Part shown: positions 1 to 64,000 of the stretch, one piece after another | Position numbering within the stretch: position 1 is the first letter of the stretch | How the letters are laid out: every line of letters begins with the position of its first letter | IMG/VR virus record: IMGVR_UViG_3300034061_001913 | Coordinates: 1-64,000 of that record | DNA length: 64,000 nucleotides | Direction: 5' to 3' (one strand) | Origin: a virus | The notes under the pieces: generated by a model | Database searches by the model: none | What the model saw: only the letters and a program-made list of their open reading frames with translations | Told to the model about the DNA's origin: nothing | Made by a program: the position numbers and the translations under genes

Positions 1-67
1 GTAAAGGCATAGGCTGTTTTTGCTTTTAAATCGAAAATATTAACAAAAAAACTATAAACTATAAAAT

Positions 68-253
68 ATGAAAAAGTTTGCAACAATCATGGCAGCATTG
101 TCTGCTTCATTTTGTGTTTTAAGCATCAGACAATTTTCTCTAGAAGGCATGGCTTATTCTGGAGTTTATCTTTTTCTTTCATTCATCACTGCAGCGACTA
201 CTGTGCTTTACATAGCTGCTGCAATTAATATGTATCTTGACGAAAAAGATTAA
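68..253 (+). CDS. small membrane protein
   Basis: 61 aa ORF with two hydrophobic stretches and an A-rich leader. Confidence 0.6.
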   Translation: MKKFATIMAALSASFCVLSIRQFSLEGMAYSGVYLFLSFITAATTVLYIAAAINMYLDEKD

Positions 254-718
254 AGACTATTCTCTATGTCATTAGTTTGGGGTAGAGGATCTAAGCAATA
301 TTCAAAGGACAAGAAATATTGCCGTTTCCATTTTGAGTTTTTGTTTTCATATCTAGGAAAAAAGCCTGCTCCCGTAGTCCAGGGAGTAGGTTACTTTTAC
401 AATGAACTACAAACTATATATCAGAATCAGGAAACAAGCTCCAGTTTTTACAGTTACCAGACTAGCTAGTAATGAAATCAGAGATTATTACTACAAACTT
501 CAAAAGATAATCAAACTAACAAAATCACAAAAAAAACTAATAATACTCTAGAAATGAACAAGACAAATTACCACACACAGAAAAACATTTCTTCTATCTC
601 AGCTAGAAGAGCATCAGACAATGAAATAGCAGTAGCTACTTCAAGCAAGTCTAAAAAGTCAGACAAAAAACTTACAGATTCATTTGTAAGTAAATCAGGA
701 ATTCGCTATTTTTAAACC

Positions 719-1087
719 ATGAAAAAGACCTTAATGATCGTTGTCATCTCTATGATGATGGATTTAGTTAGTGCTCAGTTTATAAGACAGGACCATTTGC
801 TACATGCAAGTGGTTCTGCTTGTCTTTCTGGCTTAACGTATTGTGCCGTATTTAAAGCAACAAATAACATCACACTATCTACTGTATCCTCTATTGGATT
901 ATCTTTAAGTGTAGGGGCTCTAAAAGAGTTTCATGACATGAAAAAGTACAATTCAACATGGAAACAAAGTGGTGGAGATATGGCTTTTAACATATTAGGT
1001 ACTTTAGGAAGTGTTTACACTATACGTTATACTTTTAAAGGATATAAAAAGCCGGTTAGGCAATTTGTTCCTTTAAGATATAATTAA
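719..1087 (+). CDS. YfiM/DUF2279-like membrane protein
   Basis: signal-like N-terminus; DHLLH...KEFHD...DMAFN pattern. Confidence 0.55.
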   Translation: MKKTLMIVVISMMMDLVSAQFIRQDHLLHASGSACLSGLTYCAVFKATNNITLSTVSSIGLSLSVGALKEFHDMKKYNSTWKQSGGDMAFNILGTLGSVYTIRYTFKGYKKPVRQFVPLRYN

Positions 1088-1097
1088 TAAAACAAAT

Positions 1098-1195
1098 AGT
1101 CAGGTGGCGGGGTCGCCAATGGAGACTCGTTAAAAGGAAAGATACCACATTGAGACGGTGGTAAATGCCATACAGTTTCGAATCTTGTCCGACTA
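1098..1195 (+). ncRNA. degenerate tRNA-like element interrupted by an HNH gene
   Basis: 5' AGTCAGG-TG; ACAGT-TTCGAAT-CTTGT T-arm-like segment; imperfect CCGACTA 3' end; the perfect complement CCTGACTA lies at 1691-1698. Confidence 0.5.
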
Positions 1196-1233
1196 GGTAA
1201 AAGATAAGGAGAGATGAAATACTCTCTCCTACT

Positions 1234-1265
1234 TTTGCTTTTTAATTTGAAAGTTCGTATATTTG
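1234..1265 (+). promoter_or_regulatory. Bacteroidota sigma70-type promoter of the HNH gene
   Basis: TTTG (1234-1237), 20 nt spacer, TATATTTG (1258-1265); ATG at 1274. Confidence 0.6.
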
Positions 1266-1273
1266 TGACTACA

Positions 1274-1684
1274 ATGGAAAGATTTTTTAACAAAGTAGAA
1301 AAAACAGAGTCTTGCTGGCTATGGACAGCAGGATTAAGAGGTAAAACAGGATATGGTGCTTTTAAATTAAATGGTAAAGTTGTAGATGCACATAGAATTT
1401 CTTATGAACTTCACAACGGAATAATACCGAAGGGAATGCACGTATGTCACATTTGTGATAATAGAAAATGTGTTAATCCTAATCATTTGTTTTTAGGAAC
1501 TCCTAAAGATAATTGGAAAGATGCCTTTAATAAAGAAAGAATAAAACTTTTGGGAGGAATTGATATTGAAAAACTTAAAAAACATCCAAGCAGAGGTGCT
1601 TATTTGAGAGGGTGTAGATGTGATGAATGTAAGGCTATCAATAATATGATGGTTAAAAGATATAGACAAGGGTTAAAAAAATAA
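1274..1684 (+). CDS. HNH homing endonuclease (HNH_3-like)
   Basis: CWLWT...GYG...AHRISY...[16 protein letters not shown]...N motif; start moved to ATG 1274, downstream of the promoter. Confidence 0.9.
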
Positions 1685-1725
1685 TCCTGTCCTGACTACA
1701 TTATTAACTTTAAAACCAAAACAAT

Positions 1726-2514
1726 ATGAAAAACATACATATATTACCAACAGAAAAACCAAGTTACTTATACAAAATGAGTGACAATAAATTACGTTTA
1801 TCTGATTTACTTGAAAAAGGAAGTTCTGCTTGGATAAACCAACACATCTACATCACTTCTGATGAAGAAATTAAAGAAGGTGATTGGTTTTTTAATGGTG
1901 AACATATATTACAATGTTCAGATGTTACTGACATTATTATAGATACAGAAGGTCAATGGAGTACTATTGAAGACTGTAAAAAAATTATCCTAACAACAGA
2001 CCAAGACTTAATTGCAGATGGTGTTCAAGCTATTGATGATGAGTTCTTAAAATGGTTTGTTCAGAATCCAAGTTGTGAGTGGGTTGAGGTTGAAAAAGGT
2101 TATTTGGGTATGTGCGGTTTTGTAAAATCAAGTGAACCAATATCAAAAGATAAATTACATTACAAAATAATCATTCCACAAGAAGAACCTAAACAAGAAA
2201 CTCTTGAAGAAGCTGCTCAAAAGCATTTAAATGAAAAGTATCGAGGGGGTGGTTATTTAGGTAATTTGTTCATCGCGGGTGCTAAATGGCAAGCTGAAAA
2301 TATGCCTATTCACATATTAGATGTTGAAAACACTTATGTACACATTAAAGATGGTGTAATAATAGTTGAAAAAAATGACAAAACTGAAAGAATGTATAGT
2401 GAGGAAGACATGATTTCTTTTGCGATATTTTATTATACACATCAAGGTAAAGCTACTGAATACTGGGGTAAAGATTTATTTAAAGAATGGTTTGAACAAT
2501 TTAAAAAGAAATAA
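1726..2514 (+). CDS. modular hypothetical protein (paralog of 14164-15036)
   Basis: shared blocks IYITSDEEIKEG, ILTTD.DLI, QAIDD.FL.WF..NPSCE, YKIIIPQE, EQFKKK. Confidence 0.8.
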   Translation: MKNIHILPTEKPSYLYKMSDNKLRLSDLLEKGSSAWINQHIYITSDEEIKEGDWFFNGEHILQCSDVTDIIIDTEGQWSTIEDCKKIILTTDQDLIADGVQAIDDEFLKWFVQNPSCEWVEVEKGYLGMCGFVKSSEPISKDKLHYKIIIPQEEPKQETLEEAAQKHLNEKYRGGGYLGNLFIAGAKWQAENMPIHILDVENTYVHIKDGVIIVEKNDKTERMYSEEDMISFAIFYYTHQGKATEYWGKDLFKEWFEQFKKK

Positions 2515-2667
2515 TATGAAAACAGTATTTATCATCTTTGCAATTTTATTTATAATCAGCATGCTTTGTATGTATTTAGTAGAAGACTATAGAAAAGGAA
2601 TTGTTTATAAAGGATTTTTAGGAAGATTGCAAAACATAATTAAACATTAAACAAAAAAAGAAATACT

Positions 2668-3009
2668 ATGGAAAAAAGAAAATTCACACAAAAGGAAGAC
2701 ACTGTAATTTTGAAAAACATTGCAATGTATCCTAACAATTTAGCTGCGTCTTTTGACAAATCTTCTGAAGATTTGGGAAGAAGCGCAAGCTCTTGTTCTG
2801 GTAGGTATTATTCTACACTTAGAAATGAATCAACTGTTATAGCGGTTGCTTCTAAAGGAGGAATGCATACCTTAAACAACCAGAAAAATTCACGAAGAGT
2901 TTCCGATACAAAACTAAGCCAAGAAGACCGCTTGGAATTAGTTAAGGAAATGATTCAAACAATGAACCGGTCTATGAAAAAAGAGATCGTGAAGATCTTG
3001 TTTTATTAA
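2668..3009 (+). CDS. Myb/SANT-like DNA-binding protein
   Basis: FTQKED.VIL...LGRS.SSC..RYY pattern. Confidence 0.5.
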   Translation: MEKRKFTQKEDTVILKNIAMYPNNLAASFDKSSEDLGRSASSCSGRYYSTLRNESTVIAVASKGGMHTLNNQKNSRRVSDTKLSQEDRLELVKEMIQTMNRSMKKEIVKILFY

Positions 3010-3010
3010 A

Positions 3011-4420
3011 ATGGCAAGTGTAGACTTAAAGTTTGAGGTTGGGGATCTAGTTATCCCCAACTCTTGTGTTTTTAAAAATGATGAGTGTAGAATTGTAATA
3101 GCTTATTCAGCTTCGGCATTTATTGAAACTTTTAATTCTGATAAATTTGGTAGAGGACATACAGGAGGTGGCACAATCTCTGAAAACAATGGTTGGAACT
3201 ATAATTTAACTGATTTAGTTCATTCTTTTAGATATGGCTTTAAAATAGGAGACAGAGTAAAAACTCCTAACGGTATAGGAATTATCAAGTGTTTTTACAA
3301 ACAATTTGGCACTCTTGGTGTAGCACATGATGAAGTTGTCAGAGGTGGCCATACTATAAATGGCTATTGTGATCAAGGTTATGGACGTTTCTATGCTAAA
3401 GACGAGTTAAGCCACTTTACAGAAGAACCTAAAACAACTAAAGAATCAGAACTTCCATTTAAAGTTGGAGATAGGGTAGAAATAAAGCCTGGTTACAAGA
3501 ATGGATCCTCTGTAGGAGTGGTTAAAAAAATAAAAAACCAATTATTTACATCACCTAGTTATGGAATTGAATTTTCTCAATATGATTCATTTCGTCATGA
3601 TTTAGATGGTGATTGTGCAACAGGTTATGGTTGGTATTATCATGAGCATGAATTAAAACTAGTAACACCAGAAAAAAGATTTAGTGTAGGCCAAAAAGTA
3701 ACTTACAAATCAGACTCATCATTACCAAGAGGTTACAGATATGGAGGTGAAGACCAAGGAGGATTTGTAGGAGAAATTAAAAACTATGTAGAGTTTGTAT
3801 CAGACTATAACTGTTATAAGATTGGCGTAACAGAAAAAAAAGGAAGTGTTTACTCTATGCTTGAAAGTGAGTTTGAAGATTATCTTGATCCTACTTTTAC
3901 TGCTAAAAAAGTATCTATTTCTGCATCTGCATCTAAACCTACAGAAAGATTTAAAATAGGCGATAAGGTTACTTATAAACCTACAAAAAGTCTTCCTGGT
4001 AGTTGCTACCATTTTGGTGGATACGATGAAGGTCTCTTTGTAGGTACTATAAAATACTATGGTTCTTATTATCCAGAGTACGGTTGTTACTCAATAGACG
4101 TAAGTACTAAATACGATGGTATTTATACTATGCTTGAATCTGAGTTCTTTGAGTATGATAGTATTGTTACTAGTTACACAACTATAGGTAGCGATTCTGT
4201 ATCATATTATGGAACTACTGGAGTTTTTGGAGCTACTGGAGCTGTTGTAGGTACTGGAAGTACTGAAGTAAGTGCAAGTATGTGGGGTGGAATAATGGAA
4301 GAAGATTTTAAGAAACGTGACGAAGCCAAAAAACAAGATTTATCAGACTATATTCAGGCTCCTAGTGTGCCAAAGAAGAAAAGCACAAAAAGAAAATTAG
4401 TTATCGTTGACAGATTTTAA
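3011..4420 (+). CDS. protein with five tandem SH3/KOW-like modules
   Basis: repeats starting FEVGDLV, FKIGDRV, FKVGDRV, FSVGQKV, FKIGDKV. Confidence 0.7.
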   Translation: MASVDLKFEVGDLVIPNSCVFKNDECRIVIAYSASAFIETFNSDKFGRGHTGGGTISENNGWNYNLTDLVHSFRYGFKIGDRVKTPNGIGIIKCFYKQFGTLGVAHDEVVRGGHTINGYCDQGYGRFYAKDELSHFTEEPKTTKESELPFKVGDRVEIKPGYKNGSSVGVVKKIKNQLFTSPSYGIEFSQYDSFRHDLDGDCATGYGWYYHEHELKLVTPEKRFSVGQKVTYKSDSSLPRGYRYGGEDQGGFVGEIKNYVEFVSDYNCYKIGVTEKKGSVYSMLESEFEDYLDPTFTAKKVSISASASKPTERFKIGDKVTYKPTKSLPGSCYHFGGYDEGLFVGTIKYYGSYYPEYGCYSIDVSTKYDGIYTMLESEFFEYDSIVTSYTTIGSDSVSYYGTTGVFGATGAVVGTGSTEVSASMWGGIMEEDFKKRDEAKKQDLSDYIQAPSVPKKKSTKRKLVIVDRF

Positions 4421-4474
4421 TTTACTAGAAAACAAAAAAACAAACAAAAACTTAAAAAACAAAAAACAAAAATC

Positions 4475-4816
4475 ATGAACAAAGTATCAAATTTCATCAA
4501 AGAAGTAACTGCCCGTTTGAAGGGTGACGAAGCAGGTGTCGTAGCTGCAAAAGTTGAACGTAAAGCACAAAGTGCTATTAACGGCCAATTGGCTGCTCTT
4601 AGAGCAAAATTGGTTGACGATGAGACTGCAGTAGAAGACGCTGAAGAAGCTTTCAACACAGCAGTATTCCCAACTAGTGTGTTTACGGACAACCGTCACT
4701 ATGTGACTCAAATCCAATCAGCAAACACTAAATTGGAAGAAGCGAAGGACCAACTTGAAGCTACCAAAGAAGCTATTGCTTTCTTTGAAAAGCTTGTAGC
4801 TGAGAACTTCGACTAA
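4475..4816 (+). CDS. coiled-coil hypothetical protein
   Basis: 113 aa, Ala/Glu/Lys-rich; long A-rich leader; terminator follows. Confidence 0.8.
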   Translation: MNKVSNFIKEVTARLKGDEAGVVAAKVERKAQSAINGQLAALRAKLVDDETAVEDAEEAFNTAVFPTSVFTDNRHYVTQIQSANTKLEEAKDQLEATKEAIAFFEKLVAENFD

Positions 4817-4850
4817 TCATTGACCGGTTTTTATTTTATTATTTAGTAGG

Positions 4851-4887
4851 TATGGGGATTTCTTCGGAGGTCCCCATATTTTTATTT
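4851..4887 (+). terminator. intrinsic terminator
   Basis: TATGGGGA...TTCG...TCCCCATA stem followed by a T-rich tract. Confidence 0.75.
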
Positions 4888-4974
4888 GGTCAGATAGCTA
4901 CTATGTAGCAGTACATCCTGATTGTACTATAAAACTTTAGTTTTATGTGGGGGAGGAACCCACTCTGATCACCA
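4888..4974 (+). tRNA. non-canonical tRNA-like cloverleaf (nominal anticodon CTG, long variable arm, encoded CCA)
   Basis: acceptor GGTCAGA/TCTGATC + A + CCA; D stem GCTA/TAGC; anticodon stem GTACA/TGTAC with 7-nt loop; variable stem ATAAAAC/GTTTTAT; T stem GTGGG/CCCAC with 7-nt loop GGAGGAA. Confidence 0.7.
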
Positions 4975-5062
4975 ATTTATTTCTCAAAAATCTTGCAAGA
5001 CTTGGTAAACCCAAAAATGCCCTCTTGTAAGACACGATACCCTTAACCCTAATAGAAAAAAA

Positions 5063-5110
5063 CAAACACTAAAACACTAAAACACTAAAAAACTAAAACA
5101 CTAAAACACT
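5063..5110 (+). repeat. 8-bp tandem repeat (AAAACACT) x6
   Basis: six units, two of them imperfect, ending immediately before ATG 5111. Confidence 0.9.
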
Positions 5111-5524
5111 ATGAAGAACAAATACAGAAAACCAAAGAAAATCGTTATCATTAACGGTAAAAAACATTTAGCAATCAGAGAAAGAAACTTTATTCCTCCT
5201 AAAGAGGAACCAACAAGAGCTACTCAAGAGTATGCTCTTCCTAAACATACTTCTCTTTTTGTAAAGATTCTAGAAGGAACCATTGAACAGAACTTAGAAT
5301 TCTATTTTAAAAAGATAGAAGTTAACTATAATTTGTTCAGAGAAGAAGCTTCAGCTAAATTACTAGCTGGAGACTATGAAGGTGCTAAACTTCTAGTAGA
5401 AAAATCTAAAGACCTAGAGAAAATACTTAAATCTTCTGCAAGCAAAGCAAAGATTACTTTAATGAGTATTCTTTTTTTGAACTTTGACAAACTAACTAGC
5501 GAAATCGTAAGCCGGTTAGATTAA
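5111..5524 (+). CDS. hypothetical protein
   Basis: 137 aa ORF with a basic N-terminus. Confidence 0.7.
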   Translation: MKNKYRKPKKIVIINGKKHLAIRERNFIPPKEEPTRATQEYALPKHTSLFVKILEGTIEQNLEFYFKKIEVNYNLFREEASAKLLAGDYEGAKLLVEKSKDLEKILKSSASKAKITLMSILFLNFDKLTSEIVSRLD

Positions 5525-5536
5525 CAATCTTTCATA

Positions 5537-5568
5537 GTTACCCCTTTCAGGTAGTGCTGGGGGGTAAC
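5537..5568 (+). terminator. GC-rich hairpin, probable terminator
   Basis: GTTACCCC...GGGGTAAC directly after a stop codon. Confidence 0.55.
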
Positions 5569-5682
5569 AATTTAATTTAAAAACGAATGTTAAACCGAAG
5601 AACAACAGTTGATATTAGCACCAAACCGCCACTTTTGGCAATCTGCTGTTATACGCTGTTTTTCTTCACAAATTAAAATAAG

Positions 5683-5874
5683 ATGCCAGATATTACAATG
5701 TGTACTAATAAAGAATGTCCGCTTTCATATAGTTGTTGGCGGTTTAATTGTCCACCGAGCCAATATGCTCAAAGCTATCAAAAGTTTGAACCGCAGATTG
5801 ATGAAGTGTTGGACGAAGTAGAATGTAAGTTTTACATTAAACCACCTGATGAAGTATGGTCGTCTGCAAAATAG
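5683..5874 (+). CDS. small Cys-rich phage protein (MPDITMC type)
   Basis: C-x4-CP-x4-CWRF...QSY...C pattern. Confidence 0.75.
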   Translation: MPDITMCTNKECPLSYSCWRFNCPPSQYAQSYQKFEPQIDEVLDEVECKFYIKPPDEVWSSAK

Positions 5875-6070
5875 CGTATAATGTTATCGGGCTTGGCGAT
5901 GTTGCCGAACACAAATGTTATTAGGATTACAAAACTTTAAATTATAGATAAAATGTCAAACGAAGAACTGAACGGCAATATTGCCAAACCCGTGTTATAT
6001 GAAGTGCCGAGTTATTAAAAACAAAACTTAATTAGATGAACGAAACAGAAAAACAAAAAGAAAAAAAGCG

Positions 6071-6400
6071 ATGGAAAATACACTGAAAATACCAACTAAT
6101 TGCCCTTATTGCGGACAATTAGTAAATTACTTAAACCATAAACATCATTTGTATATGTATTGTACAAATGAAAAACCAAAAACACTACTTGATGGATTAG
6201 TAAAGAAAGAAATATTGAAAATTAAATACGATTACAACTGCAAACATTACTTTGGTATTGTATCTGCCGAAAGCGAAGAAGAAGCAAAAAAAATATTGCA
6301 TAAAGACCATACTGGGAATGGGGATAAGCTATGTAATTGGAGTAAAACAACAAAAAACGATTGTCAAACAAAATGTCAACTAACTTTAAAAATAAAATAA
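6071..6400 (+). CDS. zinc-ribbon hypothetical protein
   Basis: CPYC...YMYC. Confidence 0.55.
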   Translation: MENTLKIPTNCPYCGQLVNYLNHKHHLYMYCTNEKPKTLLDGLVKKEILKIKYDYNCKHYFGIVSAESEEEAKKILHKDHTGNGDKLCNWSKTTKNDCQTKCQLTLKIK

Positions 6401-6401
6401 T

Positions 6402-6800
6402 ATGAAAACAAGTGAATTAAGAATTGGTAATTACATTAAATTGATGCTGAACGATGAAGATTTTGCAATCGTTCAAGTTACTTTGAATGACTTAGAAGCT
6501 GTCGATAATAAAAAAGGTGTTTATGAGCCAATGCCATTAAAAGAAGAATGGTTATTAAAGAATAAATTTTTTGTAGAAAAATTTGATTATAGCATACCTA
6601 TTTCAGATTGTGAAGTCGTATGGCTTACTTTGATACCACAGGATGAAGAGTGTACTGCGTATTCAGTTTGCGTTACCCAAACAGATGAAGATGAACTTGA
6701 CCAAAATGTATTTTTATCCGACATAAGCTATGTTCATCAATTACAAAACTTATACTTTGCATTAACTGGTAAAGAATTAGACTATGAAGAAGAATTTTAA
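6402..6800 (+). CDS. conserved Bacteroidota-phage hypothetical protein
   Basis: ELRIGN N-terminus and YVHQLQNLYFALTG.EL C-terminus. Confidence 0.8.
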   Translation: MKTSELRIGNYIKLMLNDEDFAIVQVTLNDLEAVDNKKGVYEPMPLKEEWLLKNKFFVEKFDYSIPISDCEVVWLTLIPQDEECTAYSVCVTQTDEDELDQNVFLSDISYVHQLQNLYFALTGKELDYEEEF

Positions 6801-7086
6801 AAGTGCGGTGGCTTTTTTCTTTTTGTTTTTCCTTCACGGAACTTCAATTGGAACACGTCAGCAAGGCATTTCATATAACTTGCGGCTTTGCGCTACCCCC
6901 TCTTTTTCTATCATTATAAAAGAAATAAAAAATAAATGAAAACGAACTTTAAAAAACCGCTAATCATTGTTTTAATAGCAATATGAAAGTAGAAGAAAAA
7001 GAAGTATGGAAAGAATGGCAAAAAAGTGACAAAAGAGAACAATAATAAATCAAACAAACAATTAAAAACAATTAAAAACAAGTATT

Positions 7087-7644
7087 ATGACAAACACAAC
7101 AAACACACAAAACCCAGTAGTTGCTATCGGAGCATGGATTAACCCTAATGCAACTCTTCGTCCCGTAAGCGTGATGATGGAACAAAAAGGCGAACCTACT
7201 AACCTTATTGGTTTTATGCTAGGTCAAAAGAATCGCAGAGTAGTTACTGTTTCTTTCACAGAAGAAGTAGCTAATGCTATTGGTATTAACGTTGACGACT
7301 TAGGCAACGGTTACGATAACGTAACTCCAATTAATATCAACATGAGTGCTATTCTTCCTTTCCCAGTTAAAATTCGTATCGTAGAATCTACAGATGCGAA
7401 ATGGGCCGAAGAAAACTATGCTTCTATCAAGAAAGCAGGTAAAGACGGTGCAGAACTAATTACTGCTGATGGAGAAAACATCTATCGTAAGCAGGAATTT
7501 GTTCAAGTTGCAGAAGACGGTTCTAGCGATGACATTCTTGTTTCTCACATTCCTGTGAAAGACATGAACATTGACTTGAAAGAGTCTACTGTAAAAGCTA
7601 CCGGTAAAGCTACAGCTAAGCTTGAGCCAAGTCCAGTATTTTAA
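7087..7644 (+). CDS. conserved crAss-like protein, possibly ssDNA-binding
   Basis: 185 aa beta-rich; K.AG..G...G.NIYR...D..V.H; function is a guess. Confidence 0.55.
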   Translation: MTNTTNTQNPVVAIGAWINPNATLRPVSVMMEQKGEPTNLIGFMLGQKNRRVVTVSFTEEVANAIGINVDDLGNGYDNVTPININMSAILPFPVKIRIVESTDAKWAEENYASIKKAGKDGAELITADGENIYRKQEFVQVAEDGSSDDILVSHIPVKDMNIDLKESTVKATGKATAKLEPSPVF

Positions 7645-7672
7645 TCTAACCTTATTAGATTAACCAATTAAC

Positions 7673-7775
7673 ATAGCTACTGTAGTCTTTTGATTACAGT
7701 AGCTATTTTAACCCTAAACAATAAAACATTTCATAGTGTTTAAGATAGTAGTAGTAATTTTGCTACTACTATCTT
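7673..7775. repeat. two adjacent long hairpins
   Basis: ATAGCTACTGTAGTC/GATTACAGTAGCTAT (7673-7706) and AAGATAGTAGTAGTAA/TTGCTACTACTATCTT (7742-7775). Confidence 0.8.
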
Positions 7776-7796
7776 CCTGTGTAAAAATCTTATATA

Positions 7797-7961
7797 ATGT
7801 TTACTTTACAGATAACAAAAGAAACCAAAAAGGCTATAGAAAAAGAAATTTTATCTTTAGAAGATAAGATTCGCTATAGACCTGTAGAGTTCGTAAGAGA
7901 ACAAATTGCTAAAAAAGAACTCTTACAAGAGTTGCTAATACATGCTATTATTTTAGATTAA
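7797..7961 (+). CDS. small hypothetical protein (not in ORF track)
   Basis: 54 aa ORF MFTLQITKETKK... Confidence 0.55.
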   Translation: MFTLQITKETKKAIEKEILSLEDKIRYRPVEFVREQIAKKELLQELLIHAIILD

Positions 7962-7972
7962 AAACTAATGTT

Positions 7973-8182
7973 ATGCTAAATAAATTGATTAAAAACAACC
8001 CAATAATACAAAAGCTTAAGTTTTTTGGTAAAAAGCCAGAAATCAAAGAAGCTGAAAAATTTGAAGATTGGTTTTCTCGTTTAAACCCAGACTACAATTT
8101 TGAACAAGGTCAGTTTAATGAATTCCAACTTAACATAAGAAAACAGACTTATAAAAATTATGGTAATACAGAAGATAACTAA
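7973..8182 (+). CDS. hypothetical protein
   Basis: 69 aa ORF in operon context. Confidence 0.6.
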   Translation: MLNKLIKNNPIIQKLKFFGKKPEIKEAEKFEDWFSRLNPDYNFEQGQFNEFQLNIRKQTYKNYGNTEDN

Positions 8183-8747
8183 AAACTTAGAGGTTAAAGA
8201 TATTACTTCGGGTTGGAAATGGAAAAACAGACTAATTTGGTTCCTAATAGGAGCCATTTTTGTTTTATCCTCTCATACTGTTTACAGGGCTTTTAATCCT
8301 GTGGTGTGTAGGACTGTAGAAAAAGACAAGTTAATGCTTCAAATGTATGATTCTATGGCTTTACAGCTTAAAGTTCGTAGCTTTAGAGACTCTGATTTAA
8401 CAGAGAAAAGTCTTTTTACTTATGTTGAGCTAATCGGTTGTACTCATCCTTATGAAACTACAGCTCAAGCTTTGTATGAGTCAGGAAATTTCTCGCTTAA
8501 AAGTTCTGCTAGGTACAACAATCTGTTTGGATTTAGAGATCAAGATTATTTAGTATTCAAACATTGGACTTATTGTGTAGATTTTATGGTTAAAAACTAT
8601 CAGGTCAAGCACAGATTAACTAAAGATTTAGATTATTATGCCTGGATACCTAAATCCTACCATGGAGTAGAAAGAGCTGTTTATAACAAAGGAGTTCATT
8701 ATATTGAACTCAAACTAAGACAAAAATATGGAAAAATCCTGGATTGA
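8160..8747 (+). CDS. membrane-anchored glucosaminidase (GH73-like) domain protein
   Basis: N-terminal TM helix; AQALYESG...NNLFG motif. Confidence 0.65.
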   Translation: MVIQKITKNLEVKDITSGWKWKNRLIWFLIGAIFVLSSHTVYRAFNPVVCRTVEKDKLMLQMYDSMALQLKVRSFRDSDLTEKSLFTYVELIGCTHPYETTAQALYESGNFSLKSSARYNNLFGFRDQDYLVFKHWTYCVDFMVKNYQVKHRLTKDLDYYAWIPKSYHGVERAVYNKGVHYIELKLRQKYGKILD

Positions 8748-8919
8748 CCTCAACGAAGAATTAAGACTAGAAATAGAAAGCCTACATAACCCTGTATTTG
8801 AATCAATATTGATTCCGGTATCTTCGGAAATTTTGCAAGAAGCTGTTTACGAGCCAGAAGTACTAGAAGAAATACTAGAAGAAAACAAAGAAACCTTACA
8901 AACAATCAAACAAGACTAG
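8728..8919 (+). CDS. acidic hypothetical protein
   Basis: 63 aa ORF overlapping the upstream gene. Confidence 0.55.
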   Translation: MEKSWIDLNEELRLEIESLHNPVFESILIPVSSEILQEAVYEPEVLEEILEENKETLQTIKQD

Positions 8920-8921
8920 AA

Positions 8922-9119
8922 ATGTTAAAATATTCAGATAATCCCTTATACTGTATGCTTACAGAGGGGGATTTAATCTTACAAAAAGACCAGTATTACG
9001 ATTACAGTAACGACCAATGGGTAGATGTAGAAGCTGAGTTTATCGGACTTCTTTACAACGGTCCTTATGGTTATTATCATTTTTTAGTAATTAGAAGAAA
9101 AAACAAAAAGAAAAAATAA
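8922..9119 (+). CDS. hypothetical protein
   Basis: 65 aa ORF, tightly packed. Confidence 0.6.
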   Translation: MLKYSDNPLYCMLTEGDLILQKDQYYDYSNDQWVDVEAEFIGLLYNGPYGYYHFLVIRRKNKKKK

Positions 9120-9121
9120 TT

Positions 9122-9289
9122 ATGGTTTACGTAGAACTAAGTGCTGACAGTGAACAGCAACTATTAGTAAAAATACAAGAATATTTGAAAGAGTATCCTA
9201 CAGCAGGTTATGGAACCCTTGCTGGGAAAATAATCGTTTACAACGATAAACACACTTGCGTAGTATCAAGAAACAACTCATCTGACTAA
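9122..9289 (+). CDS. small hypothetical protein (not in ORF track)
   Basis: 55 aa ORF MVYVELSAD... fills the gap exactly. Confidence 0.6.
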   Translation: MVYVELSADSEQQLLVKIQEYLKEYPTAGYGTLAGKIIVYNDKHTCVVSRNNSSD

Positions 9290-9290
9290 A

Positions 9291-11087
9291 ATGGAAAAGA
9301 ACTTAATAATTGACTCTTTACTAATTAGCAAATTGGAGAGAATCAACTCTCCAATTTCTACACATTTACTTAATTTAAGAGAATCGGAACAAGATATTGA
9401 AAATTTATCTATTAATTACCTAGGTATTAGCTCAGAGAATCCTTCTTTTATCAGTTACTTAAATGAAGACCGCTACGAAAAGATAAAAAATACCAATAAA
9501 AGAGCTATAACTGATTTTACTTACACTTTTAAAGATAGTGCTTTTTATCCACCAGATATAGATGAGCTTAATATACCAGCAGATCTTTTTGACAATATTT
9601 TGTATTATCAGGAAGACTCAGATTTTCCTAAATACAAAAAAACGTTTAATTCAGAATTAGTGGGTACTTTTATTCTTCCGATTTTAGTATATTATACAGA
9701 CGGTCCAGAAATAGACTTAAAAGAAGTTTTAAAGTTTAAATTTGATGAACACGGATTAAATAGATTTTCTTTATGGCCTAGCAATTTTAATTATAATTTT
9801 ATAACCATTAGATGTAGTATTAGAGCTAATAAATTTCTTGATTACATAGATATTCAAGACATAAACACTATAGAAATTAATGATAATGATTTTTACAATC
9901 CTAAGTTAAGATACCACAGTTCTATAGGAAAGCTGTTAAAAAAAATCATTCCAAAAGTAGATTCTTTGTATGGGCAGAAAGAACTAGCAAATTTTATTAC
10001 TTTGTTTAAATCAGAGTCTTACAAAGAGTTAGGAACTAATCATGAGTTTATTTTTGAAGAAGCAACAGAAGATAGGATTCTTTGGGGCTACCACACAGAA
10101 AATTATTATCAAGATAGTAATACTCTAGGTAGTTCTTGTATGCGTTATAACCATTGTCAAGAGTATTTGCATATTTACTCAGAGAATCCAGACAAGATTA
10201 GTTTAGGTATGCTTCTTAAAGAAAATAAAGTTGCAGCAAGAGCTCTTATTTGGCGAATAGGAGATGATGTTTGGTTTGATCGTATCTATGCTATAAACCA
10301 TGACACAGAGATTATCTTAAAAAATCATTTAGAAGAGCTAAACATGAACAACTGCTATGACGAAGACTACAAATTGTTTGTTAATTTAAAAAACACTTAC
10401 TTTGACTATTATCCTTATATGGATACTTTCCGTTACTTAGTATTGGGTTCAGGCTTATGTAGTGATACGACTGTGACCTATGACAAAGAATTAACTGATG
10501 CAGAGGGTAATGTTGATGGCAGCGAATGCAGCAATTGCGGAAGTCACGAAGATTCAGATGATCTACACGAGATTACTGTGGGTCGTTACACAGGACATAT
10601 GATGTGTTCTGACTGTTGTACTCTTACAAAGGATGACGAGTGTATTGTATGTAGTGATGCTGTTTATTGTGAGTATGTAAATGGTCATTATCACCGAGAG
10701 GACGTAACAAGACTTCACGACGGAAATTACGTCCATAATTATGATGTAGTTGAAAGTTATGAAGGCAACTATTACATAAAAGATGATATTTCCGACTATG
10801 CAGTTAAGTACAAAGATCAGTGGTATGAGTTTACTGGAGATTACACAGTAGAAGTAAACGGAGAATGGTATCACAGAGACTCTGAAGATATTGAATATAT
10901 TGAAGGAGAATATGTTGAAGCCGAGTCAGAACGTTACTATGAATTATTAGAACAAGTTAAATTAAGAGAAAATCTCCAAGAAACGAAAGAAGAAGTTAAA
11001 CTACAAGAAAACAAAACAAATGACGAACAAAGCAAAGAAATCAATACCATCTCAGCAGAAGAAGACTTTTACCCCTTCCCCCTCTAA
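9291..11087 (+). CDS. conserved phage protein with SCMR motif and Cys/acidic C-terminal repeats
   Basis: LGSSCMRY...ARALIW...DRIY...YPYMDTF; CxxC pairs. Confidence 0.75.
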   Translation: MEKNLIIDSLLISKLERINSPISTHLLNLRESEQDIENLSINYLGISSENPSFISYLNEDRYEKIKNTNKRAITDFTYTFKDSAFYPPDIDELNIPADLFDNILYYQEDSDFPKYKKTFNSELVGTFILPILVYYTDGPEIDLKEVLKFKFDEHGLNRFSLWPSNFNYNFITIRCSIRANKFLDYIDIQDINTIEINDNDFYNPKLRYHSSIGKLLKKIIPKVDSLYGQKELANFITLFKSESYKELGTNHEFIFEEATEDRILWGYHTENYYQDSNTLGSSCMRYNHCQEYLHIYSENPDKISLGMLLKENKVAARALIWRIGDDVWFDRIYAINHDTEIILKNHLEELNMNNCYDEDYKLFVNLKNTYFDYYPYMDTFRYLVLGSGLCSDTTVTYDKELTDAEGNVDGSECSNCGSHEDSDDLHEITVGRYTGHMMCSDCCTLTKDDECIVCSDAVYCEYVNGHYHREDVTRLHDGNYVHNYDVVESYEGNYYIKDDISDYAVKYKDQWYEFTGDYTVEVNGEWYHRDSEDIEYIEGEYVEAESERYYELLEQVKLRENLQETKEEVKLQENKTNDEQSKEINTISAEEDFYPFPL

Positions 11088-11487
11088 AAAAAAAGAAAAG
11101 TATTATGATGCTTCTGATACCTCTAATTCCTATAGAAGCTATTACGAGAACAAGCCTTCTTTTCCTGTATTAGACAATGAAATTAAAATTGATTGGGATT
11201 TATTTTATAATTTACTAGAACAGCAAACCCCTAGCAGAAGTATTCAACAAGAAAGGTTCTTAGAATGGTTGGTACAATATCTTACTAAAGTTCCTGGAGT
11301 AGAAGTTACAAGAGACAATTTTGGTAACATCTATGCAGTTAAAGGAGAAGCAGAGTTTTATCCTTGTGTCATAGCGCATACTGACATTAACCAAGACTAT
11401 ACTACTCATTTGAAAATAGTAAGAAACGAAAAGTGGGTTTATGGTATGGATATGGATACTGGGCTACAATGCGGTGTCGGTTTCGAT
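11020..11487 (+). CDS. M28/M20-like zinc peptidase, exon 1
   Basis: DNFGNIYAVKG...CVIAHTD...GVGFD. Confidence 0.85.
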
Positions 11488-12742
11488 AAATGTTGTCGCG
11501 TAGTACAGTAATGTACTAATGAAAATTGGGTAAAATCGGAGAAAGCTAAACGAAACTATTGACTTTTATTTTTTAATTTTGTATTTTTGTCAAATGAGTA
11601 CAAGGTTAGATGATATAAAAATAAAAGAAATGTTTGAAGAGTACGAAAACTGTGCTGAAATAAACATTTCTCAGTTGGCTAAAAAATATGGAATTTGCAG
11701 AAGCTCTTTTCATAAACTAAGAGAATTATATAATATCTCTGAAAAAGATAGATTAGATACAAAATATCCTAAACTTCTTATACAGGAAATACATAACAAG
11801 TACTTAAATGAGGGTACTAGTTTAGTAGCATTGTACAAAGAGTATAAAATCAAACCTTTTAGGTTAAAAGAAAGGTTTGAGAAATATGGATTTAAAGTAA
11901 AAAACCCTAAACAAGGGTTAAATCTAAACTTTTTTGATAATATTGATTCTGAAATTAAAGCCTATTTACTAGGATTTATTGTAGGAGATGGTTCTGTTTC
12001 AGATGAAGGATTGCATATCAGAGTGGCTTATAATGATATTTATATCATAAAGTTATTTCAAAAGTATATTAATCCAGAAGTTGAAATAAAACATCTCCCC
12101 TTAGAAAACCAACAAGATCAAGTCATAATAAACTTTTATAGCGTTGAATTAATAAAAAAATTAGAAAATTACGGTATAGTACAGAATAAAACGTATGTAC
12201 CTATGTGTATTCCTGAGATGCCAAAAGACTTAGTGAGGCATTTTATAAGAGGATATTACGATGCAGATGGTACTGCAAGTTTTGGGGTTAAAATAAATCC
12301 TAAGACTCAAAATACAAAAGGAACTACTTTTAAAGCTGCTTTTACTTCACATCTTCCCAATTTACTGGAAGATATAGTAAAAAACTTAGCTATAAAGAAT
12401 ATTTCAAGTTCTTTAAATTATTATAGGAATAACAAACAAAACTATTACTACTCCTTAGTAATTAGTATGAGGTGTTTAGATTTGTTTGAGAACTACCTGT
12501 ACCAAGATTCTAATTTTTATTTATTAAGAAAACGAGAAAAGTTTTTGTTGCGCATGCTAACACCGAGGGAAGCCTTGATATTAAAAAATCAAGTGCCCCG
12601 TAACGCATAGGGATTGAACCTCTAACGAGAATATAACATCCCCACGAGTATCCGACACCCTTAGTCAAGGGTGATAATGTATGCTGAACTTATGGGAAAC
12701 CATAAGAACTATAGGATAAAAAGCCTATAGGATAACATAATG
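11488..12742 (+). mobile_element. group I intron
   Basis: exon ends in U and pairs with the IGS (CGAT/GTCG); P10 TTGTC/GACAA; P7-like GCATA/TATGC; P9 CTTATGG-GAAA-CCATAAG; terminal G; splicing restores GFD|DKNG. Confidence 0.9.
11594..12610 (+). CDS. intron-encoded double-motif LAGLIDADG homing endonuclease
   Basis: AYLLGFIVGDG and HFIRGYYDADG; own promoter TATTTTTG at 11582-11589. Confidence 0.9.
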   Translation: MSTRLDDIKIKEMFEEYENCAEINISQLAKKYGICRSSFHKLRELYNISEKDRLDTKYPKLLIQEIHNKYLNEGTSLVALYKEYKIKPFRLKERFEKYGFKVKNPKQGLNLNFFDNIDSEIKAYLLGFIVGDGSVSDEGLHIRVAYNDIYIIKLFQKYINPEVEIKHLPLENQQDQVIINFYSVELIKKLENYGIVQNKTYVPMCIPEMPKDLVRHFIRGYYDADGTASFGVKINPKTQNTKGTTFKAAFTSHLPNLLEDIVKNLAIKNISSSLNYYRNNKQNYYYSLVISMRCLDLFENYLYQDSNFYLLRKREKFLLRMLTPREALILKNQVPRNA

Positions 12743-13510
12743 GACAAAAATGGCTGTTTGTTTGCTTTGACTATGCTAAAACACTTAGACGCTATTAAGA
12801 TAGCTTTCTTTAAAGACGAGGAGATTGGAGCTGTAGGTAGCAAAAAAGCAGATCCTACTTTTTTCTATGACTGTTCAATGATTTTTCAAATGGACAGAAA
12901 TTCCTACAAAGGCTTAGAGCTAATAACCTATACTAATGGGGTTACTAGTTGCTCTAAGGAATTTGTAGAGGCTGCACAACCCTTAATGACTAAATATTCT
13001 GTTACAGAAGGAAACGGTATCTTTACAGATGTTGGAGAAATTGTAAAATTAGCAGGAGTTGATTGTATCGGTTGCAATATTGGAGCTGGTTATTTTGACG
13101 AGCATTCTGAAAGAGAAATCACTTCTATTCAAGCTCTAGAAAATTCTATTAACTTTGGCTATGAATGTCTACTTACTCTTGGGAGTACTAAATGGTATCA
13201 CAGAACAGGTAACTCTCAAAGAAAAGATAAAAGAAGTTACAGAGACGAAATGTACGATGCATACTTTGTAGAACAATCTGCACAACTTCAAATGCCAGAT
13301 TACGAGTACAGGCACGTCTTTTCTGAATTAACAGATGAGGATTATTTAAGTGATACAGACATCCTTTATGACTTAAATGATGGTTTTTGTCCTTGTTGCG
13401 GTAGTCAGGATTTATGTCAAGAAGGTTATTCACATGCTAGTATTTCTTGTTTTGACTGTGGATCTCTTTATTTTGTACCTACACACTATTTAAAAGAACA
13501 ACTTAATTAA
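12743..13510 (+). CDS. M28/M20-like zinc peptidase, exon 2
   Basis: DKNG...DEEIGAVGS...QMDR...FTDV...GYFDEHS; C-terminal zinc ribbon. Confidence 0.85.
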   Translation, partial: DKNGCLFALTMLKHLDAIKIAFFKDEEIGAVGSKKADPTFFYDCSMIFQMDRNSYKGLELITYTNGVTSCSKEFVEAAQPLMTKYSVTEGNGIFTDVGEIVKLAGVDCIGCNIGAGYFDEHSEREITSIQALENSINFGYECLLTLGSTKWYHRTGNSQRKDKRSYRDEMYDAYFVEQSAQLQMPDYEYRHVFSELTDEDYLSDTDILYDLNDGFCPCCGSQDLCQEGYSHASISCFDCGSLYFVPTHYLKEQLN

Positions 13511-13518
13511 CCTATAAG

Positions 13519-13545
13519 AGAAGGGGACTAGTTCCCCTTCTTTTT
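13519..13545 (+). terminator. intrinsic terminator
   Basis: AGAAGGGGA-CTAGT-TCCCCTTCT-TTTT. Confidence 0.8.
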
Positions 13546-13565
13546 AATTTAAAAACAAATTTAAA

Positions 13566-13940
13566 ATGACACAACAAGAAATACAAGAACGTAATGAGAA
13601 GATAGCAATTATGCTTGGATGGAAAACTATTTCACAATTAGAGGAAATAAACGAAGAAAATGAACATCTGAAAGATTGTTATTTTTTACCACATACAGAA
13701 TTAGTTTTTTGGTCTGTGGAAAATTTAAAATTTCATTCAGATTGGAATTGGCTTATGGAAGCAGTTGAGTTTATTGAAAGTAGGGGTTACGAAATTGATA
13801 TATTTGCAAATTGTGTTGAAATTTGTACAACTCCTGATGAAGATTATGTATCTGAAGCTGTAGGTAAAACTAAAAAAGAAGCCGTATTCATAGCCGTATC
13901 TGATTTTGCTAAACTCCATAACGAAATAAAAGCAAACTAA
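13566..13940 (+). CDS. conserved phage hypothetical protein
   Basis: LKFHSDWNWLMEAVEFIE motif. Confidence 0.75.
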   Translation: MTQQEIQERNEKIAIMLGWKTISQLEEINEENEHLKDCYFLPHTELVFWSVENLKFHSDWNWLMEAVEFIESRGYEIDIFANCVEICTTPDEDYVSEAVGKTKKEAVFIAVSDFAKLHNEIKAN

Positions 13941-13942
13941 AT

Positions 13943-14167
13943 ATGAGTAAAATATGGAAAACTCCTATGGACAAACCTTTAAGGTCAGCTCAATTAGTAA
14001 AAAGAGTCATCATTGACGAACAGTTACCTGCTGGTTGGCCTGTTAAGTGGGGAAAACAATGGGACATTACTATTAATAATAAACTTATTCCTACTGGTTT
14101 AACTAGTCTTACTTGGACAGGAAATCAATGGAAAGAGTTTATCTTAAAACACTCAAACAAAGTATGA
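13943..14167 (+). CDS. hypothetical protein
   Basis: 74 aa Trp-rich ORF. Confidence 0.6.
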   Translation: MSKIWKTPMDKPLRSAQLVKRVIIDEQLPAGWPVKWGKQWDITINNKLIPTGLTSLTWTGNQWKEFILKHSNKV

Positions 14168-15036
14168 AAAAACTATTATTAGCAATTATGTCTATTTATA
14201 TGAAAAAGAAAAGAAATTTATGGGTAATACCAACAGAAAAACCAAGTCGATTATACGAATTTGGCGGTCAATTCCACATTGAAGCAAGTTTACAAGAAAA
14301 TTTCAGGAGCTATAATATCTATATCACTTCTGATGAAGAAATTAAAGAAGGAGTTGACCAATGGTATTTAGATAAAGTACTAAATAAACCTTATAATTCA
14401 GGAGGGGCGCAATATTCATCTAATCAAGATGTAATCATATTAACAACAGACCCAGACTTAATCAAAAATGGCATACAAGCTATTGATGATACATTTCTTG
14501 AATGGTTTATTAAGAATCCAAGTTGTGAGGAAGTTGAAGTTGAAACTACTAGAGAAAGGAATGGTTACCATAGTAAACATAAAAAAAGATACAAAATCAT
14601 CATTCCACAAGAAAAACCTAAAACATACTCCTGTTGTGGTAGATGTAATGGTGTAGATGATATATGTATTCTTGATAGAGAAGAAGCTAAACAAAGAGCT
14701 GCAAACTATATGCGTTTAAAAGGTGCATTAGAAGTAAAGGAAGAACCACTTGAAGAAGCTGATAAATGGTCATTAGAAAAGGCTGAAGAATTTGCGTTAG
14801 AAAGATTTAAAAGTGACCATAAAAAAGGTATAGTTACATGGGATTTAATTTTAGAAGTGTTAAAAGTAGGGGTTAAAACAGGACATAAATTTGGTTCTAA
14901 ATGGCAACAAGAGCAAGACAAGATAATGTATAGTGAGTTATCTATTTATTTACAAGAATTAGCAGATAAAGATAGATTAAAATCACTAACTTCTAATCAA
15001 ATAAGAACAGCTATTGAACAATTTAAAAAAAAATAA
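14164..15036 (+). CDS. modular hypothetical protein (paralog of 1726-2514)
   Basis: same conserved blocks; start uncertain (ATG 14164 overlaps the upstream stop). Confidence 0.75.
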   Translation: MKKLLLAIMSIYMKKKRNLWVIPTEKPSRLYEFGGQFHIEASLQENFRSYNIYITSDEEIKEGVDQWYLDKVLNKPYNSGGAQYSSNQDVIILTTDPDLIKNGIQAIDDTFLEWFIKNPSCEEVEVETTRERNGYHSKHKKRYKIIIPQEKPKTYSCCGRCNGVDDICILDREEAKQRAANYMRLKGALEVKEEPLEEADKWSLEKAEEFALERFKSDHKKGIVTWDLILEVLKVGVKTGHKFGSKWQQEQDKIMYSELSIYLQELADKDRLKSLTSNQIRTAIEQFKKK

Positions 15037-15037
15037 T

Positions 15038-15214
15038 ATGACAGTAAAAGAATTTTCAGATAAAACAAGTGAGTTAATTAAAATGCATCCAAATCAATCA
15101 GATTTATTATGTATTGCTACAACAGATGCTTTTGATGAAGAAGATGAATCACCAATGTTAGACCAACTAATGGATTGGTGTTTAGAAATATGTGCAAATA
15201 ATGTTACAATTTAA
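15038..15214 (+). CDS. hypothetical protein
   Basis: ATG follows the upstream stop (MTVKEF...). Confidence 0.6.
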   Translation: MTVKEFSDKTSELIKMHPNQSDLLCIATTDAFDEEDESPMLDQLMDWCLEICANNVTI

Positions 15215-15225
15215 AAAGAAGTAAT

Positions 15226-15531
15226 ATGGAAACACCTGAAAGCTGGGTAATATTAAAACTACCAAACAACTGCTATAAAGTTTTTGGAACTTGGGCTGGT
15301 GGTTATCTAGACGGGGATAGATGGAAGTTAAACTCTGGAATAGAAAAAGTTGAACAAGAAGATGATTACTATTATTTTATAGGATTTAGTGGGAGTTGTT
15401 ATAAGTGTCACAAGAAAGGATATGGAACAGCAACATCCTATGGATTAGGCATTCTGAATAAAATAATAGAGGAAGGAAATGGTCAGATTGAACTAATGGA
15501 AGATAGTGGTGATTGGTCAAATGTAATATAA
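15226..15531 (+). CDS. conserved phage hypothetical protein
   Basis: YKVFGTWAGGYLDGDRWKLNSGI...SGSCYKC motif. Confidence 0.8.
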   Translation: METPESWVILKLPNNCYKVFGTWAGGYLDGDRWKLNSGIEKVEQEDDYYYFIGFSGSCYKCHKKGYGTATSYGLGILNKIIEEGNGQIELMEDSGDWSNVI

Positions 15532-15588
15532 CGGTTGCAGGTATATTTAGTCCCGAATTTAAAAACGAAAAACAATGAATAACTAAAA

Positions 15589-15888
15589 ATGATAAAAGCA
15601 ACATTAGATTATTGGAACCCACGAAACGAAACGGTTGTAACTGAATCGGGATTCTGTTATCTTGATACCACATCGGTTATCACCAGAACGAAAGATATAT
15701 CGGATAATACCGAGATAGGTTTGTTTGAGCAATTCTACAAACTTAATAATAGTTTGCGGTATTGCAATGGCTCATACTATACGTTCCAAGATAAACAATG
15801 GGAAAACAAGTATAAAGAGTGGTTAAAGTCAGATGACTACAAGAAGAAATCGTTTGAACTTTATTACGGAAACGGAGTAGTTGATTAA
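15589..15888 (+). CDS. hypothetical protein
   Basis: 99 aa ORF. Confidence 0.7.
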   Translation: MIKATLDYWNPRNETVVTESGFCYLDTTSVITRTKDISDNTEIGLFEQFYKLNNSLRYCNGSYYTFQDKQWENKYKEWLKSDDYKKKSFELYYGNGVVD

Positions 15889-15899
15889 TTAAATTAAAA

Positions 15900-16949
15900 A
15901 TGAGTAATGACGTAAGAAAACAGTACCAACAAGAAGCTTTTGAAGCTTTAAAAGCAAGAAGCGGAGTTGCTGTTATGCCCGTTAGAACCGGTAAAACTGT
16001 TGTAGGTTTACACCTAGCTAATTACTATAATGATGTTCTTGTGGCCTATCCTAGTAAATCTATTCTAGAGTCTTGGAAGAGTGACGCTGAGAAATTTAAT
16101 ATCAACATAGACCATGTTACCTTTACTACTTTTAGTAGTTTAGTTAAACATGATTTGTCAAAGTTTGATGCAGTCATTTTGGATGAAATCGACCAAATTT
16201 CAGAAGCAAAGTGGCAATTTATTTGTCAAAATCGTCCCAAAATTCTAAACGGCTTAACAGCTACTCTTCCTAGAAAAGGAACCCGTAAAAGATTCTACAT
16301 AGAAAGTTATGCCCCTATTAGATATGAAATCAGAATAGATCAGACTGTAGGAGTTTTAAACAAACCCTATCATATCTATGTACATCTAGTAAATCCTTCT
16401 GAAGCAAGAGATATACCTAAACAGTCTGGCGGTTTCTGGAGTGAGAAAGCAAAGATTAACTTCTTTGAGAATCATTCCGGAGACAGCTTTGCTATGATGC
16501 TTAGACTTATACAGACTATTTCAGGCAGTCCTACTAAATGGAACAAGCTAAGAGAGCTGTTGAGTGACTTTAAAAGATGTTTAGTCTTTGTAGAGACTAT
16601 CCAACAATGCGGAGAGATATGTCGTTACAGTTATCATTCTAAGAACTCTGAAGAAGTAAATAAAGAGAACTTAAGAATGTTTAATACAGGTGAGATTAAC
16701 TTTCTGGCTACTGTTAACCAGTTAAATGCTGGTATTACTTTTCCTAATCTAAACAAAGCAGTTATTCTACATGCTTATGCTTCTAGTTCAAAAGCAGCAC
16801 AAAGAATAGGAAGAGCCTTAAACTACCTAGAAGGAGAAAAAGCTGAACTTCATATAATCTGCATGAACAACACTAGAGACATAGTTTGGACCCGTAAAGG
16901 TCTAGAATACTATGGAGCAGAAAACATCACTTGGATTGAACCAAAATAA
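15900..16949 (+). CDS. superfamily 2 helicase
   Basis: MPVRTGKT, DEID, LTAT, QRIGRALN. Confidence 0.9.
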   Translation: MSNDVRKQYQQEAFEALKARSGVAVMPVRTGKTVVGLHLANYYNDVLVAYPSKSILESWKSDAEKFNINIDHVTFTTFSSLVKHDLSKFDAVILDEIDQISEAKWQFICQNRPKILNGLTATLPRKGTRKRFYIESYAPIRYEIRIDQTVGVLNKPYHIYVHLVNPSEARDIPKQSGGFWSEKAKINFFENHSGDSFAMMLRLIQTISGSPTKWNKLRELLSDFKRCLVFVETIQQCGEICRYSYHSKNSEEVNKENLRMFNTGEINFLATVNQLNAGITFPNLNKAVILHAYASSSKAAQRIGRALNYLEGEKAELHIICMNNTRDIVWTRKGLEYYGAENITWIEPK

Positions 16950-16959
16950 TACTTAACTT

Positions 16960-17151
16960 ATGAATAACGAAGAGTTATACTATTACTTAAAGGAGCAAGA
17001 AAAAACTGAAAAAGCAAAAAAAACTCCTCAAGAACACTTGACAAGGTTATGTTATATACGTAACTTTGATACCCCTAAAATTAAAAACATAAAACAAAAT
17101 GAAGTTGACATTTTACGAAGTCCTCTGGAAAATGCTGGAGAAGGAACGTAA
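16960..17151 (+). CDS. hypothetical protein
   Basis: 63 aa ORF. Confidence 0.5.
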   Translation: MNNEELYYYLKEQEKTEKAKKTPQEHLTRLCYIRNFDTPKIKNIKQNEVDILRSPLENAGEGT

Positions 17152-17602
17152 GCTAGAAGAGTGGGTAGCCCTAGGATTATTAGTAGAAAAGCAGAATGAA
17201 TGGTATTGGACTATAGAGGCTCTAGACTCTTTAGGAGTTGAAAGTGCTTTGAGTCTTACCACTAATTTAGATTGGGTTAAACTATACGCTGAGAAGTTTT
17301 CTAAAAAGAACATAGGTATTATAGGCAAAACAAGTACTCCTAAGCAAATTGCTGAAAAGCTAGACAGGTTTATAAAAGAATATCCTGAATTTGACAAAGA
17401 GACTATTCTTAATGCCACAGATATGTATGTATCTTTTTGGAAGAAACAAGGCAAATCACAATTCATAAGAGAGGCTCACTACTTTATCTTTAAAAAAACA
17501 GAAAGAGGTAGCGAAACTTCTGATTTGGCTACTTGGTGTCAAAACTATTTATCAGAAGGAAACACTCCTAAGAAAGAAGATCGTTTTGGGGGAGACCTAT
17601 AA
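17099..17602 (+). CDS. hypothetical replication-associated protein
   Basis: 167 aa, directly upstream of the DnaB-like gene. Confidence 0.7.
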   Translation: MKLTFYEVLWKMLEKERKLEEWVALGLLVEKQNEWYWTIEALDSLGVESALSLTTNLDWVKLYAEKFSKKNIGIIGKTSTPKQIAEKLDRFIKEYPEFDKETILNATDMYVSFWKKQGKSQFIREAHYFIFKKTERGSETSDLATWCQNYLSEGNTPKKEDRFGGDL

Positions 17603-17604
17603 TT

Positions 17605-18741
17605 ATGCCGGGGAAGTTTGAAGAGATATACAAAAAGATTGAAGAGCACAGACAGAATAGATTAGAAAACAAATACAACTCTATTCCATGGGCACTAGAT
17701 CGCCTAACAGATGAATACAATTACCCAGGTTGGGTTAAAGGTAAAATGTATCTCATTACAGCTTCTTCGGGTATAGGTAAGTCTAAGCTTTCTAAATGGC
17801 TTACTATCATTTCTACTTATATGAAATGGAAAGACAATCCTTTTAATACAAGAATCTTTTGGTTTGCCTTAGAGGAATCAAAAGAAAAACTGTACCTAGA
17901 AGCGGTTTCTGTGTGTATTTATTACACTCATAATGTAGTTGTTACTCCAGAAATGATGTTGAGTTACGGTAAGTATGTGGTTTCCTCTAAAATCTTAGAA
18001 TGGATACAAGAGGCCAAAGAATCTAAGTTTCTTAAGTTCTTTGAGAATCATGTAGAAGTTATAGACCACATTTCTAATCCTACCGGTATAAAAAAACATA
18101 TCGAAAGATATTTTGATGACCCCTCTAAAGGTCAAATGGTGTACGAAGAAAGAGAAGAAAAGAAGTATCCCTTATACTATAACCATAAGATAGATGCTTA
18201 TTACTTTGTAGTAGTGGATCATATCTCTCTTTTACACACGGAGACAGTAAGAGGGGTTAACTTTGACTTAAGAGAAACTCTTAGCTTTTTTGTAGACCAG
18301 TATGGTTTAGAGGTATTCTGTAAGAGGTACAATTTGATATTTGTACCTATCCAACAACAAGCCTCTAGCGGTGAATCTCAAATGTTCACTAATAGAGGAG
18401 AATTAGTAGAGGCTAAATTAGAGCCGTCCTTAGCAGATTTAGCAGACTGTAAAACAACTCAACGGTCTGCAGATGTAGTTTTGGGTATCTTCGCACCTTT
18501 TAGATACGACATAGAGGTACATCAGGGTTATGATATAAACTACATGCAAGACAATTATAGAAGTGTTAGATTTTTAAAAGACCGTCTAGCTGGTTTATCA
18601 GGTAGATTAGGTATGTATTTTGCTAGAGGAGTCCCTCACTTTGAAGAGTTACCTAAAGCTCAGAATATGGGTGGACCTAAATATAACTATGAATATTACG
18701 TAAAAAAGAGTAAAAACGAACAGTTTAACTTGGAAAGTTAA
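17605..18741 (+). CDS. dnaB: DnaB-like (SF4) replicative helicase
   Basis: ASSGIGKS Walker A, FALEES, VVVDHISL, QQQ, ADVVLG. Confidence 0.85.
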   Translation: MPGKFEEIYKKIEEHRQNRLENKYNSIPWALDRLTDEYNYPGWVKGKMYLITASSGIGKSKLSKWLTIISTYMKWKDNPFNTRIFWFALEESKEKLYLEAVSVCIYYTHNVVVTPEMMLSYGKYVVSSKILEWIQEAKESKFLKFFENHVEVIDHISNPTGIKKHIERYFDDPSKGQMVYEEREEKKYPLYYNHKIDAYYFVVVDHISLLHTETVRGVNFDLRETLSFFVDQYGLEVFCKRYNLIFVPIQQQASSGESQMFTNRGELVEAKLEPSLADLADCKTTQRSADVVLGIFAPFRYDIEVHQGYDINYMQDNYRSVRFLKDRLAGLSGRLGMYFARGVPHFEELPKAQNMGGPKYNYEYYVKKSKNEQFNLES

Positions 18742-18764
18742 TATTAGTGATTTAAATTTGAATA

Positions 18765-19073
18765 ATGCAGAAAAAACAGATAAGTATACATCTTAGAATT
18801 ATATTACAAAAAATGTTTGAGAATACCAGCATTGAGTATTCTGACGAGTATGTACAGTCTGACAATTGGTATTTAGACTATCAATGGACAGAAGAACAAG
18901 AACAAGAATTTATAAACTGGTTAGCTAATTACCTATCAGAAAATGCAGATGCTAGAAAAGAACTTTTATACTCAAAAGTTAAAAGTAAAAAAATGTGTGG
19001 TCTTGCTGCTAAACAATTTGTAACTTTTTTTGGATGGACAATGGACTTAAAAAAAGAAAAACAAGAACTATGA
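18765..19073 (+). CDS. hypothetical protein
   Basis: 102 aa; WTEEQEQEF.NWL. Confidence 0.7.
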   Translation: MQKKQISIHLRIILQKMFENTSIEYSDEYVQSDNWYLDYQWTEEQEQEFINWLANYLSENADARKELLYSKVKSKKMCGLAAKQFVTFFGWTMDLKKEKQEL

Positions 19074-19288
19074 AACAAACAGCAGTAGAGTGGTTGATTC
19101 AAAAATTAACGAATAGGCAAAATGGAGTGTTTGATGGGTTGTTACATTTGTCAGTTGATGAAATTTATAACCAAGCCAAACAAATGGAAAAGGAGCAACA
19201 TGAAAATACTTGGTATGCAGGAGATGAAGATGGGGCAATACATGAATTTGAGTATTATTGGGAAGAAACATACGGAGGTAACAAATGA
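19070..19288 (+). CDS. KQTAVEWL-family small protein
   Basis: MKQTAVEWL...QAKQMEKEQ...ETYGGNK. Confidence 0.75.
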   Translation: MKQTAVEWLIQKLTNRQNGVFDGLLHLSVDEIYNQAKQMEKEQHENTWYAGDEDGAIHEFEYYWEETYGGNK

Positions 19289-19437
19289 TAATAGCAGTTT
19301 TACTTATATTTTTTTTGATGTGTGTTATTACTGAAAAATCAGATTTTCAACGGATGAAAGATGCAGATGAGTTGCCTCCGTTTACAAAAGAAGAAGCATT
19401 TAATTACTACGAAGAAAATTACGGAGGTAACAAATGA
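19285..19437 (+). CDS. small membrane protein sharing the YGGNK C-terminus (not in ORF track)
   Basis: 50 aa; ATGA overlaps at both ends. Confidence 0.6.
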   Translation: MIIAVLLIFFLMCVITEKSDFQRMKDADELPPFTKEEAFNYYEENYGGNK

Positions 19438-19640
19438 AATGTAAATGTTGCAACAGAGAACAAGATTTAAGATTTGGATTTTGTTTTGATTGTGCTAATG
19501 CAGAATCTATTATTACTGAAGGGGTTGATATGTGGGATGAAGAAGTTACTAAAGAAGAAGGTATGTCAATTATACTTTCAAAACTAAAAAAAATACTTAC
19601 AATTTACGGAGTAGTAAAAATACAAGGAGATGAACAATGA
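19434..19640 (+). CDS. small zinc-binding protein
   Basis: CKCC...CFDC. Confidence 0.7.
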   Translation: MKCKCCNREQDLRFGFCFDCANAESIITEGVDMWDEEVTKEEGMSIILSKLKKILTIYGVVKIQGDEQ

Positions 19641-19864
19641 CAAACAATAAACAACAAACAGCAGTAGAGTGGCTTATTAAAATATATCTACAAACAAACA
19701 AGATAGATAATTTTGATATTGAACAAGCCAAAGAAATGGAAAAGCAAAGAATTGAAACTGCATACAACAAAGGAACAGTTCATGGGATTGATTATCCTGA
19801 AAGTACGCTACCACTAACTGGCGAACAATACTACGAACAAACCTACGGAGGAGGTGAGCAATGA
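19637..19864 (+). CDS. KQTAVEWL-family small protein
   Basis: MTNNKQQTAVEWL...QAKEMEK...EQYYEQTYGG. Confidence 0.8.
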   Translation: MTNNKQQTAVEWLIKIYLQTNKIDNFDIEQAKEMEKQRIETAYNKGTVHGIDYPESTLPLTGEQYYEQTYGGGEQ

Positions 19865-20094
19865 CAAACAATAAACAACAAACAGCGGTTCAAAGATTGA
19901 TAGAACAATTAAGATTTACCCATAAAGAAGCGTATAATGATTTATATGAGGTAATTCAGCAAGCCTTAGAAATGGAAAAGGAACAGATAGTTGAAGCGTA
20001 TAAAGAAGGTTATAGCGATGGTGATTTTTACGAAGATGAACGCTTAGATAAAGAGTTAGCAGAACAATACTACAAAGAAACTTATAAAAAATAA
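19861..20094 (+). CDS. KQTAVEWL-family small protein
   Basis: MTNNKQQTAV...QALEMEKEQI...EQYYKETY. Confidence 0.8.
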   Translation: MTNNKQQTAVQRLIEQLRFTHKEAYNDLYEVIQQALEMEKEQIVEAYKEGYSDGDFYEDERLDKELAEQYYKETYKK

Positions 20095-20097
20095 AAT

Positions 20098-20763
20098 ATG
20101 GCACTATTAGTAGGAGTAATCGGTCCTTCAGGCGAAGGAAAATCAACCAGTATTAGAACATTAAATCCGGAAGAAACCATTATCATTGGTGTAGCCGGTA
20201 AGGAGCTACCGTTCAAAGGAGCTTCTAAAATGTACAGTTTAGACAAAAAGAATTATCTAGAAATCTCTACGTCTAAAGAAATTGTAGACTTGCTTAAAAA
20301 CATAAGCGAGAAAGGTAAACACGTTAAGAATATTGTTATTGACGATATTCAGTATGTTATGGGTTTTGAATTTATGAAAAGAGCTACTGAGATTGGTTAT
20401 ACCAAATTCTCTCAGATAGGTCAAAACATGTTCAACATTCTACACGCAGCTAGAGGTTTAAGAGCAGATCTTAAAGTATTTTGCTTAGGTCACTCAGAAA
20501 CCGTAGAAGATGGCGGAGAGATTGTTGCTTATCAAATGAAGACAATTGGCAAAATGTTAACAAATAACATTAATTTAGAAGGTTTATTCACCATTTGTCT
20601 TTACACCTTTGCAGAAGAAGGTAAAAATGGTATGGAATATCACTTCCTTACAAATCGTTACAAGAAGCGTCCTGCAAAATCTCCTATGGGAATGTTTGAT
20701 GATACAATGATTCCTAATGATTTGCAACTTGTTTCAAATAAAATTGAAGAATATTACTCTTAA
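20098..20763 (+). CDS. AAA_24/Sak4-like ATPase
   Basis: GPSGEGKS, IVIDD, AKSPMGMF. Confidence 0.85.
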   Translation: MALLVGVIGPSGEGKSTSIRTLNPEETIIIGVAGKELPFKGASKMYSLDKKNYLEISTSKEIVDLLKNISEKGKHVKNIVIDDIQYVMGFEFMKRATEIGYTKFSQIGQNMFNILHAARGLRADLKVFCLGHSETVEDGGEIVAYQMKTIGKMLTNNINLEGLFTICLYTFAEEGKNGMEYHFLTNRYKKRPAKSPMGMFDDTMIPNDLQLVSNKIEEYYS

Positions 20764-20817
20764 TGAGAAATCACCAAAGACAACTAAATAACACAAACAA
20801 AAAAACAAAAAAGTATT

Positions 20818-21651
20818 ATGGCAATTAATGTAAATGACGTAGAAGAAAACCAAGGTGGGTTTGAGAAAAAACTTTACACCGGTTATGCACCTGTTCAGAT
20901 TGTAGCAGTTAACCCCAACGAAAAAGCACTAGCTAAATTATTCGATGTTGACGTAGAAAAAATCAAAGACCCTGCTTATGATAAGACTGAGGGCAAAATG
21001 AGACTAGATTTCTGGTACAAGAATCATTCTTCTTGTGATACCGAACTCCTAGGCAAATTCAGCCTATGGGTAAACAATGATAGCGTTGTTGGCCAAAATA
21101 GCGGTAAAAAACAGTATATAGATAATTATACTAAAACCGCTTGGGCTATCGACTTGGCATCTTTAAGCCAAGACCAACAAACAAAAGACCCTATGTATCG
21201 CCTAGATACAAAGACAATCAGAGAAGCTAAAACTGGCGAAGAGGATGTTTACGAACTCCTTAAAGCTTATGCTAATGCTAGACCAAAAGAAAAGCCATTT
21301 GTGCTTGACTCTTGGGAAAGTATATCTAAAGGTAAAGTAGGAGAGTTGAAAGACTTCTTCGATGCCTTTAACCAAAAAGGTTCAGGTATCAAAGTTCCGC
21401 TAACTATCCGTGACGGAAAATATCAAAGTGTATTCACTAAAGGTATTATTCCTTTGAGCTCACCTGTAACCGACTATGTGAAGAAGAAGTTCCAAGGTCA
21501 GTATGGTTGTAAAGATTTCTACGGAGATTCTTTTATCTTGAAAGAATTCGTGGATGATGATAACCCATTTTTTGCACCTGATGAGGAGCCAAACTACTCA
21601 CCATCAAGTTCAGAAAACAACTCAGCACCTGGAAGCACAGGATTGTTTTAA
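20818..21651 (+). CDS. putative ssDNA-binding replication protein
   Basis: lies between the AAA ATPase and primase; acidic tail ending in F. Confidence 0.6.
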   Translation: MAINVNDVEENQGGFEKKLYTGYAPVQIVAVNPNEKALAKLFDVDVEKIKDPAYDKTEGKMRLDFWYKNHSSCDTELLGKFSLWVNNDSVVGQNSGKKQYIDNYTKTAWAIDLASLSQDQQTKDPMYRLDTKTIREAKTGEEDVYELLKAYANARPKEKPFVLDSWESISKGKVGELKDFFDAFNQKGSGIKVPLTIRDGKYQSVFTKGIIPLSSPVTDYVKKKFQGQYGCKDFYGDSFILKEFVDDDNPFFAPDEEPNYSPSSSENNSAPGSTGLF

Positions 21652-21666
21652 GTTTTATTTAGGAAT

Positions 21667-21696
21667 AAAAGGGAAAGTCTTGTACTTTCCCTTTTT
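21667..21696 (+). terminator. intrinsic terminator
   Basis: AAAAGGGAAAGT...ACTTTCCCTTTTT. Confidence 0.75.
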
Positions 21697-21722
21697 ATTT
21701 AACCCAACACCAACTTTGTTTT

Positions 21723-22685
21723 ATGGATATAAATAGTATAGAAACGCTACCCACTATTCAAAAGGTTTATGACTTAATAGGACAAGAGAACATTATGTCT
21801 TTTTACTTGGAGTCTGTTAAGATAGGTAAGAGGTATGTCAATCCTTTTAGAGACGATAGAAACCCTAGTTGCTTTTTTAAGTGGACAAGTAAAGGCAATC
21901 TTTACTTTGTAGACTATGCAACTGAGAAAGTGTATTTTAGTCCTTTAGACGTAGCTCAGCTTAAGACCGGTTATGAATTTCCAGAAGTCCTCTATAAGAT
22001 AGAGTCTGACTTTAGGATTAATGACTTGTCTATGCACGAGCTAGAATCTTTGAAACTAAAAGAAAAGGAACCTATAATCTTAGAACCTGCAGATATTAGA
22101 ACAACTGGTTCTTACTTTAAGACAAAAGACTTAGAGTATTGGGAACAGTTTGGTATAACCCCTGATATTCTAAGCTTATATGACGTAAAGAAAGTTGAAA
22201 AGGCTTGGATAAATGGAAAGCTATGGTACATTAGAAATGATTTTGACCCTTGTTATCGTTACTTAGAAAAAGATAAGATTAAGCTTTATAGGCCATTTGC
22301 AGACAAGAAAATTAAGTTTCGTACTAACTTCTTTGGAGGCATGCTGGAAGGCTGGAATCAGCTTCCTGAACATGGAGACGAGCTAATTATTACAAAAGGA
22401 ACTAAAGACGTAATGTGCCTGAAAAGTTGTGGAGTAAATGCTGTAGCTGTTAGAAGTGAGAACACTCCTATTAGCGAGAATGCATTTAATCTTCTAAAGT
22501 CTAGATTCAAAAACATAAAAATATGGTACGATAACGATGGACCGGGACAAAAAGCTTGTAAAAAAATGGTAGAGATGTATGACTTGGAATGCATAATGCA
22601 CGACACAAGTTTACCAAAAGACCCTTCAGATATATACAAAGAGTTGGGCAAAGAAAAAGTACTCGAATTAATAAAACATGGATAA
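21723..22685 (+). CDS. DNA primase (TOPRIM)
   Basis: NPFRDDRNPSC, IITKGTKDVM, WYDND..G, KDPSD. Confidence 0.9.
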   Translation: MDINSIETLPTIQKVYDLIGQENIMSFYLESVKIGKRYVNPFRDDRNPSCFFKWTSKGNLYFVDYATEKVYFSPLDVAQLKTGYEFPEVLYKIESDFRINDLSMHELESLKLKEKEPIILEPADIRTTGSYFKTKDLEYWEQFGITPDILSLYDVKKVEKAWINGKLWYIRNDFDPCYRYLEKDKIKLYRPFADKKIKFRTNFFGGMLEGWNQLPEHGDELIITKGTKDVMCLKSCGVNAVAVRSENTPISENAFNLLKSRFKNIKIWYDNDGPGQKACKKMVEMYDLECIMHDTSLPKDPSDIYKELGKEKVLELIKHG

Positions 22686-23301
22686 CACAGTTGTAAAAGA
22701 AAATTCCGCAGTCGTGGAAAGAGAAATACCAGGATACTTAAAAGAAAAAGACCTTATACGAAAAGTTTCTAGTAAAGTTAAAAAAGAACTAAACCTAGAT
22801 GTACTGAACGAAGATCTAACAGATTGCCTATACGGTGTACTAAAAGAATGCATGGCTGAGAACCTAGCTTTTATGTATTTTCAACCAGAAAAGTATGAAG
22901 AGTTTACATTACCACATGGAATAAGTCTAGACATGATGCTCTTAAATCTAAAAGATTATGAAGCAAAGCGAAATTTTGAGAAGCTTGTAGAGTTTTTCTT
23001 TAAGGTAAAGTGGCTAAGAATTGCTTCAAAAACAAGAAAGAGAGAAATAGTTATCCCTAGACAGTTTGTAGAAACATGGCTTGTAGACAACACTAATTGG
23101 AGCCTAAAAGAAGTAGGCGCATTTATGGGCAACAGAGACCATTCTACAGTAATACACTCTTCGATGGCAGTAAGAGATAGTATTAGTGTAGATAGAAAGC
23201 AACTTAACTATTGGAATAACTTTAATGAATTTTTAAATGTCTATATTAAACCAGATACTTCCGAAAGAGTGGGCCAACCTCATCACAGAGCAAGAAAATG
23301 A
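22678..23301 (+). CDS. protein with DnaA C-terminal HTH domain
   Basis: RKREIVIPRQ...SLKEVGAFMGNRDHSTVIHS. Confidence 0.8.
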   Translation: MDNTVVKENSAVVEREIPGYLKEKDLIRKVSSKVKKELNLDVLNEDLTDCLYGVLKECMAENLAFMYFQPEKYEEFTLPHGISLDMMLLNLKDYEAKRNFEKLVEFFFKVKWLRIASKTRKREIVIPRQFVETWLVDNTNWSLKEVGAFMGNRDHSTVIHSSMAVRDSISVDRKQLNYWNNFNEFLNVYIKPDTSERVGQPHHRARK

Positions 23302-23923
23302 GCTTCTTAAAATAGGAACTTATATAGCTGAGAGAAGAACTCAGTGTAATGTCTTTCCTAAATCTGAAGAAGTGTTTAGAGCTTTCTGGGAAACCCCTCT
23401 AGATAAAGTAAGAGTAATTATGCTCTCAATGGACCCTTATCCTAACTTGTATAAAGGAGAGCCAGTAGCTTGCGGATTATCGTTTGCTCCTAGGAATCCT
23501 AGTTATGTACCACCTTCTCTTAGAATCATATCTAGGTGTATCCAAGAAGACCTAGGAGAAGGAGAACTTGATTGGCAAAATTTACCAAAAGAGGGAGTGC
23601 TTTTACTAAATGCAGCTTTGACTGTAGAAGAGAAGTCGCCAGGCTCACACTTAAAACTTTGGGAAAACTTTACTCTAGGTGTTATAAAAGCACTACAGCA
23701 GTACAACACTGGGCTAATCTTTGTCTTGTTAGGCAAGGATGCTCAGAAGTTTAAACCTGCTATCAACTCTTCCTTTAATTACGTATTAGAAAGACCACAT
23801 CCTGTATCAGAAGTGTACTCAGGAACTAAGTGGCAACACAATAATCTTTGGTCCGAAATTAACAATATAACAAAAGGACTAAATGGAGAAACAGTACAAT
23901 GGTTGAAACCTGTAGAAGGTTAG
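23237..23923 (+). CDS. ung: uracil-DNA glycosylase (family 1)
   Basis: MDPY, GLSF, PPSL, GVLLLNAALTV, PGSH, HP. Confidence 0.92.
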   Translation: MSILNQILPKEWANLITEQENELLKIGTYIAERRTQCNVFPKSEEVFRAFWETPLDKVRVIMLSMDPYPNLYKGEPVACGLSFAPRNPSYVPPSLRIISRCIQEDLGEGELDWQNLPKEGVLLLNAALTVEEKSPGSHLKLWENFTLGVIKALQQYNTGLIFVLLGKDAQKFKPAINSSFNYVLERPHPVSEVYSGTKWQHNNLWSEINNITKGLNGETVQWLKPVEG

Positions 23924-23945
23924 TCTGTACTAAAATAAGTTTTAT

Positions 23946-24149
23946 ATGAAATACTTAGCAATTTGTCACGATTGCGGAAAACTCTTAGGAGAGACTAAAG
24001 AGTTCCAAGAAGAAGAACTCAAAGATAATATGGGGCAAGTAATGAAACTTGCTTCATTCTCTTTTAAAGAATGTCCTCGTTGTGGCTCAGAGAAAATTAA
24101 TCTAAAAAAAGATTATTTTAACCTTGAAAATGAAGAAAAAGAAACTTAA
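23946..24149 (+). CDS. zinc-ribbon protein
   Basis: CHDC...CPRC. Confidence 0.7.
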   Translation: MKYLAICHDCGKLLGETKEFQEEELKDNMGQVMKLASFSFKECPRCGSEKINLKKDYFNLENEEKET

Positions 24150-24177
24150 CTTTGAAAATTAAAAACAAAAAAAACTA

Positions 24178-25038
24178 ATGGCAATCGCAAATTTTAAACA
24201 AGTAGAAGGTACTATTTCAGTAGATGAAATGCTTACTGCATCCGGAACCAACTGGAACGTAGTAAAGAAACCTTTAGTAACACAAGAGGGTTGGACAACA
24301 GACTCTTATGGAGTCTTTAGAGAAGATACAGGAGCTTATCTAGCTACTGTAGGTAATCGCTATACCCCTACACAAAACAGAGACTTATTGAGTCTTTTAC
24401 ATCAAGCAGCAGAACATGCTCACATAACCATTTCTAGAGGAGGTACAATTTCTCAAGGCAAAAGGGTGTTTTATCAATTGAGCCTGGGAGAAGATAAAAT
24501 CGGAAACAGCGTACTTAAGCGTTGGTTGACAGCTTTGAACTCTCATGACGGACAAACTCCTTTGGGCTTTGGTACTACTAACGTAGTTGTAGTTTGTCAA
24601 AATACTTTCTTTAAATCTCTTTCTGAGGTTAACAAAGTAAGACACACTCCCGGAAGCTACGATAGAATTTCTATTATTGTGCAATCAATGTCTGATGCTA
24701 TCCTACAAGAAACCTTGCTAGTAGAGCAATTTAAAACTATGAGTGGTGTTTATGTACCTTCAAAGGTTGATGATGATTTCCTAAGAGCTATTCTAGGTGT
24801 AAACGAAAACACTAGAAGTGATAACAGACTTATCACTTTAAAAGAGTCTATTGCTAAGGACATTAATATTCATGGCAGTACTCAATGGGGATTGTTTAAC
24901 GGAGTAACTAGATTTACTACTCACCACGATAACGTAAAGGATCGTGCTAGAAGTGTAATGGAAGGCTCTGGTTTTAAAATCAATAACAATGCTCTTGAGT
25001 TGGTATCTGCTATGTCTAGCTTTTCTACTTCAATGTAA
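24178..25038 (+). CDS. DUF932-family protein
   Basis: VGNRYTPTQN, NSHDG, VCQNT, RHT, WGLFNGVT. Confidence 0.85.
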   Translation: MAIANFKQVEGTISVDEMLTASGTNWNVVKKPLVTQEGWTTDSYGVFREDTGAYLATVGNRYTPTQNRDLLSLLHQAAEHAHITISRGGTISQGKRVFYQLSLGEDKIGNSVLKRWLTALNSHDGQTPLGFGTTNVVVVCQNTFFKSLSEVNKVRHTPGSYDRISIIVQSMSDAILQETLLVEQFKTMSGVYVPSKVDDDFLRAILGVNENTRSDNRLITLKESIAKDINIHGSTQWGLFNGVTRFTTHHDNVKDRARSVMEGSGFKINNNALELVSAMSSFSTSM

Positions 25039-25043
25039 GTACT

Positions 25044-25325
25044 GTGGCAAAAAGTTATTATTTTATTTTTGGCGAAGAGGCTTCAGATATTATTGCTAGA
25101 GCTGGTTTTAGTTACTTTCTAGAAAATATGGAAGATATTCCACACGGTATCTATCACTTTAAAGATGGAGACTCTCCTTTTAAACTTCTTGATAGTTACA
25201 CAGGATGGAATGACTTTTATATAATAACTGAGTCAGAGTGGGAACAATACCACGAAGAATTAAATAGTAAAGCATCTCAGGAAACTGAACAGCCTATAAA
25301 TAGAGAAGATAATTTCATTATCTGA
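25044..25325 (+). CDS. hypothetical protein
   Basis: 93 aa ORF with GTG start. Confidence 0.65.
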   Translation: MAKSYYFIFGEEASDIIARAGFSYFLENMEDIPHGIYHFKDGDSPFKLLDSYTGWNDFYIITESEWEQYHEELNSKASQETEQPINREDNFII

Positions 25326-25335
25326 TTTAAATGTG

Positions 25336-25365
25336 AAAAAGGGGAGAAGCAATTCTCCCTTTTTT
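25336..25365 (+). terminator. intrinsic terminator
   Basis: GGGAGAA-GCAA-TTCTCCC followed by a T tract. Confidence 0.8.
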
Positions 25366-25406
25366 CTTGTTATGCCTTTACATATATTTGCCTCAACTAA
25401 TAAGCT

Positions 25407-26057
25407 ATGCTTAATAAAACAGTAAAACCCAAAAAAACTCCTATCAAAGGAGAGATTATAAAACACAAAGAACAGAAACCTTGTTCAGATTGTGGTAAAA
25501 TAAAACCTTTAGCCAATAAGACAAAAAGGTTATGTGCTACTTGTCTTGTAAAGCAAAGAAAAGAAAAACAAAAATCTCGCAAGGAATACAAGAAAAGAAT
25601 CAAACAAGAGACCATAACTCAAAGTAGATTAGACCAAGTAACCTCTTGGTTAGTTAGAGCTGCACATGAAGAAAAGTGTCACTCTTGCGAAATTCCACTA
25701 GACCCTAAGCAAAGCCAATGTTGTCACTTTGTAGGAAGAACTAAAGGCCCTACTCGCTACAATCTATTAAATTTACTTCCAGGATGTAGGACTTGTAATT
25801 TATTTACTCCTCATCACGTTTGGAACTTAGGTAAGACTTTAAATAAACTATGGGGAGACGACACTACTGAGAAAATGTTACAACTCTCAACTAGACATTT
25901 AAAACTGAGTAACAACGACAGAAAAATGATTTACGACATCTTCAAACATTATTTAGATAAAATTCATGACGGTAATTACTCTCAAGACGAGAAGTATTCA
26001 CTAATCCTTGAAGCTCAATCTAAATACGAGAAGATTGTCAATTCACTTATTTCATGA
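25407..26057 (+). CDS. NinG/Rap-like HNH nuclease
   Basis: CHSC...CCHFVGR...TRY...N..PGCRTCN. Confidence 0.75.
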   Translation: MLNKTVKPKKTPIKGEIIKHKEQKPCSDCGKIKPLANKTKRLCATCLVKQRKEKQKSRKEYKKRIKQETITQSRLDQVTSWLVRAAHEEKCHSCEIPLDPKQSQCCHFVGRTKGPTRYNLLNLLPGCRTCNLFTPHHVWNLGKTLNKLWGDDTTEKMLQLSTRHLKLSNNDRKMIYDIFKHYLDKIHDGNYSQDEKYSLILEAQSKYEKIVNSLIS

Positions 26058-26064
26058 AACCTTT

Positions 26065-28050
26065 ATGAGGTATTTAATTTCAGCACAACAACAACTACCT
26101 TCACCTAATTACCAGACATGCACAGTAAAAGAAAGTTTAGATTATCTTAATAGTTTAGACGAAATAGCCGTAGATACCGAAACTCTTGGCTTTGATCCTT
26201 ATACTTGTGCACTTATAAGTATTCAATTAGGTGATAGGAATAATCAGTATTTTATTGACACAGGAACTATTAATATTCAACAATACAAAACGTTACTGGA
26301 AACTAAGCTGCTTGTCATGCAGAATGGCAAGTTTGACCTTAGATTTCTTTATCATAATCGTATTGTACCGTCACGCATTTATGACACTTATTTAGCAGAA
26401 AGAACTCTTTATCTTGGTATTGACTCACACAGAGCTGGTTTAGACAGCTTATGTATGGAGTATCTAGGAATTATGTTAGATAAAGAAGAACGCAAGAACA
26501 TTTCTGCTCGTCTTACCGAATCTTTAATAGTCTATGGCTGTAAAGATGTAGAATATCTTCTAGAGATCAAAAGGATTCAACAAGGATTCATTAAAGAAAA
26601 AGGACTAGAAGTCTCAATTGAACTGGATAATCGCTTTGTAAAAGTTCTAGCTTATATAGAGTATTGCGGAATCAAACTAGACGCAGAGAAATGGAAAGCT
26701 AAGATTGAATCCGCTAAGAAAGAAATGGTCAATTATAAAAATCTCTTAGATGAGTTTATCCGAGAGAACAATATGAAAGAATTCATTAACTTTCAAGGCG
26801 ACTTATTTAATTCAGAACTCTCCGTAGTTATTAATTGGAACTCACCTAAACAGGTTATTCGTTTCTTTAACTTAATTGGAGTAAACACTAAAGTTAAAGA
26901 CAAAGGCGAATACAAGGATACAGTAGAACAAGGACATCTTATTAAATTTGCAAAGAAGTTTCCAATTATAGAAACTTACTGCAAGTATAAGGAATGTCAA
27001 AAGGACTTAAGTACCTACGGTGAAAACTGGTTCAAACTAATTAACCCTGTTAGCGGAAGAGTACATACTCAGTTTAAACAACTGATGAATACTGGTCGAC
27101 TATCTTCTGGCGGTAAAGATAAAATAATGAAAGTAGAACTACCTAATATGCAAAATATTCCTTCTGACGAAGAAACAAGAAGTTGTTTCGTAGCAGATAA
27201 AGGTAACTTGCTTATAGGGGTAGACTATTCTGGTCAAGAACAAGTAGTTCTAGCTAATCGTTCTATGGATAGAAACCTTTTAGAATTCTATGATAAGGGT
27301 CTTGGAGACATGCATTCGTTTGTTGCTTCAAAGATGCACAGAGAACTAGAAGGACTAACTCTAGATGAGATTAAGAAAAAACATAAGGATAAAAGACAAG
27401 CAGCTAAGGTTGCTGGCTTTGCAATCGGTTATGGCGGCTCTCCAACTGCTATAGCAGATCAACTACAAGTAAGTGAAGAACAAGCTCAAGAAGTTTACAA
27501 CGGATACTTTGAGGCTTTTCCAGGACTCAAAGAATATTTCGATAAAACAAAACAAGAAGGACTTAAAAATGGTTATGTACTAATCTCTCCAGAAACAGGA
27601 AAGAAATGTTACATAAATTATTATGAAGAGTTCTTAGAAGTACAGAAAGAATTCACTAAAGACTTTTGGACAAGATACAAAAAGCTAAAAGAAAAAGGTT
27701 TTGAGTCTCCTACCTTTTTAGAAATGAAAGACAAGGTATCTAAGTATTTCACAAAGAAAGGTGAAATAGAAAGGATGTCTCTCAACTATCCTATTCAGGG
27801 TTCCTCAGCAGAAATTACAAAACTCTCAGCAGTTTATTTTTGGGATGAATATCTTGTGCCTAATAATTTGCTTTTTATCGTTAAATTTGTGAATGTCATT
27901 CACGATGAAAACCTTATTGAAGCACCTGAAGAACTTACTGAAGAAGCTTGTAAGGAACTTATTAGATGTATGGAAAAATCAGGAGAAAAGTTCTGCAAAA
28001 GAGTTCCTCTTAAAGCAGAACCAGCCATTGCAACATTTTGGCGGAAATAA
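26065..28050 (+). CDS. polA: DNA polymerase family A with 3'-5' exonuclease domain
   Basis: VDTET, TGRLSS, DYSGQE, RQAAKVAGFAIGYG, NYPIQG, IHDE. Confidence 0.95.
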   Translation: MRYLISAQQQLPSPNYQTCTVKESLDYLNSLDEIAVDTETLGFDPYTCALISIQLGDRNNQYFIDTGTINIQQYKTLLETKLLVMQNGKFDLRFLYHNRIVPSRIYDTYLAERTLYLGIDSHRAGLDSLCMEYLGIMLDKEERKNISARLTESLIVYGCKDVEYLLEIKRIQQGFIKEKGLEVSIELDNRFVKVLAYIEYCGIKLDAEKWKAKIESAKKEMVNYKNLLDEFIRENNMKEFINFQGDLFNSELSVVINWNSPKQVIRFFNLIGVNTKVKDKGEYKDTVEQGHLIKFAKKFPIIETYCKYKECQKDLSTYGENWFKLINPVSGRVHTQFKQLMNTGRLSSGGKDKIMKVELPNMQNIPSDEETRSCFVADKGNLLIGVDYSGQEQVVLANRSMDRNLLEFYDKGLGDMHSFVASKMHRELEGLTLDEIKKKHKDKRQAAKVAGFAIGYGGSPTAIADQLQVSEEQAQEVYNGYFEAFPGLKEYFDKTKQEGLKNGYVLISPETGKKCYINYYEEFLEVQKEFTKDFWTRYKKLKEKGFESPTFLEMKDKVSKYFTKKGEIERMSLNYPIQGSSAEITKLSAVYFWDEYLVPNNLLFIVKFVNVIHDENLIEAPEELTEEACKELIRCMEKSGEKFCKRVPLKAEPAIATFWRK

Positions 28051-28073
28051 TAATTGTTGGAAAAAATAAAAAT

Positions 28074-28328
28074 ATGAACATTACAGTACTAGGACAAACC
28101 GTATGTATGGAAGGAATTAGAGTGATTAGAAAAGAACTAAAAGTTTACACTCTATTCTTTCCAGACGAAGAAACAGAAAGCAGCTATGAAAACGCTGAAA
28201 AGACTTACTTACCTACCGGATTATTAATTGATAAGATAGTCGGTAAAACTTTTCATGGAGAAGAGTATGAAGACTTTGTAGAAGTCAACCTTAACAAAAT
28301 AATAGAATATGGAATTCAATCTAGATAG
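28074..28328 (+). CDS. hypothetical protein
   Basis: ORF after PolA; ATG start chosen. Confidence 0.55.
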   Translation: MNITVLGQTVCMEGIRVIRKELKVYTLFFPDEETESSYENAEKTYLPTGLLIDKIVGKTFHGEEYEDFVEVNLNKIIEYGIQSR

Positions 28329-28438
28329 TTTCAAGATAAAAATAATTGAAACAGCCGAACACATTACTTTCTATATATACAACAGAGCAGGTACTTACTT
28401 ACTAAAGAAAGAAACCTACGACAAAAAGAAGTTGCTAT

Positions 28439-28729
28439 ATGAAGACTCCTAACTTAACAGATAAAGACCAACAAGCCCTTAAAGACATAAGAAAAGCTTA
28501 CTTGTTGGCTAAAACCGCAGCAACCATGCTTGAATATATCAAACACGATATAAGTAAAGAGCTAAGGACTGCTGCTTTAGAGGCCAAAGCAAAAAACAAT
28601 TACTTTGTAAAGTTAGTTGACGAGGCTTTTGTAAAAAACAAAGTACCAAAAACATTTATAGAGTCAGAAGACGAGCTAAGTTTTGACTTCCTAGAAACTC
28701 TATACGAACCTAAAGTAAAAATGTCATGA
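28439..28729 (+). CDS. hypothetical protein
   Basis: 96 aa ORF. Confidence 0.7.
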   Translation: MKTPNLTDKDQQALKDIRKAYLLAKTAATMLEYIKHDISKELRTAALEAKAKNNYFVKLVDEAFVKNKVPKTFIESEDELSFDFLETLYEPKVKMS

Positions 28730-28940
28730 CACTAAAAGAATATATTGACCACTTAAACAATATTATTGAAAATAATCCCCAAGCTGGGGATTTTTTAGTC
28801 ATTTACGCTTGTGATGATGAAGGTAACTCTTTCCACAAGACAAACTTTCCTCCTGCAATAATGCCGTAAAAGACACTGAGACACTATACGATCTACAACT
28901 TGATAGGTCGGCTGAACCAAATGTAATATGCATAAATTAA
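28726..28940 (+). pseudogene. frameshifted small DDEGN-motif gene
   Basis: MTLKEYI...DDEGNSF stops early; the ...NVICIN* tail lies in another frame (215 nt total). Confidence 0.55.
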
Positions 28941-28944
28941 AAGT

Positions 28945-29202
28945 ATGGACAATAAAGAAGAATTAGAAGACAACAGCATGGACAGTGTAACAATTGCAGA
29001 TTGTGTATTCATGCTATTAACCATCTTACCAGATGGCAATATTCATTACGTAGATGTAAATTCAGACGACTTAGCTGAATTTCTAAGAGAAAAAAAAGAA
29101 TTTAAAGTATTAGAAGGTGCTATAGGCTACGTCCAAGAAGTAGATTCAGACCCTTCTATTTCTTTTCCTACTTCACCAAAAGACCGTAGAGATATTAACT
29201 AA
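28945..29202 (+). CDS. hypothetical protein
   Basis: 85 aa ORF. Confidence 0.65.
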   Translation: MDNKEELEDNSMDSVTIADCVFMLLTILPDGNIHYVDVNSDDLAEFLREKKEFKVLEGAIGYVQEVDSDPSISFPTSPKDRRDIN

Positions 29203-29203
29203 T

Positions 29204-29650
29204 ATGCCTAACTGGTGTTCTAATTTTATACAAACAGATAACGAAGACGTTATTGTTGTATTTAACTATTTAGCAAAGAAAGAAAAAGAAGAAGGTCGAG
29301 GACAAACTTTGGACTACTTTGCAGATGATAGACTTTTGTTTAGTATTGTAGTAGAAGACAGCTATATTAACTGTGAAACAAGGTGGAGTCCTCCTATAGA
29401 CACAATTCTTAATTTATCTAAAAGATTTGATTGTAGGGTTGAACTAGATTATGATGAGCCAGGTTGTCTTCTTTTTGGTAAATACATAGCTGACAAAGGT
29501 GAAGAAACAGCCTACTTCTTAACAGACAAGGATTTTGATTTATTCGAATATGACGAAGACAAAAACAGTTATATGTTTGAAGGAGAAGAATGGGAGTCAG
29601 ACTCAGACATTAAAGAGTTATTACTAGAAAGGAAAATGAATGGAAATTGA
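29204..29650 (+). CDS. DUF1281/YubB ferredoxin-like protein
   Basis: MPNWCSN...ETRWSPP...YDEPG...G. Confidence 0.75.
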   Translation: MPNWCSNFIQTDNEDVIVVFNYLAKKEKEEGRGQTLDYFADDRLLFSIVVEDSYINCETRWSPPIDTILNLSKRFDCRVELDYDEPGCLLFGKYIADKGEETAYFLTDKDFDLFEYDEDKNSYMFEGEEWESDSDIKELLLERKMNGN

Positions 29651-29855
29651 TAAAGCTAAAAAAGTTCTAGAAGAAGCTGGATACTACGTAAACAACCTAT
29701 GGCATGTTGATGACGTGCATTCTAGATTTGATTGTTCTAAAGATGAAGCAATGAATGTTTTAGAAGAAGCTTTAACTTCAGATTCTACTTTTGAAGCAAT
29801 CTGGTTTAATATAGATTATTTCGGAAAAGAAGAAGGATTAGTAAGAAATGATTAA
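29640..29855 (+). CDS. hypothetical protein
   Basis: LWHVDDV...EAMNVLE. Confidence 0.7.
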   Translation: MEIDKAKKVLEEAGYYVNNLWHVDDVHSRFDCSKDEAMNVLEEALTSDSTFEAIWFNIDYFGKEEGLVRND

Positions 29856-30315
29856 TAGAATTTACATACCGGGAACTCTTGTTAAAAAGATAGACGGTAC
29901 TATACAACTCGATGGAGACCGTGATTTAATGCAAAGTTATTTCACGGAACTCCTTCGGGGAGATAACTACTGTGATGTAGAGATTTGTTTTATTAGAAAC
30001 GAAGACAAGAAGAGTAATCCACAGCTGCGTTATTTCTTTGGTATTGTTCTTCCTATCATTAAGCAAGCATTTGAAGAAATGCAAGGTGAGAGCTATTCTA
30101 AAGATGAGGTAGTTAACTTGCTTAAGGATATGTACTTTTATGAAGAAAAGTATTCTCCTATTAGCCAAGACACTATCAAAGTACCTATGAGTTTAGAGCA
30201 TGCTAAAAAAGCAGAGTTGGCTAAATTTATAGAGAAGTGTGTTACTTTTGCAACAGAGATACTTAATGTAAGTATCCCAGACTCCGCTAATTACATTAAG
30301 AAAGATGGCTTTTGA
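29848..30315 (+). CDS. NinB/Orf-like protein
   Basis: KSNPQLRYFFG...LK...FIE...IP. Confidence 0.6.
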   Translation: MINRIYIPGTLVKKIDGTIQLDGDRDLMQSYFTELLRGDNYCDVEICFIRNEDKKSNPQLRYFFGIVLPIIKQAFEEMQGESYSKDEVVNLLKDMYFYEEKYSPISQDTIKVPMSLEHAKKAELAKFIEKCVTFATEILNVSIPDSANYIKKDGF

Positions 30316-30709
30316 AGATTCACCTAAAACTACAACTAAAAAGATTATAACTCCTATGATTCCTAGGACTCCTATGACTCCTAAAAACAATGCTTTAAAA
30401 TTTGATGACGGTAAGCTTCCTTACTTTACAGTCTTGACTACTCAGTTTCCTCTTGCGGTTAAAGAAGTAGTAAGAAGAAGTCTAGAAGGCCACATCAAGT
30501 ATGAAAAGCCTGGAGAATGGGACAATTGGTTTAAAGTAGCAGAAGAGAGAGGTGTCTTGGCTTACAATAATGCTTTAATGAGACACTTATTCCAAGACGG
30601 AGAGGATACAGAACTACAGCATGATGCAGCAGTTGCTTGGAATGCTCTAGCTAAACTAGAGTACAAACTAAGAAAAGGTATGTATCCAGAATTAAACAAA
30701 GAAAAATGA
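30305..30709 (+). CDS. dATP/dGTP diphosphohydrolase-domain protein (DUF5664-like)
   Basis: KFDDGK...KY...NW...ALMRHL...H.AAVAWNAL. Confidence 0.8.
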   Translation: MAFEDSPKTTTKKIITPMIPRTPMTPKNNALKFDDGKLPYFTVLTTQFPLAVKEVVRRSLEGHIKYEKPGEWDNWFKVAEERGVLAYNNALMRHLFQDGEDTELQHDAAVAWNALAKLEYKLRKGMYPELNKEK

Positions 30710-31695
30710 TTATAGATAACACTTATTTAGAAAACAAGGCTTTAAACCAAAGCCTATTAAAAAAGATACTAATACACCCTTCTTTATTCCTTAAGAGATT
30801 ACAAGAACAAGAAGGGCAAGAATTACTAGATGACGAAGAGCCTAGTGAGAATATAATGATAGGAGATGCTTGCGATCTTATCTTAACCCAAGGAGAGTTT
30901 GTATTCCACGATCAATTTGTAGTTACCGATATAGTTAAGCCTAGTGGACAAGTAGGTGACTATGCTTGGTATTTATTCATTACCGGTAGCGAAGAGCTAG
31001 CTTATCAAAAAACAGGAGCCAAGATTACTCACCTAGCTTTAAAAGCTAAATTTGACAAAGACGGAAAAGACTATTATGAAGCTTTATGTAACAACAAAGA
31101 CAAAAAGATTATAACTACTGAACAGTTTAACAAAATCCAAACAGTGGTAGAGAGTCTTCGTTATAATGAGTTTGTAAAACACTACTTTACTAATACTCCG
31201 AATTGTGAAAACTTCTACCAAGTAGAACTTAGTTTTAACTATGATGGAGAAGAGTGCAAAGGTTTGATGGATTTAATCCATATAAACCATAGCCAGAAAC
31301 GTATAATCCCCGTAGATTTAAAAGTAACAGAGAGTCCTACTGATAGCTGGGAATGGATATTCTGGAAGATGGGATACTACTTTCAATCGGCTTTTTACAG
31401 TAAAGGTTTAGAGCTTAATCCTCCTAGTCAAATTAAATCCTTATTAAAAGAAGGATACACACTAGAAAACTTTTCTTTTGTGGTTGAGTCTTTCAGGTAT
31501 CCTGGAAGTCCTCAAGAATATATCTGTTCTGACAGCATCTTACAATTAGGAGAGCTTGGAGGCAAGAAAGATAACCGACATTACTTTGGGTTCCAAGAAG
31601 CTATCAAAAGATATAAGTGGCATACAGAAACTAATATATGGCACTATCCTATGGAAGTTTACATTAACAAAGGAAGAAAAATATTAGATATATGA
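30706..31695 (+). CDS. PD-(D/E)xK exonuclease (RecE/DUF3799-like)
   Basis: CKGLMD...DLK.T...YYFQSAFY. Confidence 0.8.
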   Translation: MIIDNTYLENKALNQSLLKKILIHPSLFLKRLQEQEGQELLDDEEPSENIMIGDACDLILTQGEFVFHDQFVVTDIVKPSGQVGDYAWYLFITGSEELAYQKTGAKITHLALKAKFDKDGKDYYEALCNNKDKKIITTEQFNKIQTVVESLRYNEFVKHYFTNTPNCENFYQVELSFNYDGEECKGLMDLIHINHSQKRIIPVDLKVTESPTDSWEWIFWKMGYYFQSAFYSKGLELNPPSQIKSLLKEGYTLENFSFVVESFRYPGSPQEYICSDSILQLGELGGKKDNRHYFGFQEAIKRYKWHTETNIWHYPMEVYINKGRKILDI

Positions 31696-32150
31696 GCTTT
31701 AACAAGACAACTCTTATTCTGCACTCTTTGATTTTTGAGAAAGGAAGTCTTAACTTGTTAAAGAAAGTAGGTCTACATAATATATACTTAGATGACCATG
31801 GTTCAAGAAAGAAATACAGAAACTGTATATTCTTTTTGTTTAATATTAATGTAGACTTTGTTATTAAGTCTGATAAGCACGGCCTTAATATAATAGCGTT
31901 CTTAGATAGTATAGCTAGCTTTAGTTCTTATCACGACTATTACGAGACAGAGGACGGCTGGATGTTTGTATTTAGATACAATACAGTGTTTAAGCCTGAT
32001 ATAAAGGCTTTTAGGGAGAGTAAGTTCTCTGAACTCTCTACTGTCTTTAAGGAAGCAGTTTGTCCAAACGCAGAAGAAATATTAAAGGAATCTTCTAAGG
32101 TGAATTTAGAAGAAGAGATTTATAGATATAATAAAAAGGGGAGTTTTTAA
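31692..32150 (+). CDS. hypothetical protein
   Basis: 152 aa; last gene of the + strand block. Confidence 0.75.
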   Translation: MSFNKTTLILHSLIFEKGSLNLLKKVGLHNIYLDDHGSRKKYRNCIFFLFNINVDFVIKSDKHGLNIIAFLDSIASFSSYHDYYETEDGWMFVFRYNTVFKPDIKAFRESKFSELSTVFKEAVCPNAEEILKESSKVNLEEEIYRYNKKGSF

Positions 32151-32160
32151 CTCTCCTTTT
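32133..32160. terminator. bidirectional terminator
   Basis: A-tract, stem, T-tract at a convergent gene junction. Confidence 0.7.
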
Positions 32161-32575
32161 CTTCTCTTTTTTGTATTTTATGAGTGTCTATCTTTTCTAG
32201 AATTATAGTGAGAAGTTCGTTCTCAATCAATCCTGCTCTCTTTGCGTTCTTCAAAGCAGAGATAAGCTGGAAAAGAATGAATGGAGCACACACAGTTTCG
32301 CTAAGCCAAGATGTTCCGGGGAAACCTTTTTCTATCAAAAGCACTCCGGTTAGGATTAGAATCCAAACAAACAAAGTAGTTAATACTTTAACTGCTTTCT
32401 TAGTTTGGAAACCTTCTGTTTTAGATCCAGCCCAAATTCCAAAGAAGCCATCAATCATAATCACGGAAACAACAGCTAGGTACTGTTCAGCATTATCTGC
32501 ACCAAGTTTAAAAAAGTAAGTACCTATTAAGGCAAAGAATGTAGTAACCATGTATAATAGTGAAGTAGTTTTCAT
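32147..32575 (-). CDS. holin (Phage_holin_4-like)
   Basis: TM segments; D...G.W; ISALKNA..AG. Confidence 0.75.
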   Translation of the reverse strand: MKTTSLLYMVTTFFALIGTYFFKLGADNAEQYLAVVSVIMIDGFFGIWAGSKTEGFQTKKAVKVLTTLFVWILILTGVLLIEKGFPGTSWLSETVCAPFILFQLISALKNAKRAGLIENELLTIILEKIDTHKIQKREEKES

Positions 32576-32590
32576 TTTTAAATTAATAGT

Positions 32591-32884
32591 TTAGATTTCT
32601 CCTTCTGAAACAAGTTTAAGAACGTAATACTCAACCAAGTCTGCAACGTTTTCAGCAACAGTCTTTGTTGGGTCTCCCATTGTGCTTTCTAAGTCAGCAG
32701 TGTCTAGTGGCCCACTAACAACATTAAAGTGAAGTTCTTGAATATCTGAAATTGGGTTTCCGTTTGAATCTACGCAGTATTTAAAACCGATAAGCTGATA
32801 GCCTATTTCTGGAGTAATTAATTTACATTTTACTTTTTGGTTATAACCGTGTCTAGTTTGATTTATGCTAATAATATATTTCAT
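32591..32884 (-). CDS. hypothetical tail-associated protein
   Basis: 97 aa, downstream of the fibre gene. Confidence 0.6.
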   Translation of the reverse strand: MKYIISINQTRHGYNQKVKCKLITPEIGYQLIGFKYCVDSNGNPISDIQELHFNVVSGPLDTADLESTMGDPTKTVAENVADLVEYYVLKLVSEGEI

Positions 32885-32899
32885 GATTTATTTTTAATT

Positions 32900-33946
32900 T
32901 TAGTATTTAACTTGTGTTAATTCAACAGTTGCAACTACTCTAAAAGTAGTAGTAGTACCTGCAGTTGAAGGAGGAGTAAACTGAACTCTTAAAGCTTCGT
33001 TAGTATCGTCTGCAGTAATAGTCACTACAGAGGTACTCATAGTTGCATCTGCTTGTGCTGTTCCAATAGTTTGAACAGAGCCAACAAGAGAAGTAGTTGT
33101 GTTAAGTCTCTTTATACCTGCATGTCTTTCAGTTACATAAGATGCTCCAACAACAGTTGTTCCGTTACCAGTTGCAGTACAAATAGCTACAAGTTGAATT
33201 CTTACCATCCATAGTGTATTTGTTGCAGGAAGAATTGCTTGTATACTTGAACCGTCAAGAAACAAATCAGCAATTGCGGTTCCGGTAATAGCTCTACGCA
33301 TTTGAATAGTTCCCATTTGAGCATCAGCAAGTGCAGAAAACTGACCTGCTGAGTATGCTTGCATTGCATAAAGAGTAGCGTTTGCTTGTCTACCCCCAAC
33401 TATAGAACCAAAACTTGCATTTATTTGATTTAAATAACCACCTGTTAAAGTAGCCCAATCTCCATTTAAATAGTTTGATTCTCCAGCACCTATAAATGCG
33501 TTTGCACCTGATTGTATATTATTTGAAGTACCACCCCCTATAAAAGAATATGTACCCCCATTAGTGTTATCATATCCGCCACAGATTACAAATCCGTTAT
33601 TAAAACCGTAGTTAGAAAATCCTGAGCCTATAAATGACCAAACACCTCCTGCTTGATTATCTTGACCACCTCCAATAACTGAGTAGTTTCCACCTGCTAC
33701 CATAGCTGCAGTAGAACGAGCTCTTTGAAGGTCTACTGCATATTGACCACGAGAGTTACCACCAGCAGCAGTTGCGTCAGGTATAGTACAAACTAAAGCA
33801 CCAGTACCTTTTGGTCTTATTGCAGCGTTTACATTAGTAGCACTTACTTTAGGAGTAAATGAAACTGTATCTTGAGTAGTAGTAGAGGAGGCTTCTATCC
33901 AAAATTTAAGACCTCCACCTGTAAATGAAACTGTAGCGCAACTCAT
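32900..33946 (-). CDS. tail fibre/spike protein
   Basis: repeated S.IGGG..N beta-roll motifs; Gly/Thr-rich. Confidence 0.75.
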   Translation of the reverse strand: MSCATVSFTGGGLKFWIEASSTTTQDTVSFTPKVSATNVNAAIRPKGTGALVCTIPDATAAGGNSRGQYAVDLQRARSTAAMVAGGNYSVIGGGQDNQAGGVWSFIGSGFSNYGFNNGFVICGGYDNTNGGTYSFIGGGTSNNIQSGANAFIGAGESNYLNGDWATLTGGYLNQINASFGSIVGGRQANATLYAMQAYSAGQFSALADAQMGTIQMRRAITGTAIADLFLDGSSIQAILPATNTLWMVRIQLVAICTATGNGTTVVGASYVTERHAGIKRLNTTTSLVGSVQTIGTAQADATMSTSVVTITADDTNEALRVQFTPPSTAGTTTTFRVVATVELTQVKY

Positions 33947-33948
33947 AA

Positions 33949-34299
33949 TTAATAAATGTAAATTAGTTTAACTGTACCACCAACTGCAGTAATTGTAAGA
34001 GTCTGTGTGTTGGTAGTTGAAAAGCTTAGATTCCCGTTAGTCTCAAAGGTGTTAGTACTTGTTCCGTTTGCTACTTGAATAGTAGCACCAGATCCTAGTT
34101 CCCAAGCAAAGCTATGTACTGTACCTGGAGTAAATACTTGAGTTCCAGCAGCAGCTATGGAGACGCTATCCATCTCATTGTATGTAACTAAGGGAGCAAT
34201 GTTTGTGTTTATGCAGCATAGTTGCTCGTGGATAGCTCTTAGCTTTTTGTTTGACTCGTTAATCCCATCTGTAGGGTTAGTCATCTTTTTATTTTGCAT
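33949..34299 (-). CDS. virion structural protein sharing an N-terminal motif with the upstream gene
   Basis: KKMTNPTDGINESNKKLRAIHEQLCC. Confidence 0.7.
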   Translation of the reverse strand: MQNKKMTNPTDGINESNKKLRAIHEQLCCINTNIAPLVTYNEMDSVSIAAAGTQVFTPGTVHSFAWELGSGATIQVANGTSTNTFETNGNLSFSTTNTQTLTITAVGGTVKLIYIY

Positions 34300-34334
34300 T
34301 TCTATACAATTTTAATATTTTACATTAATTTAAA

Positions 34335-35663
34335 TTATCGGCTTATTTCTTCCCAGTCCATTGATGCGAGAACATTACCACCCCCACCTCCAGCATCAGA
34401 AGCAACTAAAATAGTAAGTTCAAAAGGAGTTGATGTGAATGAATTTCTTTCAAGCTGTGTTTTAAATAGTGCTTCTTTAAGAATATCAACTTGGGTTGAT
34501 CCTTGGTTTGATACACCAAAAAATCCACTTGCAAGTATTCTACCTCCTGTAAATGAAGTTCCTGTTATATTATACTGAACAGAAGAACCACCAGGAGCAT
34601 CAACCCAACTACCTGCTGCAGTAGTTCCTGATGCTACAACTTGCCAGTTATAATGACCTGATGTAGTTGCTATTACAGAAATTGCTGTGCATATTACTAT
34701 AGCATCTAATCTATTAGGCGATGTTTTAAGACGTAAACTTACTACGGGGTAAAATGTTCCAGCTACGGATAAGTTCTTTGGAGTAGTTACAGGAATACCA
34801 ACCGCTTGTTGCAATCCATTAAGTTGATACCCTCCTTCAGACAGTACAGTAGAACATATTTGTTTTAATGTACTTGCTCCACTTGTAGCTCCTGTGTTTG
34901 TTATTTCATATCTAAGTGGTAATGAAGCTGTAGTTATATATGTAGAAGTAATAATGTTAGCATGATGAAACTTATGGCAAACATAAAAGTTGCCATCTAT
35001 AACAAAACCTATCCTAACTGTTCCTACTCCTAACCACTCTAAATCCATAAACAGAATCTGAGCCTTTGTTAAATTAAGGGTTATTCCACTAGGTCCTGAA
35101 CCATCCATAGGATCCACATTCCAACTTGCTTGAGCAACTGGAGTGTCCACTAATGAACCTGAAACAGAACTTCTTTCAACAAAACTCACTGTGTTGTTGT
35201 TTAGTTCTAAATAATACCCATTAGCTGCTCCATAATACCCAACTCTTTGTCTAAGACCTGTTTTAGCAGCAGACAGTACAAAAGTATTTAAAATAAGAAG
35301 AGATTTACCCGGTTGATAAGCAAACACTTTAGTAGTTTCTCTTAATACGGAAGAACCAGAGGCTGCTGTAACATTTAAGTCAACAAGTCCTTGGCTAGAA
35401 TTAAACACAGCAGTACCACTAGTAGCAGTTGATGTTGACCAAAGTCCGTTATCTGCAAATCTATGACTAGAATCAAATAATGTAAAAGGAGAAGATGTTC
35501 TTAATCTGCCAAAAGAATCTAACTGAGAAGTACCGGCTAAGATAACAGATGCTCCAGTATTTAAGGTAGCATTGGCACAACAGAGTTGTTGTTCTATTGC
35601 TTGTAATTGTTTATTACTTTGGTTAATCCCGTCTGTAGGATTTGTCATCTTCTTATAAGTCAT
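34335..35663 (-). CDS. virion structural/fibre protein
   Basis: DSFGRLRTSSPFTLFDS...YQPGKS...WLGVG; beta-rich. Confidence 0.75.
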   Translation of the reverse strand: MTYKKMTNPTDGINQSNKQLQAIEQQLCCANATLNTGASVILAGTSQLDSFGRLRTSSPFTLFDSSHRFADNGLWSTSTATSGTAVFNSSQGLVDLNVTAASGSSVLRETTKVFAYQPGKSLLILNTFVLSAAKTGLRQRVGYYGAANGYYLELNNNTVSFVERSSVSGSLVDTPVAQASWNVDPMDGSGPSGITLNLTKAQILFMDLEWLGVGTVRIGFVIDGNFYVCHKFHHANIITSTYITTASLPLRYEITNTGATSGASTLKQICSTVLSEGGYQLNGLQQAVGIPVTTPKNLSVAGTFYPVVSLRLKTSPNRLDAIVICTAISVIATTSGHYNWQVVASGTTAAGSWVDAPGGSSVQYNITGTSFTGGRILASGFFGVSNQGSTQVDILKEALFKTQLERNSFTSTPFELTILVASDAGGGGGNVLASMDWEEISR

Positions 35664-35707
35664 AACTATACGGATTAGAAAATCCCGTCCTTTCGGACCA
35701 ATAACTT

Positions 35708-35737
35708 CAAATATAAACTTTTTTTAAAATTTGTCAA
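35708..35737 (-). promoter_or_regulatory. Bacteroidota-type promoter
   Basis: TTG...TATATTTG on the - strand upstream of the 35663 ATG. Confidence 0.55.
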
Positions 35738-35738
35738 C

Positions 35739-35767
35739 AAAAAAAATCCCACTGGTTAGGTGGGATT
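35739..35767 (-). terminator. intrinsic terminator
   Basis: AATCCCAC...GTGGGATT stem with a T tract on the - strand. Confidence 0.7.
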
Positions 35768-35823
35768 AAATGGAAATTAAAAACAAGTAACGGGTTATCG
35801 AAAGATTATAGCGGTTTTATTGG

Positions 35824-36090
35824 TTACTCAGGATCGTTTTTAAGAACTGTAAAGTCTTCTGTAGACTCTGAAGGAAATTCTCCTTTAATAGCAATTCCTT
35901 CGTCCAACATTCTTTTTAGAATGTCTTGACTAACTTGTACTGCAGGGAAAAACAACTCTTGATAGTCCTTAATACTAAGTTGATTTAGAGGAATCTCAAA
36001 CATAGATACAAGTCTTGCTAGAAATTCAAACTCTCTACCAGTTACTTTAATCTTTGCTTCGGGAGACCATGATATTTTTTCTTGTTCCAT
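35824..36090 (-). CDS. hypothetical protein
   Basis: 88 aa ORF. Confidence 0.75.
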   Translation of the reverse strand: MEQEKISWSPEAKIKVTGREFEFLARLVSMFEIPLNQLSIKDYQELFFPAVQVSQDILKRMLDEGIAIKGEFPSESTEDFTVLKNDPE

Positions 36091-36111
36091 AAAAATTTGT
36101 TATGTTGTTTG

Positions 36112-36139
36112 CAAATATAGTGCCGTGGTTTTATATTTG
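36112..36139. promoter_or_regulatory. overlapping divergent promoters
   Basis: TATATTTG on - (36112-36119) and on + (36132-36139). Confidence 0.65.
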
Positions 36140-36154
36140 CAAGTATACATATAC

Positions 36155-36526
36155 ATGGAAAATAAAAATTTATTTTGGTATCACGAAGAGTTTGAAAGGG
36201 AAGTCGAGAAACGTATTCAACATGAAGACGAGATGGAATTTATTCCACAGAAAGAGAAAACACTAGTAGTTAAAGGTGCTTTTAACATAGAGCACATATC
36301 TGCATGTCGTATTGTTGAAGGCGGAAACATCGAAATCTATCTTAACCTAGCACACGATCAAATGATTCCAGACCCCAGCAAGCCTAAGTACAAAATGATT
36401 GACGGTCAAAAGCAGATTATCGGCTTTGAGCAAAAAGTATTTGTTATGCCAATGGGTGTCAGTTTGACAGTAGCAGAAGATAAGGAACGCTTTTTGAAAC
36501 TAACTGGAGGAGAACAACATGTTTAA
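36155..36526 (+). CDS. hypothetical protein
   Basis: ATG downstream of the promoter; coupled to groES. Confidence 0.7.
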   Translation: MENKNLFWYHEEFEREVEKRIQHEDEMEFIPQKEKTLVVKGAFNIEHISACRIVEGGNIEIYLNLAHDQMIPDPSKPKYKMIDGQKQIIGFEQKVFVMPMGVSLTVAEDKERFLKLTGGEQHV

Positions 36527-36770
36527 GCCATTAGGAAATAGAATCCTGGTTAAGCCAAATGAAAAAGAAGATATGGTTAATGGCTTATATATTCCGGACC
36601 AAATAAAAACCAATCCTCCACGAGGTGTCGTTGAGGCAGTTGGTCCAGAGTGTAAAGACTTGGAACCAGGACTCTTTGTTTACTATAGTGAGCATAGTGG
36701 TTCTCCTCTTAAATTAGATAAAGAAGAATATCTGATTATGAGAGAAACTGACATATTCGGAATTGAATAG
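36519..36770 (+). CDS. groES: co-chaperonin GroES (Cpn10)
   Basis: KPLGNRILVKP...GLYIPD...GVVEAVGP...YLIMRETDI. Confidence 0.92.
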   Translation: MFKPLGNRILVKPNEKEDMVNGLYIPDQIKTNPPRGVVEAVGPECKDLEPGLFVYYSEHSGSPLKLDKEEYLIMRETDIFGIE

Positions 36771-36795
36771 TCATAACTGTTTTTCAAAAACCAAT

Positions 36796-36830
36796 AAAAA
36801 AAGGGAGTTTATGACTCCCTTTTCTTTTTT
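36796..36830. terminator. bidirectional terminator
   Basis: A7-GGGAGT-TTATG-ACTCCC-T tract between convergent genes. Confidence 0.8.
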
Positions 36831-37068
36831 ATAACGACAAAACTCTAGGGTTATCTAGAGGTACATTTGTTAACATAACTGTAAGACCATAGAGTTCAGT
36901 CCAAGTTTCTTTCATGTTTTTAGTATTGATTCCTATACTGTTTAGGATAGCATCGTAATGCTCACGATTTAAAAGCAGGTGAGTTGGTTTTTTACGAACT
37001 AACTCGCCAAGCTCATTGACATAAGTTTGGTTTTCTATTTCCATACACTGTTCTACTATATTAAACAT
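36829..37068 (-). CDS. hypothetical protein
   Basis: 79 aa, coupled to the upstream gene. Confidence 0.65.
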   Translation of the reverse strand: MFNIVEQCMEIENQTYVNELGELVRKKPTHLLLNREHYDAILNSIGINTKNMKETWTELYGLTVMLTNVPLDNPRVLSL

Positions 37069-38317
37069 ACAATCTCTCCTCTACGGTCATTGATACTCCA
37101 TATTCTTTATCGTAAACAATAGCTTGTGCAGCCTTAATAGCGTTTACAAAGTTGGATTGGTTGTGCCAATTATCTTCTTTTGACAGCGAAGGTAATTGTT
37201 TTATGCGAACTCCTTGTATTTCTTTTTCAAACACATGGTGTTTATCACCGGTAAGGATTTCATGGTAGGAACACTCTCCCCACTCTTTAGTAAATTCTTT
37301 AGCAAATATTAAAGGTAGGTCAGCAATCTTACAGTCTCCATGGTGCATACCTATGAAAGTAGAACCGTAAGTAAATATCTTGCGAGGTGCAGGGTTCGTA
37401 TCGAATAATATATTAGTTTGTTTTTCAAAGTATTTCTCCAAGGCATAAGCTAGATAAAACTCTTTTGTTCTTGCGTGGTTCCCAGAAACTAAAATGATAT
37501 TTAAAGTATCGCAAAACTGAACTAGTATATTAATAACAGTAGCGTAAATATCAAATCCTTCTACAAAAGCTTTATCCCAAGTAGTGTTTACATTCTGAGG
37601 AGTTTGGTTAGTAGTTGTTCCTTGGTAAGTGTCGGTGTGTAACATATCACTTCCTAAAACAAATACAATCTGCTCTATATAGTTAGATTGGTAGGCTCTA
37701 AAAAGAAGTCTCTTAGTTATATTAAAGAACTGTTCTTTCTTTTCTTCTAGAGTAGTTCCGTAAATGTCTAATTTGTCTAAGTGAAAATCGGTCAAGTGAA
37801 GGAACAAACAAGTCGGCCTGGTTAGCTGGCTATTCTTGAGAACGTTACTTTCTGTAATTACTTTGTAATTACTTTTATAACCTTCAAGAGCTTTTACAAA
37901 GTCTTCTGCTTCTGCTGTTTCTACTGTTTTTTTAACAGCAAACACACTAGAAGTAAAAGAGCCATTAGGTTGTTTCTTACTCCAGTAGTTTTTAATTATG
38001 TAAAGATTAGGGTTGATCTTGTGCTCTTTGTAAAGTTCCTCTACTGACTTAGGTTGAAAGTTTATACTAATTGTACTTTCTAGTGTACCCTTGGCAAAGT
38101 TTTCTTTTACGCTAGTTGTAGGGTCATGCTTATCAAACCTAGCATTACTTCTTCTACCAAAGGCAACCCTTTTTAAATCTCTTACGTGCTTGGCAGTTTT
38201 TTCTGGGTTCTTTAGAAAGAAATTAAATTTCTTTGCTACTTCTAAAGCCTTTAAATCCGTGTTAGGATTTTGTTTGTAGAACTCTACAATTGCTTTTTCT
38301 ATGTTTAATATGTCCAT
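37061..38317 (-). CDS. calcineurin-like metallophosphoesterase
   Basis: DFH, GSD, GNH, HHGD, GDKHH motifs. Confidence 0.85.
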   Translation of the reverse strand: MDILNIEKAIVEFYKQNPNTDLKALEVAKKFNFFLKNPEKTAKHVRDLKRVAFGRRSNARFDKHDPTTSVKENFAKGTLESTISINFQPKSVEELYKEHKINPNLYIIKNYWSKKQPNGSFTSSVFAVKKTVETAEAEDFVKALEGYKSNYKVITESNVLKNSQLTRPTCLFLHLTDFHLDKLDIYGTTLEEKKEQFFNITKRLLFRAYQSNYIEQIVFVLGSDMLHTDTYQGTTTNQTPQNVNTTWDKAFVEGFDIYATVINILVQFCDTLNIILVSGNHARTKEFYLAYALEKYFEKQTNILFDTNPAPRKIFTYGSTFIGMHHGDCKIADLPLIFAKEFTKEWGECSYHEILTGDKHHVFEKEIQGVRIKQLPSLSKEDNWHNQSNFVNAIKAAQAIVYDKEYGVSMTVEERLYV

Positions 38318-38379
38318 ATATTAGACTATATGGAATACAAATCTAAGTGCTCGGATTTGTAATTCCTAATTTTTAAATT

Positions 38380-38814
38380 TTACTTAGTAACGAAGAGTGT
38401 AAAAAAGACAAGTGTAGTTCCCTGGAATATCTTTTTCCAAAGTGATTCTATTTGTTCTTTTTTGATAGCATCAGCTAGTTCTTTTTCTTTTCCTTTAAAC
38501 TTATCGGCCCATTCTTTGTCAAGGATTTGATACTTGACAATAGTTGTATCCTTAGCAGCTATGATTTGAGAATCTAAAGAGATTCTTTCTCTAAGTACAA
38601 ATACAAGCTTTCTAGCCTCTAAGCCTTTAGCTAAGTATATATTGATTGTTTTCTTAGAAATGGTATCTACTTGCTTGATAGTATCAGCTGTGATAGTATC
38701 ATTTGATAGCTGAATCCAAGGCTTTGTGTTCCCGGATAAGCTCTTCGGTAATAATATGCTGACTACTGTCAGCAGTAAGTATAATCCTTTCAATGGTTTT
38801 AAGATGTTCTTCAT
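38380..38814 (-). CDS. membrane protein, spanin-like
   Basis: hydrophobic ends; overlaps the upstream gene; next to the endolysin. Confidence 0.5.
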   Translation of the reverse strand: MKNILKPLKGLYLLLTVVSILLPKSLSGNTKPWIQLSNDTITADTIKQVDTISKKTINIYLAKGLEARKLVFVLRERISLDSQIIAAKDTTIVKYQILDKEWADKFKGKEKELADAIKKEQIESLWKKIFQGTTLVFFTLFVTK

Positions 38815-39052
38815 GTATTGTTTTTTCTTTTACTAACAAAGTCTTTTTCTGGACTTGAAGCGAATCGACTTTTGTGTTTAACTTATTTATCTCTGAGTAG
38901 ATAGAGTCTAATTTAGTATCACGGACAGATGTCTCGTAGTTCTGTGAGCAAGATTTAAAAATTAAAACCAAGCCTAAAAAAAGAACAATCAAGGATACAG
39001 TATCCAAGAGTATAGTAAAGTTAGTCTTTAGTACAGAGTTTAATTTCTTCAT
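38699..39052 (-). CDS. membrane-anchored coiled-coil protein, spanin-like
   Basis: TM helix, Cys, coiled coil; coupled to the endolysin. Confidence 0.55.
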   Translation of the reverse strand: MKKLNSVLKTNFTILLDTVSLIVLFLGLVLIFKSCSQNYETSVRDTKLDSIYSEINKLNTKVDSLQVQKKTLLVKEKTIHEEHLKTIERIILTADSSQHIITEELIREHKALDSAIK

Positions 39053-39519
39053 TAGTCTTTTACCTCAAAATGCATAAAATCTCGATTTTGCTCTCTACCT
39101 AAAGATGTTAAGCCGTTCTTATAAGCTATGTCAATCATAGCTTTATATTCTGGTCTTGCAAATCTTGCAGTCTTGCTAGTTTCTTTAAGTTGGTTTCTTT
39201 CTGGGTCCAAGTCAATTGCAATTCCCCAAGAATGGCGACTAAATTCTGTACCGCCTCTCATAGCTCTGTAATTGAAACATCCGCCAAAAATATCTATGCC
39301 CAGCTCTACTAGCTTTTCATATCCGTAATGGGCCAAGAGTTCATTAAAGAATCCTGTGAATCTATCAGCAGCTAGTCTATGGCATTTCATCTTAGTTACT
39401 TTAACAGACTTATCCCAGGCTAGTCGCATAGGATAAGGTAAGTTGATAGTAACAAGGTATGGTTTTCCGTCTTGAGTTGGTTTACCATATTTCTCAAAAC
39501 ATTGTTTTTGGGTTATCAT
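39052..39519 (-). CDS. endolysin, peptidase M15 family
   Basis: FNYR...SRHSWGIAIDL...DFMHFE. Confidence 0.88.
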   Translation of the reverse strand: MITQKQCFEKYGKPTQDGKPYLVTINLPYPMRLAWDKSVKVTKMKCHRLAADRFTGFFNELLAHYGYEKLVELGIDIFGGCFNYRAMRGGTEFSRHSWGIAIDLDPERNQLKETSKTARFARPEYKAMIDIAYKNGLTSLGREQNRDFMHFEVKD

Positions 39520-39561
39520 GGTTTGGCAAAAATAGATTTTTAAAAAATTAAGTCAATACTC

Positions 39562-42500
39562 CTATTCAATCACGTTGTCTTCCATCTCATTTAGTAGTGC
39601 CCTTTGTTCTGAGCCTTTCCAATACAGTTCACTTTGTTTTTGCTCAATCAATCTTCTTAGAGATGTTCTGTATTCAACGTCGTCAGTTTGGCTTGCTTCA
39701 ATACTCAAAGCTTTGATTGCTTTTTTAAGCTGCTTCATGCCCTTTCGTGTTTCTTGTAGATCTTCCTCAGTAGATTGTAAATAGTATTTTGGGTTATAGT
39801 GAGTAAAGGTTCTATATCTATATTCCGGATTAAGGAAGTAGTTCATAGACCCAGCTAGTTTACTTTGTTCTAGGAATAAAGCAACTATATTAGAGTGTCC
39901 TTTTAAAGCAGGGTTAATTGGAACATCTTTACGATTTGATATATAACCATCTTTGTCTCTTTGTACGTATTCGTCAAATAGGTTATAAGTTTCTTGTGTA
40001 GCAAAACTATAACCCTCTCTCAACAAATCATAACTTGCTTGGTAAGGAAGCAGTACATTCTTACTAGTGTAATATTGAACTATGTTTACTTGAGTATTCT
40101 TATCAGTAACTCTTCCGTAGTATATAGAAGCAGGACTAGCAATAGGATGCAAAGTCTCTATTTCATCTATAAGATATACTAAGTTGTAGAGTGCAAAGTA
40201 AGTACCCCAGTTATCTTCGTCATCACCTGAATCTCCTTTAACTAAACCAGACAAAGCATAAGCTATAGACATAAGAGTTACAATTGCTAGTGTGTCATAC
40301 AAAGCACCTCTTAATGCTCTTCTTGATGTACGATCTAAGGTTAACATATAAGCTTGTATACCTTCTTTTCCTTGGGTAAGAGCTTTAAGGAATTTATAAG
40401 ACTGTTCAACAACAGCTCTATAAAAACCTTCATACTCATAACCTCCGCCATAAGAAATTCTTCTACCACCAAAACGTCTAATAGCTTGATAAGCTAACCA
40501 GCTTCTCATGTAACCGGCTAGTCTACCTAGAGCAAATCTTTTGTATTCTCCTTGGTCCATTTTTGCATAAGCTCCATTTACAACTGCTGTTATGCTATGA
40601 AGCTTTTTCATAAAGTAAGACTCTTGAGCTTTTACTTCGGCCTCATCAAACTCAGGCTTTATTCTAATCTCTCCATCTACTATTTCATAGGCATCTTTTA
40701 AGGTTCTTTGCTCACCTGACGTATTCTTGATAAAAGTCTTTTTCAAAAGGGCCTCATAGATACCAATAGTAGTTTCCATTTCAAGGAAGCTTCTTCCAAA
40801 TCTAAGCAAGCTTAATGGGCTATAAGTTTTACCTTCTCTGAAAGGATTGTTAACAATGTTTCTTAGCTTTTCATTCTGTTCTTTTGGGAACACATGGAAG
40901 TAATCAAGCATCTTAACATAATCAGATTCTCTTCCTACACGAGTATCTCTATCGGCCAAGAACAAGTCTTTAATATGTAGTGCGCCTTCTCCCATTCCAG
41001 CAAATATGTCTCCAGGGGATAAATCAAATTCTCCTGCTTGGATTAGTGTATTTTGTAAGTTACTGAAAAAGTTCTTTATTGCAGAAGGTACGTTATAGTT
41101 CAAAGAAAGCTTTCTTCCTGCACTAAGTAATGGGTCAGACAATAAACCTATAAGTCTACCAAACTTACCGTCTCTAGTGTTTATTCCAAAGAGTTGTTTT
41201 TCATAAAGATTCTCAATCATCTTTATGGTGTACTGTCCTTTTTCTTCTTTGCCTATTTTCTTAGAAGACAGAATATCTTCTAGACCGAATAGAGTTGGTG
41301 CGTTCTTGAGAGCTATTTTAAACTTTTCAGCTTCGTGGTTGAACATAGTTAAAGAGGCAAATACGTTTCTGCTCTTTAAGCCTCTGTCCATATTAGAAGA
41401 GTACTTTAAATAAAGTTTTCTGTGTACTCTACTAGAAGTTTTTACACCGGCCAAGGAATCTTCGTCTTCTTCGTTAACACCTAAAACATTATCTCTAACA
41501 TCTAAGTATTTTAGCCTTAATTGTTCTACAGGATTTAAAGTCAAGCCAAAGTTTGTAAACTTATCTTTTCTTACAGAAGGAAGCACTAGTCCTCTTCTTA
41601 AAGAAGCTGGCAAGTCTTGCTGGCTTTTCTGATTCATCTCAGTCAACTCTGCTAAGATTTCTCTTTCTGCAGGGTCAAGATTGTTGTATGATTCATTTAC
41701 ATACTGAGAAGTTGGTCTTAACTGTACTCTTCCTGGAATATATTTATAATCAGGATTAACAAACAAAGGCTTACCTGTTTGAGGATTTAGTACTTGATCG
41801 TTTACCCGGTATGAATTCCAACGGAAAGAAGGAGTAGTTCTATTGATATATCTTTCGTCTACAACTTCATTAATAGAATCCCAAGGAAGTATCTCATTCC
41901 AGAAGTAAAGAGGTTCAAAACTCTTTATTTTTCTTCTAACCATAGGATCAAACTTCTCTACAGGAATGTGGTTAGCTTTAAACCAAGGAGACTTTTGGAA
42001 AGCAATCATTACCTCTCTATCAATAGCTGATGTGTTAAGCAAAGATTCTTTTTCATACAAAACGTTAAGGGCTTCTCTAGCTGCCATTTCTCCTATCTCT
42101 AATGCTGTTAAGTTAGGATACTTCTTTTGAGTAGCTAAGGTTGCTTCTTTTAGATACTTTTCATAGTTTAAAGCAAGGTCCGGATTTAACTGCATAAACT
42201 CAACAACTACTTGAGCCCTAGTTTGTGACAAGGCATTATTATAAGCAGCCGTATAATAATCAGTTGATTGTCTAGTTTGAATGTCATTTAACTGAGCAAA
42301 CAAATCTGCAAGGATAGCTTTGTCTTCTTTAGAAACTAGCTTTGCTTTTTTGAACTCATCCATGTTAGAGTTAAGCTCTTCTTGGAGTTCCTTAATTCTA
42401 GTGCTTATATCTAAAGGAATGTTAGTACCTACATAAATACCGTTTGAATCTCTATAACCTTTAAGTAGGTTAAAGATTTCGTCCCAGATTTCTGAAGCAG

Positions 42501-44490
42501 TTCTAATATTTACATTCTCTTCTTGGAAAACTTCTAAGTAATCTGCTTGAATTTCAGATATAGCATCTAAGATTTCTCTTCTTTGTTTGTACCAATCAGG
42601 GTCAATAGTACGTCTTACGTTTGCTTTAGACCAAGAATCAAGATTTTGTTTGGCTACATAAATAGCTCTTTTTGCGTCAGACAAACTGGCTGCAGTAACT
42701 TCTCCTTTATTATATAAGTCTAGTATCTCTTCGTAAGACTTTTCTGCTTTAGTTACTGCACTTGTATACTCATCTAGTTTGGCTTTCCATTGGTTTAATT
42801 TATCTTCGTCTGGTTCATAGGTAAAGAGTTGAGCAGCTCTTGTAGATTCTTTCCACTTTTTAATGTCCTCAGCTATAGCTAAATCCTCACCTACTTTAGG
42901 TGTACCATCTAAGTAAACAAAAGACTCTAATCTTTCTAGTTGAAAGCGAAGGTCTTCTATCTGTTCCATAACCATATCATTCAAAATGTCTCCACGATCT
43001 CTAGATTCTAGAAGTTTCATTTTGTCTATGATAGCTTTACGGGCTCTCTTTGCTCTCAAGGAAAGAGAACTCATTACTTGATAGTACTCTTCTGTTAATC
43101 CTCTGTCTTCGTTGGCTTCAACAAAACGAGCTAGGTTTTCTTCATCTTCAAAAGTATCCTCACCATTTAGTTTCTTTTGAGCTATAGCGTGTTCTTTTCT
43201 TACTCTTTCGTTTTTGTAACCAATCTCATCCATCTCAGACTGAAGAGCTAAGTCTTGTCTTGTTTCAAGTTCACCATTTTGATTTACAAAAACTACATCT
43301 ACTTCTCTTACGTATGTGTCAAAGAAACTATCCTCGTTTAAACTTGTTAGGAAGTTTCCTCCTTTGCTTCTATAGTGGTCTAGTGCTTTTTTAACAAGCT
43401 TAGACATTTGGTTTTGAAACTTCTGAGAGTTCTGGTCTGCAGTTGTTTGCATATCCCAGATAAAATTACCTGTAGAACCAGTTAATATGTTGGAAGACAA
43501 CTGAGCAGATTCAAGCCAATAAGACCACCAGTTTACATGGTCTTGGTTTTCAAACCCTTCCTCTTCTAAAGCCTTTTGAATATTCTCTTTAGTTGCATAT
43601 TGTTGGGCTCTCTTTTCTAATTTAACTATAGCTTGCTTTAGAGTGTCTATTACTTGCTTTCTATTTTTTGTAGGACCTTGTTCTTGTAATCTTTCAAGCC
43701 TTTGTTTTTCTGCTCTTAGCTTCTCTAGTTCTTTTTGGTTATTGGCAAGAAGCTCTTGAGACTGTTTATGTATAACAGTAGCAAGTTCTGCAGCTACTCT
43801 AGGTATTGAAAACTTTTCATTCTTTTCTTTGATAGCCTTAGCACTTGATTCTATACTAGCCATAACTTCTTTTAAGAAGTTGGTTCCAGTACTATCCATC
43901 ATAGATTTAAAGTAAGGCTTCCAATCATTTATACTGTTCTTTAGTTGGTTTGCTAGTTGAGTAGCAAAGTATGCAGTGCTTGCTCTTTCTTTTTCCGGAA
44001 TACTCTCATCAGCTAAGTGGGCCGATAAAGCTTCTTCCATTGCTTTTAAGTATGTAGAGTTTTCATACAAGTAACTAAGTATGCCTTCTGCTATCTTTTT
44101 AATATCGGTTTCAGAAGCAAGGTCCTCTAGAATTCTAGAAGAACCTATCAAAGATATATTTTTAATCTGTGCCCTCTTTGCCAAGTCTATAATAGCTGGC
44201 CAATTTGTGCTTTCTATTAAACCACGTAGTTTACTATAAAAGTCGTCAGTCTTTTCTAACTCATCTTTAAGTTGGTCTAACGAGTCTAGGTTCCTAGCAA
44301 TAGCTGGGTGGATATAAGACTGTTTTTCTAGTCTTATCTGATTGTATATACTTGTTGCTAGTTCCGGAGTTAAAGGACGATTAGTATACTTTTCATTGTA
44401 TACCTCAAGAATCTTAGAGGTAGCTACCTCATTAAAAAGAAGTACTATTGCTTTAACTTCTGGATCGTTTATATTTAGACAAGTTGCCAT
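39562..44490 (-). CDS. large virion cargo (ejection) protein
   Basis: 1642 aa, helical, C-terminal hydrophobic segment, last gene of the vRNAP cluster; single Cys at residue 4. Confidence 0.75.
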   Translation of the reverse strand: MATCLNINDPEVKAIVLLFNEVATSKILEVYNEKYTNRPLTPELATSIYNQIRLEKQSYIHPAIARNLDSLDQLKDELEKTDDFYSKLRGLIESTNWPAIIDLAKRAQIKNISLIGSSRILEDLASETDIKKIAEGILSYLYENSTYLKAMEEALSAHLADESIPEKERASTAYFATQLANQLKNSINDWKPYFKSMMDSTGTNFLKEVMASIESSAKAIKEKNEKFSIPRVAAELATVIHKQSQELLANNQKELEKLRAEKQRLERLQEQGPTKNRKQVIDTLKQAIVKLEKRAQQYATKENIQKALEEEGFENQDHVNWWSYWLESAQLSSNILTGSTGNFIWDMQTTADQNSQKFQNQMSKLVKKALDHYRSKGGNFLTSLNEDSFFDTYVREVDVVFVNQNGELETRQDLALQSEMDEIGYKNERVRKEHAIAQKKLNGEDTFEDEENLARFVEANEDRGLTEEYYQVMSSLSLRAKRARKAIIDKMKLLESRDRGDILNDMVMEQIEDLRFQLERLESFVYLDGTPKVGEDLAIAEDIKKWKESTRAAQLFTYEPDEDKLNQWKAKLDEYTSAVTKAEKSYEEILDLYNKGEVTAASLSDAKRAIYVAKQNLDSWSKANVRRTIDPDWYKQRREILDAISEIQADYLEVFQEENVNIRTASEIWDEIFNLLKGYRDSNGIYVGTNIPLDISTRIKELQEELNSNMDEFKKAKLVSKEDKAILADLFAQLNDIQTRQSTDYYTAAYNNALSQTRAQVVVEFMQLNPDLALNYEKYLKEATLATQKKYPNLTALEIGEMAAREALNVLYEKESLLNTSAIDREVMIAFQKSPWFKANHIPVEKFDPMVRRKIKSFEPLYFWNEILPWDSINEVVDERYINRTTPSFRWNSYRVNDQVLNPQTGKPLFVNPDYKYIPGRVQLRPTSQYVNESYNNLDPAEREILAELTEMNQKSQQDLPASLRRGLVLPSVRKDKFTNFGLTLNPVEQLRLKYLDVRDNVLGVNEEDEDSLAGVKTSSRVHRKLYLKYSSNMDRGLKSRNVFASLTMFNHEAEKFKIALKNAPTLFGLEDILSSKKIGKEEKGQYTIKMIENLYEKQLFGINTRDGKFGRLIGLLSDPLLSAGRKLSLNYNVPSAIKNFFSNLQNTLIQAGEFDLSPGDIFAGMGEGALHIKDLFLADRDTRVGRESDYVKMLDYFHVFPKEQNEKLRNIVNNPFREGKTYSPLSLLRFGRSFLEMETTIGIYEALLKKTFIKNTSGEQRTLKDAYEIVDGEIRIKPEFDEAEVKAQESYFMKKLHSITAVVNGAYAKMDQGEYKRFALGRLAGYMRSWLAYQAIRRFGGRRISYGGGYEYEGFYRAVVEQSYKFLKALTQGKEGIQAYMLTLDRTSRRALRGALYDTLAIVTLMSIAYALSGLVKGDSGDDEDNWGTYFALYNLVYLIDEIETLHPIASPASIYYGRVTDKNTQVNIVQYYTSKNVLLPYQASYDLLREGYSFATQETYNLFDEYVQRDKDGYISNRKDVPINPALKGHSNIVALFLEQSKLAGSMNYFLNPEYRYRTFTHYNPKYYLQSTEEDLQETRKGMKQLKKAIKALSIEASQTDDVEYRTSLRRLIEQKQSELYWKGSEQRALLNEMEDNVIE

Positions 44491-44516
44491 GTATTTTTTT
44501 GTGTTTATTTTTCGGT

Positions 44517-44786
44517 TTACAATTTACAGCTAAGGAAGTATTCTTTTGCATCTTCCTCTGGCATATTTGGGTTTTCTTCAATAAAGTCTTCTAGCTGGTC
44601 TTCTATGGAAGGTTCCATAGTTGTTTCTGTGGCGGTAGGTTGAGATTTAAGAAACTGTTTAAATCCTTCTATATCTTCTTTATTACCTAAAAAATTACCA
44701 GCAAACTCAAAAAAATGAGATTTAAAATACTCATTAAATTCTGGTTGAGAGTATTTTTTATTATTATATGTTATTGTGCAAGCCAT
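44517..44786 (-). CDS. 89 aa protein, probable displaced C-terminus of the 1146 aa protein
   Basis: [13 protein letters not shown] duplicates [13 protein letters not shown] of the upstream protein; Cys at both ends. Confidence 0.7.
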
Positions 44787-45418
44787 ATTTGATTGTTCTT
44801 TATTTTGTAAATTGTTGTAATTGAAACATTAAATTTATTAGCTAATTCTTTTACTGATTTATTAGAACTTCTAATAAAAGAAACACTATCCCAATTCAAT
44901 TTAGCAGAATTATTATTCTGCCCTTTTTTAGATTCTGATAATTCTTTAGCTCTCTTTTGAGCAGCTAATTTAAGATTTAATTTATGTTCTTCTGAAAATA
45001 TTTTTCCCTTACCAGATTCAGACATTTTGTTTTTAGTTTCTTCTGAAACAGTAAATCCATAACCTCTTACAGCTTTACCTTTTCTTTTTTCTGACATTTT
45101 TTGTTTAGTTTCATCTGATGCTTTTAAACCGTAATTACTTTCTGCAATCAATCTAATGTTAAATTTATTGCTGTACTGTTTTAAAAACCATTGTTCTAAT
45201 TTAATACAATATTCAGAAGGACATGTTGCTAATATTTTAAAATCTACATTTTCAATTCCATATTTATTTACAAAGTTTTGTAAGGGTTTATTTACATGAA
45301 AATTAGACCTTAATTTATCAAAATGTGTTTTCTTTCTTAAACAAAAATTGGTTGCAGAGCCTATATAAACCCTATTATCTATTTTAGAAAATATTCCGTA
45401 AACTCCTGAATTTAACAT
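44771..45418 (-). CDS. GIY-YIG homing endonuclease with NUMOD3-like repeats
   Basis: GVYGI...VYIGS...R...H...HVN..LQ...E...N; [23 protein letters not shown]. Confidence 0.9.
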
Positions 45419-48400
45419 ACTCTATCTATTTTACCAGTTTCTATTAATCTGTTTTCTATTTCCATAGAAGACTTGTTTATAATAAATTGTCTGAATTGTT
45501 CATAAGTTCCATATTTAGCAAATTCGCTATTTTCAAAAGCCATGTAATTTTTGAAACCTTGAATATCAGTTTTAGATAAAAGTATATGTATTTGTTCTGG
45601 TTCAAATACTATAATTTGTTCTTCGTTAATTCCAAAAGTTTCTTTTTCATCCACATCTTTTGCAATTACCGCATCATGAACCTTTATCCATTTTTGTACA
45701 TTCTGCTTATTCCAATTATTTATCCATTCTGGGTTTTCCTTAGTATTAATCTGTTCTTCCGCTACTATTTGTCCTATTTCCTTCCAATGAGTTTCTTCTT
45801 TTATTATTCTTGGATTTTTAATATTAAGCAAAATAGGATAAATAGTTTCTTTATATTTATCTTTTACACTTTTTTGATATTCTTTATTTGATGCAATTTC
45901 TTCATTTTCATCGTATTTTTCTGAAATTTCAGTGTCTATTCTGTCTTGTGTTCTAAAAGAAGAGTATCTTTCAGCAGTTTCTTTATTTCCAAACCAATAT
46001 CCTCTAATATTATTTGGAGCTTTAAAATTTTCAATATTAGGATTACTTGTACCATGATAAACAATATCTTTTACTTGACTATCAGGAAAGATAGTATCTA
46101 AATACTGAGAGTATGCTTGTAAAGCTTGTTGTTTTTGCTCTGGGGTTATTGAAGAAAAGACTTCGTTATTACCATCAAAGACTCCTACAGTTCCTTGTAT
46201 GGTATCAGTTAATGGTTGTACTTTGTCTAGATTCTTTTGTATCTCTTCGTTGCTTTCAAAAGGTTTTACTCCTTTAGCAGTTGATAGTGTGATGTGAGGG
46301 AATCTGTTTTTAGACAAAGGATTGTCTACAAGTAAAACATCTACTTTATATGTGGTAAGTCTTCCTACTATCTTAATCTCTTTGTTTTGTCCTATAGGAA
46401 GTCCGGTTAGATCACTTGGTTTAAATTCAATAGTAGAATGATGTGAGTACAGATTAGGATGAACTTGTTTGTATTTTGAAACTACATCATTTGTATCAAA
46501 GAACACAGCACTATATACAACGTTAGTTGCTTTAGGTTTAAACCCTAATGCTTCGTACACTTGATTAGCCAACTCAAAGTCAGAGTCAAATAGCTCTTCT
46601 AGTCCTGGTTTGATGATTACAGATTCTTTTTTTGTAGGAAGCTGGTAATACATTAATCGACTCTTTAAGTCAACAGGTGCTTCTATAGTGTCGCTAAACG
46701 GTTTCCACTTTTGGTAATCGTAGGAATCTTTAGGTCTGCCCATAGTAGATTGCTTTTCATAAAAAGACTCCGAGAAGTGATTGAGGGTTAATCCATACTC
46801 TTTCTCTGCTATAACAGTATACTCGCTAGAATCTCTAGGAGACAAGAAGAAGTCAAACAAGTACATCTTGGCAAGTTCTTCTTCGGTGTAGTTAGAAAGT
46901 CTTTTATTAAAAGAACCAGTATAGCTTTTAAAACGGTCTTTGAGGCTTTGGTCTTCTGACCATATTGCATTTATTGTAACGTAGTTAACACCAGCTTTGT
47001 TATTGTTGTAAGCATAAAGAAACTCGGTGTCTGGGTACTGTTGTTTAAGTTCTCTTAAAACAGGAATTTTTTGTGCTAGTTTTTCAGCGTTTATTCTTAC
47101 GTAGCCAAGGTTGCCTCTGATTTCAGAAATGTCTTTTGTTAACTCAACAAAATCTTCTATATCTAAAGAAATGCCGTGAATGTTTTGAGGAACTACATTA
47201 TCTATATCATGTAAAGCATCTATATTAGGTCTGTATGTTTCTCCTTGGTAACGGTAAGACAAGCTTCCAGTAATGATCATGCCGTGGTCTGAAAACCATT
47301 TCATGAATTTTAACGCTTTTCCACCATCTTTTTTATTCTGTTGTTTTATAGTTTCAGAATAAGAGAGCAGATTGTAGTTAGCAGTACTTCTTTGAATCCT
47401 GTCTAGCTTTTTGTAGTTGTTATTAAGAATGTCTCTAGCAATAGAATCTGCTGCAGTGTTCAAAGAAACATAAGGAACAGTGTCTAACAAGCTAAACACA
47501 TAGTCAATAAGCTCTTTTACTTTGGCCCAGAAGGTTTTTGATTTATCCATACCTTCATAGTTTCTTACTAGAGCCAAACCAATAACTTGTCCTATAGCTT
47601 CTTTTTTAATCCTAAAGTAATCAGGATTGCCTAGAGGTGTAACATACAAATTCTTATAGTCATTAACGACTCTTTCATATCCTTCCCAAGATTCTATGTT
47701 ATCAAATAGATATGTAATCAAAGGGTTCTCTGATTTTTTACCTGGGATGGCTCCTAGTAGTTCAACAAAGACGTGACCGTATTCTTCTGGCACAGTAAGA
47801 AGGTTTCGATTTTTTGCATAATAAACCGCTTTATTCAAAACGTCAAATACACCAGTGCTGTCTACACCAAACCTATCTTTTAGGCTTTCTATTTCTTCGT
47901 TTTTAATGTGGAACCTTTCAAAGTATTTGATAAGCAAGTTTTCCAACTCTTTGTTAATAGGTTCTAGAATTGCTTTATAATACTGTTCGTTAGAGTTTTT
48001 TTCAAACTGTTTTATGTAAAAGTTTAAAATTTCAGAAACCTTTAAGGTTCTAAGCTGTGGGTTATTATTTACCAACTCTAAGAACTCTTGTCTTAGTTTA
48101 GTATCAACCCCTGCTTTCTTTAAGACCTCGTTTAGATTTTTTTCGGAACCTATACCTAGTACAGATTTGTTTATTGACCGAAGTTTAGTGTTTAATTCAT
48201 CAATACTATTAAAGAGATTTCTAATTTGAAAGAATTTCATTTGGCCGGTTTCATCCATAATAGGCCCAATCTTTTGTTCAGTACCTCTAACTTCAGAACT
48301 TTCTACTAACTCTTGTGCTGGAGGAAACAGATCTAAAGCAATATCAGCAATCTCTTGACCTACCATACTCAAAGCAGTTGTTGCTTCACTAGGGGAAGCT

Positions 48401-48852
48401 GTTAACTGTTGGGACAATTCAAGTAAACCTTCCTCTACAGTAGAGGGGTCTTTTAATGCAACAGCTCCTATAGCATTGATGTTCTGTGCTAACTTAACTA
48501 CTTTATCTAGCTTTTCTTGTTTAATACTCTCTAGCTTTACCACTTCTTTTCTTCTTTTCTCTAGAGCATCAACCACAGAGTTGTTGTAAACCCAACGAGT
48601 TGTTGTGTATGTTTTACTAAAACCATATACATCAGGCCTTAAACCCTTTACCTCTGAAGTTTGAGTAGTAAGAACTTCTCCTTCTATAGATACTCCAAGC
48701 TGTTCTTTTAGCTTACGAGAAAACTCTTGGTTGAATAAACCAAAGTATTTTCTATCTAAGATAATGTTGCCATCGACTATAGGCTTTTGTCTATCATTTA
48801 CATAACTTTTTATATTGTCTGATATTACAGTATGTATGTTACATTCTTTCAT
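45412..48852 (-). CDS. polyvalent virion cargo protein (zincin-like, nucleotidyltransferase, 2H phosphoesterase, ART-like)
   Basis: EEYGH; ITGS...HDID...GRPKD..D; HHST/HITL; VYHGT...GYWF...LNIKNP...VFEPEQI. Confidence 0.75.
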
Positions 48853-48871
48853 TCTTTTGTTGCTTTATTAC

Positions 48872-51800
48872 TTAGGAAGGTTTTTTGCCTTTATTACAAG
48901 AGATTTTATCTTTATCTTCAATGTTGTTTAGGCTTTGACCTAAACTTGCGTCACTGAGTTTTAATTTACCTCGACTAGGTTGCTTACGTTCATCAGCTTT
49001 TTTTTCTTTGCCAGGTAAAGTAAGTTTTTGTTTAGGGCTAGCTGGTTGTTGACCAAGTTCTGATTCTGGAATAAACCAAACATCATCAAAGCTTTGTCCA
49101 TAATCACCTTGGAAGTTTTCATCATACTCTTCACCAAAGTCTTCAAAAAACTCAAATTCATCTGTAGACACTTCAGATTGTAGAACATTGTTAACTTGGT
49201 CTAAACCAAAGTTTTTAATATACAGAGAAGAAACTTTTTTACGTTCTAACTGATCGTATTCGTTCTCTAGAAAACTAATAATGTACTCTTGAAACTTCTT
49301 GTCGTTATCTGTATTTTTTTCAGCATTAATGTATGGCAAGAAATTTTGAATTGCATTGTTAAAATAAGGAGCACTTATACTAGCTGAGATAATACTTTGG
49401 AGAGTGTTACGTTGAAGTTTGAATCCTTGGTGAGCCATAACTCCCATAGCCAACTCAAAGAAGAACTTGCGAACATCTTGAGTTATCTCTTCAGTATCTC
49501 CTTGGAAGTTATTTATAAGACCAGTTAGTTCGTTGTTAAACGCATCTACCGCATCGTTAGAACCAGTTTGGATAAGAACAGGATAGTAGTAAGTTTTAAC
49601 TCTTTTGTTCTTAGGATTAGTTATGTCTACTTTTCTAAAGAATAGATATTTAGCAAAACTGATATTTTCCATTATCCAAGTATAGCTTTCCTCTTTAGAT
49701 TCAGTCATTTTAATCCAACGATCCATCAAAGAGTTTGGATTATTCTTTTGTAGTAGGCTAATTGGCAATGCTTGTTCAACAGACAAGTCTCCTACTCCTC
49801 CATAATTCCAGAACAAAGATAATATAAAATCGTCGTTAAAGTTCCTAATATAACTTTCAGCTTTCTTACCTCTAACTAGGTATCTGTATTTAGTCGCTAG
49901 TAAAGCTTCCATGTGAGAAGCAACCACTTCTTTATACTTTGGATTACCGGTAATAGCTAACACGTTTTCTAATACGGTATTACCAAAGTTAGAAACGTTA
50001 AAAGGAGAAACTACAGATTCTTTTACAATGTAATCTAGAGCCTTTTGGTTAAATATCTCATTAACAGGTTGATTTTCTATTGTCCCTTCTTTGATAAACT
50101 TATACTGGTTGTACATTGCTTGTCCAGATTGGAATGTGGTTGTATTCAAATCTAGATTTTGGTTCAAGGTAACTACTGCAGAGTTTTGTTTTTCTACAAC
50201 ATAGTATTGAGCCAAAGTAACAAGTTGTTTTAATAAGAAGTCTTTATCCTCTGCTGTAAGTTCTCTCTTGGCAAGAGTTGTGCTAAATTTAGTTTCAGCT
50301 ACGTTCTTAATTGACGGAGGCATTCTTGTGAAGGCAGTTTCAAAGTTAAGGTCAGAAAGTATTTTTGGCCCATGATTAGTAAGTATTTTAGATATAGTTG
50401 CTTTTAAGTCAAGAACCGGTCTACCTTTTTCTGACTTCTTCATCACCTTTAACTTTGAGTCAACTCTTGCAATAGTCTTCTCTAAAAAGTCTACAAACAT
50501 AGCATCTTTGCTACTTAATTTTCCTGACACAGCTTGTTTGAATTTACCTTGTTTAGATTCTCTAAAGAACTCATTCATAACAGGCTGAAGCAAAAGAACT
50601 ACAGCAGATTCCATACTAGAACCATTTAATGTAACCATTTGGTGATACAAAGCAGTTCTAACTTTATCCGCAAAAATGCGGTTAATCCAGTCTTCTTTCT
50701 CCGCATCCACACTACCATTAATGAACTGACTACCAACATCGCTAATCAAAACATTATCTACTGTGTATCTATTACCCAAAGTAATAAAGTTATTCTCATC
50801 TCTTCTGGCCGGTAAGAAATAAAGGTTATAGAATGGGTCCACAAATCGTAATCCGCTTTGCTGGAATAGTTTGTGCATCGCATTAATCTTAGCAGAGATA
50901 CCCAAAGGACTCTTAGCTCCAACTACTTCTCTTTGAATCCTGGTTGAAGTCATTGGCATAAATATCTCGGCTCCTCTAATCTTTTTAGAAATGTCTTCTA
51001 CGTTAGTGTACCTTTTGCTAGAACCTTTTTGTTCTTCTACTCTATTATAAAAGTCTACAATAAAAGAGTGCAAGTAGTCATTGTTGTTAGGTGCAGTCAA
51101 AGACTTAAACATAATAGGCTGAGACATCATGTTAGAAACCGCTTTAACAAAGTTATTATGCGAAGTGGCTAACATTCCTTCCGGAACCTTTTTAAGATCT
51201 TTAATAAAGCCTACTAACTCTTTGTAAGAAGCCTGAAGCTTTTCAAACTTAGCAAAGAATAATGTATCTAGGTCGCCTTCTTTTCTAGCTTCTGCTGCTG
51301 CTTTCTTAGCTTCAATTATGTCTTGTTTAAATATTGCTATTCTTTCTTTTACTTCTTTGCCTTTTTGTGTAGTAGGTTTAAACTTTAAGTTATATAGCTT
51401 GTGAAGAATTGCTTTGTCTTTTGCATAGAGTGTGTTATAAAACTTGTATGAGTCAAAGTATGAGTTGTTACGCATCTCTACCTCTAACGCATCCATCTGT
51501 TCTACTACAACAGATATAAGTTCCTGGTATCCTTCTAGTGCTTTAAGGTTTTTGTTGTACTCCTCTACAGAGTAAGGTATATCAAACAACTGTCCATCTT
51601 CATTATAAGAAGGTTCATACATGAACAGTTTGTCAATATCAAAGTCAGATCCAGACTTAGTAACAATGTCTGGGTTAACTATAATAACTGGACCTGCAGA
51701 AGTAGGCAAGAATTCTCTAACTCTAAACATCTCAATAGAGTTGTGACCCTGTACAGGGATACGCACACCTACAATTGTGATTTTTTCTTTGTTAGCTTCT

Positions 51801-54800
51801 ACCCACGCATCATCCATTAACGCTTCATTCAAACGTTTGAGGTCAGCAATCTTTGCTCCTTTATAGTTTAGGTTAAGTAAGGCTGCATGTTTATTAGGAT
51901 TAAAAGCAATCTTAACATCTGCAGGTTGAACTTTACCGTTTTCTATTCTGTAGTTTCTAAGGTTGTTAACTCCAAACTCTTCTAGTTGCTCAGGGGTTGG
52001 GTTTTTAAATCGGCCACCCTTTTGGCTATAACCAGTAGAAGCTGTTTGGATATAAGGCTCTCCGTTTAATTTTGGTCTAATGAGTTTTTTGTTAAGAGCA
52101 GAAACAAAGATTCTTTCAGCTACGTTTCTGTAACTCAAACTATCCAAAGACAACGGATCTTCTTTCTCAGATTCTGTCTGCAGGAAAGAGAAGAAGTCTT
52201 CTCGTATATCTTGTTTCTCTGCTTCTTTCTGTAGCCATTTGTAGAATTTATTTTTGTCAACACCAACTACTTTTCCTTTGTCTAGAGTGATGCCCATTGC
52301 TTTGGCCATATCTAGTTGTTCTAGTTCTACTGTGTGACGAATAGAATCAACAAATGCTTTTCTAGCTTCTTCTACTATTGGAGCAAACTCTTCAGGATAA
52401 TCTTCAGAAAATTCTCCATTCTCAAAGAAGTCACCAAACAACAGCTTAACAAGCTGAGTAGACAAAGTAGCTTCTTCTTTGAATTTAGGTGCTATGTACT
52501 GCTGCTCTCTTAATCCTTCTATAGAGTATGTACCTACGATGTTAGGGCTAATCTTGTTAACCTTCATGTCTTTGTCGTAAATTTCATACTCCGGATAAGG
52601 GAATGCCATCTTTTGTCCAGAACCAAAGGTGATAATATCTGTTCCAGATTCAAACATGCTTTCCATTACATCCGCTAAGTCAGTGCTTCCTAAACCTGCT
52701 CCGATAACAACAGAAGGCAACAAGGTATGCAAAGAGAACTTACCTAGTAGAGTGTCTTCTGGGTTATTTAGTTCTGCTCCATACAAACCAGTTTTTAAAG
52801 AAGGAATCAAACCTATACCAACACTATTAATAAGGTCTTCTAGGCGAGCTTGTTTTCCTTCTAATGTTTCTCCTAAATCTTCAAAACTTGTTATTCTTCC
52901 TGAAGCTTTTTTCTTTCCTCTGCTTTCTTTAATCTCTTTGTAGAGTCTGTAAATCTCAACCTCTTTCTTATAGGCCTCTTCTAGAGTAGGAGACCATCTG
53001 TCAATAGATTTTAGATATACTCTAACAAAGTCCAAGTTACCCCAAGCTTGTGCATCTGCTTCTTTCTTTTGGTTAGCATAATCCTGGTATCTAGCTTTAA
53101 CTAAGTCTTTTAGTTTGTTAGATTTTGTGTTTGATAATTCTTTATACTCTTTAGAGTCTATGCCTTTAGTAGCTTCTACTTCTTTGAGAATTTGTATCTC
53201 AAAGTATTTCATAACAGACTCTTTGTTGTTTTGGTGAGGACCAAGATCTTTTGCAACAACAACTTTGATTTCTGAATTGTAAGCTCTTTCTGCTTGAGTT
53301 GATATTTGTTCAAGCTCTCTAGTTATTCCTAAAGTTTGTAGCTTATTAAAGAACTCTTGACTAACTAGAGGCTGTCTTCCTGGAGAAGAGGTAAAGCCCA
53401 AACGTTTAAACACTTCTTTGTAGCCTTTACCTTTAGTCTGATAGTTTCTTGGGTTGCCCACAAATAAGTGTACAATTTCTGTCTGGTGGACAAAGTAGTT
53501 TGTTAGGTAGAACTTTAGTTTGTCTTTAATCCATTGAGCATTTGTAATGTTTTCATTAGGCATCAACTTAGCAAAGGCTCTAACCATCTCTTTGTCTTGA
53601 TTTTCTGGAGAGAGTGTGTTAAAGTTTTTAAGCAAAGAATACTTCAAAGCTTCGTAGTGTTTATCTATAGCATTGTTAAAGTAATCAGCTATTTCCTCTC
53701 TTACGGCTTTTCCGTAATCTCTAAACCCTTTGCCTTCAATTGCATTTTGCTTTAGTTGGCTCTCAAGCTCAGGAGACAAGATACCATCAAAGATTACAAA
53801 CTTTCTGTCTTCTTCTCTTCTTGCGTTTTTAATTTGATCCATCTCATACCGCAAGTAGCCAATCATAGCACTCATAAATTCTGGTGCATATTCTTCTGTA
53901 AAAGACTCTTCCGGAAAGAGAGTAATGTTTTTCTTGTTTCCTTTAAACTGAATTGAGTAAGCAGAAGACTTGGCTCCAAATCTTAGGTTCTCAACTAATC
54001 GTATTTTAAGGAAAGAAAAGAAGTCATAGGCCAATTTATCTTCTGGGGATAGGTCAACTGCTTTACTACCTCTAGTAGTATCTGAGTTCCCTTGAATAGA
54101 CATACCTTGCCAACCTAATAGAGACAGTTCTTCTTTCTCGTTCTCTACACCTCTGTTACGTTTTTTACCGTTCTCTCCAAATAACTTCTTCATAAATACA
54201 GAAGAAGTGAAGAAACCGTTAGTAACCATAGAACGAGTCTGTTCATTCTCTTGCAAGTCTTCTACGGTCTTTGCAGCATTGATACGGTTAATCTTATAAG
54301 ACAACTCATTCCATTGATGCATACCCCACTGAAGTTCTCCTTCAATGTTAATGTAAGATTGGTCTCCATAGAATTGTTTTAGGTCATCGTAAAGAGAAAG
54401 AATGTTATTGGCTGTAGATTTTATATTTTGTATTTTAAACTTATCTTCTTTCTGTACTAGGGAAGTGTTTATTCCCATGCTTTGAAACACAGAAAGTACT
54501 GCTTTGCTATAGTTAGTTGTTAGTCTACCTAAAGGACGAAGTATTCCCTCAACCTTATTTGCTGAATATAAAGTCTCTTGTGCTATAATTCTTGCAAAGG
54601 TTTGAATAGCCAACTCAGACAAATCAGCTTTTCTGCTTTTTAGTTTAGCAGTTTCAGCATAAGGAGTAAAGTCCATGTTAAACACATCGTTAAAGAAAGT
54701 GTATATAGTTTTACCGTCTACACTTAATACATCTGGATAAGAGTCAAAGAACTTGGTATAGTCTTGCACAATAGCTTTTGTGTTCAATATAATCTCTCCA

Positions 54801-56944
54801 GTTTTTGGATCTTCTATCCTATACTTTCTGTTAGCGTCTACTGCAAACTGGTTGTCTAGTTGTTCTTTTACTTTAGCTCCTCCAGTAGTATTAAGCTCAA
54901 ACAAGTCCATTTCATAAACGGTAACAGGGCCACCTTTACTTGCAACTGTTTTAGCTTTAACTCTTAGTCCCCAAGGAACAATTCTTGGAAGAGACATAGA
55001 CTGTTTAAAGGCTTGGATAAGTTGTAGGTCTTGGTCAGTAGTTGCTTTCTCAGTACTCTCTGGTAACTGTTTTAATAAGTAACTAAACTGAGGAAACTCT
55101 TTTGACAACTCTTTTACCTTTTCTATCATTTCCTCATAGGAAACTTTTCCTGACAAGGCATTCAATAGAATGTTGTAGTTAGTGTTGTATTCTCCAGAAA
55201 GAGGAAGCATAAACTCGCTACCTCTAGCTAAAGCTGGAGTTCCATCTACAGACATATCAGGGTCTATTTTAGGCAGACCTTTAATGATAGAAATAATAAT
55301 AGGAGATGCTACCTCTTTAGGGTTTATATCTGCTGCGGTTTTGTTTTCAAAATCTTTTGAAGAACGGCCTCTCTCGTTTTCATCTTCAGGAGTCATTGCA
55401 GACTCTACCATGTTTTCATAGTCGGCCAGTTCTTTATTTAGAAACTTACCATGCCATGATTTAATGTCATTCCACATATTGATGACATTAAAAAGATTCA
55501 CTAGCTCGTTTCCAACACTATCAGGATCTTCTAGGTATAAAGCTTTTCTTTCCTCAAACAAAGCAGTTAGAGAATCTTTCATTCTATCATACACTTGTTT
55601 TTTGTACTCTCCTCGATTAAGAGACAAGAGGTCAGAAACTTTTAAGCCTAAATCATTTAAAGCTTGGTAGAACATATAGTTCAAAGAACTTACTAGTTCT
55701 GCACCTTCAAGAGAGTCAAACTCTAACTTATCTATAACTGCTACTCTATAGTTGTTGTTGCCTAGGTTAACTAAACGAACTACAGTATCATCTAAAAGTT
55801 TATATACACCGTCTTTGTAGTTTTGGTCTAACTGTATTTCTCGAAGACCATTCTTAATTGCCAGATTAATACTGTCATCTAGTCTAAGTATCATATCTGT
55901 ATAGAACTCTTCTGAGAAAGATTTAGACAAATTTAGACTTGCCCATTCATTATGTTCGAAGTTTTGTTGGGCGTTTATTTTACCGGTTTTAAGAACACTA
56001 AACCATTCTTCAACTATACCCTTAGACTCTTGTGCTGTTTTTCCTTTAAAGATGTAGTTAAATAGATCAACAATCTTTTTGAATAGCTTTTCAAGAAACG
56101 TCCTTTGTGGAGTATACTCGTCTTTAGCATTCAACATATACTCTCTAAACTCTTCTGCTAAAACTTCTTCTGCTTGCTTTCTAGTTAGTTGACGATATGG
56201 AATCTCAACCCCATTAAAGCTATAAGTTCCTACTCTGTTTCGAACCTCTGCATAGATAACGTTTCTTTGTGCTTGAGTTAAATAAGTCTGAGTAAAGTTG
56301 TGCCAGGCTTCATGATACAAATCAGTATAGTCGGAACCATTATATAGAATAGTAGCATTTGCAGTCCACTGAGCTAAAGAATTGTTATTAGCAATTCTTG
56401 TTGCTACAACAAGAGGAGTAGCTTTAGATAACTCATTAGTTCTGAACCACATTAAACCCCTAGCTTGTTGTGCTGCTGTGGGTTTCATACGTTTACGATA
56501 CTCTCTTTCTTCTTTTATGTTTCTTTTGTCTGAAGCGTTTAAATCGACTTTGATAGTCTGAAGACTTTCCATGTCCTTAAAAGCACTCTCCAAAAGATTC
56601 TCTACAGTCTTTTTGTTGTTTTGTTCCAAGAAAGACTGCATAACAGAAAACTGACTAGGCTTAGGTAGTTTGTTTTGTTTGGCTTCAGAAAACACTTTTT
56701 CAGAATAAGCCTTATAGTTGTCACCTAAAGCAACTGCTTTTAGCTGTAAAGCTTTAGCTCTACTTCCAGTATTATCATAAAGGTCTTCAAAGAAAAAATC
56801 TCTTTCCCCGGTAGGAGTTTTATCTAAGGAGTGTCCGTTATTGACATCCCAAAAATAATATGCAAGAGATTCACCTACTACATTTTCTAACTCAGAGAAT
56901 TCTTTTTTGATTTGAGGATCACTGAGTAAAGGACATATCGACAT
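48872..56944 (-). CDS. virion-packaged two-barrel RNA polymerase (crAss-like) with N-terminal zincin domain
   Basis: RIP.QG.NS...GSDFDIDK catalytic motif; DAQ; VDAEK; LYHEAWH. Confidence 0.92.
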   Translation of the reverse strand: MSICPLLSDPQIKKEFSELENVVGESLAYYFWDVNNGHSLDKTPTGERDFFFEDLYDNTGSRAKALQLKAVALGDNYKAYSEKVFSEAKQNKLPKPSQFSVMQSFLEQNNKKTVENLLESAFKDMESLQTIKVDLNASDKRNIKEEREYRKRMKPTAAQQARGLMWFRTNELSKATPLVVATRIANNNSLAQWTANATILYNGSDYTDLYHEAWHNFTQTYLTQAQRNVIYAEVRNRVGTYSFNGVEIPYRQLTRKQAEEVLAEEFREYMLNAKDEYTPQRTFLEKLFKKIVDLFNYIFKGKTAQESKGIVEEWFSVLKTGKINAQQNFEHNEWASLNLSKSFSEEFYTDMILRLDDSINLAIKNGLREIQLDQNYKDGVYKLLDDTVVRLVNLGNNNYRVAVIDKLEFDSLEGAELVSSLNYMFYQALNDLGLKVSDLLSLNRGEYKKQVYDRMKDSLTALFEERKALYLEDPDSVGNELVNLFNVINMWNDIKSWHGKFLNKELADYENMVESAMTPEDENERGRSSKDFENKTAADINPKEVASPIIISIIKGLPKIDPDMSVDGTPALARGSEFMLPLSGEYNTNYNILLNALSGKVSYEEMIEKVKELSKEFPQFSYLLKQLPESTEKATTDQDLQLIQAFKQSMSLPRIVPWGLRVKAKTVASKGGPVTVYEMDLFELNTTGGAKVKEQLDNQFAVDANRKYRIEDPKTGEIILNTKAIVQDYTKFFDSYPDVLSVDGKTIYTFFNDVFNMDFTPYAETAKLKSRKADLSELAIQTFARIIAQETLYSANKVEGILRPLGRLTTNYSKAVLSVFQSMGINTSLVQKEDKFKIQNIKSTANNILSLYDDLKQFYGDQSYINIEGELQWGMHQWNELSYKINRINAAKTVEDLQENEQTRSMVTNGFFTSSVFMKKLFGENGKKRNRGVENEKEELSLLGWQGMSIQGNSDTTRGSKAVDLSPEDKLAYDFFSFLKIRLVENLRFGAKSSAYSIQFKGNKKNITLFPEESFTEEYAPEFMSAMIGYLRYEMDQIKNARREEDRKFVIFDGILSPELESQLKQNAIEGKGFRDYGKAVREEIADYFNNAIDKHYEALKYSLLKNFNTLSPENQDKEMVRAFAKLMPNENITNAQWIKDKLKFYLTNYFVHQTEIVHLFVGNPRNYQTKGKGYKEVFKRLGFTSSPGRQPLVSQEFFNKLQTLGITRELEQISTQAERAYNSEIKVVVAKDLGPHQNNKESVMKYFEIQILKEVEATKGIDSKEYKELSNTKSNKLKDLVKARYQDYANQKKEADAQAWGNLDFVRVYLKSIDRWSPTLEEAYKKEVEIYRLYKEIKESRGKKKASGRITSFEDLGETLEGKQARLEDLINSVGIGLIPSLKTGLYGAELNNPEDTLLGKFSLHTLLPSVVIGAGLGSTDLADVMESMFESGTDIITFGSGQKMAFPYPEYEIYDKDMKVNKISPNIVGTYSIEGLREQQYIAPKFKEEATLSTQLVKLLFGDFFENGEFSEDYPEEFAPIVEEARKAFVDSIRHTVELEQLDMAKAMGITLDKGKVVGVDKNKFYKWLQKEAEKQDIREDFFSFLQTESEKEDPLSLDSLSYRNVAERIFVSALNKKLIRPKLNGEPYIQTASTGYSQKGGRFKNPTPEQLEEFGVNNLRNYRIENGKVQPADVKIAFNPNKHAALLNLNYKGAKIADLKRLNEALMDDAWVEANKEKITIVGVRIPVQGHNSIEMFRVREFLPTSAGPVIIVNPDIVTKSGSDFDIDKLFMYEPSYNEDGQLFDIPYSVEEYNKNLKALEGYQELISVVVEQMDALEVEMRNNSYFDSYKFYNTLYAKDKAILHKLYNLKFKPTTQKGKEVKERIAIFKQDIIEAKKAAAEARKEGDLDTLFFAKFEKLQASYKELVGFIKDLKKVPEGMLATSHNNFVKAVSNMMSQPIMFKSLTAPNNNDYLHSFIVDFYNRVEEQKGSSKRYTNVEDISKKIRGAEIFMPMTSTRIQREVVGAKSPLGISAKINAMHKLFQQSGLRFVDPFYNLYFLPARRDENNFITLGNRYTVDNVLISDVGSQFINGSVDAEKEDWINRIFADKVRTALYHQMVTLNGSSMESAVVLLLQPVMNEFFRESKQGKFKQAVSGKLSSKDAMFVDFLEKTIARVDSKLKVMKKSEKGRPVLDLKATISKILTNHGPKILSDLNFETAFTRMPPSIKNVAETKFSTTLAKRELTAEDKDFLLKQLVTLAQYYVVEKQNSAVVTLNQNLDLNTTTFQSGQAMYNQYKFIKEGTIENQPVNEIFNQKALDYIVKESVVSPFNVSNFGNTVLENVLAITGNPKYKEVVASHMEALLATKYRYLVRGKKAESYIRNFNDDFILSLFWNYGGVGDLSVEQALPISLLQKNNPNSLMDRWIKMTESKEESYTWIMENISFAKYLFFRKVDITNPKNKRVKTYYYPVLIQTGSNDAVDAFNNELTGLINNFQGDTEEITQDVRKFFFELAMGVMAHQGFKLQRNTLQSIISASISAPYFNNAIQNFLPYINAEKNTDNDKKFQEYIISFLENEYDQLERKKVSSLYIKNFGLDQVNNVLQSEVSTDEFEFFEDFGEEYDENFQGDYGQSFDDVWFIPESELGQQPASPKQKLTLPGKEKKADERKQPSRGKLKLSDASLGQSLNNIEDKDKISCNKGKKPS

Positions 56945-56970
56945 ATTTATTAGTTATTTACTTTGTAAAG

Positions 56971-59900
56971 TTATATTGTATTTGACTTTTTTCGTATCCT
57001 GCTTTGATTATTTTTTGCGTTTTTCTCACAATTGTTTTTCTGCTTTTCAGCAGCTTCAATTTGCTGTACGGTAAGACTAGCAGCAAGTGGACTATAGTTT
57101 TCTTTTTCCTCTTGACTTAGTTCAGGTTCGGCTTCTTGTGTAGGTGCAACTTCTAAAGCATTTAATTCTGTAAACAGCGCATTCACAAAGTCTTTTATAC
57201 CTTTAGATTTAAGTTGACTTGGTGCTCTATTGAACGAGTCTTTACCTTCATAAAGAGTGCTTATCATATCATATAAAGCAGATATAACACTTTCCTTAGC
57301 CTGCTCAAACGCTTGAGGAGTATTGCCAAACTGAGAAGCTAACAATTTTATTCCTGCTTCTACACTTGTATTTTTAAAAATACTCTCTTTATTGTTTTCT
57401 AGATATTCTTTTAATCCAAGATTAAACAGTACTTCTTTCTTATTATAAGTTTTTACTTGATCTGCTTTATTTAAGAAAGAAGGGAAGCTAGTAGTCACTT
57501 CAACTTTAGTATCTGTTTCTTTAGTTATTGTACCTAGTTCGTATTTTAATCCTACTAATGAACCAGAAGTAGAAGCAGCTTTTTGTTCAACAGGTTCACT
57601 TTTTTTACCAGCTAACTCTTGTTCAATCAAATAGCTAATTCCTGCAAAAAACCTAATATCACTTCCTGGGTCTGTAAGATACTTACTTAATCCTGTAAAA
57701 GAACCGCCATCAGGATAGATAGTTGTTGTTTCTCCATTTTCAAAGGTAACATCAAATGTGTGTTGAGGTTTTGCATCTTTTAGTCCTTCTCTTGTAACAA
57801 TTTGTGTTTCTTCAACATTGATCTTTATTTCTTTTATTCCTCCAAGTGTATCAATTACTTTTTTTGCAAACTCTTTTCTTTTGCTTTCTTCAATTCTTGT
57901 AGGATTAAAGTCTGTTACAATAGTTTCAGCAGGTTTAGCTTCTACAGGAACTATGTCATAAACATATAGCTTTCCTTTTCCATTAACCCAGTCTTTAGTT
58001 TGTTTGTACATAAAATCATTTTCAGACTTTACACCCTCAGACTTAATTATTGCATCTTTACCACCAGCTTCTTCAATTGTAAGGGCCCCTCTATTTGTTA
58101 CCTTAAAATCTTGACCGTCAAAATTTACAATAGCAGATTGACCTACAGGTATATTAATTTGTTTAGCTTGAGCAGCACTTCTTACAGTAGTTGTTTTTAC
58201 TCCCGCTTTTATTTTTTTAATGTTGTCTGGTTGCATTTGTATTTCAACCTTACTTTCTGTAGCGGGGGCAACAGTTTCTAGAGCAGCTAGTTCTGCATCA
58301 TACTTAGCATTAATTTCTTCTGTAGAAGGTAGTAATTCTTTCCAATTAGGTAATAAATCATTCAGCTCTTCTATTGAGTAAGCACCTCTTCTTATTAATG
58401 TGTCTAATGTTTGGTAATTAGCCCCTTCTCTATCATCATTATTATATGCTTTTTCAACTATCTCTCTTGTTACATATCTTTGAATGTCTCCTCTAACTTT
58501 AGCTCTATTATCTCTAAGTATTGGTATAGAATATACTTCATTTTTAACTGTAGAACCATTATTGTTTTTTAATTCCTCTTGTCTTCTTTCTTCAATAGCA
58601 GCTTTAGCATCTGTAGAAACAGGAGCAGGAGCTTCTTCTGCAGGTTGAAGAGTGACTACTTGTTTTGTGCGAAGTTTTGGTTTTGCGTTTTCTTGCAAAG
58701 AAGGAATAACAAGAGTTTTATCTACCGGTATTGGAAGTGCAGGTTGTCCATTTTCTGTAAGAATGGTTGCTGAAGTAACATTAAAGGTTTCTTCATCCTT
58801 AAAGGACAACTTTATGTACATTATATTCAAACCAGGAGTAATACCATACTGTCTAGCAAACATTACACCATAGGAGTTCTGTTGGCTTATGTGTTCTGAT
58901 TTAGGATTCTCTGCCATACTAACATAACCATTGGCTTCACTGCTATAACCTAGTATATTTTCTTTAACCTTCTTATACCACTTAGATGTTTTAAAGTCAA
59001 CTATATCCACTTCTCCGGTTTCTTTGTTGATGAGAAGCATATCTATTGCACCAGCAATTTTAGCATCTTCATCCCAAAGAATAATTTCATCAGTGTTTAT
59101 AATGTAGTTGTCTTTTAACGCATTGTAAATAACAGTAGCTTGGTTTGTTATAAACTTAAAAGCAGCTGCAGATAATAAATCTGGTTTAGTTGGAGTCCTA
59201 CCTGCAAAAACATCTCTAAGAATTGTGTCTATAGCTCTACCAACTGTAGTTGCTCTCTTTGTAGCAAAAGACTCTTTGTCTCCTCCAAAGTCTATCTCAG
59301 AAGAAACTCTTTCGTAACGGTTTCCGTCAATTAAATAATAAGAAACTTCTTTACCGTTTTCGTCTACCTCTTCAACTAGTTCTGCTCTTTTTTTGTTTTT
59401 AGCTATCTTGTCTAGCAACTCTTGGTTTCCTGGAGCTTGTCTCTTACTATCAAGAATAGCAAGAGCTTCGTCGGTTTGGTCCTCAGTCAATTGCTCTTCT
59501 GCATCTTTTAGACTTAGTTTACCTGCAGGACCTTTCTTTTTAGCTGGTGTTTGTTGAGGTCCTGTTTTAGCTTTTGGTTGAGGAGCAGCTTTTGTCTTAG
59601 AAATAGAAACCCCCATATCAAATATGATTCTTTGGTTTCTTCTTACACCCGGAGTGTTTCCTGTCATGTAAACTTTGTTGGTTGATTTAACAAAGTCTAC
59701 ATAAGTTTGGTCTTTAACCTTTACTACTTCACCTTCTTGCATAGAGAATCTAGGGACCATAGAGTTTACTTCTCCTTTAGATACGTTATAATACAACTCT
59801 TTAAATAACTTGGTGAGTTGTTCTTGGTTAAGTTGTGAGCCACTAACTCCAGGAATAAAAGGAACAAGTTCTTGAGTTTCTTGGTCAAAAGCAAAAACTA

Positions 59901-62900
59901 CTTTTCTTCCTTGCTTTTGATATATGTTAAGTGTCTTAGCAATGTGTTGTTTAAGTTTTTCAGCTTCTTCTGCTGCATCTTCTCCTGGAAAAAACTGTTC
60001 TCTAAGAGTCTTGTCAAATACCATAGCAGCTAAAGCTTCTGCTTCTAGCTCATCTACTTTGTCGTTCATCAAAACAACTGGGCTATCATTAACTACAATA
60101 AAGGTTTGTCCAGGAACACCTGCTATAGTTTCATTGCCTAGTTTTTGTTTTGCATTCTTTAAAACCTGTATGTTCTCTTCTGTTACTTCTAGTCCACTTT
60201 CTTGTAAAGGAACTAGAGTTTCTGTTGCAGTTATAAAAGTTCCCTGAGTAATTCTGCTGATAGGGAAGTCTTCTGAATGGGTAGGATCTGTTTTAATTTT
60301 TTTGGCTAATTTTACAACAGCCTCTTTTATAGGAACAAATTGTTGAAGTTCTGCTACTCTTTCACCTAAGATGTTTTCCCAATAAGGAAGTCGCTTAGTG
60401 TCTTCTTTTTCTAGAATCTGAGGATCGCTATCTATGTTAGTATAGAAGGGATAACCGTCAAACGATTGTATAGCTCCTGCAGAGTTAACAATTGTTAAGA
60501 TTGGGTCCGAAAGATTGGCTCCATTCCTTTCTACCATATACAATAACTCTGGAAGGTTTCTTCCGGAGCTAAGAGTTTGTTCAAAGAAGTCTTCTCCAAA
60601 GAAGTCGTTTAGTTGTTTAAGCATAGGAGCAATCTGCTCTGCTTTTTTTGCTGGAGAACCTTTAATTGCTTTGTAAGCTTCATGAGCTTCATTAAGTAAG
60701 TTTACAAAGTCTTGGAAGTCTAAACCTTGGTTGGCAGCAAGCTGTTGTAGGAAGTTTAGCCTAGAAGTGATTCTTACTTTAAATGTACTGTAATCTTGTT
60801 GAACAAGAAACCTTAAAATGTTTGCATTTCTTTGAATCGCAGGATCTTTGGAAAGTTCGTTATTCTCAGGCACTTCAAAACCATAAGTAGAAGAAGGTAT
60901 CTGCAATTGTATTACAGCATTCTGTCTTTCTACTAACGCTTTCTCTTTTGGAGTTGCTTCTGCATTGGCTTGTTGTTGTAGTGGGGTTTGCGGAGGAGCA
61001 TCTTCTAATGTTAGTTTAGAAGATTTTTTTGGAGACGGAGCTTCTTCTTCCTCTGTTTTTGGTTGAATGCTTTTTCTCTTTTTATTAACTAGAAAGAACT
61101 TTGCAGCATATTTGGCCAAATCAAAAACACCAGTTATTTTATCTCTATACTGAGAAGGTACAGCATCTAATATAGCTTTACTTTCAGAAAGCATTTTATT
61201 AGAGTCATAAACTCCAGTTACAGTATTTGATATAAACTCTACTATCTTAGCCCAAATAACCGGGTCAGCTTTAATCTTAGCTAACTCTAACATGTCTTTT
61301 GTCTTCCTAATAAGTTTATTAGCAAAAGCTTCTTTAGATAAAGTGCTAGTTTTGTCGTTTGTCTTATTGTGTTTTTCAAAAAGGTTTGCAATAAACGTAT
61401 CGTCGAATTTACCATCCTCACCTACATTTTGTCTAGTCTCTAAACCTTTCTGTTCTTCTGGAGTAAAAGCATCCCTTTCCTGGTCCTCTGTTTCTACTTC
61501 AACTGGGGCTTCGCTAGCAGCAGCTTGTTGTTTTCTTTCTTCTACTCTTTTTCCTAATGCTTTTTCTTTTGCAGCATCAAAAGTTTCTTGACTAATCTCT
61601 GGCACAAGTACCTCTCCAGTCTGTGGATTTTGTAAAGTAAAGGCTTTTTTTAGAGTCTCTAATTCAAATAAAGAGTCAAGGTTGGTATCTGCAGCTTCTT
61701 TCAAGATTTCAACAAGAGCTTCCTCTTTTTGTTCTTGAGGCAATTGTACAAAGTCATAAATCTTTTGAACTCTATTCTGTTCATAGCTAGCCATTAATTG
61801 TGCATAGTCTTCTTCATTGACAAAATCTGCATTGGCTTTTAGGTTTTTAATTCTATTTTGGCTTTGAAATACAGAGTCACCAGAAACATCTTCTTCCAAA
61901 AGGTCTTCCGTAAATTTGTTTCTTCCGGTCTCAGGATTAATTGCTATCTCTTGACCTAGTTTTTCTTCCAAAGCCTGAATCAAAGCTTGTCTACCAGTTT
62001 GCTCTGTTTTGTATTTAGGAGGCATGGTTTTTACAAACTCTAACTGCTGCGTAATTTCTACTATACGGTCACTTATAACTTTAGGGTTACTTAGAGTTTG
62101 TACAGAATCAATTTGTTCTTGGAAAAGCTTTGCAACAGTTTTTTCCTTTTCCTCATCTGTCATATTAACAAACTGGTCAACTCTCTTCTTATTTTTTAAG
62201 ATGCTCTTGTCTACACTTTTAATCTCTTCTAAAAGGTCTTCTGGAGAGTTTTTAAAGTTGTCCTCTTTTAAGATACCTAGATCTACTAACTTTTTCTTTT
62301 CAGCCTGAGTAAACTCATGGGTAGAGACAAATGTAACATTCTTCATAGTCTCTAAATAAGCTTTTTCTTGTTGGTCCTCTTTAGTTAAAGTTTCTTGCTT
62401 AGATAGTTCTTCTAACCGTTCATTTGCTGACTCTTCAAAAAGTTTAATGAGTCTTGTATTTTTTAACGCTTTCTTTTGCTCATCGTTCAGTTCTTCATAG
62501 TTTATACTCTGTAGTTTGTTTTTGTACAAAACATCATGGAAGTATTTTTTCTGTGCATCTTTATCTGAGAGAAGAGTTCTTAAATCTTTTATGTTTGCAA
62601 ATTCTGGAATAGAATCTAAGATAGACTTAGCCTCTGCAACAACCTGCAAAGCTTGAGCTGCTTGTTCCGGAGTGTATTTCTTTTTATTAAGTAACTCTTT
62701 AATTTTAACTTTATAGTGGTCTGGGTTATTAGCCATATCCCACAAAGTCTCATGTTCAGGTCCTAATTTATTTCTAGCAGCAGCTTGCTGTATTCCTACC
62801 CCTAAAAGACTATAGGGAGCCATACCTGCTAAAGAGTCTAGAAAAGTTTGTACTACATCTGTTGGTGTAAACTCATCTTCTTTTTTATAACTTTCATCCC

Positions 62901-64000
62901 CAGACTTTATCATTTTCCCTAGAAGGTAGTTTCCATAAAGAGACATCTCTTCTTCTAAAGATTCAGTAATACTTTGAGTTGCAGCTAACTTTCCTACTCT
63001 AGCACTATTCAACATAAAGTTTGTAAGCTTTTGAGTTGTAGTTGCTCCAAGAGGAGTAAACATACTTAAAAGTCCTCTAGCTACAGATTGGTCAAATCTT
63101 GTAGCACTAAACATACCTACTTCAGGAGCACCTATAGCTTCTGTTAATCCTTCTACTACAGATCTACCAAAAGCACGTTTAGAAGCAACATCTCTGTCTT
63201 TAGTCCACCTAAGTTCATCTTGGTACATATTACTATAAACACTTCCGGTAACTAGACCAAAAGTACTTACTCTATCTGCAAGTCTTAGTCCATTCCAAGC
63301 ATTTACTGCATTCCATCGTTTTCCAAAAGAAGAAGCAAATTTTCCTGCAGTTCCTAAAAAACCAGCAGCTTTACTAGCTCTTGCTAACTTACCCCCAACA
63401 CCTTTAGTTACTGCATCAAGTATTAAGATAGGAGCCATTTGTCCTATTACTGCAGCAGAAAGTTCTGGAATAGCTCCAGAGTTAAAACCTAAACTACCAT
63501 CTTTTTTTGTATAAGTAAATTGGTTTGAAAGAATTAAGTTTCCATACTTATCAATGTCTAATGTGCCGTCTTTGTTTAAGTCTACTGGAACAGGACCATA
63601 TTTTATATCATTACCAAGATGCTGTGCGTCTGGTTCATATTCATAAAAAGGAGTATAATAACTAACTATAGAACGAAACCCTCTACCAATTTGTATCCTA
63701 AATTGAGCTATAGACCTTTCAAACTTGTTATAAGTATCAATGTCGTAATCTTTGTTGCTGTTAGATACTCTTTTGTTTATGTTATCTAAGGCAGTTTCAT
63801 AGTCTTTGATAGCTTCTACATTTCCAGTATCTGCTAGAGTCTTCATTTCTTTGTAGAAATAGTTAGCTATTCCATTTAAAGTTCTGTCCTCTAAACTTTT
63901 TGCAACAACTCTTTCAGACTCTGTAAGGTCTGCACCTGATAATATTTTTTCTCTGTCTTCTGGTTTTAATGTGTATATGTCTTCACCAGGTGAAGCATTC
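56971..64000 (-). CDS. giant virion cargo protein (5'-truncated by the window) with PD-(D/E)xK nuclease and ASCH-like domains
   Basis: frame stays open to the window edge; IAGAID...IVDFKTS; IKAGVKTTTVR. Confidence 0.8.
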   Translation of the reverse strand, partial: NASPGEDIYTLKPEDREKILSGADLTESERVVAKSLEDRTLNGIANYFYKEMKTLADTGNVEAIKDYETALDNINKRVSNSNKDYDIDTYNKFERSIAQFRIQIGRGFRSIVSYYTPFYEYEPDAQHLGNDIKYGPVPVDLNKDGTLDIDKYGNLILSNQFTYTKKDGSLGFNSGAIPELSAAVIGQMAPILILDAVTKGVGGKLARASKAAGFLGTAGKFASSFGKRWNAVNAWNGLRLADRVSTFGLVTGSVYSNMYQDELRWTKDRDVASKRAFGRSVVEGLTEAIGAPEVGMFSATRFDQSVARGLLSMFTPLGATTTQKLTNFMLNSARVGKLAATQSITESLEEEMSLYGNYLLGKMIKSGDESYKKEDEFTPTDVVQTFLDSLAGMAPYSLLGVGIQQAAARNKLGPEHETLWDMANNPDHYKVKIKELLNKKKYTPEQAAQALQVVAEAKSILDSIPEFANIKDLRTLLSDKDAQKKYFHDVLYKNKLQSINYEELNDEQKKALKNTRLIKLFEESANERLEELSKQETLTKEDQQEKAYLETMKNVTFVSTHEFTQAEKKKLVDLGILKEDNFKNSPEDLLEEIKSVDKSILKNKKRVDQFVNMTDEEKEKTVAKLFQEQIDSVQTLSNPKVISDRIVEITQQLEFVKTMPPKYKTEQTGRQALIQALEEKLGQEIAINPETGRNKFTEDLLEEDVSGDSVFQSQNRIKNLKANADFVNEEDYAQLMASYEQNRVQKIYDFVQLPQEQKEEALVEILKEAADTNLDSLFELETLKKAFTLQNPQTGEVLVPEISQETFDAAKEKALGKRVEERKQQAAASEAPVEVETEDQERDAFTPEEQKGLETRQNVGEDGKFDDTFIANLFEKHNKTNDKTSTLSKEAFANKLIRKTKDMLELAKIKADPVIWAKIVEFISNTVTGVYDSNKMLSESKAILDAVPSQYRDKITGVFDLAKYAAKFFLVNKKRKSIQPKTEEEEAPSPKKSSKLTLEDAPPQTPLQQQANAEATPKEKALVERQNAVIQLQIPSSTYGFEVPENNELSKDPAIQRNANILRFLVQQDYSTFKVRITSRLNFLQQLAANQGLDFQDFVNLLNEAHEAYKAIKGSPAKKAEQIAPMLKQLNDFFGEDFFEQTLSSGRNLPELLYMVERNGANLSDPILTIVNSAGAIQSFDGYPFYTNIDSDPQILEKEDTKRLPYWENILGERVAELQQFVPIKEAVVKLAKKIKTDPTHSEDFPISRITQGTFITATETLVPLQESGLEVTEENIQVLKNAKQKLGNETIAGVPGQTFIVVNDSPVVLMNDKVDELEAEALAAMVFDKTLREQFFPGEDAAEEAEKLKQHIAKTLNIYQKQGRKVVFAFDQETQELVPFIPGVSGSQLNQEQLTKLFKELYYNVSKGEVNSMVPRFSMQEGEVVKVKDQTYVDFVKSTNKVYMTGNTPGVRRNQRIIFDMGVSISKTKAAPQPKAKTGPQQTPAKKKGPAGKLSLKDAEEQLTEDQTDEALAILDSKRQAPGNQELLDKIAKNKKRAELVEEVDENGKEVSYYLIDGNRYERVSSEIDFGGDKESFATKRATTVGRAIDTILRDVFAGRTPTKPDLLSAAAFKFITNQATVIYNALKDNYIINTDEIILWDEDAKIAGAIDMLLINKETGEVDIVDFKTSKWYKKVKENILGYSSEANGYVSMAENPKSEHISQQNSYGVMFARQYGITPGLNIMYIKLSFKDEETFNVTSATILTENGQPALPIPVDKTLVIPSLQENAKPKLRTKQVVTLQPAEEAPAPVSTDAKAAIEERRQEELKNNNGSTVKNEVYSIPILRDNRAKVRGDIQRYVTREIVEKAYNNDDREGANYQTLDTLIRRGAYSIEELNDLLPNWKELLPSTEEINAKYDAELAALETVAPATESKVEIQMQPDNIKKIKAGVKTTTVRSAAQAKQINIPVGQSAIVNFDGQDFKVTNRGALTIEEAGGKDAIIKSEGVKSENDFMYKQTKDWVNGKGKLYVYDIVPVEAKPAETIVTDFNPTRIEESKRKEFAKKVIDTLGGIKEIKINVEETQIVTREGLKDAKPQHTFDVTFENGETTTIYPDGGSFTGLSKYLTDPGSDIRFFAGISYLIEQELAGKKSEPVEQKAASTSGSLVGLKYELGTITKETDTKVEVTTSFPSFLNKADQVKTYNKKEVLFNLGLKEYLENNKESIFKNTSVEAGIKLLASQFGNTPQAFEQAKESVISALYDMISTLYEGKDSFNRAPSQLKSKGIKDFVNALFTELNALEVAPTQEAEPELSQEEKENYSPLAASLTVQQIEAAEKQKNNCEKNAKNNQSRIRKKSNTI

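Follow-up and report, generated by a model that had tools for sequence, protein, structure and literature searches.

A lake-water phage carries two small gene units joined by one folding DNA hairpin, which raises the question whether these units are exchangeable gene cassettes and, if so, which kind of recombination could move them. Integrons are the textbook system of gene capture; they are tied to the integrase IntI and occur mostly in Proteobacteria. Their classical form comprises IntI, an attI site and attC cassettes, and sedentary chromosomal integrons feature homogeneous sites of ~125 nt. A preliminary description of the phage locus had likewise interpreted it as a set of integron attC-like cassettes. 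The window studied here is the whole stretch of 64,000 nt from IMG/VR record IMGVR_UViG_3300034061_001913 (positions 1 to 64,000). It is probable (roughly 65%) that positions 5538-6895 represent a small, partly decayed array, running from a degenerate site through cassette A, an intact site and cassette B to a 5' half-site, and that this array belongs to a family of attC-like sites with an Xer/XerA-like recombinase. So far, the system is covered by the literature in fragments only.

Layout of the array

The following features were assigned, with scores referring to R1, a covariance model of the Bacteroidota hairpin-site family built in this analysis:

5538-5651, + strand: degenerate left-hand site (R1 25.4 bits, E 0.002; blastn matches to sites in L020, L112 and L109)
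5652-5878, + strand: cassette A, start TACGCTGTTTT complementary to end AAAATAGCGTA (13/15 with cores)
5879-5997, + strand: intact hairpin site (R1 107.6 bits, E 5e-22)
5998-6879, + strand: cassette B, with leader 5998-6080, ORF 6071-6400, ORF 6402-6800 and trailer 6794-6879
6876-6895, + strand: right-hand 5' half-site remnant, TAAC-TT-GCGGCTTTGCG at 6876-6892, then unrelated sequence
15529-15659, + strand: possible third, divergent site (candidate; R1 23.2 bits, E 0.007)

The positions originally given for both units, for the palindrome with its 65-nt spacer and for the flanking half-sites all hold. The intact site begins with the core TAAT and the spacer GTTAT, followed by the 5' arm (5888-5907), an A-rich loop (5908-5972), the 3' arm (5973-5992) and TGTTA at 5993-5997. 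In its stem, 5889-5907 pairs with 5973-5991 across the 65-nt loop at 18/19 positions, counting G.T. The predicted folding energy is -36.5 kcal/mol for the + strand (z -3.7) and -29.1 kcal/mol for the - strand. The site is matched by ~100 loci, with homology stopping at 5997-5999, and a Rfam scan of 4500-8000 (E up to 10) retrieved nothing at the element.

Cassette A contains a single ORF (5683-5874) encoding a Cys-rich product of 63 aa, whose stop falls within the end repeat, as previously noticed. This ORF has no Pfam match and, in a PHROGs search, a weak match to phrog_20586 of unknown function. The repeat enclosing the unit, GTTATACGCTGTTTT at 5648-5662 and AAAATAGCGTATAAT at 5868-5882, is complementary at 13/15 positions. 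Cassette B holds the two ORFs reported for it, encoding 109 aa with a CxxC motif (6071-6400) and 132 aa (6402-6800), the latter assigned to phrog_10066, again of unknown function. Its start TATGAAGTGCC is complementary to its end GGCATTTCATA; with the cores included, GTTATATGAAGTGCC at 5994-6008 and GGCATTTCATATAAC at 6865-6879 are complementary at 14/15 positions, the single mismatch being G.T, and beyond the GTTA core at 11/11 positions counting G.T. A second complementary block connects 6047-6069 with 6811-6833, and the leader:trailer duplex reaches a calculated -48.2 kcal/mol compared to -15.8 +/- 4.8 for controls. Methyltransferase genes do not occur in the window array.

Both outer sites are halves, in agreement with the initial reading. 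On the left, the recognizable part is restricted to the loop and the 3' arm, CGCCACTTTTGGCAATCTGC-TGTTA at 5627-5651 (3' half-site CGCCACTTTTGGCAATCTGCTGTTA), which lies inside the degenerate full-length match, and the 5' part is taken up by another local hairpin, GTTACCCC...GGGGTAAC, that is kept in the relative L247. On the right, homology to four loci (L067, L111, L140 and L054) extends to 6890-6892; a 3' arm is absent and the R1 model does not detect 6876-6895. In the candidate at 15529-15659, ORF 15226-15531 stops at ATAAC, an 8-bp stem AGTCCCGA/TCGGGATT including a G.T follows, ORF 15589-15888 starts from an ATG in the loop (15589), and TGTTA comes last; for its flank, no complementary partner (cassette end) was found.

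A family of covarying hairpin sites

A scan of Bacteroidota and their phages, as had been suggested, revealed that the intact site is a strong member of a widespread family: at least 120 each of viral contigs and Bacteroidota genomes contain the 17-mer of its 3' box. In the shared layout, TAAC and a spacer of 5 nt come first; a covarying stem of ~20 bp, in which G.T wobbles are fixed, then encloses a loop of 10-65 nt, and TGTTA closes the site. In the model, the helices correspond to columns 5-8/135-138 and 16-35/113-133, with an unpaired spacer of 5 nt opposite 1 nt. The covariation proposed as a check of the palindrome is present. Among 98 diverse copies, 95.2% of the stem cells are paired, and 264 cells are changed on both sides, compared to 82.5 +/- 6.1 after shuffling (0/500 shuffles as high); the covariation score is 0.316 and drops to 0.025-0.053 with partners slid. 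Moreover, the strand asymmetry is fixed by G.U pairs in 93/98 and 98/98 copies and by a conserved C.A mismatch.

Within the cores only (T/C)AAC and TGTTA are conserved, and conserved boxes of 14-19 nt are identical across many contigs. The window site at 5879-5997 exhibits the family features except for its core, which reads TAAT where 97/98 relatives have TAAC (C in column 8, with the window as sole exception). The strict consensus RYYYAAC/GTTRRRY is missed, the window reading GTATAAT and GTTATAT, and the earlier suspicion that the family is distinct from canonical attC was correct.

Other interpretations of the conserved sequence were tried and rejected. A palindromic operator TTGGC-N6-GCCAA gave 15 matches compared to 14.7 expected, and the arms in relatives are not self-palindromic. 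A peptide encoded by the 3' box is incompatible with loop ATGs entering it in two frames and with the covarying stem, and a sigma-54 promoter with the wrong GG/GC spacing in the 3' arm.

Pairing of cassette ends and possible gene exchange

In 2.5 kb of the window, 59 inverted-repeat pairs of at least 12 nt occur, and pairs of the type GTTA-X...Y-TAAC are not enriched within the window: 7 were observed at 9/11 or better compared to 10.4 simulated, and 1 compared to 0.8 at 10 or better. Thus, the two 15-nt repeats are non-significant in this AT-rich window alone, and their reality emerges only from a test across loci and from the identical unit-B ends in other contigs. When loci are compared, the initial 12 nt of a unit are complementary to its own terminal 12 nt and not to the opposite flank of the same hairpin; flank pairs of at least 8/12 were counted in 17/42 same-cassette cases versus 1/130 same-hairpin cases (random rate 0.021), and the mismatch is always G.T at a constant position. 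Complementarity of a unit to its own end is the signature of integron cassettes, and both window cassettes feature it, with 13/15 in unit A and 14/15 in unit B. The cassette-specific inverted ends spotted at the outset are the key diagnostic feature. An origin of the repeats by chance in AT-rich DNA would agree with the counts inside the window. Nevertheless, the cross-locus flank test, the recurrence of the unit-B ends in at least seven other contigs and the adjoining 108-bit R1 site refute this explanation, and its probability is negligible.

The variable centre of the hairpin goes with the downstream flank: in 61% of 93 pairs of loci that share only this flank, the centres are at least 90% identical. 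Seven pairs share only the upstream flank; in these, every centre differs, and identity passes TAACG and breaks in the spacer. On the + strand, the homology breakpoints indicate the side of TAAC|G and not G^TT of the 3' box, where exchange had been postulated before. In the crossover mapping, these seven pairs are the only ones that place the break in the spacer, and in a larger pair set the spacer is not clearly tied to either flank (linkage 0.18 against a background of 0.14). The centre differs in 16% of the pairs with a common downstream flank, so that homologous exchange within the conserved boxes seems to occur too. Furthermore, the same leader and trailer can surround different cargo, as for those of cassette B in nine other loci (83-93% identity), and a single crossover point does not account for this change. 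The 24 sequencing runs covered, all of lake or freshwater metagenomes, consist of assembled contigs, in which circles, rare junctions and strand would not be visible, and neither a circle nor a precise excision junction was seen in them; partial shares and uncovered parts were not counted as evidence. Contigs from three lake runs have the cassette B trailer in common and diverge immediately past TAAC at 6879.

The search for relatives via ORF 5111-5524 found none, and one syntenic relative was found, L247. Between the same anchors it carries unrelated genes, and elsewhere it possesses a site accompanied by additional genes. Gain or loss of genes exactly at the cores, as predicted previously, is not seen there: gene content differs between window and L247, but in comparison with this distant relative the breakpoints are near the sites and ~65 nt and ~165 nt off the cores.

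Several of these observations would also arise if the sites were recurring modules with a regulatory or spacer function, and if ordinary homologous recombination between their conserved boxes, independent of a dedicated recombinase, shuffled the genes. Such gene shuffling has been proposed for the promoter-stem-loop (PeSL) repeats of T4-type phages. The identity of the boxes in many contigs, the unlinked spacer and occasionally unlinked centre, the different cargo within one leader and trailer, and complete site-bearing phage genomes devoid of a recombinase are in line with it. Still, this explanation is quite unlikely, as it accounts neither for the variable-sequence complementarity of each cassette's start to its own end, nor for the fixed strand asymmetry, nor for more than 90 sites arrayed on the same strand beside a recombinase gene.

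Bacterial arrays and the associated recombinase

On the chromosomes of bacteria, the sites are grouped in arrays whose members share one strand, with units lined up head to tail in one orientation. The count for the genome G007 is at least 91 sites, most of which belong to two arrays (4304934-4401936 and 12792-55733), with a recombinase gene at the TGTTA-side end of each. The array recombinase is an Xer/XerA-like tyrosine recombinase and not IntI, and the IntI-specific segment is absent. Against the IntI model TIGR02249, which has a cut-off of 265 bits, site-associated recombinases score 154.8-203.9 bits in two stretches, with the middle of the model unmatched; bacterial and phage copies score best against XerA_Arch, and the closest solved structure to the phage copy is XerA 4a8e. 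Between the phage copy and the bacterial one, identity amounts to 38% (E 1e-64), and homologues close to sites were found in 15 bacterial loci and 4 viral ones. Examples beside sites are L245:1183-2079 and a G007 copy at 4402455-4403483. The window encodes no recombinase, as already stated, and the rest of the 74-kb record (G000, 64% complete) yielded no PF00589 match either. Likewise, two complete Muminvirus genomes with sites contain no recombinase.

The terminal inverted repeats GTTA...TAAC of the units might suggest small non-autonomous transposons, either MITE-like or IS200/IS605-like with subterminal hairpins, which are moved by a transposase or an HUH enzyme. At the ends of IS608 a fixed tetranucleotide stands beside a hairpin, and the same is seen here. 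Nevertheless, such an origin is highly improbable, since the tyrosine recombinase was the only enzyme family to recur when ORFs up to 3 kb from the sites were clustered by blastp, and the units are arranged head to tail in a single orientation and not scattered. In addition, the terminal repeats vary between units and match within a unit, which fits base pairing and not a protein-recognized end.

Sites and genes are oriented differently in phages and bacteria, with 111+:11- in phage loci and 20+:92- in bacterial loci. Phage units, including those of the window, place the site 5' of the gene, which mirrors the integron layout, whereas bacterial units mostly comprise gene then site (92/112). The gene orientation flips while the site asymmetry stays constant, which argues for a role at the DNA level. 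The phage loci by themselves would also be compatible with a hairpin acting in RNA, as a site of processing, as a stabilizer or as a module for translation initiation in polycistronic early transcripts, with the cassette-end pairing enclosing each message. The G.U wobbles favour folding of the transcribed + strand, site and genes are predominantly co-oriented, and the A-rich loop often carries a start codon: a PF01555 methylase (L245:356-1150, E 1e-43) begins within the site at 282-401, and the annotated Muminvirus methylase has its start in the loop. However, bacterial transcripts would mostly contain the mismatched complement, short-loop forms possess no ATG, loop ATGs lie in two different frames, a recombinase gene heads the arrays, and the loop ATG of the window at 5954 opens an ORF of 21 codons only, ending at 6019. 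As the sole function, an RNA role is thus unlikely; in phages it could exist on top of the DNA role.

Relation to known systems

The sites resemble those of classical integrons in their imperfect two-helix hairpin with an unpaired spacer, a variable end loop and AAC...GTT cores, in their strand asymmetry, in the complementarity between the start of each cassette and the core region that ends it, and in the formation of long same-strand arrays next to a tyrosine recombinase in bacterial chromosomes. They differ in several respects. The recombinase is Xer/XerA-like and stays below the IntI cut-off, and the strict core consensus is missed. Bulges of the kind that mark the recombined strand of attC as extrahelical bases do not occur in the family sites; these have an invariant C.A mismatch and two G.T pairs, which favour one strand. 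Cassette-end pairing extends over 12-85 nt compared to 7 in integrons, the phage site precedes the gene and can supply its start codon, and the bacterial recombinase gene is co-directional with the cassettes. Accordingly, the designation as integron attC-like cassettes is justified regarding the hairpin boundaries and the own-end pairing, and not regarding a classical integron.

Other Xer-dependent elements employ either a single strand in folded form or inverted sites that pair, and modules can be bounded by inversely oriented sites. In the folded attP(+) of CTXphi and the pdif modules of Acinetobacter plasmids, two ~11-bp arms surround a short central region for a host-supplied Xer-type recombinase. 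To these, the present family shows no sequence relation; unlike them, its outer arm is specific to each cassette, with only the pairing conserved, and the bacterial arrays own a dedicated recombinase gene.

In the phage context, a CALIN was reported from Polaribacter phage P12002L, with P12002L_attC1 located between the methyltransferase genes gp35 and gp36 (PMC9892861, Table S3). By eye, this site shares the architecture of TAAC, 5-nt spacer, stem, loop, stem, T and TGTTA. Its stem is divergent: R1 has no match at E <=1 at the site itself and only weak ones in the rest of the genome. HattCI was the sole predictor of this site, which was treated as an ordinary attC and is the one tested site without a verified IntI1 junction (Qi et al., 2023; PMC9892861). 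The recombining site P12002L attC2 lies on the other strand and does not share the architecture.

On the bacterial side, rAID-1 was defined by an XerD-like tyrosine recombinase, at least 44% identical to BF9343_RS08045, 5' of at least two co-directional genes whose intergenic sequences are repetitive and "reminiscent of integrons", and was found in 226/423 Bacteroidales genomes, i.e., about half (Ross et al., 2019; bioRxiv 10.1101/471110). The scope of that study is confined to gut Bacteroidales chromosomes and immunity genes, without phages, hairpin structure or cassette-end pairing. R1 sites were detected in 13/26 sampled Bacteroidales genomes. In layout, the recombinase and arrays of G007 match what was published for rAID-1. 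Unlike rAID-1 and the site-bearing G007, the window has no recombinase.

Proposed mechanism and implications

According to the favoured interpretation as an attC-like array, the + strand would fold while single-stranded. The fold would consist of an outer helix formed by TAAC/GTTA and the cassette's own ends, an unpaired spacer of 5 nt and 1 nt, the conserved inner helix and the variable loop. A recombinase dimer may bind both helices, with strand exchange presumably occurring at or beside TAAC|G. Recombination between neighbouring sites would release the cassette as a circle, in which the hairpin is extended by the two cassette ends, and a circle reacting with a resident site would lead to cassette insertion. 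In phages, the unit consists of site then gene, is co-oriented with early transcription and often obtains its start codon from the loop; in bacteria, it consists of gene then site. As the record encodes no recombinase, any exchange would need supply in trans, as suggested from the start, by the host or a co-infecting element. TAAT at the putative cleavage core and the reduction of both outer sites to halves mean that the window array may be inert. It looks decayed, and recombination by the sites in the phage is putative.

More tentatively, and with somewhat less than even confidence, Bacteroidota phages may share the Xer-like cassette economy of their hosts with mirrored units, whereby the hairpin doubles as the translation start of the captured gene and recombinase-less lytic phages borrow the host enzyme to swap early or anti-defence genes. 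The window itself is a small decayed example, and its main use is in showing array erosion. Regarding the family, the logic of integrons, i.e., folded single-strand sites, circular cassettes and long arrays, would be realized with a different recombinase branch throughout a phylum and reach its phages. If the recombinase acts on the sites, this would explain early-region gene shuffling in Bacteroidota phages, provide a sequence model to find cassettes missed by IntegronFinder-type tools, and connect the immunity arrays known as rAID-1 in gut Bacteroidales with a far broader system.

Layout of the cassette array

The array holds two cassettes bordered by copies of a hairpin site, scored here with R1, a covariance model built for a hairpin-site family of Bacteroidota.

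Features of the array and a further weak site
5538-5651, + strand, degenerate site (R1 25.4 bits)
Between the sites 5538-5651 and 5879-5997, + strand, cassette A, one Cys-rich ORF of 63 aa
5879-5997, + strand, intact hairpin site (R1 107.6 bits)
Downstream of the site 5879-5997, + strand, cassette B, ORFs of 109 and 132 aa
6876-6895, + strand, 5' half-site, right-hand end of the array
15529-15659, + strand, doubtful third site (R1 23.2 bits)

The layout proposed in the preliminary description proved accurate. Unit A is bounded by GTTATACGCTGTTTT (5648) and AAAATAGCGTATAAT (5868-5882), complementary at 13/15 positions, and unit B by GTTATATGAAGTGCC (5994) and GGCATTTCATATAAC (6865-6879), complementary at 14/15 with G.T as the sole mismatch, while the central palindrome pairs 5889-5907 with 5973-5991 around an A-rich loop of 65 nt. 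The suspected flanking half-sites were likewise recovered, the left one as the degenerate site 5538-5651 (25.4 bits) and the right one as the 5' half-site 6876-6895. The 15-nt repeats as such are ordinary by in-window statistics (59 inverted pairs of at least 12 nt in a repeat search of 2.5 kb), and GTTA-X...Y-TAAC pairs in the window are not in excess (7 observed vs 10.4 in simulated sequence). The central stem folds more stably than expected by chance, the + strand at -36.5 kcal/mol (z -3.7) and the - strand at -29.1.

The 132-aa ORF of cassette B matches phrog_10066 and is similar to Muminvirus gp012; a Pfam search of the cassette genes gave 0 matches, and a methyltransferase is absent from the window array. 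The ATG in the loop of the intact site opens an ORF of 21 codons only. The core of this site is TAAT, compared with TAAC in 97/98 relatives, and the outer sites are both truncated, in an array that is small and apparently eroded. The weak site 15529-15659 sits at a gene junction, where its ATAAC contains the stop codon of ORF 15226-15531 and its loop contains the start of ORF 15589-15888. Upstream of the array, an 8-nt unit (AAACACTA) occurs six times in tandem (5056-5111), immediately before the ATG of ORF 5111-5524. A local hairpin directly behind the upstream gene (GTTACCCC...GGGGTAAC, 5538-5566) is kept in the syntenic phage relative L247 (4305-4336; 82.7% over window 5530-5580) and looks like a terminator, separate from the cassette site.

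A covarying hairpin-site family

In a blastn search, 5879-5997 matched Flavobacterium phages of the genus Muminvirus at 73% identity, where the copy is placed in the gap separating two DNA methyltransferase genes, and three compensatory stem changes are visible already in the three-way alignment. The 3' arm includes an invariant 17-mer that at least 120 contigs of IMG/VR and at least 120 genomes of Bacteroidota contain; these genomes come from Flavobacterium, Chitinophaga, Algoriphagus, Saprospiraceae, Sphingobacteriaceae, Cytophagales, and Bacteroidales MAGs. The consensus and R1 are both based on A2, an alignment of 98 diverse copies. In order, the consensus comprises TAAC, a 5-nt spacer, a stem of ~20 bp beginning CGGGCTTGGCGAAG, a 10-65-nt loop, the opposing arm, which ends in TTTTGCCAAACCCG, and TGTTA.

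Paired cells account for 95.2% of the A2 stem, and both-side changes occur in 14/23 stem pairs. Covariation of the palindrome, whose absence would have counted against the initial reading, is present, with 264 both-side-changed cells vs 82.5 +/- 6.1 in shuffles (reached by 0/500) and a covariation score of 0.316, compared with 0.025-0.053 when partners were slid. G.U is fixed at two stem positions (in 93/98 and in 98/98 copies) and a C.A mismatch is likewise conserved, so that one strand is always the better folder. A model of the kind suggested for scanning hosts and phages was thus available from A2, and R1 gives 107.6 bits for the window copy and also finds the copies at 5538-5651 and 15529-15659. 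An Rfam search returned no entry resembling the hairpin site. In a 117-nt bacterial form (e.g., loci L135 and L226), the long loop is built from a ~21-nt motif (CACAAATGTTGATGCGGAGAAC-like) repeated two or three times in degenerate form, and a related motif also occurs in cassette leaders (…CGATAAACTTAAATTGAA).

Cassette ends and probable exchange point

Three kinds of flank pair were compared in loci with at least two sites. Flanks of the same unit, i.e., the 12 nt following TGTTA and the 12 nt preceding the next TAAC, are complementary at 8/12 or more positions in 17/42 pairs (mean 6.2), vs 1/130 for flanks of the same hairpin (mean 4.0) and a rate of 0.021 for random pairs. The end sequences vary among units and match inside each unit, with a mismatch that is always G.T at a constant position (AGT at the unit start, ATT at the unit end). 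The same logic of within-unit matching first revealed integron cassettes as circular units. For unit B, both ends were found again at 83-93% identity in the loci L023, L033, L036, L037, L054, L067, L111, L123, and L140. In the window, its pairing extends past the 15-nt repeats to a duplex of an 80-nt leader and an 85-nt trailer (-48.2 kcal/mol vs -15.8 +/- 4.8 in controls), and the simulated circle junction folds to -81.9, the array form to -51.8. A cassette B variant without ~140-150 nt (6079-6217), which loses the N-terminal part of ORF 6071-6400, is found at L033 367-368, where 6218-6412 is matched at 99% identity, and in contigs from lake metagenomes, which join 6067/6076 to 6218.

The hairpin's variable centre tracks the downstream flank, as centres are at least 90% identical in 61% of 93 pairs sharing only this flank and differ in 7/7 pairs sharing only the upstream flank. 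In the latter, identity spans TAACG and ends in the spacer. The trailer of unit B is common to lake-metagenome contigs from three runs, with divergence immediately past TAAC at 6879. Taken together, these patterns point to a + strand exchange at or adjoining TAAC|G, and the linkage of centre and downstream flank, with breaks at TAAC, gives a phage unit of site-then-gene order. The bottom strand of attC, 5'-...AA|C, spacer, helix..., has the same geometry. These patterns have exceptions. In a larger pair set, no linkage of the spacer to the downstream flank was seen; the centre differs in 16% of downstream-flank-sharing pairs, and identical leaders and trailers surround differing cargo among loci. 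Homologous exchange within conserved parts probably also occurs.

Gene content in relatives had been expected to change at the cores. It does differ in L247, which shares flanking genes with window 5135-5580 and 7045-7586. The stretch separating these anchors in L247 spans 598 nt, contains two unrelated ORFs and lacks a site; a 58-bit site lies one gene beyond, together with ~1.9 kb of additional genes. However, the distances of the breakpoints from the cores are ~65 and ~165 nt, the phages being too distant for exact mapping.

Bacterial arrays and the recombinase

Genes and site are co-oriented in viral loci (111 vs 11), whereas in bacterial loci the genes are opposite in strand to the site (92 vs 20) and their stop codon is 10-20 nt away from TGTTA, which gives the gene-then-site order of integrons. 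In 15 bacterial and 4 viral loci, the sites have a nearby gene for a tyrosine recombinase of ~300-350 aa (PF13495 and PF00589), in every case on the TGTTA side. Against XerA_Arch (cut-off 220), the bacterial enzyme reaches 216.5 bits; its match to the IntI model (cut-off 265) scores 203.9 bits and is split in two stretches. A phage recombinase (L245:1183-2079), 38% identical to a bacterial copy, scores 206 and 154.8 bits, respectively; its nearest solved structure is Pyrococcus XerA (4a8e), and its IntI4 match is restricted to the C-terminus.

The Bacteroidota genome G007 harbors at least 91 sites, mainly in two same-strand arrays of ~97 kb (C1 4304934-4401936) and ~43 kb (12792-55733), each with a recombinase gene less than 2 kb from the TGTTA end and transcribed toward the array. 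More recombinase paralogues (36% identity) are contained in these arrays (4305216, 4338589, 4372701, 13074). Among Bacteroidales, 13/26 sampled genomes possess sites. The reported lack of an integrase in the window extends to the 74-kb phage record (64% complete), in which a PF00589 search gave no match.

Relation to known systems

In Bacteroidales, the recombinase-associated arrays rAID-1, present in 226/423 genomes, consist of co-directional genes preceded on their 5' side by a XerD-like recombinase, with intergenic repeats described as "reminiscent of integrons"; hairpin and phages are absent from this description (Ross et al., bioRxiv 10.1101/471110). The Polaribacter phage P12002L was described as carrying a CALIN with two methyltransferases, of which attC1, predicted by HattCI only, is the one site without a verified IntI1 junction (Qi et al., PMC9892861). 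Inspection of its sequence revealed exactly the architecture of the hairpin family, and the missing junction agrees with a different recombinase. Intergenic gaps beside the methyltransferase genes of this phage (minus strand, ~29990-30045, 38850-38920, 39110-39240) hold divergent sites with this TAAC...TGTTA architecture, one of them the published P12002L_attC1. A literature search found no paper on the family as a whole.

The original reading as integron cassettes was largely correct in its logic, the array being a real member of an integron-like cassette system. This system is no classical integron; its enzyme is Xer-like, and the phage units are mirrored relative to the bacterial gene-then-site order. 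The mechanism would be single-stranded, with the recombinase presumably supplied to the window phage in trans.

Follow-up and report, generated by a model that had tools for sequence, protein, structure and literature searches.

Terminal Cysteines of the Virion RNA-Polymerase Cargo Proteins in a Divergent crAss-Like Phage Suggest a Disulfide-Linked Chain of Ejected Proteins

Introduction

No phages are more abundant in the human gut than crassviruses. How they pass megadalton amounts of protein, a polymerase of more than 2,000 residues among it, through a narrow tail in the correct order and quantity is an open question (PMC10172136). The cargo proteins of phi14:2 and crAss001 are virion proteins by mass spectrometry (PMC10172136; record annotation), and disulfides occur in crAss001 virions, among tail and vertex proteins (PMC10172136).

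A disulfide between two ejection proteins has been described for the cyanopodophage A4 (Anabaena phage A-4L), where cryo-EM revealed that a Cys1715-Cys5 bond joins gp27 and gp26 in the pre-ejectosome (PNAS 2025, PMC12002296). In our recount, Cys1715 is the only cysteine among the 1717 residues of gp27, and the adjacent gp26 has its sole Cys at position 5. The podoviruses N4 and T7 store large proteins in the capsid and expel them ahead of the DNA. The N4 ejection proteins (gp50, the virion RNA polymerase or vRNAP, gp51 and gp52) hold no Cys in 4,294 aa, and T7 gp15 and gp16 hold none either; neither the N4 proteins nor T7 gp14, gp15 and gp16 carry a C-terminal Cys matched by an N-terminal Cys in the next protein (a junction pair). 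For the splitting of phage genes, the closest described case is nrdA-a/mobE/nrdA-b of Aeromonas phage Aeh1, in which a gene is split by a free-standing endonuclease and its product is reassembled via insertion-derived tails (Crona et al., NAR 2011, PMC3045599).

Here we describe a cargo block in the window, by which we mean the whole stretch of 64,000 nucleotides analyzed (IMG/VR record IMGVR_UViG_3300034061_001913, positions 1 to 64,000), and compare it with these systems.

Results

Identity of the Cargo Proteins

The block belongs to a divergent crAss-like phage and encodes its virion RNA-polymerase cargo. It comprises five cargo genes on the minus strand, tightly packed with gaps of 19-26 nt or overlaps, and the encoded proteins are most likely packed into the particle and injected, judging from homology and gene order. 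The first gene encodes a giant protein of 2637 aa (56971-64000 in the window, running on to contig position 64884), which is 25% identical to the 2131-aa first protein of the relative G003. The second encodes the vRNAP (2690 aa, 48872-56944), with the catalytic motif DFDID at residue 1767. In tblastn searches it matched phi14:2 g066 and many other crAss-like phages, and the excised catalytic region (residues 1386-1821) matched PDB 6VR4 in phmmer (E = 1e-9); the whole 2690-aa protein gave no match to PDB sequences at E ≤ 0.01. The motif HEAWH at residue 211, with no profile match beside it, points to a zincin-like domain at the N-terminus of the vRNAP. Over its first 80 aa, the vRNAP shares 47% identity with the head of the last cargo protein in cr118_1.

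The third protein (1146 aa, 45412-48852) looks like a polyvalent effector. Its family has a conserved core at approximately residues 205-740, and residues 930-1088 match ART-PolyVal (PF18760) at 30.9 bits, just below the Pfam gathering score of 31.2; two of its homologues carry a precomputed PF18760 label. Apart from this borderline match, Pfam gave nothing for the five cargo proteins, and none of them matched a PHROG family. The set is completed by an 89-aa protein (44517-44786), which we call the mini-link, and a last protein of 1642 aa (39562-44490). An AF2 model of residues 1-450 of the latter is all-alpha (pLDDT 72) and had no Foldseek match in the PDB at E ≤ 0.001. Family profiles of the 1642-aa and 1146-aa proteins returned noise only against PDB sequences. 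No close relative of the window was found in scans of IMG/VR with these two proteins, nor in a phage collection searched with the 1146-aa protein (tblastn) and the homing-endonuclease cassette described below (blastn).

Cysteines in the Cargo Block

The five cargo proteins, with the first completed from the contig, contain 8 Cys in 8,204 aa (scripted recount of the minus strand). All eight lie at the four inner junctions, facing the junction; there are no internal Cys, and the outer ends are free. The giant protein has a sole Cys, Cys2619 (codon 57028-57030), 18 residues before its C-end. The vRNAP has Cys4 (56933-56935) and Cys2683 (48896-48898), the 1146-aa protein Cys4 (48841-48843) and its last residue, Cys1146 (45415-45417), and the mini-link Cys3 (44778-44780) and Cys87 (44526-44528). 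Cys4 (44479-44481) is the only Cys of the 1642-aa protein, which lacks a C-terminal one; AF2 places it in an N-terminal coil ahead of a helix at residues 10-34.

The non-cargo ORFs of the same contig contain 206 Cys in 14,296 aa (1.44%), from which approximately 118 would be expected in the cargo instead of the 8 observed (Poisson P ~5e-40). The probability that eight randomly placed Cys all land in junction-facing end zones is approximately 4e-16, a post hoc value for the window alone. The original prediction, made from the letters of the window, had reported cysteines only at the ends of five cargo ORFs, and the recount bears this out. It had asked whether the true N-terminus of the first gene, outside the window, lacks Cys; the completed gene starts MPNKLENF and has none there. 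It overlooked a GIY-YIG gene within the block (44771-45418), whose product has three internal Cys and is not cargo. Elsewhere on the contig, a small basic ORF upstream of the block (73871-74194) has Cys4 and a last-residue Cys, with no Cys-bearing neighbour.

Conservation of the Terminal Cysteines

The arrangement is conserved in cultured crassviruses. In phi14:2, g67 has its sole Cys as the last residue, g66 has only Cys3 and Cys2179, and g65 has only Cys3. In crAss001, gp47 has a sole Cys, with 2 residues between it and the end; gp50 has one internal Cys beside Cys5 and a Cys 8 residues from the end, and gp49 has Cys5 only. The crAss001 gp47 gene lies on the strand opposite to gp50 and the pair still matches, which indicates that the rule acts at the protein level. 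In the nearest relatives, G001 and G003, the chain has three links, with 4 Cys in approximately 6,700 aa; the only Cys of the first G003 protein lies 18 residues before its C-end.

By a hand-collated tally over phi14:2, crAss001 and approximately 25 metagenomic lineages, the pair is present at 41 of 42 junctions, with the proviso that part of the IMG/VR set was retrieved by a pattern that includes the N-terminal Cys, a bias that affects neither the upstream C-terminal Cys nor the other sets. In the same tally, every last protein examined (23/23) has a C-terminus without Cys, and the non-recoded lineages contain 15 internal Cys in 90,176 aa. L065 has three additional junction pairs, and gut lineages with 3-12 internal Cys retain the junction pair. 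In P0011, P0013, P0017 and the 472-aa protein of L061, the Cys counted as C-terminal lies 66-229 residues from the end. Two homologue sets, one for the 1146-aa and one for the 1642-aa protein, were gathered blind to Cys: exactly two Cys, at position 3-7 and at 0-2 from the C-end, were found in 22 of 33 homologues of the former, and all 11 homologues of the latter (26-98% identical over residues 1-400) have a single Cys at position 3-4.

The Cys are not at fixed positions (3-7 counted from the start, 0-20 counted from the end), and the flanking sequence differs. Conserved heads of the form C-x-N-L-x-D-P occur at the termini, and some tails have a His beside the Cys (NHCKGK, MKHCKGE). Among the pairs collected, no code matching tail type to head type was evident by eye.

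Where neighbouring proteins are joined by other means, the pair is absent. In L042 and L044 a core like that of the 1146-aa protein is fused to the last protein, and the fused protein has Cys3 only, so that the fusion has removed the junction pair. In L003 a group I intron, accompanied by a LAGLIDADG gene, interrupts the RNAP gene within its DFDID motif; there is no junction pair at this break, where RNA splicing would remove the need for one.

A Homing-Endonuclease Cassette Splits the Third Cargo Gene

The junction between the 1146-aa protein and the mini-link is a recent split by a mobile GIY-YIG cassette of approximately 960 bp (44664-45623, minus strand). Within these limits the nucleotide identity to L059, L060 and L061 is 75-98%, and outside them it is 20-65%. 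The cassette is made up of ~70 codons from the end of the 1146-aa gene (down to GKIDRVC-stop), the endonuclease gene and the first ~41 codons of the mini-link gene (MAC to DIEG), so that both new Cys-bearing ends lie inside its limits. The endonuclease is free-standing and is not cargo. Its gene (44771-45418, minus strand) shares nucleotides with both neighbours, at the stop of the 1146-aa gene and at the mini-link start. Its 215-aa product matches a PHROG homing-endonuclease family (E = 6e-26) and the Pfam GIY-YIG (32 bits) and NUMOD3 (30.5 bits) profiles, both over the cut-offs.

An unsplit allele, the 1124-aa protein P0001, is available as protein sequence; it has no cassette, and its C-end resembles that of the mini-link. 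It aligns to residues 1-1104 of the 1146-aa protein (86% identity) and then to residues 17-89 of the mini-link (75% identity), and is encoded on a 19.7-kb contig together with a 1642-aa protein that falls in one cluster with the 1642-aa protein of the window. The mini-link joins a cassette-borne head (residues 1 to ~41, with Cys3) to the C-terminal module that the gene had before the split (residues ~37-89, with Cys87). AF2 models it as a beta-hairpin plus helix head with no compact fold. Co-folding with residues 1-300 of the 1642-aa protein on custom alignments reached 0.01, the mark being 0.32, a score that speaks neither for nor against binding.

The same order of tail, endonuclease and head is present in L059-L061 and L065, and other GIY-YIG genes in L059, L060 and L065 have a C-end Cys on one side and an MxC head on the other. 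The mini-link head was found in ten other standalone proteins of 48-141 aa, eight of which have a Cys 0-5 residues from the end. Since the cassette supplies both a tail and a head tipped with Cys, the proposed chain would remain continuous with neither intron nor intein.

The head-to-tail logic proposed in the original prediction fits these results: the terminal pairing is kept in the Crassvirales lineages counted, a comparison that it had called for, and the distant members, the free outer ends, the fusions, the intron and the split, and the crAss001 strands all agree with it. Its reading of the pair between the 1146-aa protein and the mini-link was right as to the pairing and missed that this junction was made by an endonuclease.

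Discussion

We propose, with a probability of roughly 60%, that the terminal cysteines link the cargo proteins end to end by disulfides. In the particle, the C-terminal Cys of each protein would be bonded to the Cys at position 3-4 of the next, in the order giant protein, vRNAP, 1146-aa effector, mini-link and 1642-aa protein, making the set one redox-cleavable thread of approximately 8,200 residues. Such a thread would keep the partners at 1:1 and together in the internal core, and would impose a set order on their exit through the tail; in the host, the links would be cut by the reducing cytoplasm, which would release the polymerase. Internal Cys may have been purged so that wrong bonds cannot form. 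For crassviruses, the bond, the linear chain, its role in packaging, ordered ejection and reductive release are inferred from sequence patterns and from the analogy with A4. In the literature, we found no paper describing such a linkage in crassviruses, and the papers on the phi14:2 RNAP and on crAss001 do not mention it. Against the bond stand the reducing cytoplasm in which the particles assemble and the oxygen-free habitat of gut crassviruses. Native chemical ligation or intein-like joining was rejected, as removal of Met never leaves Cys as the first residue, and so was lipidation, there being no signal peptide and no lipobox.

The A4 structure itself suggests a different use of the same bonds. 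There, the gp27-gp26 disulfide sits in a pentameric ring of subunits alternating round the portal axis and stabilises a mortise-and-tenon core (PMC12002296). The crassvirus disulfides could likewise be real and lock neighbours into a symmetric, portal-seated core whose proteins separate before or during ejection, without any thread, much as the core proteins of T7 and N4 are ejected without such links. We consider this reading doubtful. A ring accounts for one pair, but less well for a strict linear order of up to 5-6 links, for the free outer ends (23/23) and for the tolerance of payload-free mini-links of 89-92 aa; crAss001 showed no ordered core density for these proteins (PMC10172136). It is quite unlikely that the ends dock noncovalently and that the Cys help to bind a shared metal such as Zn or serve another local role. 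A metal bridge was among the couplings put forward in the original prediction, and the conserved heads suggest a recognition surface, as do the tails with His beside Cys. However, one Cys per side supplies two ligands only, no further Cys or His is conserved, the flanks are highly variable, and in A4 this very signature corresponds to a simple disulfide (PMC12002296).

That the N- and C-terminal Cys act independently, in a bond to capsid, portal or scaffold, in a homodimer or in a modification, with the pairing as a by-product, is very unlikely in our view. The ORF at 73871-74194 would be an example of such Cys, and tail and vertex proteins of crAss001 do use disulfides (PMC10172136). Independence would not predict, however, that first proteins lack only the N-terminal and last proteins only the C-terminal Cys, or that both are lost together at fusions and intron breaks and gained together at splits. 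The tight packing of the genes and the Cys avoidance that is general among ejection proteins would suit an effect of start and stop context or translational coupling at gene boundaries, or a chance leftover of that avoidance. This reading has a negligible probability: it is contradicted by the crAss001 gp47/gp50 pair on opposite strands and by the conservation data, and it has to contend with Cys positions that vary, flanks that differ and the post hoc value for the window. N4 and T7 also avoid Cys and yet have no pairs, which makes the avoidance ordinary and the pairing the special part. This agrees with the remark in the original prediction that low internal Cys might be ordinary for ejected proteins.

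The disulfide thread would predict cargo order and stoichiometry from a feature that is conserved and readable from sequence, would offer a redox switch for polymerase release, and would explain the extreme scarcity of Cys. The signature would allow injected proteins to be recognised by sequence alone in uncultured phages. What is new for the window is the reading of the junction between the 1146-aa protein and the mini-link as a cassette-made split that brings both the C-terminal and the N-terminal Cys. If true, a connector-carrying cassette would give selfish elements a third means, beside the intron and the intein, of masking the harm they cause, and the cassette could serve as a small natural tool for end-to-end protein joining. 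As a wider generalisation, which we hold tentatively and at somewhat less than even odds, crassviruses and at least one unrelated cyanophage may deliver their injected proteins as one disulfide-stitched, redox-cleavable "polyprotein". The connectors would be short portable Cys-tipped modules; endonuclease cassettes would carry a matched pair, so that they could interrupt a cargo gene at any point and leave the thread intact, and new effectors, such as the 1146-aa NTase/ART-like protein, would join via a Cys at each end.

Comparison With Known Systems

The window resembles phage A4 in that adjacent genes encode large proteins, in the window most likely capsid-internal and ejected as in A4, with the same Cys signature, which here is seen at four junctions. 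In A4, by contrast, there is one link, a structural detail of a pentameric ring in a member of the Saffermanviridae, with no RNA polymerase involved, and the A4 paper derives from it no general rule and no multi-link chain (PMC12002296). BLASTP against A4 gp26 and gp27 gave no match at E < 0.1; with no sequence or fold similarity detected, the precedent is one of analogy and not of family membership. To the ejected proteins of N4 and T7, the cargo proteins are similar in being almost or completely free of Cys.

Homologous systems are g067-g066-g065 of phi14:2 (gp66 being PDB 6VR4) and gp47-gp50-gp49 of crAss001, in which a DFDxD vRNAP is flanked by giant virion proteins with terminal-only Cys. 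The window has five links against three in these phages, owing to the effector and the mini-link, which follow the polymerase and precede the last protein. In the window the zincin-like domain forms the N-terminal part of the polymerase, to which it is fused, whereas in cultured crassviruses it heads the last protein.

The split of the third cargo gene is comparable to that in Aeh1: a free-standing endonuclease divides a coding region and leaves element-derived C- and N-terminal tails, with neither intron nor intein. It differs from Aeh1 in that the tails are Cys-tipped, the endonuclease is of the GIY-YIG and not the HNH type, and the re-joining proposed from the sequence would be covalent; moreover, the window cassette recurs in several phages and genes.

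Cysteine Content of the Cargo Proteins

The viral contig (G000:C1) is 74,216 bp long and carries its late genes on the minus strand; the window covers its first 64 kb. Using a script, we recounted the cysteines of the five cargo proteins encoded on this strand. In gene order, these are a giant protein (56971 to beyond the window end) with a sole cysteine in the sequence NNCEK, followed by 18 residues; a vRNAP-like protein of 2690 aa (48872–56944) with Cys4 and Cys2683; a 1146-aa protein (45412–48852) with Cys4 and a cysteine as last residue; an 89-aa protein (44517–44786) with Cys3 and Cys87; and a 1642-aa protein (39562–44490) with Cys4 and no other. This agrees exactly with the original prediction, in which each C-terminal cysteine is matched by an N-terminal cysteine in the next protein. 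That the first protein should lack an N-terminal cysteine was also borne out: when completed from the whole contig the giant comprises 2637 aa, starts with MPNKLENF and is free of cysteines before residue 2619. The predicted gene list overlooked a sixth gene inside the block, which encodes a GIY-YIG/NUMOD3 homing endonuclease (44771–45418) and shares bases with both of its neighbors, at the stop of the 1146-aa gene and at the beginning of the 89-aa gene.

Together, the five proteins contain 8 cysteines in 8,204 aa, where approximately 118 would be expected from the 1.44% cysteine of the other ORFs of the contig (Poisson P ~5e-40). The chance of all eight falling in junction-facing end zones is ~4e-16, calculated post hoc. 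A low cysteine content by itself was suspected to be ordinary for ejected proteins, and controls from other podophages agree: N4 gp50 (3500 aa), gp51 and gp52 and T7 gp15 and gp16 contain no cysteine, and T7 gp14 (L064:729-1319) has a single one at position 2. General avoidance of cysteine is thus ordinary for podophage ejection proteins, and the special feature of the crAss-like cargo is the junction pairs.

Several other genes of the contig lie beyond the window. Three large late proteins encoded 5′ of the chain (621, 961, and 973 aa; G000:C1:64917-69674 and 70956-73877) have no cysteines, terminal or internal, and probably represent additional ejected or internal proteins outside the chain; the relative G003 has cysteine-free counterparts of the 621-aa and 961-aa proteins. 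Just upstream of the 973-aa protein, a very basic 107-aa ORF (73871–74194, minus strand) carries Cys4, Cys76 and a cysteine as last residue (RRRWKC), and a 149-aa protein in the equivalent place in G003 has the same ending (L041:11002-11451). Between the cysteine-free structural genes lies a 214-aa ORF (70315–70959) that contains 19 cysteines and a motif resembling HNH (HHIKP..CGKCH); it probably encodes a further homing endonuclease.

Conservation of the Terminal Cysteines

Judged from sequence, the terminal pattern is widely conserved. Counting cysteines across Crassvirales had been proposed as a check, and in our hand-collated tally of 26 chain segments a full pair was present at 41 of 42 junctions; a pattern that includes the N-terminal cysteine was used to retrieve part of the IMG/VR set, a bias from which the C-terminal partners and the remaining sets are free. 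All 23 complete C-termini of last proteins lack cysteine, and internal cysteines in the non-recoded lineages number 15 in 90,176 aa (0.017%). In phi14:2, the sole cysteine of g67 (1797 aa) is its last residue, g66 (2180 aa) has only Cys3 and Cys2179, and g65 (1421 aa) only Cys3. In crAss001, gp47 (2341 aa) has a sole cysteine 2 residues from its end, gp50 (2412 aa) has Cys5, one internal cysteine and one 8 residues from the end, and gp49 (1349 aa) Cys5 alone. Chains of three links, with 4 cysteines in ~6,700 aa, are found in the nearest relatives, G001 and G003.

Two families were gathered blind to cysteine. Exactly two cysteines, at position 3–7 and 0–2 residues from the end, were found in 22 of 33 relatives of the 1146-aa protein, and a single one at position 3–4 in all 11 relatives of the 1642-aa protein. 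Metagenome loci fetched by cysteine-free core patterns of the 1146-aa family follow the same rule, for example 3548+ aa (cysteine last), 744 aa (Cys5, Cys743) and 2038 aa (only Cys6). Gut lineages that read TAG as glutamine have 3–12 internal cysteines, but nonetheless keep the junction pair (xCKGx 2–3 residues from the end, then ICPNLS). In the gut crAss-like contigs L004-L018, L022, L024, L026, and L030 the cargo genes are open only with TAG read as glutamine (9–74 in-frame TAG per protein).

Identity of the Cargo Proteins

By its matches, the 2690-aa protein is a crAss-type virion RNA polymerase. It has counterparts in many Crassvirales, including phi14:2 g066, its residues 1386–1821 match PDB 6VR4 (E = 1e-9), and it contains a DFDID motif at 1767 and a zincin-like HEAWH at 211. 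The 1146-aa protein has a strongly conserved core (approximately residues 205–740; G-S...D-x-D pattern) that is 45–65% identical in proteins of 655–1964 aa from many metagenomes, followed by a borderline ART-PolyVal match. Invariant G-S...H-D-I-D residues in the core suggest a nucleotidyltransferase, and the protein as a whole looks like an injected polyvalent effector. It is not present in the nearest relatives G001–G004 and is therefore considered added cargo. The 1642-aa protein shares 30% identity with the protein that comes last in the nearest relatives. Several similarity searches gave no matches: PHROGs with the five cargo proteins, the PDB with the full-length 2690-aa protein (E ≤ 0.01) and, apart from noise, with profiles of the 1146-aa and 1642-aa families, IMG/VR for close relatives with the 1146-aa and 1642-aa proteins, and a phage collection with the 1146-aa protein and the endonuclease cassette.

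The order of domains is permuted among lineages (48872–56944 versus L001:19998-25001). A conserved ICPNLS/zincin head starts the polymerase in the window phage, G001 and G003; in cr118_1 and many gut lineages, it is found at the start of the last cargo protein instead. On these comparisons, the cysteine rule tracks gene ends, not domains.

Cysteine Pairs at Broken Genes

An unsplit allele of the 1146-aa gene (P0001) encodes a single 1124-aa protein that is 86% identical to the 1146-aa protein and whose C-terminus is exactly that of the 89-aa protein; it lies on one contig with a 1642-aa protein of the window protein's cluster. The segment at ~44664–45623 is 75–98% identical in nucleotide sequence to segments of the loci L059, L060, and L061, with unalignable flanks. 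It comprises a new tail for the upstream half (ending in GKIDRVC-stop), the endonuclease and a new head for the downstream half, and this unit is present in at least four IMG/VR contigs. The 45-aa head is common to 10 other standalone mini-proteins with unrelated, mostly cysteine-ended tails. Two other GIY-YIG genes in cassette-bearing loci likewise lie between a C-end cysteine and an MxC head. Inside the 89-aa gene, a 27-nt direct repeat (81% identical; 44641–44667 and 44716–44742) encodes GFKQFLKSQ and EFNEYFKSH, so that the target motif is echoed within the cassette-borne head. Locus L065 adds three pairs beyond the tally, including that of a second kind of payload-free mini-link, a 92-aa protein with Cys4 and Cys91 (minus strand; 7356–7634 of the reverse complement). 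It has a protein the size of a polymerase (>2451 aa) on one side and a further GIY-YIG gene on the other.

In L042 and L044, the last protein carries a fused 1146-like core; these fusions, of 2263 and 2453 aa, have Cys3 as their only cysteine. In L003, the break in the polymerase gene falls exactly within the catalytic DFDID motif (VGAD / FDIDK; ORFs 1499–6019 and 7135–9513), and neither flank has a cysteine. Within the ~1.1 kb insert (6020–7134) lie a clear LAGLIDADG_2 gene (79 bits) and a match to the group I intron model (RF00028) that, at 28 bits, falls short of the threshold. Across the intron and split cases, a break repaired at the RNA level thus has no pair, and an unrepaired one has a pair supplied by the selfish element.

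A Proposed Disulfide-Linked Thread

In one phage, the same sequence signature has been proven to be a disulfide between two proteins. Cryo-EM of cyanopodophage A4 revealed a disulfide in the pre-ejectosome between gp27 Cys1715, in the C-terminal helix, and gp26 Cys5 (PMC12002296); in our recount of A-4L, the two residues of this bond are the only cysteines of gp27 (1717 aa) and of its neighbor gp26 (1114 aa, MSKHC). No sequence or fold similarity was found between these proteins and the chain proteins of the window, and the precedent is therefore an analogy. In crAss001 virions, tail and vertex proteins are stabilized by disulfides. We propose, with a probability of roughly 0.6, that each C-terminal cysteine bonds in the particle to the position 3–4 cysteine of the next protein, which would yield a reducible thread (giant, vRNAP, 1146-aa effector, 89-aa link, 1642-aa protein). 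Such a thread would set the stoichiometry and order of the cargo and would be cleaved once it reached the reducing cytoplasm, and internal cysteines would have been purged to prevent wrong bonds. In AF2 models, the last protein has its Cys4 in a free N-terminal coil, and the 89-aa link has a hairpin-helix head and a loose helical tail without a compact fold; with the basic, low-complexity C-terminal tails of the chain proteins, this fits flexible tethers.

Alternatively, the bond exists but serves as a core clamp, as it does in A4, which we consider a possible though distinctly less probable role. Bridging of the two ends by a metal appears unlikely, and independent roles for the cysteines of the two ends marginally more so. 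An effect at the DNA level, or chance, is extremely improbable: crAss001 gp47 is encoded on the strand opposite to gp50 and gp49, so that the rule cannot be an artifact of gene-boundary DNA or coupled translation.

Comparison With Known Systems

Neither the preprint on phi14:2 nor the crAss001 atlas mentions the junction cysteines, and full-text searches found no paper on them. The A4 study describes one bond and does not generalize (PMC12002296). In Aeh1 NrdA/mobE, reassembly requires the tails that originated with the insertion (PMC3045599), and the cassette split in the window parallels this case in having element-borne tails on both halves. The A4 disulfide and endonuclease-derived tails are thus already known; new are a chain of several links with the vRNAP among them, in which the bond is proposed from sequence and analogy, the order-wide rule for this chain, and the portable cysteine-tipped connectors.

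Follow-up and report, generated by a model that had tools for sequence, protein, structure and literature searches.

The window analysed here comprises 64,000 nucleotides of the viral record IMGVR_UViG_3300034061_001913, which belongs to a lake phage and the whole of which is 74 kb long and estimated to be 64% complete. On its minus strand lies an ORF of 1146 amino acids (45412-48852), whose final 43 residues finish in ...GKIDRVC before a stop codon at 45412-45414. Downstream of it are a gene encoding a GIY-YIG endonuclease and an ORF of 89 amino acids (44517-44786), which is composed of a 32-residue arm followed by a copy of a linker sequence and ends in SCKL and the stop. The endonuclease ORF overlaps both neighbors, sharing 7 nucleotides with the upstream stop (ATGTTAA) and 16 nucleotides with the start of the 89-residue ORF. 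Judged from the sequence, an insertion has turned one gene into three tightly overlapping ORFs (Table 1), giving the 1146-residue protein a new end of 56 amino acids that consists of a codon-diverged linker copy and a helical arm with a terminal cysteine. An earlier note on this DNA had described an element of ~890 bp holding a linker copy, Cys-bearing arms and the endonuclease. All of the features it named lie where it had placed them on the minus strand, and the element proves to be a block of 892 bp with the borders given there.

Table 1. Features of the split cargo gene and its surroundings
Feature	Position	Strand	Description
Inserted block	44691..45582	-	892 bp; separates the 1146-aa ART-PolyVal protein from the 89-aa tail protein
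Host gene, 5' part	45583..48852	-	Residues 1-1090 of the 1146-aa polyvalent protein, to ...EPEQIHI
Upstream (A) linker copy	45544..45582	-	First part of the block; codons unlike the canonical linker
C-terminal arm	45415..45543	-	43 aa, MAFENSEF...GKIDRVC; Cys1146 is the final residue
GIY-YIG homing endonuclease gene	44771..45418	-	Free-standing, 215 aa, NUMOD3 and C-terminal HTH
N-terminal arm	44691..44786	-	32 aa ending ...FAGNF, Cys3; last part of the block
Downstream (B) linker copy	44652..44690	-	Canonical, target-type; host gene resumes here
Host gene, 3' part	44517..44651	-	Tail of the 89-aa protein, ends ...EYFLSCKL and stop, Cys87
Next cargo protein	39562..44490	-	1642 aa; sole Cys is Cys4; presumed partner of Cys87

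The 1146-residue protein has a cysteine near its start (Cys4) and a probable ART-PolyVal domain at residues 930-1088. The Pfam model of this domain (PF18760) gives 30.9 bits against a cut-off of 31.2 (E 5.3e-7), and a homologous stand-alone protein of L010 scores 38.1 bits. In the endonuclease, the GIY-YIG domain (PF01541) scores 32 bits against a cut-off of 22.6 and NUMOD3 scores 30.5 bits against 20.4; the protein also matches PHROG homing-endonuclease families (E 6e-26). It is encoded by its own ORF with its own start, which Rfam, Pfam and codon-position evidence place outside any intron or intein. Searches of Pfam, PHROG and ESM Atlas detected no recognisable domain in the 89-residue protein, and domain search and structure prediction give it no enzymatic payload. 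The arms and the giant proteins found no annotation in Pfam at E<=10, in the PHROGs or in ESM Atlas. In an annotated phage collection neither the DNA of the region nor the 89-residue protein had a match, and the ART region gave one distant match of 30%, to a crAss-like phage.

The two linker copies, A and B, have 8 of 13 residues and 21 of 39 bases in common. Throughout the 74-kb record, the motif D-I-x-G-F-K was detected at these two sites and at one loose match, which lies at 2407 inside an unrelated plus-strand ORF. Uninterrupted linkers of other phages (L005, L089, L090 and L093) match copy B at 31-35 of 39 bases and copy A at 22-25 of 39. Since linkers elsewhere resemble B better than A, the upstream copy is truly recoded, as the earlier note had it, and only the word "heavily" was generous. 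The upstream copy is non-canonical at every locus with this endonuclease, whereas L087, which carries a different endonuclease, retains a canonical one. Deleting 44691-45582 yields the in-frame junction that had been foreseen, and the exact 44690/45583 join, skipping 892 bases, is present in metagenome contigs of three lake runs, over ~30 bases per side and in other ART genes, not demonstrably those of this phage.

Unsplit alleles, which the earlier note had proposed to look for, were found (P0002, P0003, P0182 and P0183), and we compared two of them, P0002 and P0182, with the window at the protein level. P0002 is an unsplit chain of 1124 amino acids, ~99% identical to the 1146-residue protein over residues 1-928. 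Its C-terminal 48 residues and the tail of the 89-residue protein are identical (100%), and the one chain spans residues 1-1090 of the former and 33-89 of the latter collinearly. In P0182 the ART body, 97% identical to that of the window, leads into a canonical linker that is uninterrupted. At this level of comparison, unsplit relatives exist for both flanks. Because the ART body is swapped too, P0002 and the window are not a pair differing in the cassette alone; by the same alignments, what separates them is a swapped ART domain together with the cassette. Uninterrupted sites are also present in L005, L006 and L089, and scans of viral and metagenome collections with P0002 brought up distant loci only. 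The endonuclease is thus polymorphic in its presence, with none in P0002 and P0182 and a copy at the same site, 74-93% identical, in six other viral contigs.

The arms recur widely. The N-terminal arm matches 314 protein clusters, the best 150 of the 314 all starting at residue 1-4, and in 25 of 25 homologues the C-terminal arm closes the protein, following an ART end; by these counts, the arms are confined to protein termini. The pN/pS ratio is 0.1-0.3 for the C-terminal and 0.08-0.19 for the N-terminal arm. Variable sites at codon positions 1, 2 and 3 number 9, 5 and 19 in the C-terminal arm, 4, 2 and 10 in the N-terminal arm, and 44, 25 and 95 in the endonuclease gene. To go by these substitution patterns, the two arms are translated, and purifying selection acts on both. 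We considered whether the terminal cysteine simply results from the overlap between the start of the endonuclease gene and the stop codon before it and rejected this explanation, since L016 and L018 have the cysteine without the overlap and endonuclease-free junctions have it too. Natural read-through constructs that span both arms are out of frame.

The same flanking peptides surround this endonuclease in the six other contigs. Across seven contigs the block is conserved at 80-98% nucleotide identity between unrelated flanks. At other sites, where the earlier note had also suggested looking, related peptides flank at least six further GIY-YIG lineages, so that Cys-tipped arms of related type accompany at least seven lineages in total; these are at most 53% identical to each other, a pair of 202 and 205 amino acids being counted as one lineage. 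Among unique cargo junctions, all 16 that carry an endonuclease are of this arm type.

The earlier note took the element for a single mobile cassette. Its borders and recurrence bear this out, but it is not indivisible in every case. The endonuclease ORF of L013 is ~91% identical in DNA to that of L014 while the arms reach only 55-80% identity, the breakpoints falling where the ORF begins and ends; the same junction type carries different endonucleases in L087 (202 amino acids) and L013 (214 amino acids); and at L087 616-620 there is an arm-type junction without an endonuclease. The cases of L013 and L087 mean that the unit is not always one indivisible cassette. Since endonuclease and arms are separable, the arms might be resident gene-boundary modules, with GIY-YIG genes homing into the stop/start junction between genes that were already separate, and the split could have come about by ordinary recombination at conserved linkers, along with the swapped ART domain. 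The double difference between P0002 and the window, in ART body and cassette, is what such recombination would leave. This account nevertheless appears unlikely to us. An endonuclease is held by 16 of the 17 unique junctions of this arm type and by none whose head is of the other type (MxxCxN[IL]..P), the identity of P0182 to the window stops right after QIHIL, exactly at the left border of the cassette, and non-canonical upstream linker copies are confined to the loci of this endonuclease. We consider it likely that a composite mobile element was copied into the boundary between ART-PolyVal domain and linker in the gene of a giant polyvalent protein, itself probably packaged in the virion and injected.

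Were the 892-bp block a group I intron with an endonuclease ORF, splicing of the mRNA would restore one protein; excising it keeps the reading frame and gives back the unsplit junction, and its non-ORF parts, about 264 nucleotides in total, are of a size that a small intron core can have. Rfam gave no match at E<=1 in 43500-46500, in line with the statement of the earlier note that neither intron core nor intein motifs were seen, which our Pfam searches likewise upheld. A core split by a 650-nucleotide ORF could escape the Rfam model, so the codon-position evidence weighs more: both flanks of the endonuclease vary mainly at third codon positions at the low pN/pS given above, the 3' part always opens with ATG and continues in frame into many different payloads (best 150 of 314 matches), and the cysteines are invariant. 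On these codon-position statistics we rejected the intron reading, which is hardly credible. The arms could also be imagined as the halves of a split intein that trans-splice the pieces, which would make this a fractured gene as Dassa et al. use the term, given the shared gene order of piece, free-standing endonuclease and piece (PMC2677866) and the cysteines at the junction. With 43 and 32 amino acids, however, the arms are far below intein size. The upstream arm opens with MAFENS and not with Cys or Ser, and its cysteine is the last residue (...RVC and stop); the downstream arm ends in ...AGNF followed by Leu, with no His-Asn and no +1 nucleophile, and Pfam gave no match at E<=10. This reading was rejected on motif polarity and size, and we give it next to no credence. 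That the split is damage in progress, leaving the 89-residue ORF as a decaying remnant without function, would suit a protein with no recognisable domain, for which structure prediction gives two terminal helices in the tail and an overall fold of low confidence (pTM 0.30). The 48-residue identity of its tail to the unsplit allele and the purifying selection on the N-terminal arm speak against decay, as do an independent analogue of 87 amino acids in L015 and a dozen short analogues elsewhere, of which almost all full-length ones keep both cysteines. We therefore view decay as very unlikely.

The distribution of cysteines bears on whether the two halves are rejoined. The five cargo proteins, 8204 amino acids in all, contain 8 cysteines, every one terminal and arranged head to tail, so that four junctions are each provided with a pair (C2619/C4, C2683/C4, C1146/C3 and C87/C4). 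The first protein of the array lacks an N-terminal cysteine and the last lacks a C-terminal one. Among 132 arm-bearing representatives, just 33 of 258 cysteines in 57,628 amino acids are internal. It may still be that the halves are not re-linked, that the arms serve each piece separately, for example as signals for capsid targeting or ejection, and that the cysteines have another role. The domains strung together in polyvalent proteins are autonomous, and the 89-residue piece has no enzymatic payload; the arms mix and match between loci, no pair-specific covariation between them being seen, and L015 pairs a standard C-terminal arm with a variant N-terminal one. A redox enzyme did not turn up either: no thioredoxin family was found in the record, estimated to be 64% complete, and a search of it for the thiol oxidase Erv1/ALR was blank but uninformative, its control having matched nowhere. 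We nonetheless hold separate service of the pieces to be rather doubtful. The head-to-tail arithmetic of 8 cysteines for 4 junctions fits a chain, and internal cysteines are almost absent. Payload-less adaptors that retain both cysteines are present in 12 or more clusters, a pattern with no easy explanation if it did not matter to preserve both ends. There is also a structural precedent in the cyanopodophage A4, in which Cys1715 of gp27 forms a disulfide with Cys5 of the adjacently encoded ejection protein gp26 (PMC12002296). In A4, as here, a giant ejection protein has a cysteine near its C-terminus and its neighbor has one within the first five residues. In A4, moreover, a C-terminal helix docks into the partner, as the C-terminal arm would here. 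A4 has one such bond, whereas the pattern described here extends over four junctions in a row and is shared by hundreds of related proteins. The A4 pre-ejectosome involves no endonuclease, and the likeness drawn is one of cysteine positions and gene order. The arms probably let the halves of the split protein come together again with no splicing of RNA or protein, and the terminal cysteines may be what re-links them.

For the composite mobile element we propose the following course of events. A free-standing GIY-YIG homing endonuclease gene lies between two short coding arms, and its product would cut the canonical, uninterrupted ...EQIHIL/GSKQDIEGFK... DNA of naive phages. The break would then be repaired from a cassette-bearing genome, with the short conserved linker sequences as homology, and the codon-diverged upstream copy may shield the carrier genome from its own enzyme. 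For the C-terminal arm, structure prediction gives four helices followed by 8 disordered last residues, and for the N-terminal arm a beta-hairpin (residues 4-7 and 10-13) and two helices at a pLDDT of about 80. The arms would dock, the unstructured ...KIDRVC tail probably pairing with the N-terminal hairpin, after which a disulfide between Cys1146 and Cys3 would be made in the virion. In this way the split protein would keep its place as a single link of the head-to-tail cargo chain. We see the chances of such docking with a disulfide between the two arms as evenly balanced. The docking domains of modular NRPS and PKS subunits are likewise short, portable modules at N- and C-termini that hold consecutive polypeptides in order, the N-terminal beta-hairpin domain gaining a strand from the C-terminal peptide. 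These domains are unrelated to the present arms in sequence and context, have no cysteines and are not mobile, and they serve as an analogy only. Tentatively, GIY-YIG endonucleases of these lake and marine phages might carry a portable, non-intein clasp that, once the pieces are translated, rejoins the halves of whichever cargo protein was split, by docking and then a disulfide in the virion. Such a clasp would be made of two arms with a cysteine at the tip, the C-terminal one helical and the N-terminal one a beta-hairpin, and would exploit a pre-existing Cys-based head-to-tail chaining of all injected proteins.

To our knowledge, selfish endonuclease genes are thought to persist in essential genes only through removal as introns or inteins, or by rare reassembly. 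It appears that the element comes with a rejoining device of its own, reused at many sites and in hundreds of protein clusters; if true, selfish endonucleases would have, beside self-splicing introns and inteins, a third means of sparing the host gene. A working clasp would explain how giant injected polyproteins can be freely cut and reshuffled, and would provide a natural and very small tag pair (32 and 43 amino acids) for ordered protein coupling. It would also allow the idea of an ejection "train" chained by disulfides to be put to a direct test at a single short junction.

Genes split by endonucleases and "fractured genes" are already known, and in that respect the idea is not entirely new; we found no paper on cassette-borne, Cys-tipped arms that split phage cargo genes. 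Fractured genes, described in 2009, have the order piece, endonuclease, piece and occur mainly in phages (PMC2677866). They resemble the present case in gene order, in the mostly phage setting and in termini supplied by the element to rejoin the halves. Unlike theirs, the arms described here lack intein blocks, have the wrong cysteine polarity and are about one third of the size of an intein, and rejoining would be by docking, a disulfide or both and not by a peptide bond. Splitting by a free-standing endonuclease gene has been described for nrdA with mobE in Aeromonas phage Aeh1, for the topoisomerase genes 39/60 with mobA in T4 and for gene 43A/43B in phage 25 (PMC2988022). There too, such a gene lies within what is a single gene in relatives, and two polypeptides have to work without RNA or protein splicing. 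The pieces in those phages reassemble through the fold of the enzyme itself, whereas the present insertion brings conserved terminal peptides, which stand in front of numerous unrelated payloads and accompany seven or more endonuclease lineages. Here, moreover, the target is partly duplicated in altered codons, and the host gene encodes a virion cargo protein in place of a replication enzyme. The seg-type GIY-YIG endonucleases of T4, which carry out intronless homing (PMC2988022), resemble the present enzyme in joining a GIY-YIG catalytic domain to DNA-binding modules and in being encoded by free-standing ORFs. In both cases, too, the gene is present in some relatives and absent from others, and co-conversion around it is mosaic. 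Unlike the present element, seg genes are normally intergenic, cut hundreds of bases away and travel without coding arms.

The locus lies in an array of giant ORFs encoding cargo proteins, putatively packaged in the virion and injected. An ART-PolyVal-like domain (residues 930-1088) lies near the end of the 1146-aa protein; after it come ...EPEQIHI, a linker motif and 43 residues (the C-arm) reaching ...GKIDRVC*. The next ORF, of 215 aa, encodes a GIY-YIG endonuclease that also has NUMOD3 and a weak HTH at the C-terminus. This ORF begins at an ATG within the upstream Cys-stop (ATGTTAA), and its final 16 bases are shared with the beginning of the 89-aa ORF. The 89-aa protein carries a 32-residue head (the N-arm), the linker motif from residue 33 and the C-terminus ...SCKL*. 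Across the entire 74-kb record, cargo genes carry this linker motif only twice, once for the 1146-aa and once for the 89-aa protein. ORF prediction and the motif scan confirm the layout described in the earlier note, with split ORFs, a GIY-YIG gene between them and two linker copies, and this arrangement is real and non-random. At 45412-45418, and at homologous sites in related contigs (L010-L015, L087), the endonuclease start codon combines TG from the upstream protein's terminal Cys codon with the final base of the codon before it, and the endonuclease stop overlaps ATG-GCT-TGC of the next ORF. These overlaps suggest that translation of all three ORFs may be coupled.

Coordinates of features at the split locus and at related viral loci
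Feature	Location	Strand	Description
Giant-ORF array		-	In order: 2637 (runs over window edge), 2690, 1146, 215, 89, 1642 aa
Inserted block	44691-45582	-	892 bp; upstream linker copy, C-arm, GIY-YIG gene, N-arm
Upstream linker copy	45544-45582		Inside the block
Downstream linker copy	44652-44690		Where the host gene resumes
ART body of the window	45583-46080
Second cassette family	L010 1554-2219; L012 1251-1937; L088-L093 around 1839-2504		221-aa or 226-aa GIY-YIG genes, Cys-tipped arms
Arm-type junction without any endonuclease	L087 616-620 (seen over 600-640)
C-arm-like internal stretch	L004 422-1840		Within a 472-aa ORF

P0002, an unsplit protein of 1124 aa, emerged when longer relatives were sought for the 89-aa protein; it has ~99% identity to residues 1-928 of the 1146-aa protein. 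Its ART body differs from that of the window, and its junction, ...FEPEQIHM-LGTEEDIEDFKQF..., runs directly into a tail that matches the 89-aa protein without a difference over the final 48 residues; P0003 resembles it. Searching with the window's ART body identified P0182, in which this body, at 97% identity, continues within one chain into ...QIHIL-GNKQDIEGFKEFV..., the identity to the window ending exactly after QIHIL. P0183 (78% identical) is likewise uninterrupted. The uninterrupted allele sought in relatives thus exists, and the two pairs together fix the insertion to the 892-bp block, at the borders originally proposed (about 44691 and 45582). The comparisons support the genetic interpretation, that an insertion split one gene.

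Direct 44690/45583 joins are present in contigs of three lake-water metagenome runs other than the likely source, and an 8-base variant in contigs of two runs, one of them among those three. The matching sides of these joins span only ~30 bases and derive from other ART genes, hence they show how common the empty site is in these lakes and do not establish an empty allele for this phage. The region 43800-46400, whole or in parts, was seen in lake-water, freshwater, sludge and wastewater metagenomes of ~20 studies (runs X1-X22), where summed contig depth over the conserved linker bins was several-fold above the rest of the region, a sign that these samples contain many related ART genes. ART bodies are hypervariable (30-38% identity among ~40 proteins) between nearly invariant linker sequences, and that of the window turns up again, at 97% identity, within an otherwise unrelated 1174-aa protein. 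Such swaps between conserved linkers, as between P0002 and the window, point to probable module shuffling.

The same endonuclease was found in six other viral contigs (74-93% amino-acid identity). Nucleotide identity is 80-98% over a stretch that starts at the EPEQI codons and runs through the N-arm, in most loci also through the downstream linker, and both flanks of this shared block are unrelated between loci. On the upstream side the host is an ART domain in every case, the ART bodies being mutually only 30-38% identical, and downstream hosts include helicase, kinase, HATPase and nuclease domains, or a short tail alone. Related flanking peptides also surround endonucleases at other sites, where the earlier note had proposed to look for them: all 16 unique GIY-YIG-holding cargo junctions in the loci compared combine a tail ...K-[IL]-x-[IV]-x-x-C with a head M-[AS]-C-x-x-x-Y....Y, and their endonucleases make up at least seven lineages, at most 53% identical. 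In these loci no endonuclease precedes a head of the second common type, MxxCxN[IL]..P. A second insertion site, on the N-terminal edge of the ART domain, follows the same logic, its target peptide being duplicated and diverged, with one copy preceding the element and ...YLSTIFKTSQVKE following it.

Two loci complicate a strict single-cassette view. Between L013 and L014 the endonuclease ORF shows ~91% DNA identity and the arms only 55-80%, with breakpoints at the ORF ends. At L087, ...KGLQIIC* is followed by MSCVYVFKGNEY..., a single base separating stop from start; this junction either once held an endonuclease, since lost, or represents the natural empty target. Endonuclease and arms are therefore separately exchangeable, and the split-gene element holds as a genetic interpretation (unsplit alleles, borders, shared block) but not always as a single cassette.

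The two linker copies have 21 of 39 bases in common, and uninterrupted linkers of four other phages match the downstream copy at 31-35 and the upstream copy at 22-25 of 39 positions, which bears out the claim that the upstream copy is recoded. A non-canonical upstream copy, in two different versions, is present at every locus with this endonuclease; L087, with the same kind of arms and a different endonuclease, keeps a near-canonical copy. No intact canonical ...EQIHIL-GSKQDIEGFK... site occurs in the record. Although independent cases are few, the recoding would fit self-immunity.

Between loci both arms show pS of 0.2-0.5 and pN of 0.03-0.11. Variable sites at codon positions 1/2/3 number 9/5/19 in the C-arm and 4/2/10 in the N-arm (pooled 13/7/29; chi-square ~15.8, p ~4e-4 versus an even spread), mirroring the endonuclease gene (44/25/95). 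An N-arm profile run against 1.84 billion representative proteins matched 314 clusters, the match beginning at residue 1-4 in all of the best 150, and 25 of 25 C-arm matches lie at the extreme C-terminus, after an ART end. Neither arm was found inside a protein in these searches, hence the element did not split a pre-existing domain. From sequence comparison we conclude that the arms are real peptides. AlphaFold models predict a beta-hairpin (residues 4-7, 10-13) plus two helices for the N-arm (pLDDT ~80), and four helices followed by eight disordered final residues for the C-arm. In L004, the sole case seen with the arm's Cys non-terminal, a C-arm-like stretch (...NKIEKDC) runs on into a further domain common to the ends of other cargo arrays (...GGKWK..KDLKG.P.H..GG... 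motif).

An intron was rejected, since Rfam gave no match at E<=1 over 43500-46500 and the flanks evolve as codons, and an intein was rejected because Cys positions and junction residues are incompatible with intein chemistry and the arms have no Pfam match at E<=10; the reported absence of intron and intein signals is thereby upheld. Endonuclease-split genes that work without splicing are known (Aeh1 nrdA/mobE, T4 39/60/mobA, phage 25 gene 43; PMC2988022), as are fractured genes, in which split-intein halves flank a free-standing endonuclease (PMC2677866). Gene order is alike in both; unlike both, the present arms are small, portable, non-intein, Cys-tipped and reused over many sites and endonuclease lineages, and the element sits in putative virion cargo genes. 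Literature searches found no published description of such Cys-tipped, endonuclease-flanking arms.

The five cargo proteins (8204 aa) contain eight Cys (C2619; C4 and C2683; C4 and C1146; C3 and C87; C4), the first lacking an N-terminal and the last a C-terminal Cys. The insertion keeps this rule by supplying Cys1146 and Cys3. Among 132 arm-bearing representatives (57,628 aa), 33 of 258 Cys are internal and 76 proteins carry a single Cys at each end. Short proteins that, like the 89-aa one, have no payload occur in L015 (87 aa) and in at least a dozen clusters, and almost all complete ones retain both Cys. In cyanopodophage A4, cryo-EM shows the gp27 C-terminal helix docked into gp26, with a Cys1715-Cys5 disulfide holding it in place (PMC12002296). 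Given the Cys rule, its retention, the short two-Cys proteins and the A4 structure, docking with disulfide formation would be the most likely arm function, to which we assign about an even chance; the main rival is that the arms are per-protein packaging signals. Re-linking of the split halves after translation, as first suggested, is plausible. Across record 64885-73877, which lies beyond the window, and window 39562-64000, three large ORFs of 973, 961 and 621 aa precede the cargo chain and have zero Cys, and small ORFs elsewhere in the record contain ~1% Cys.
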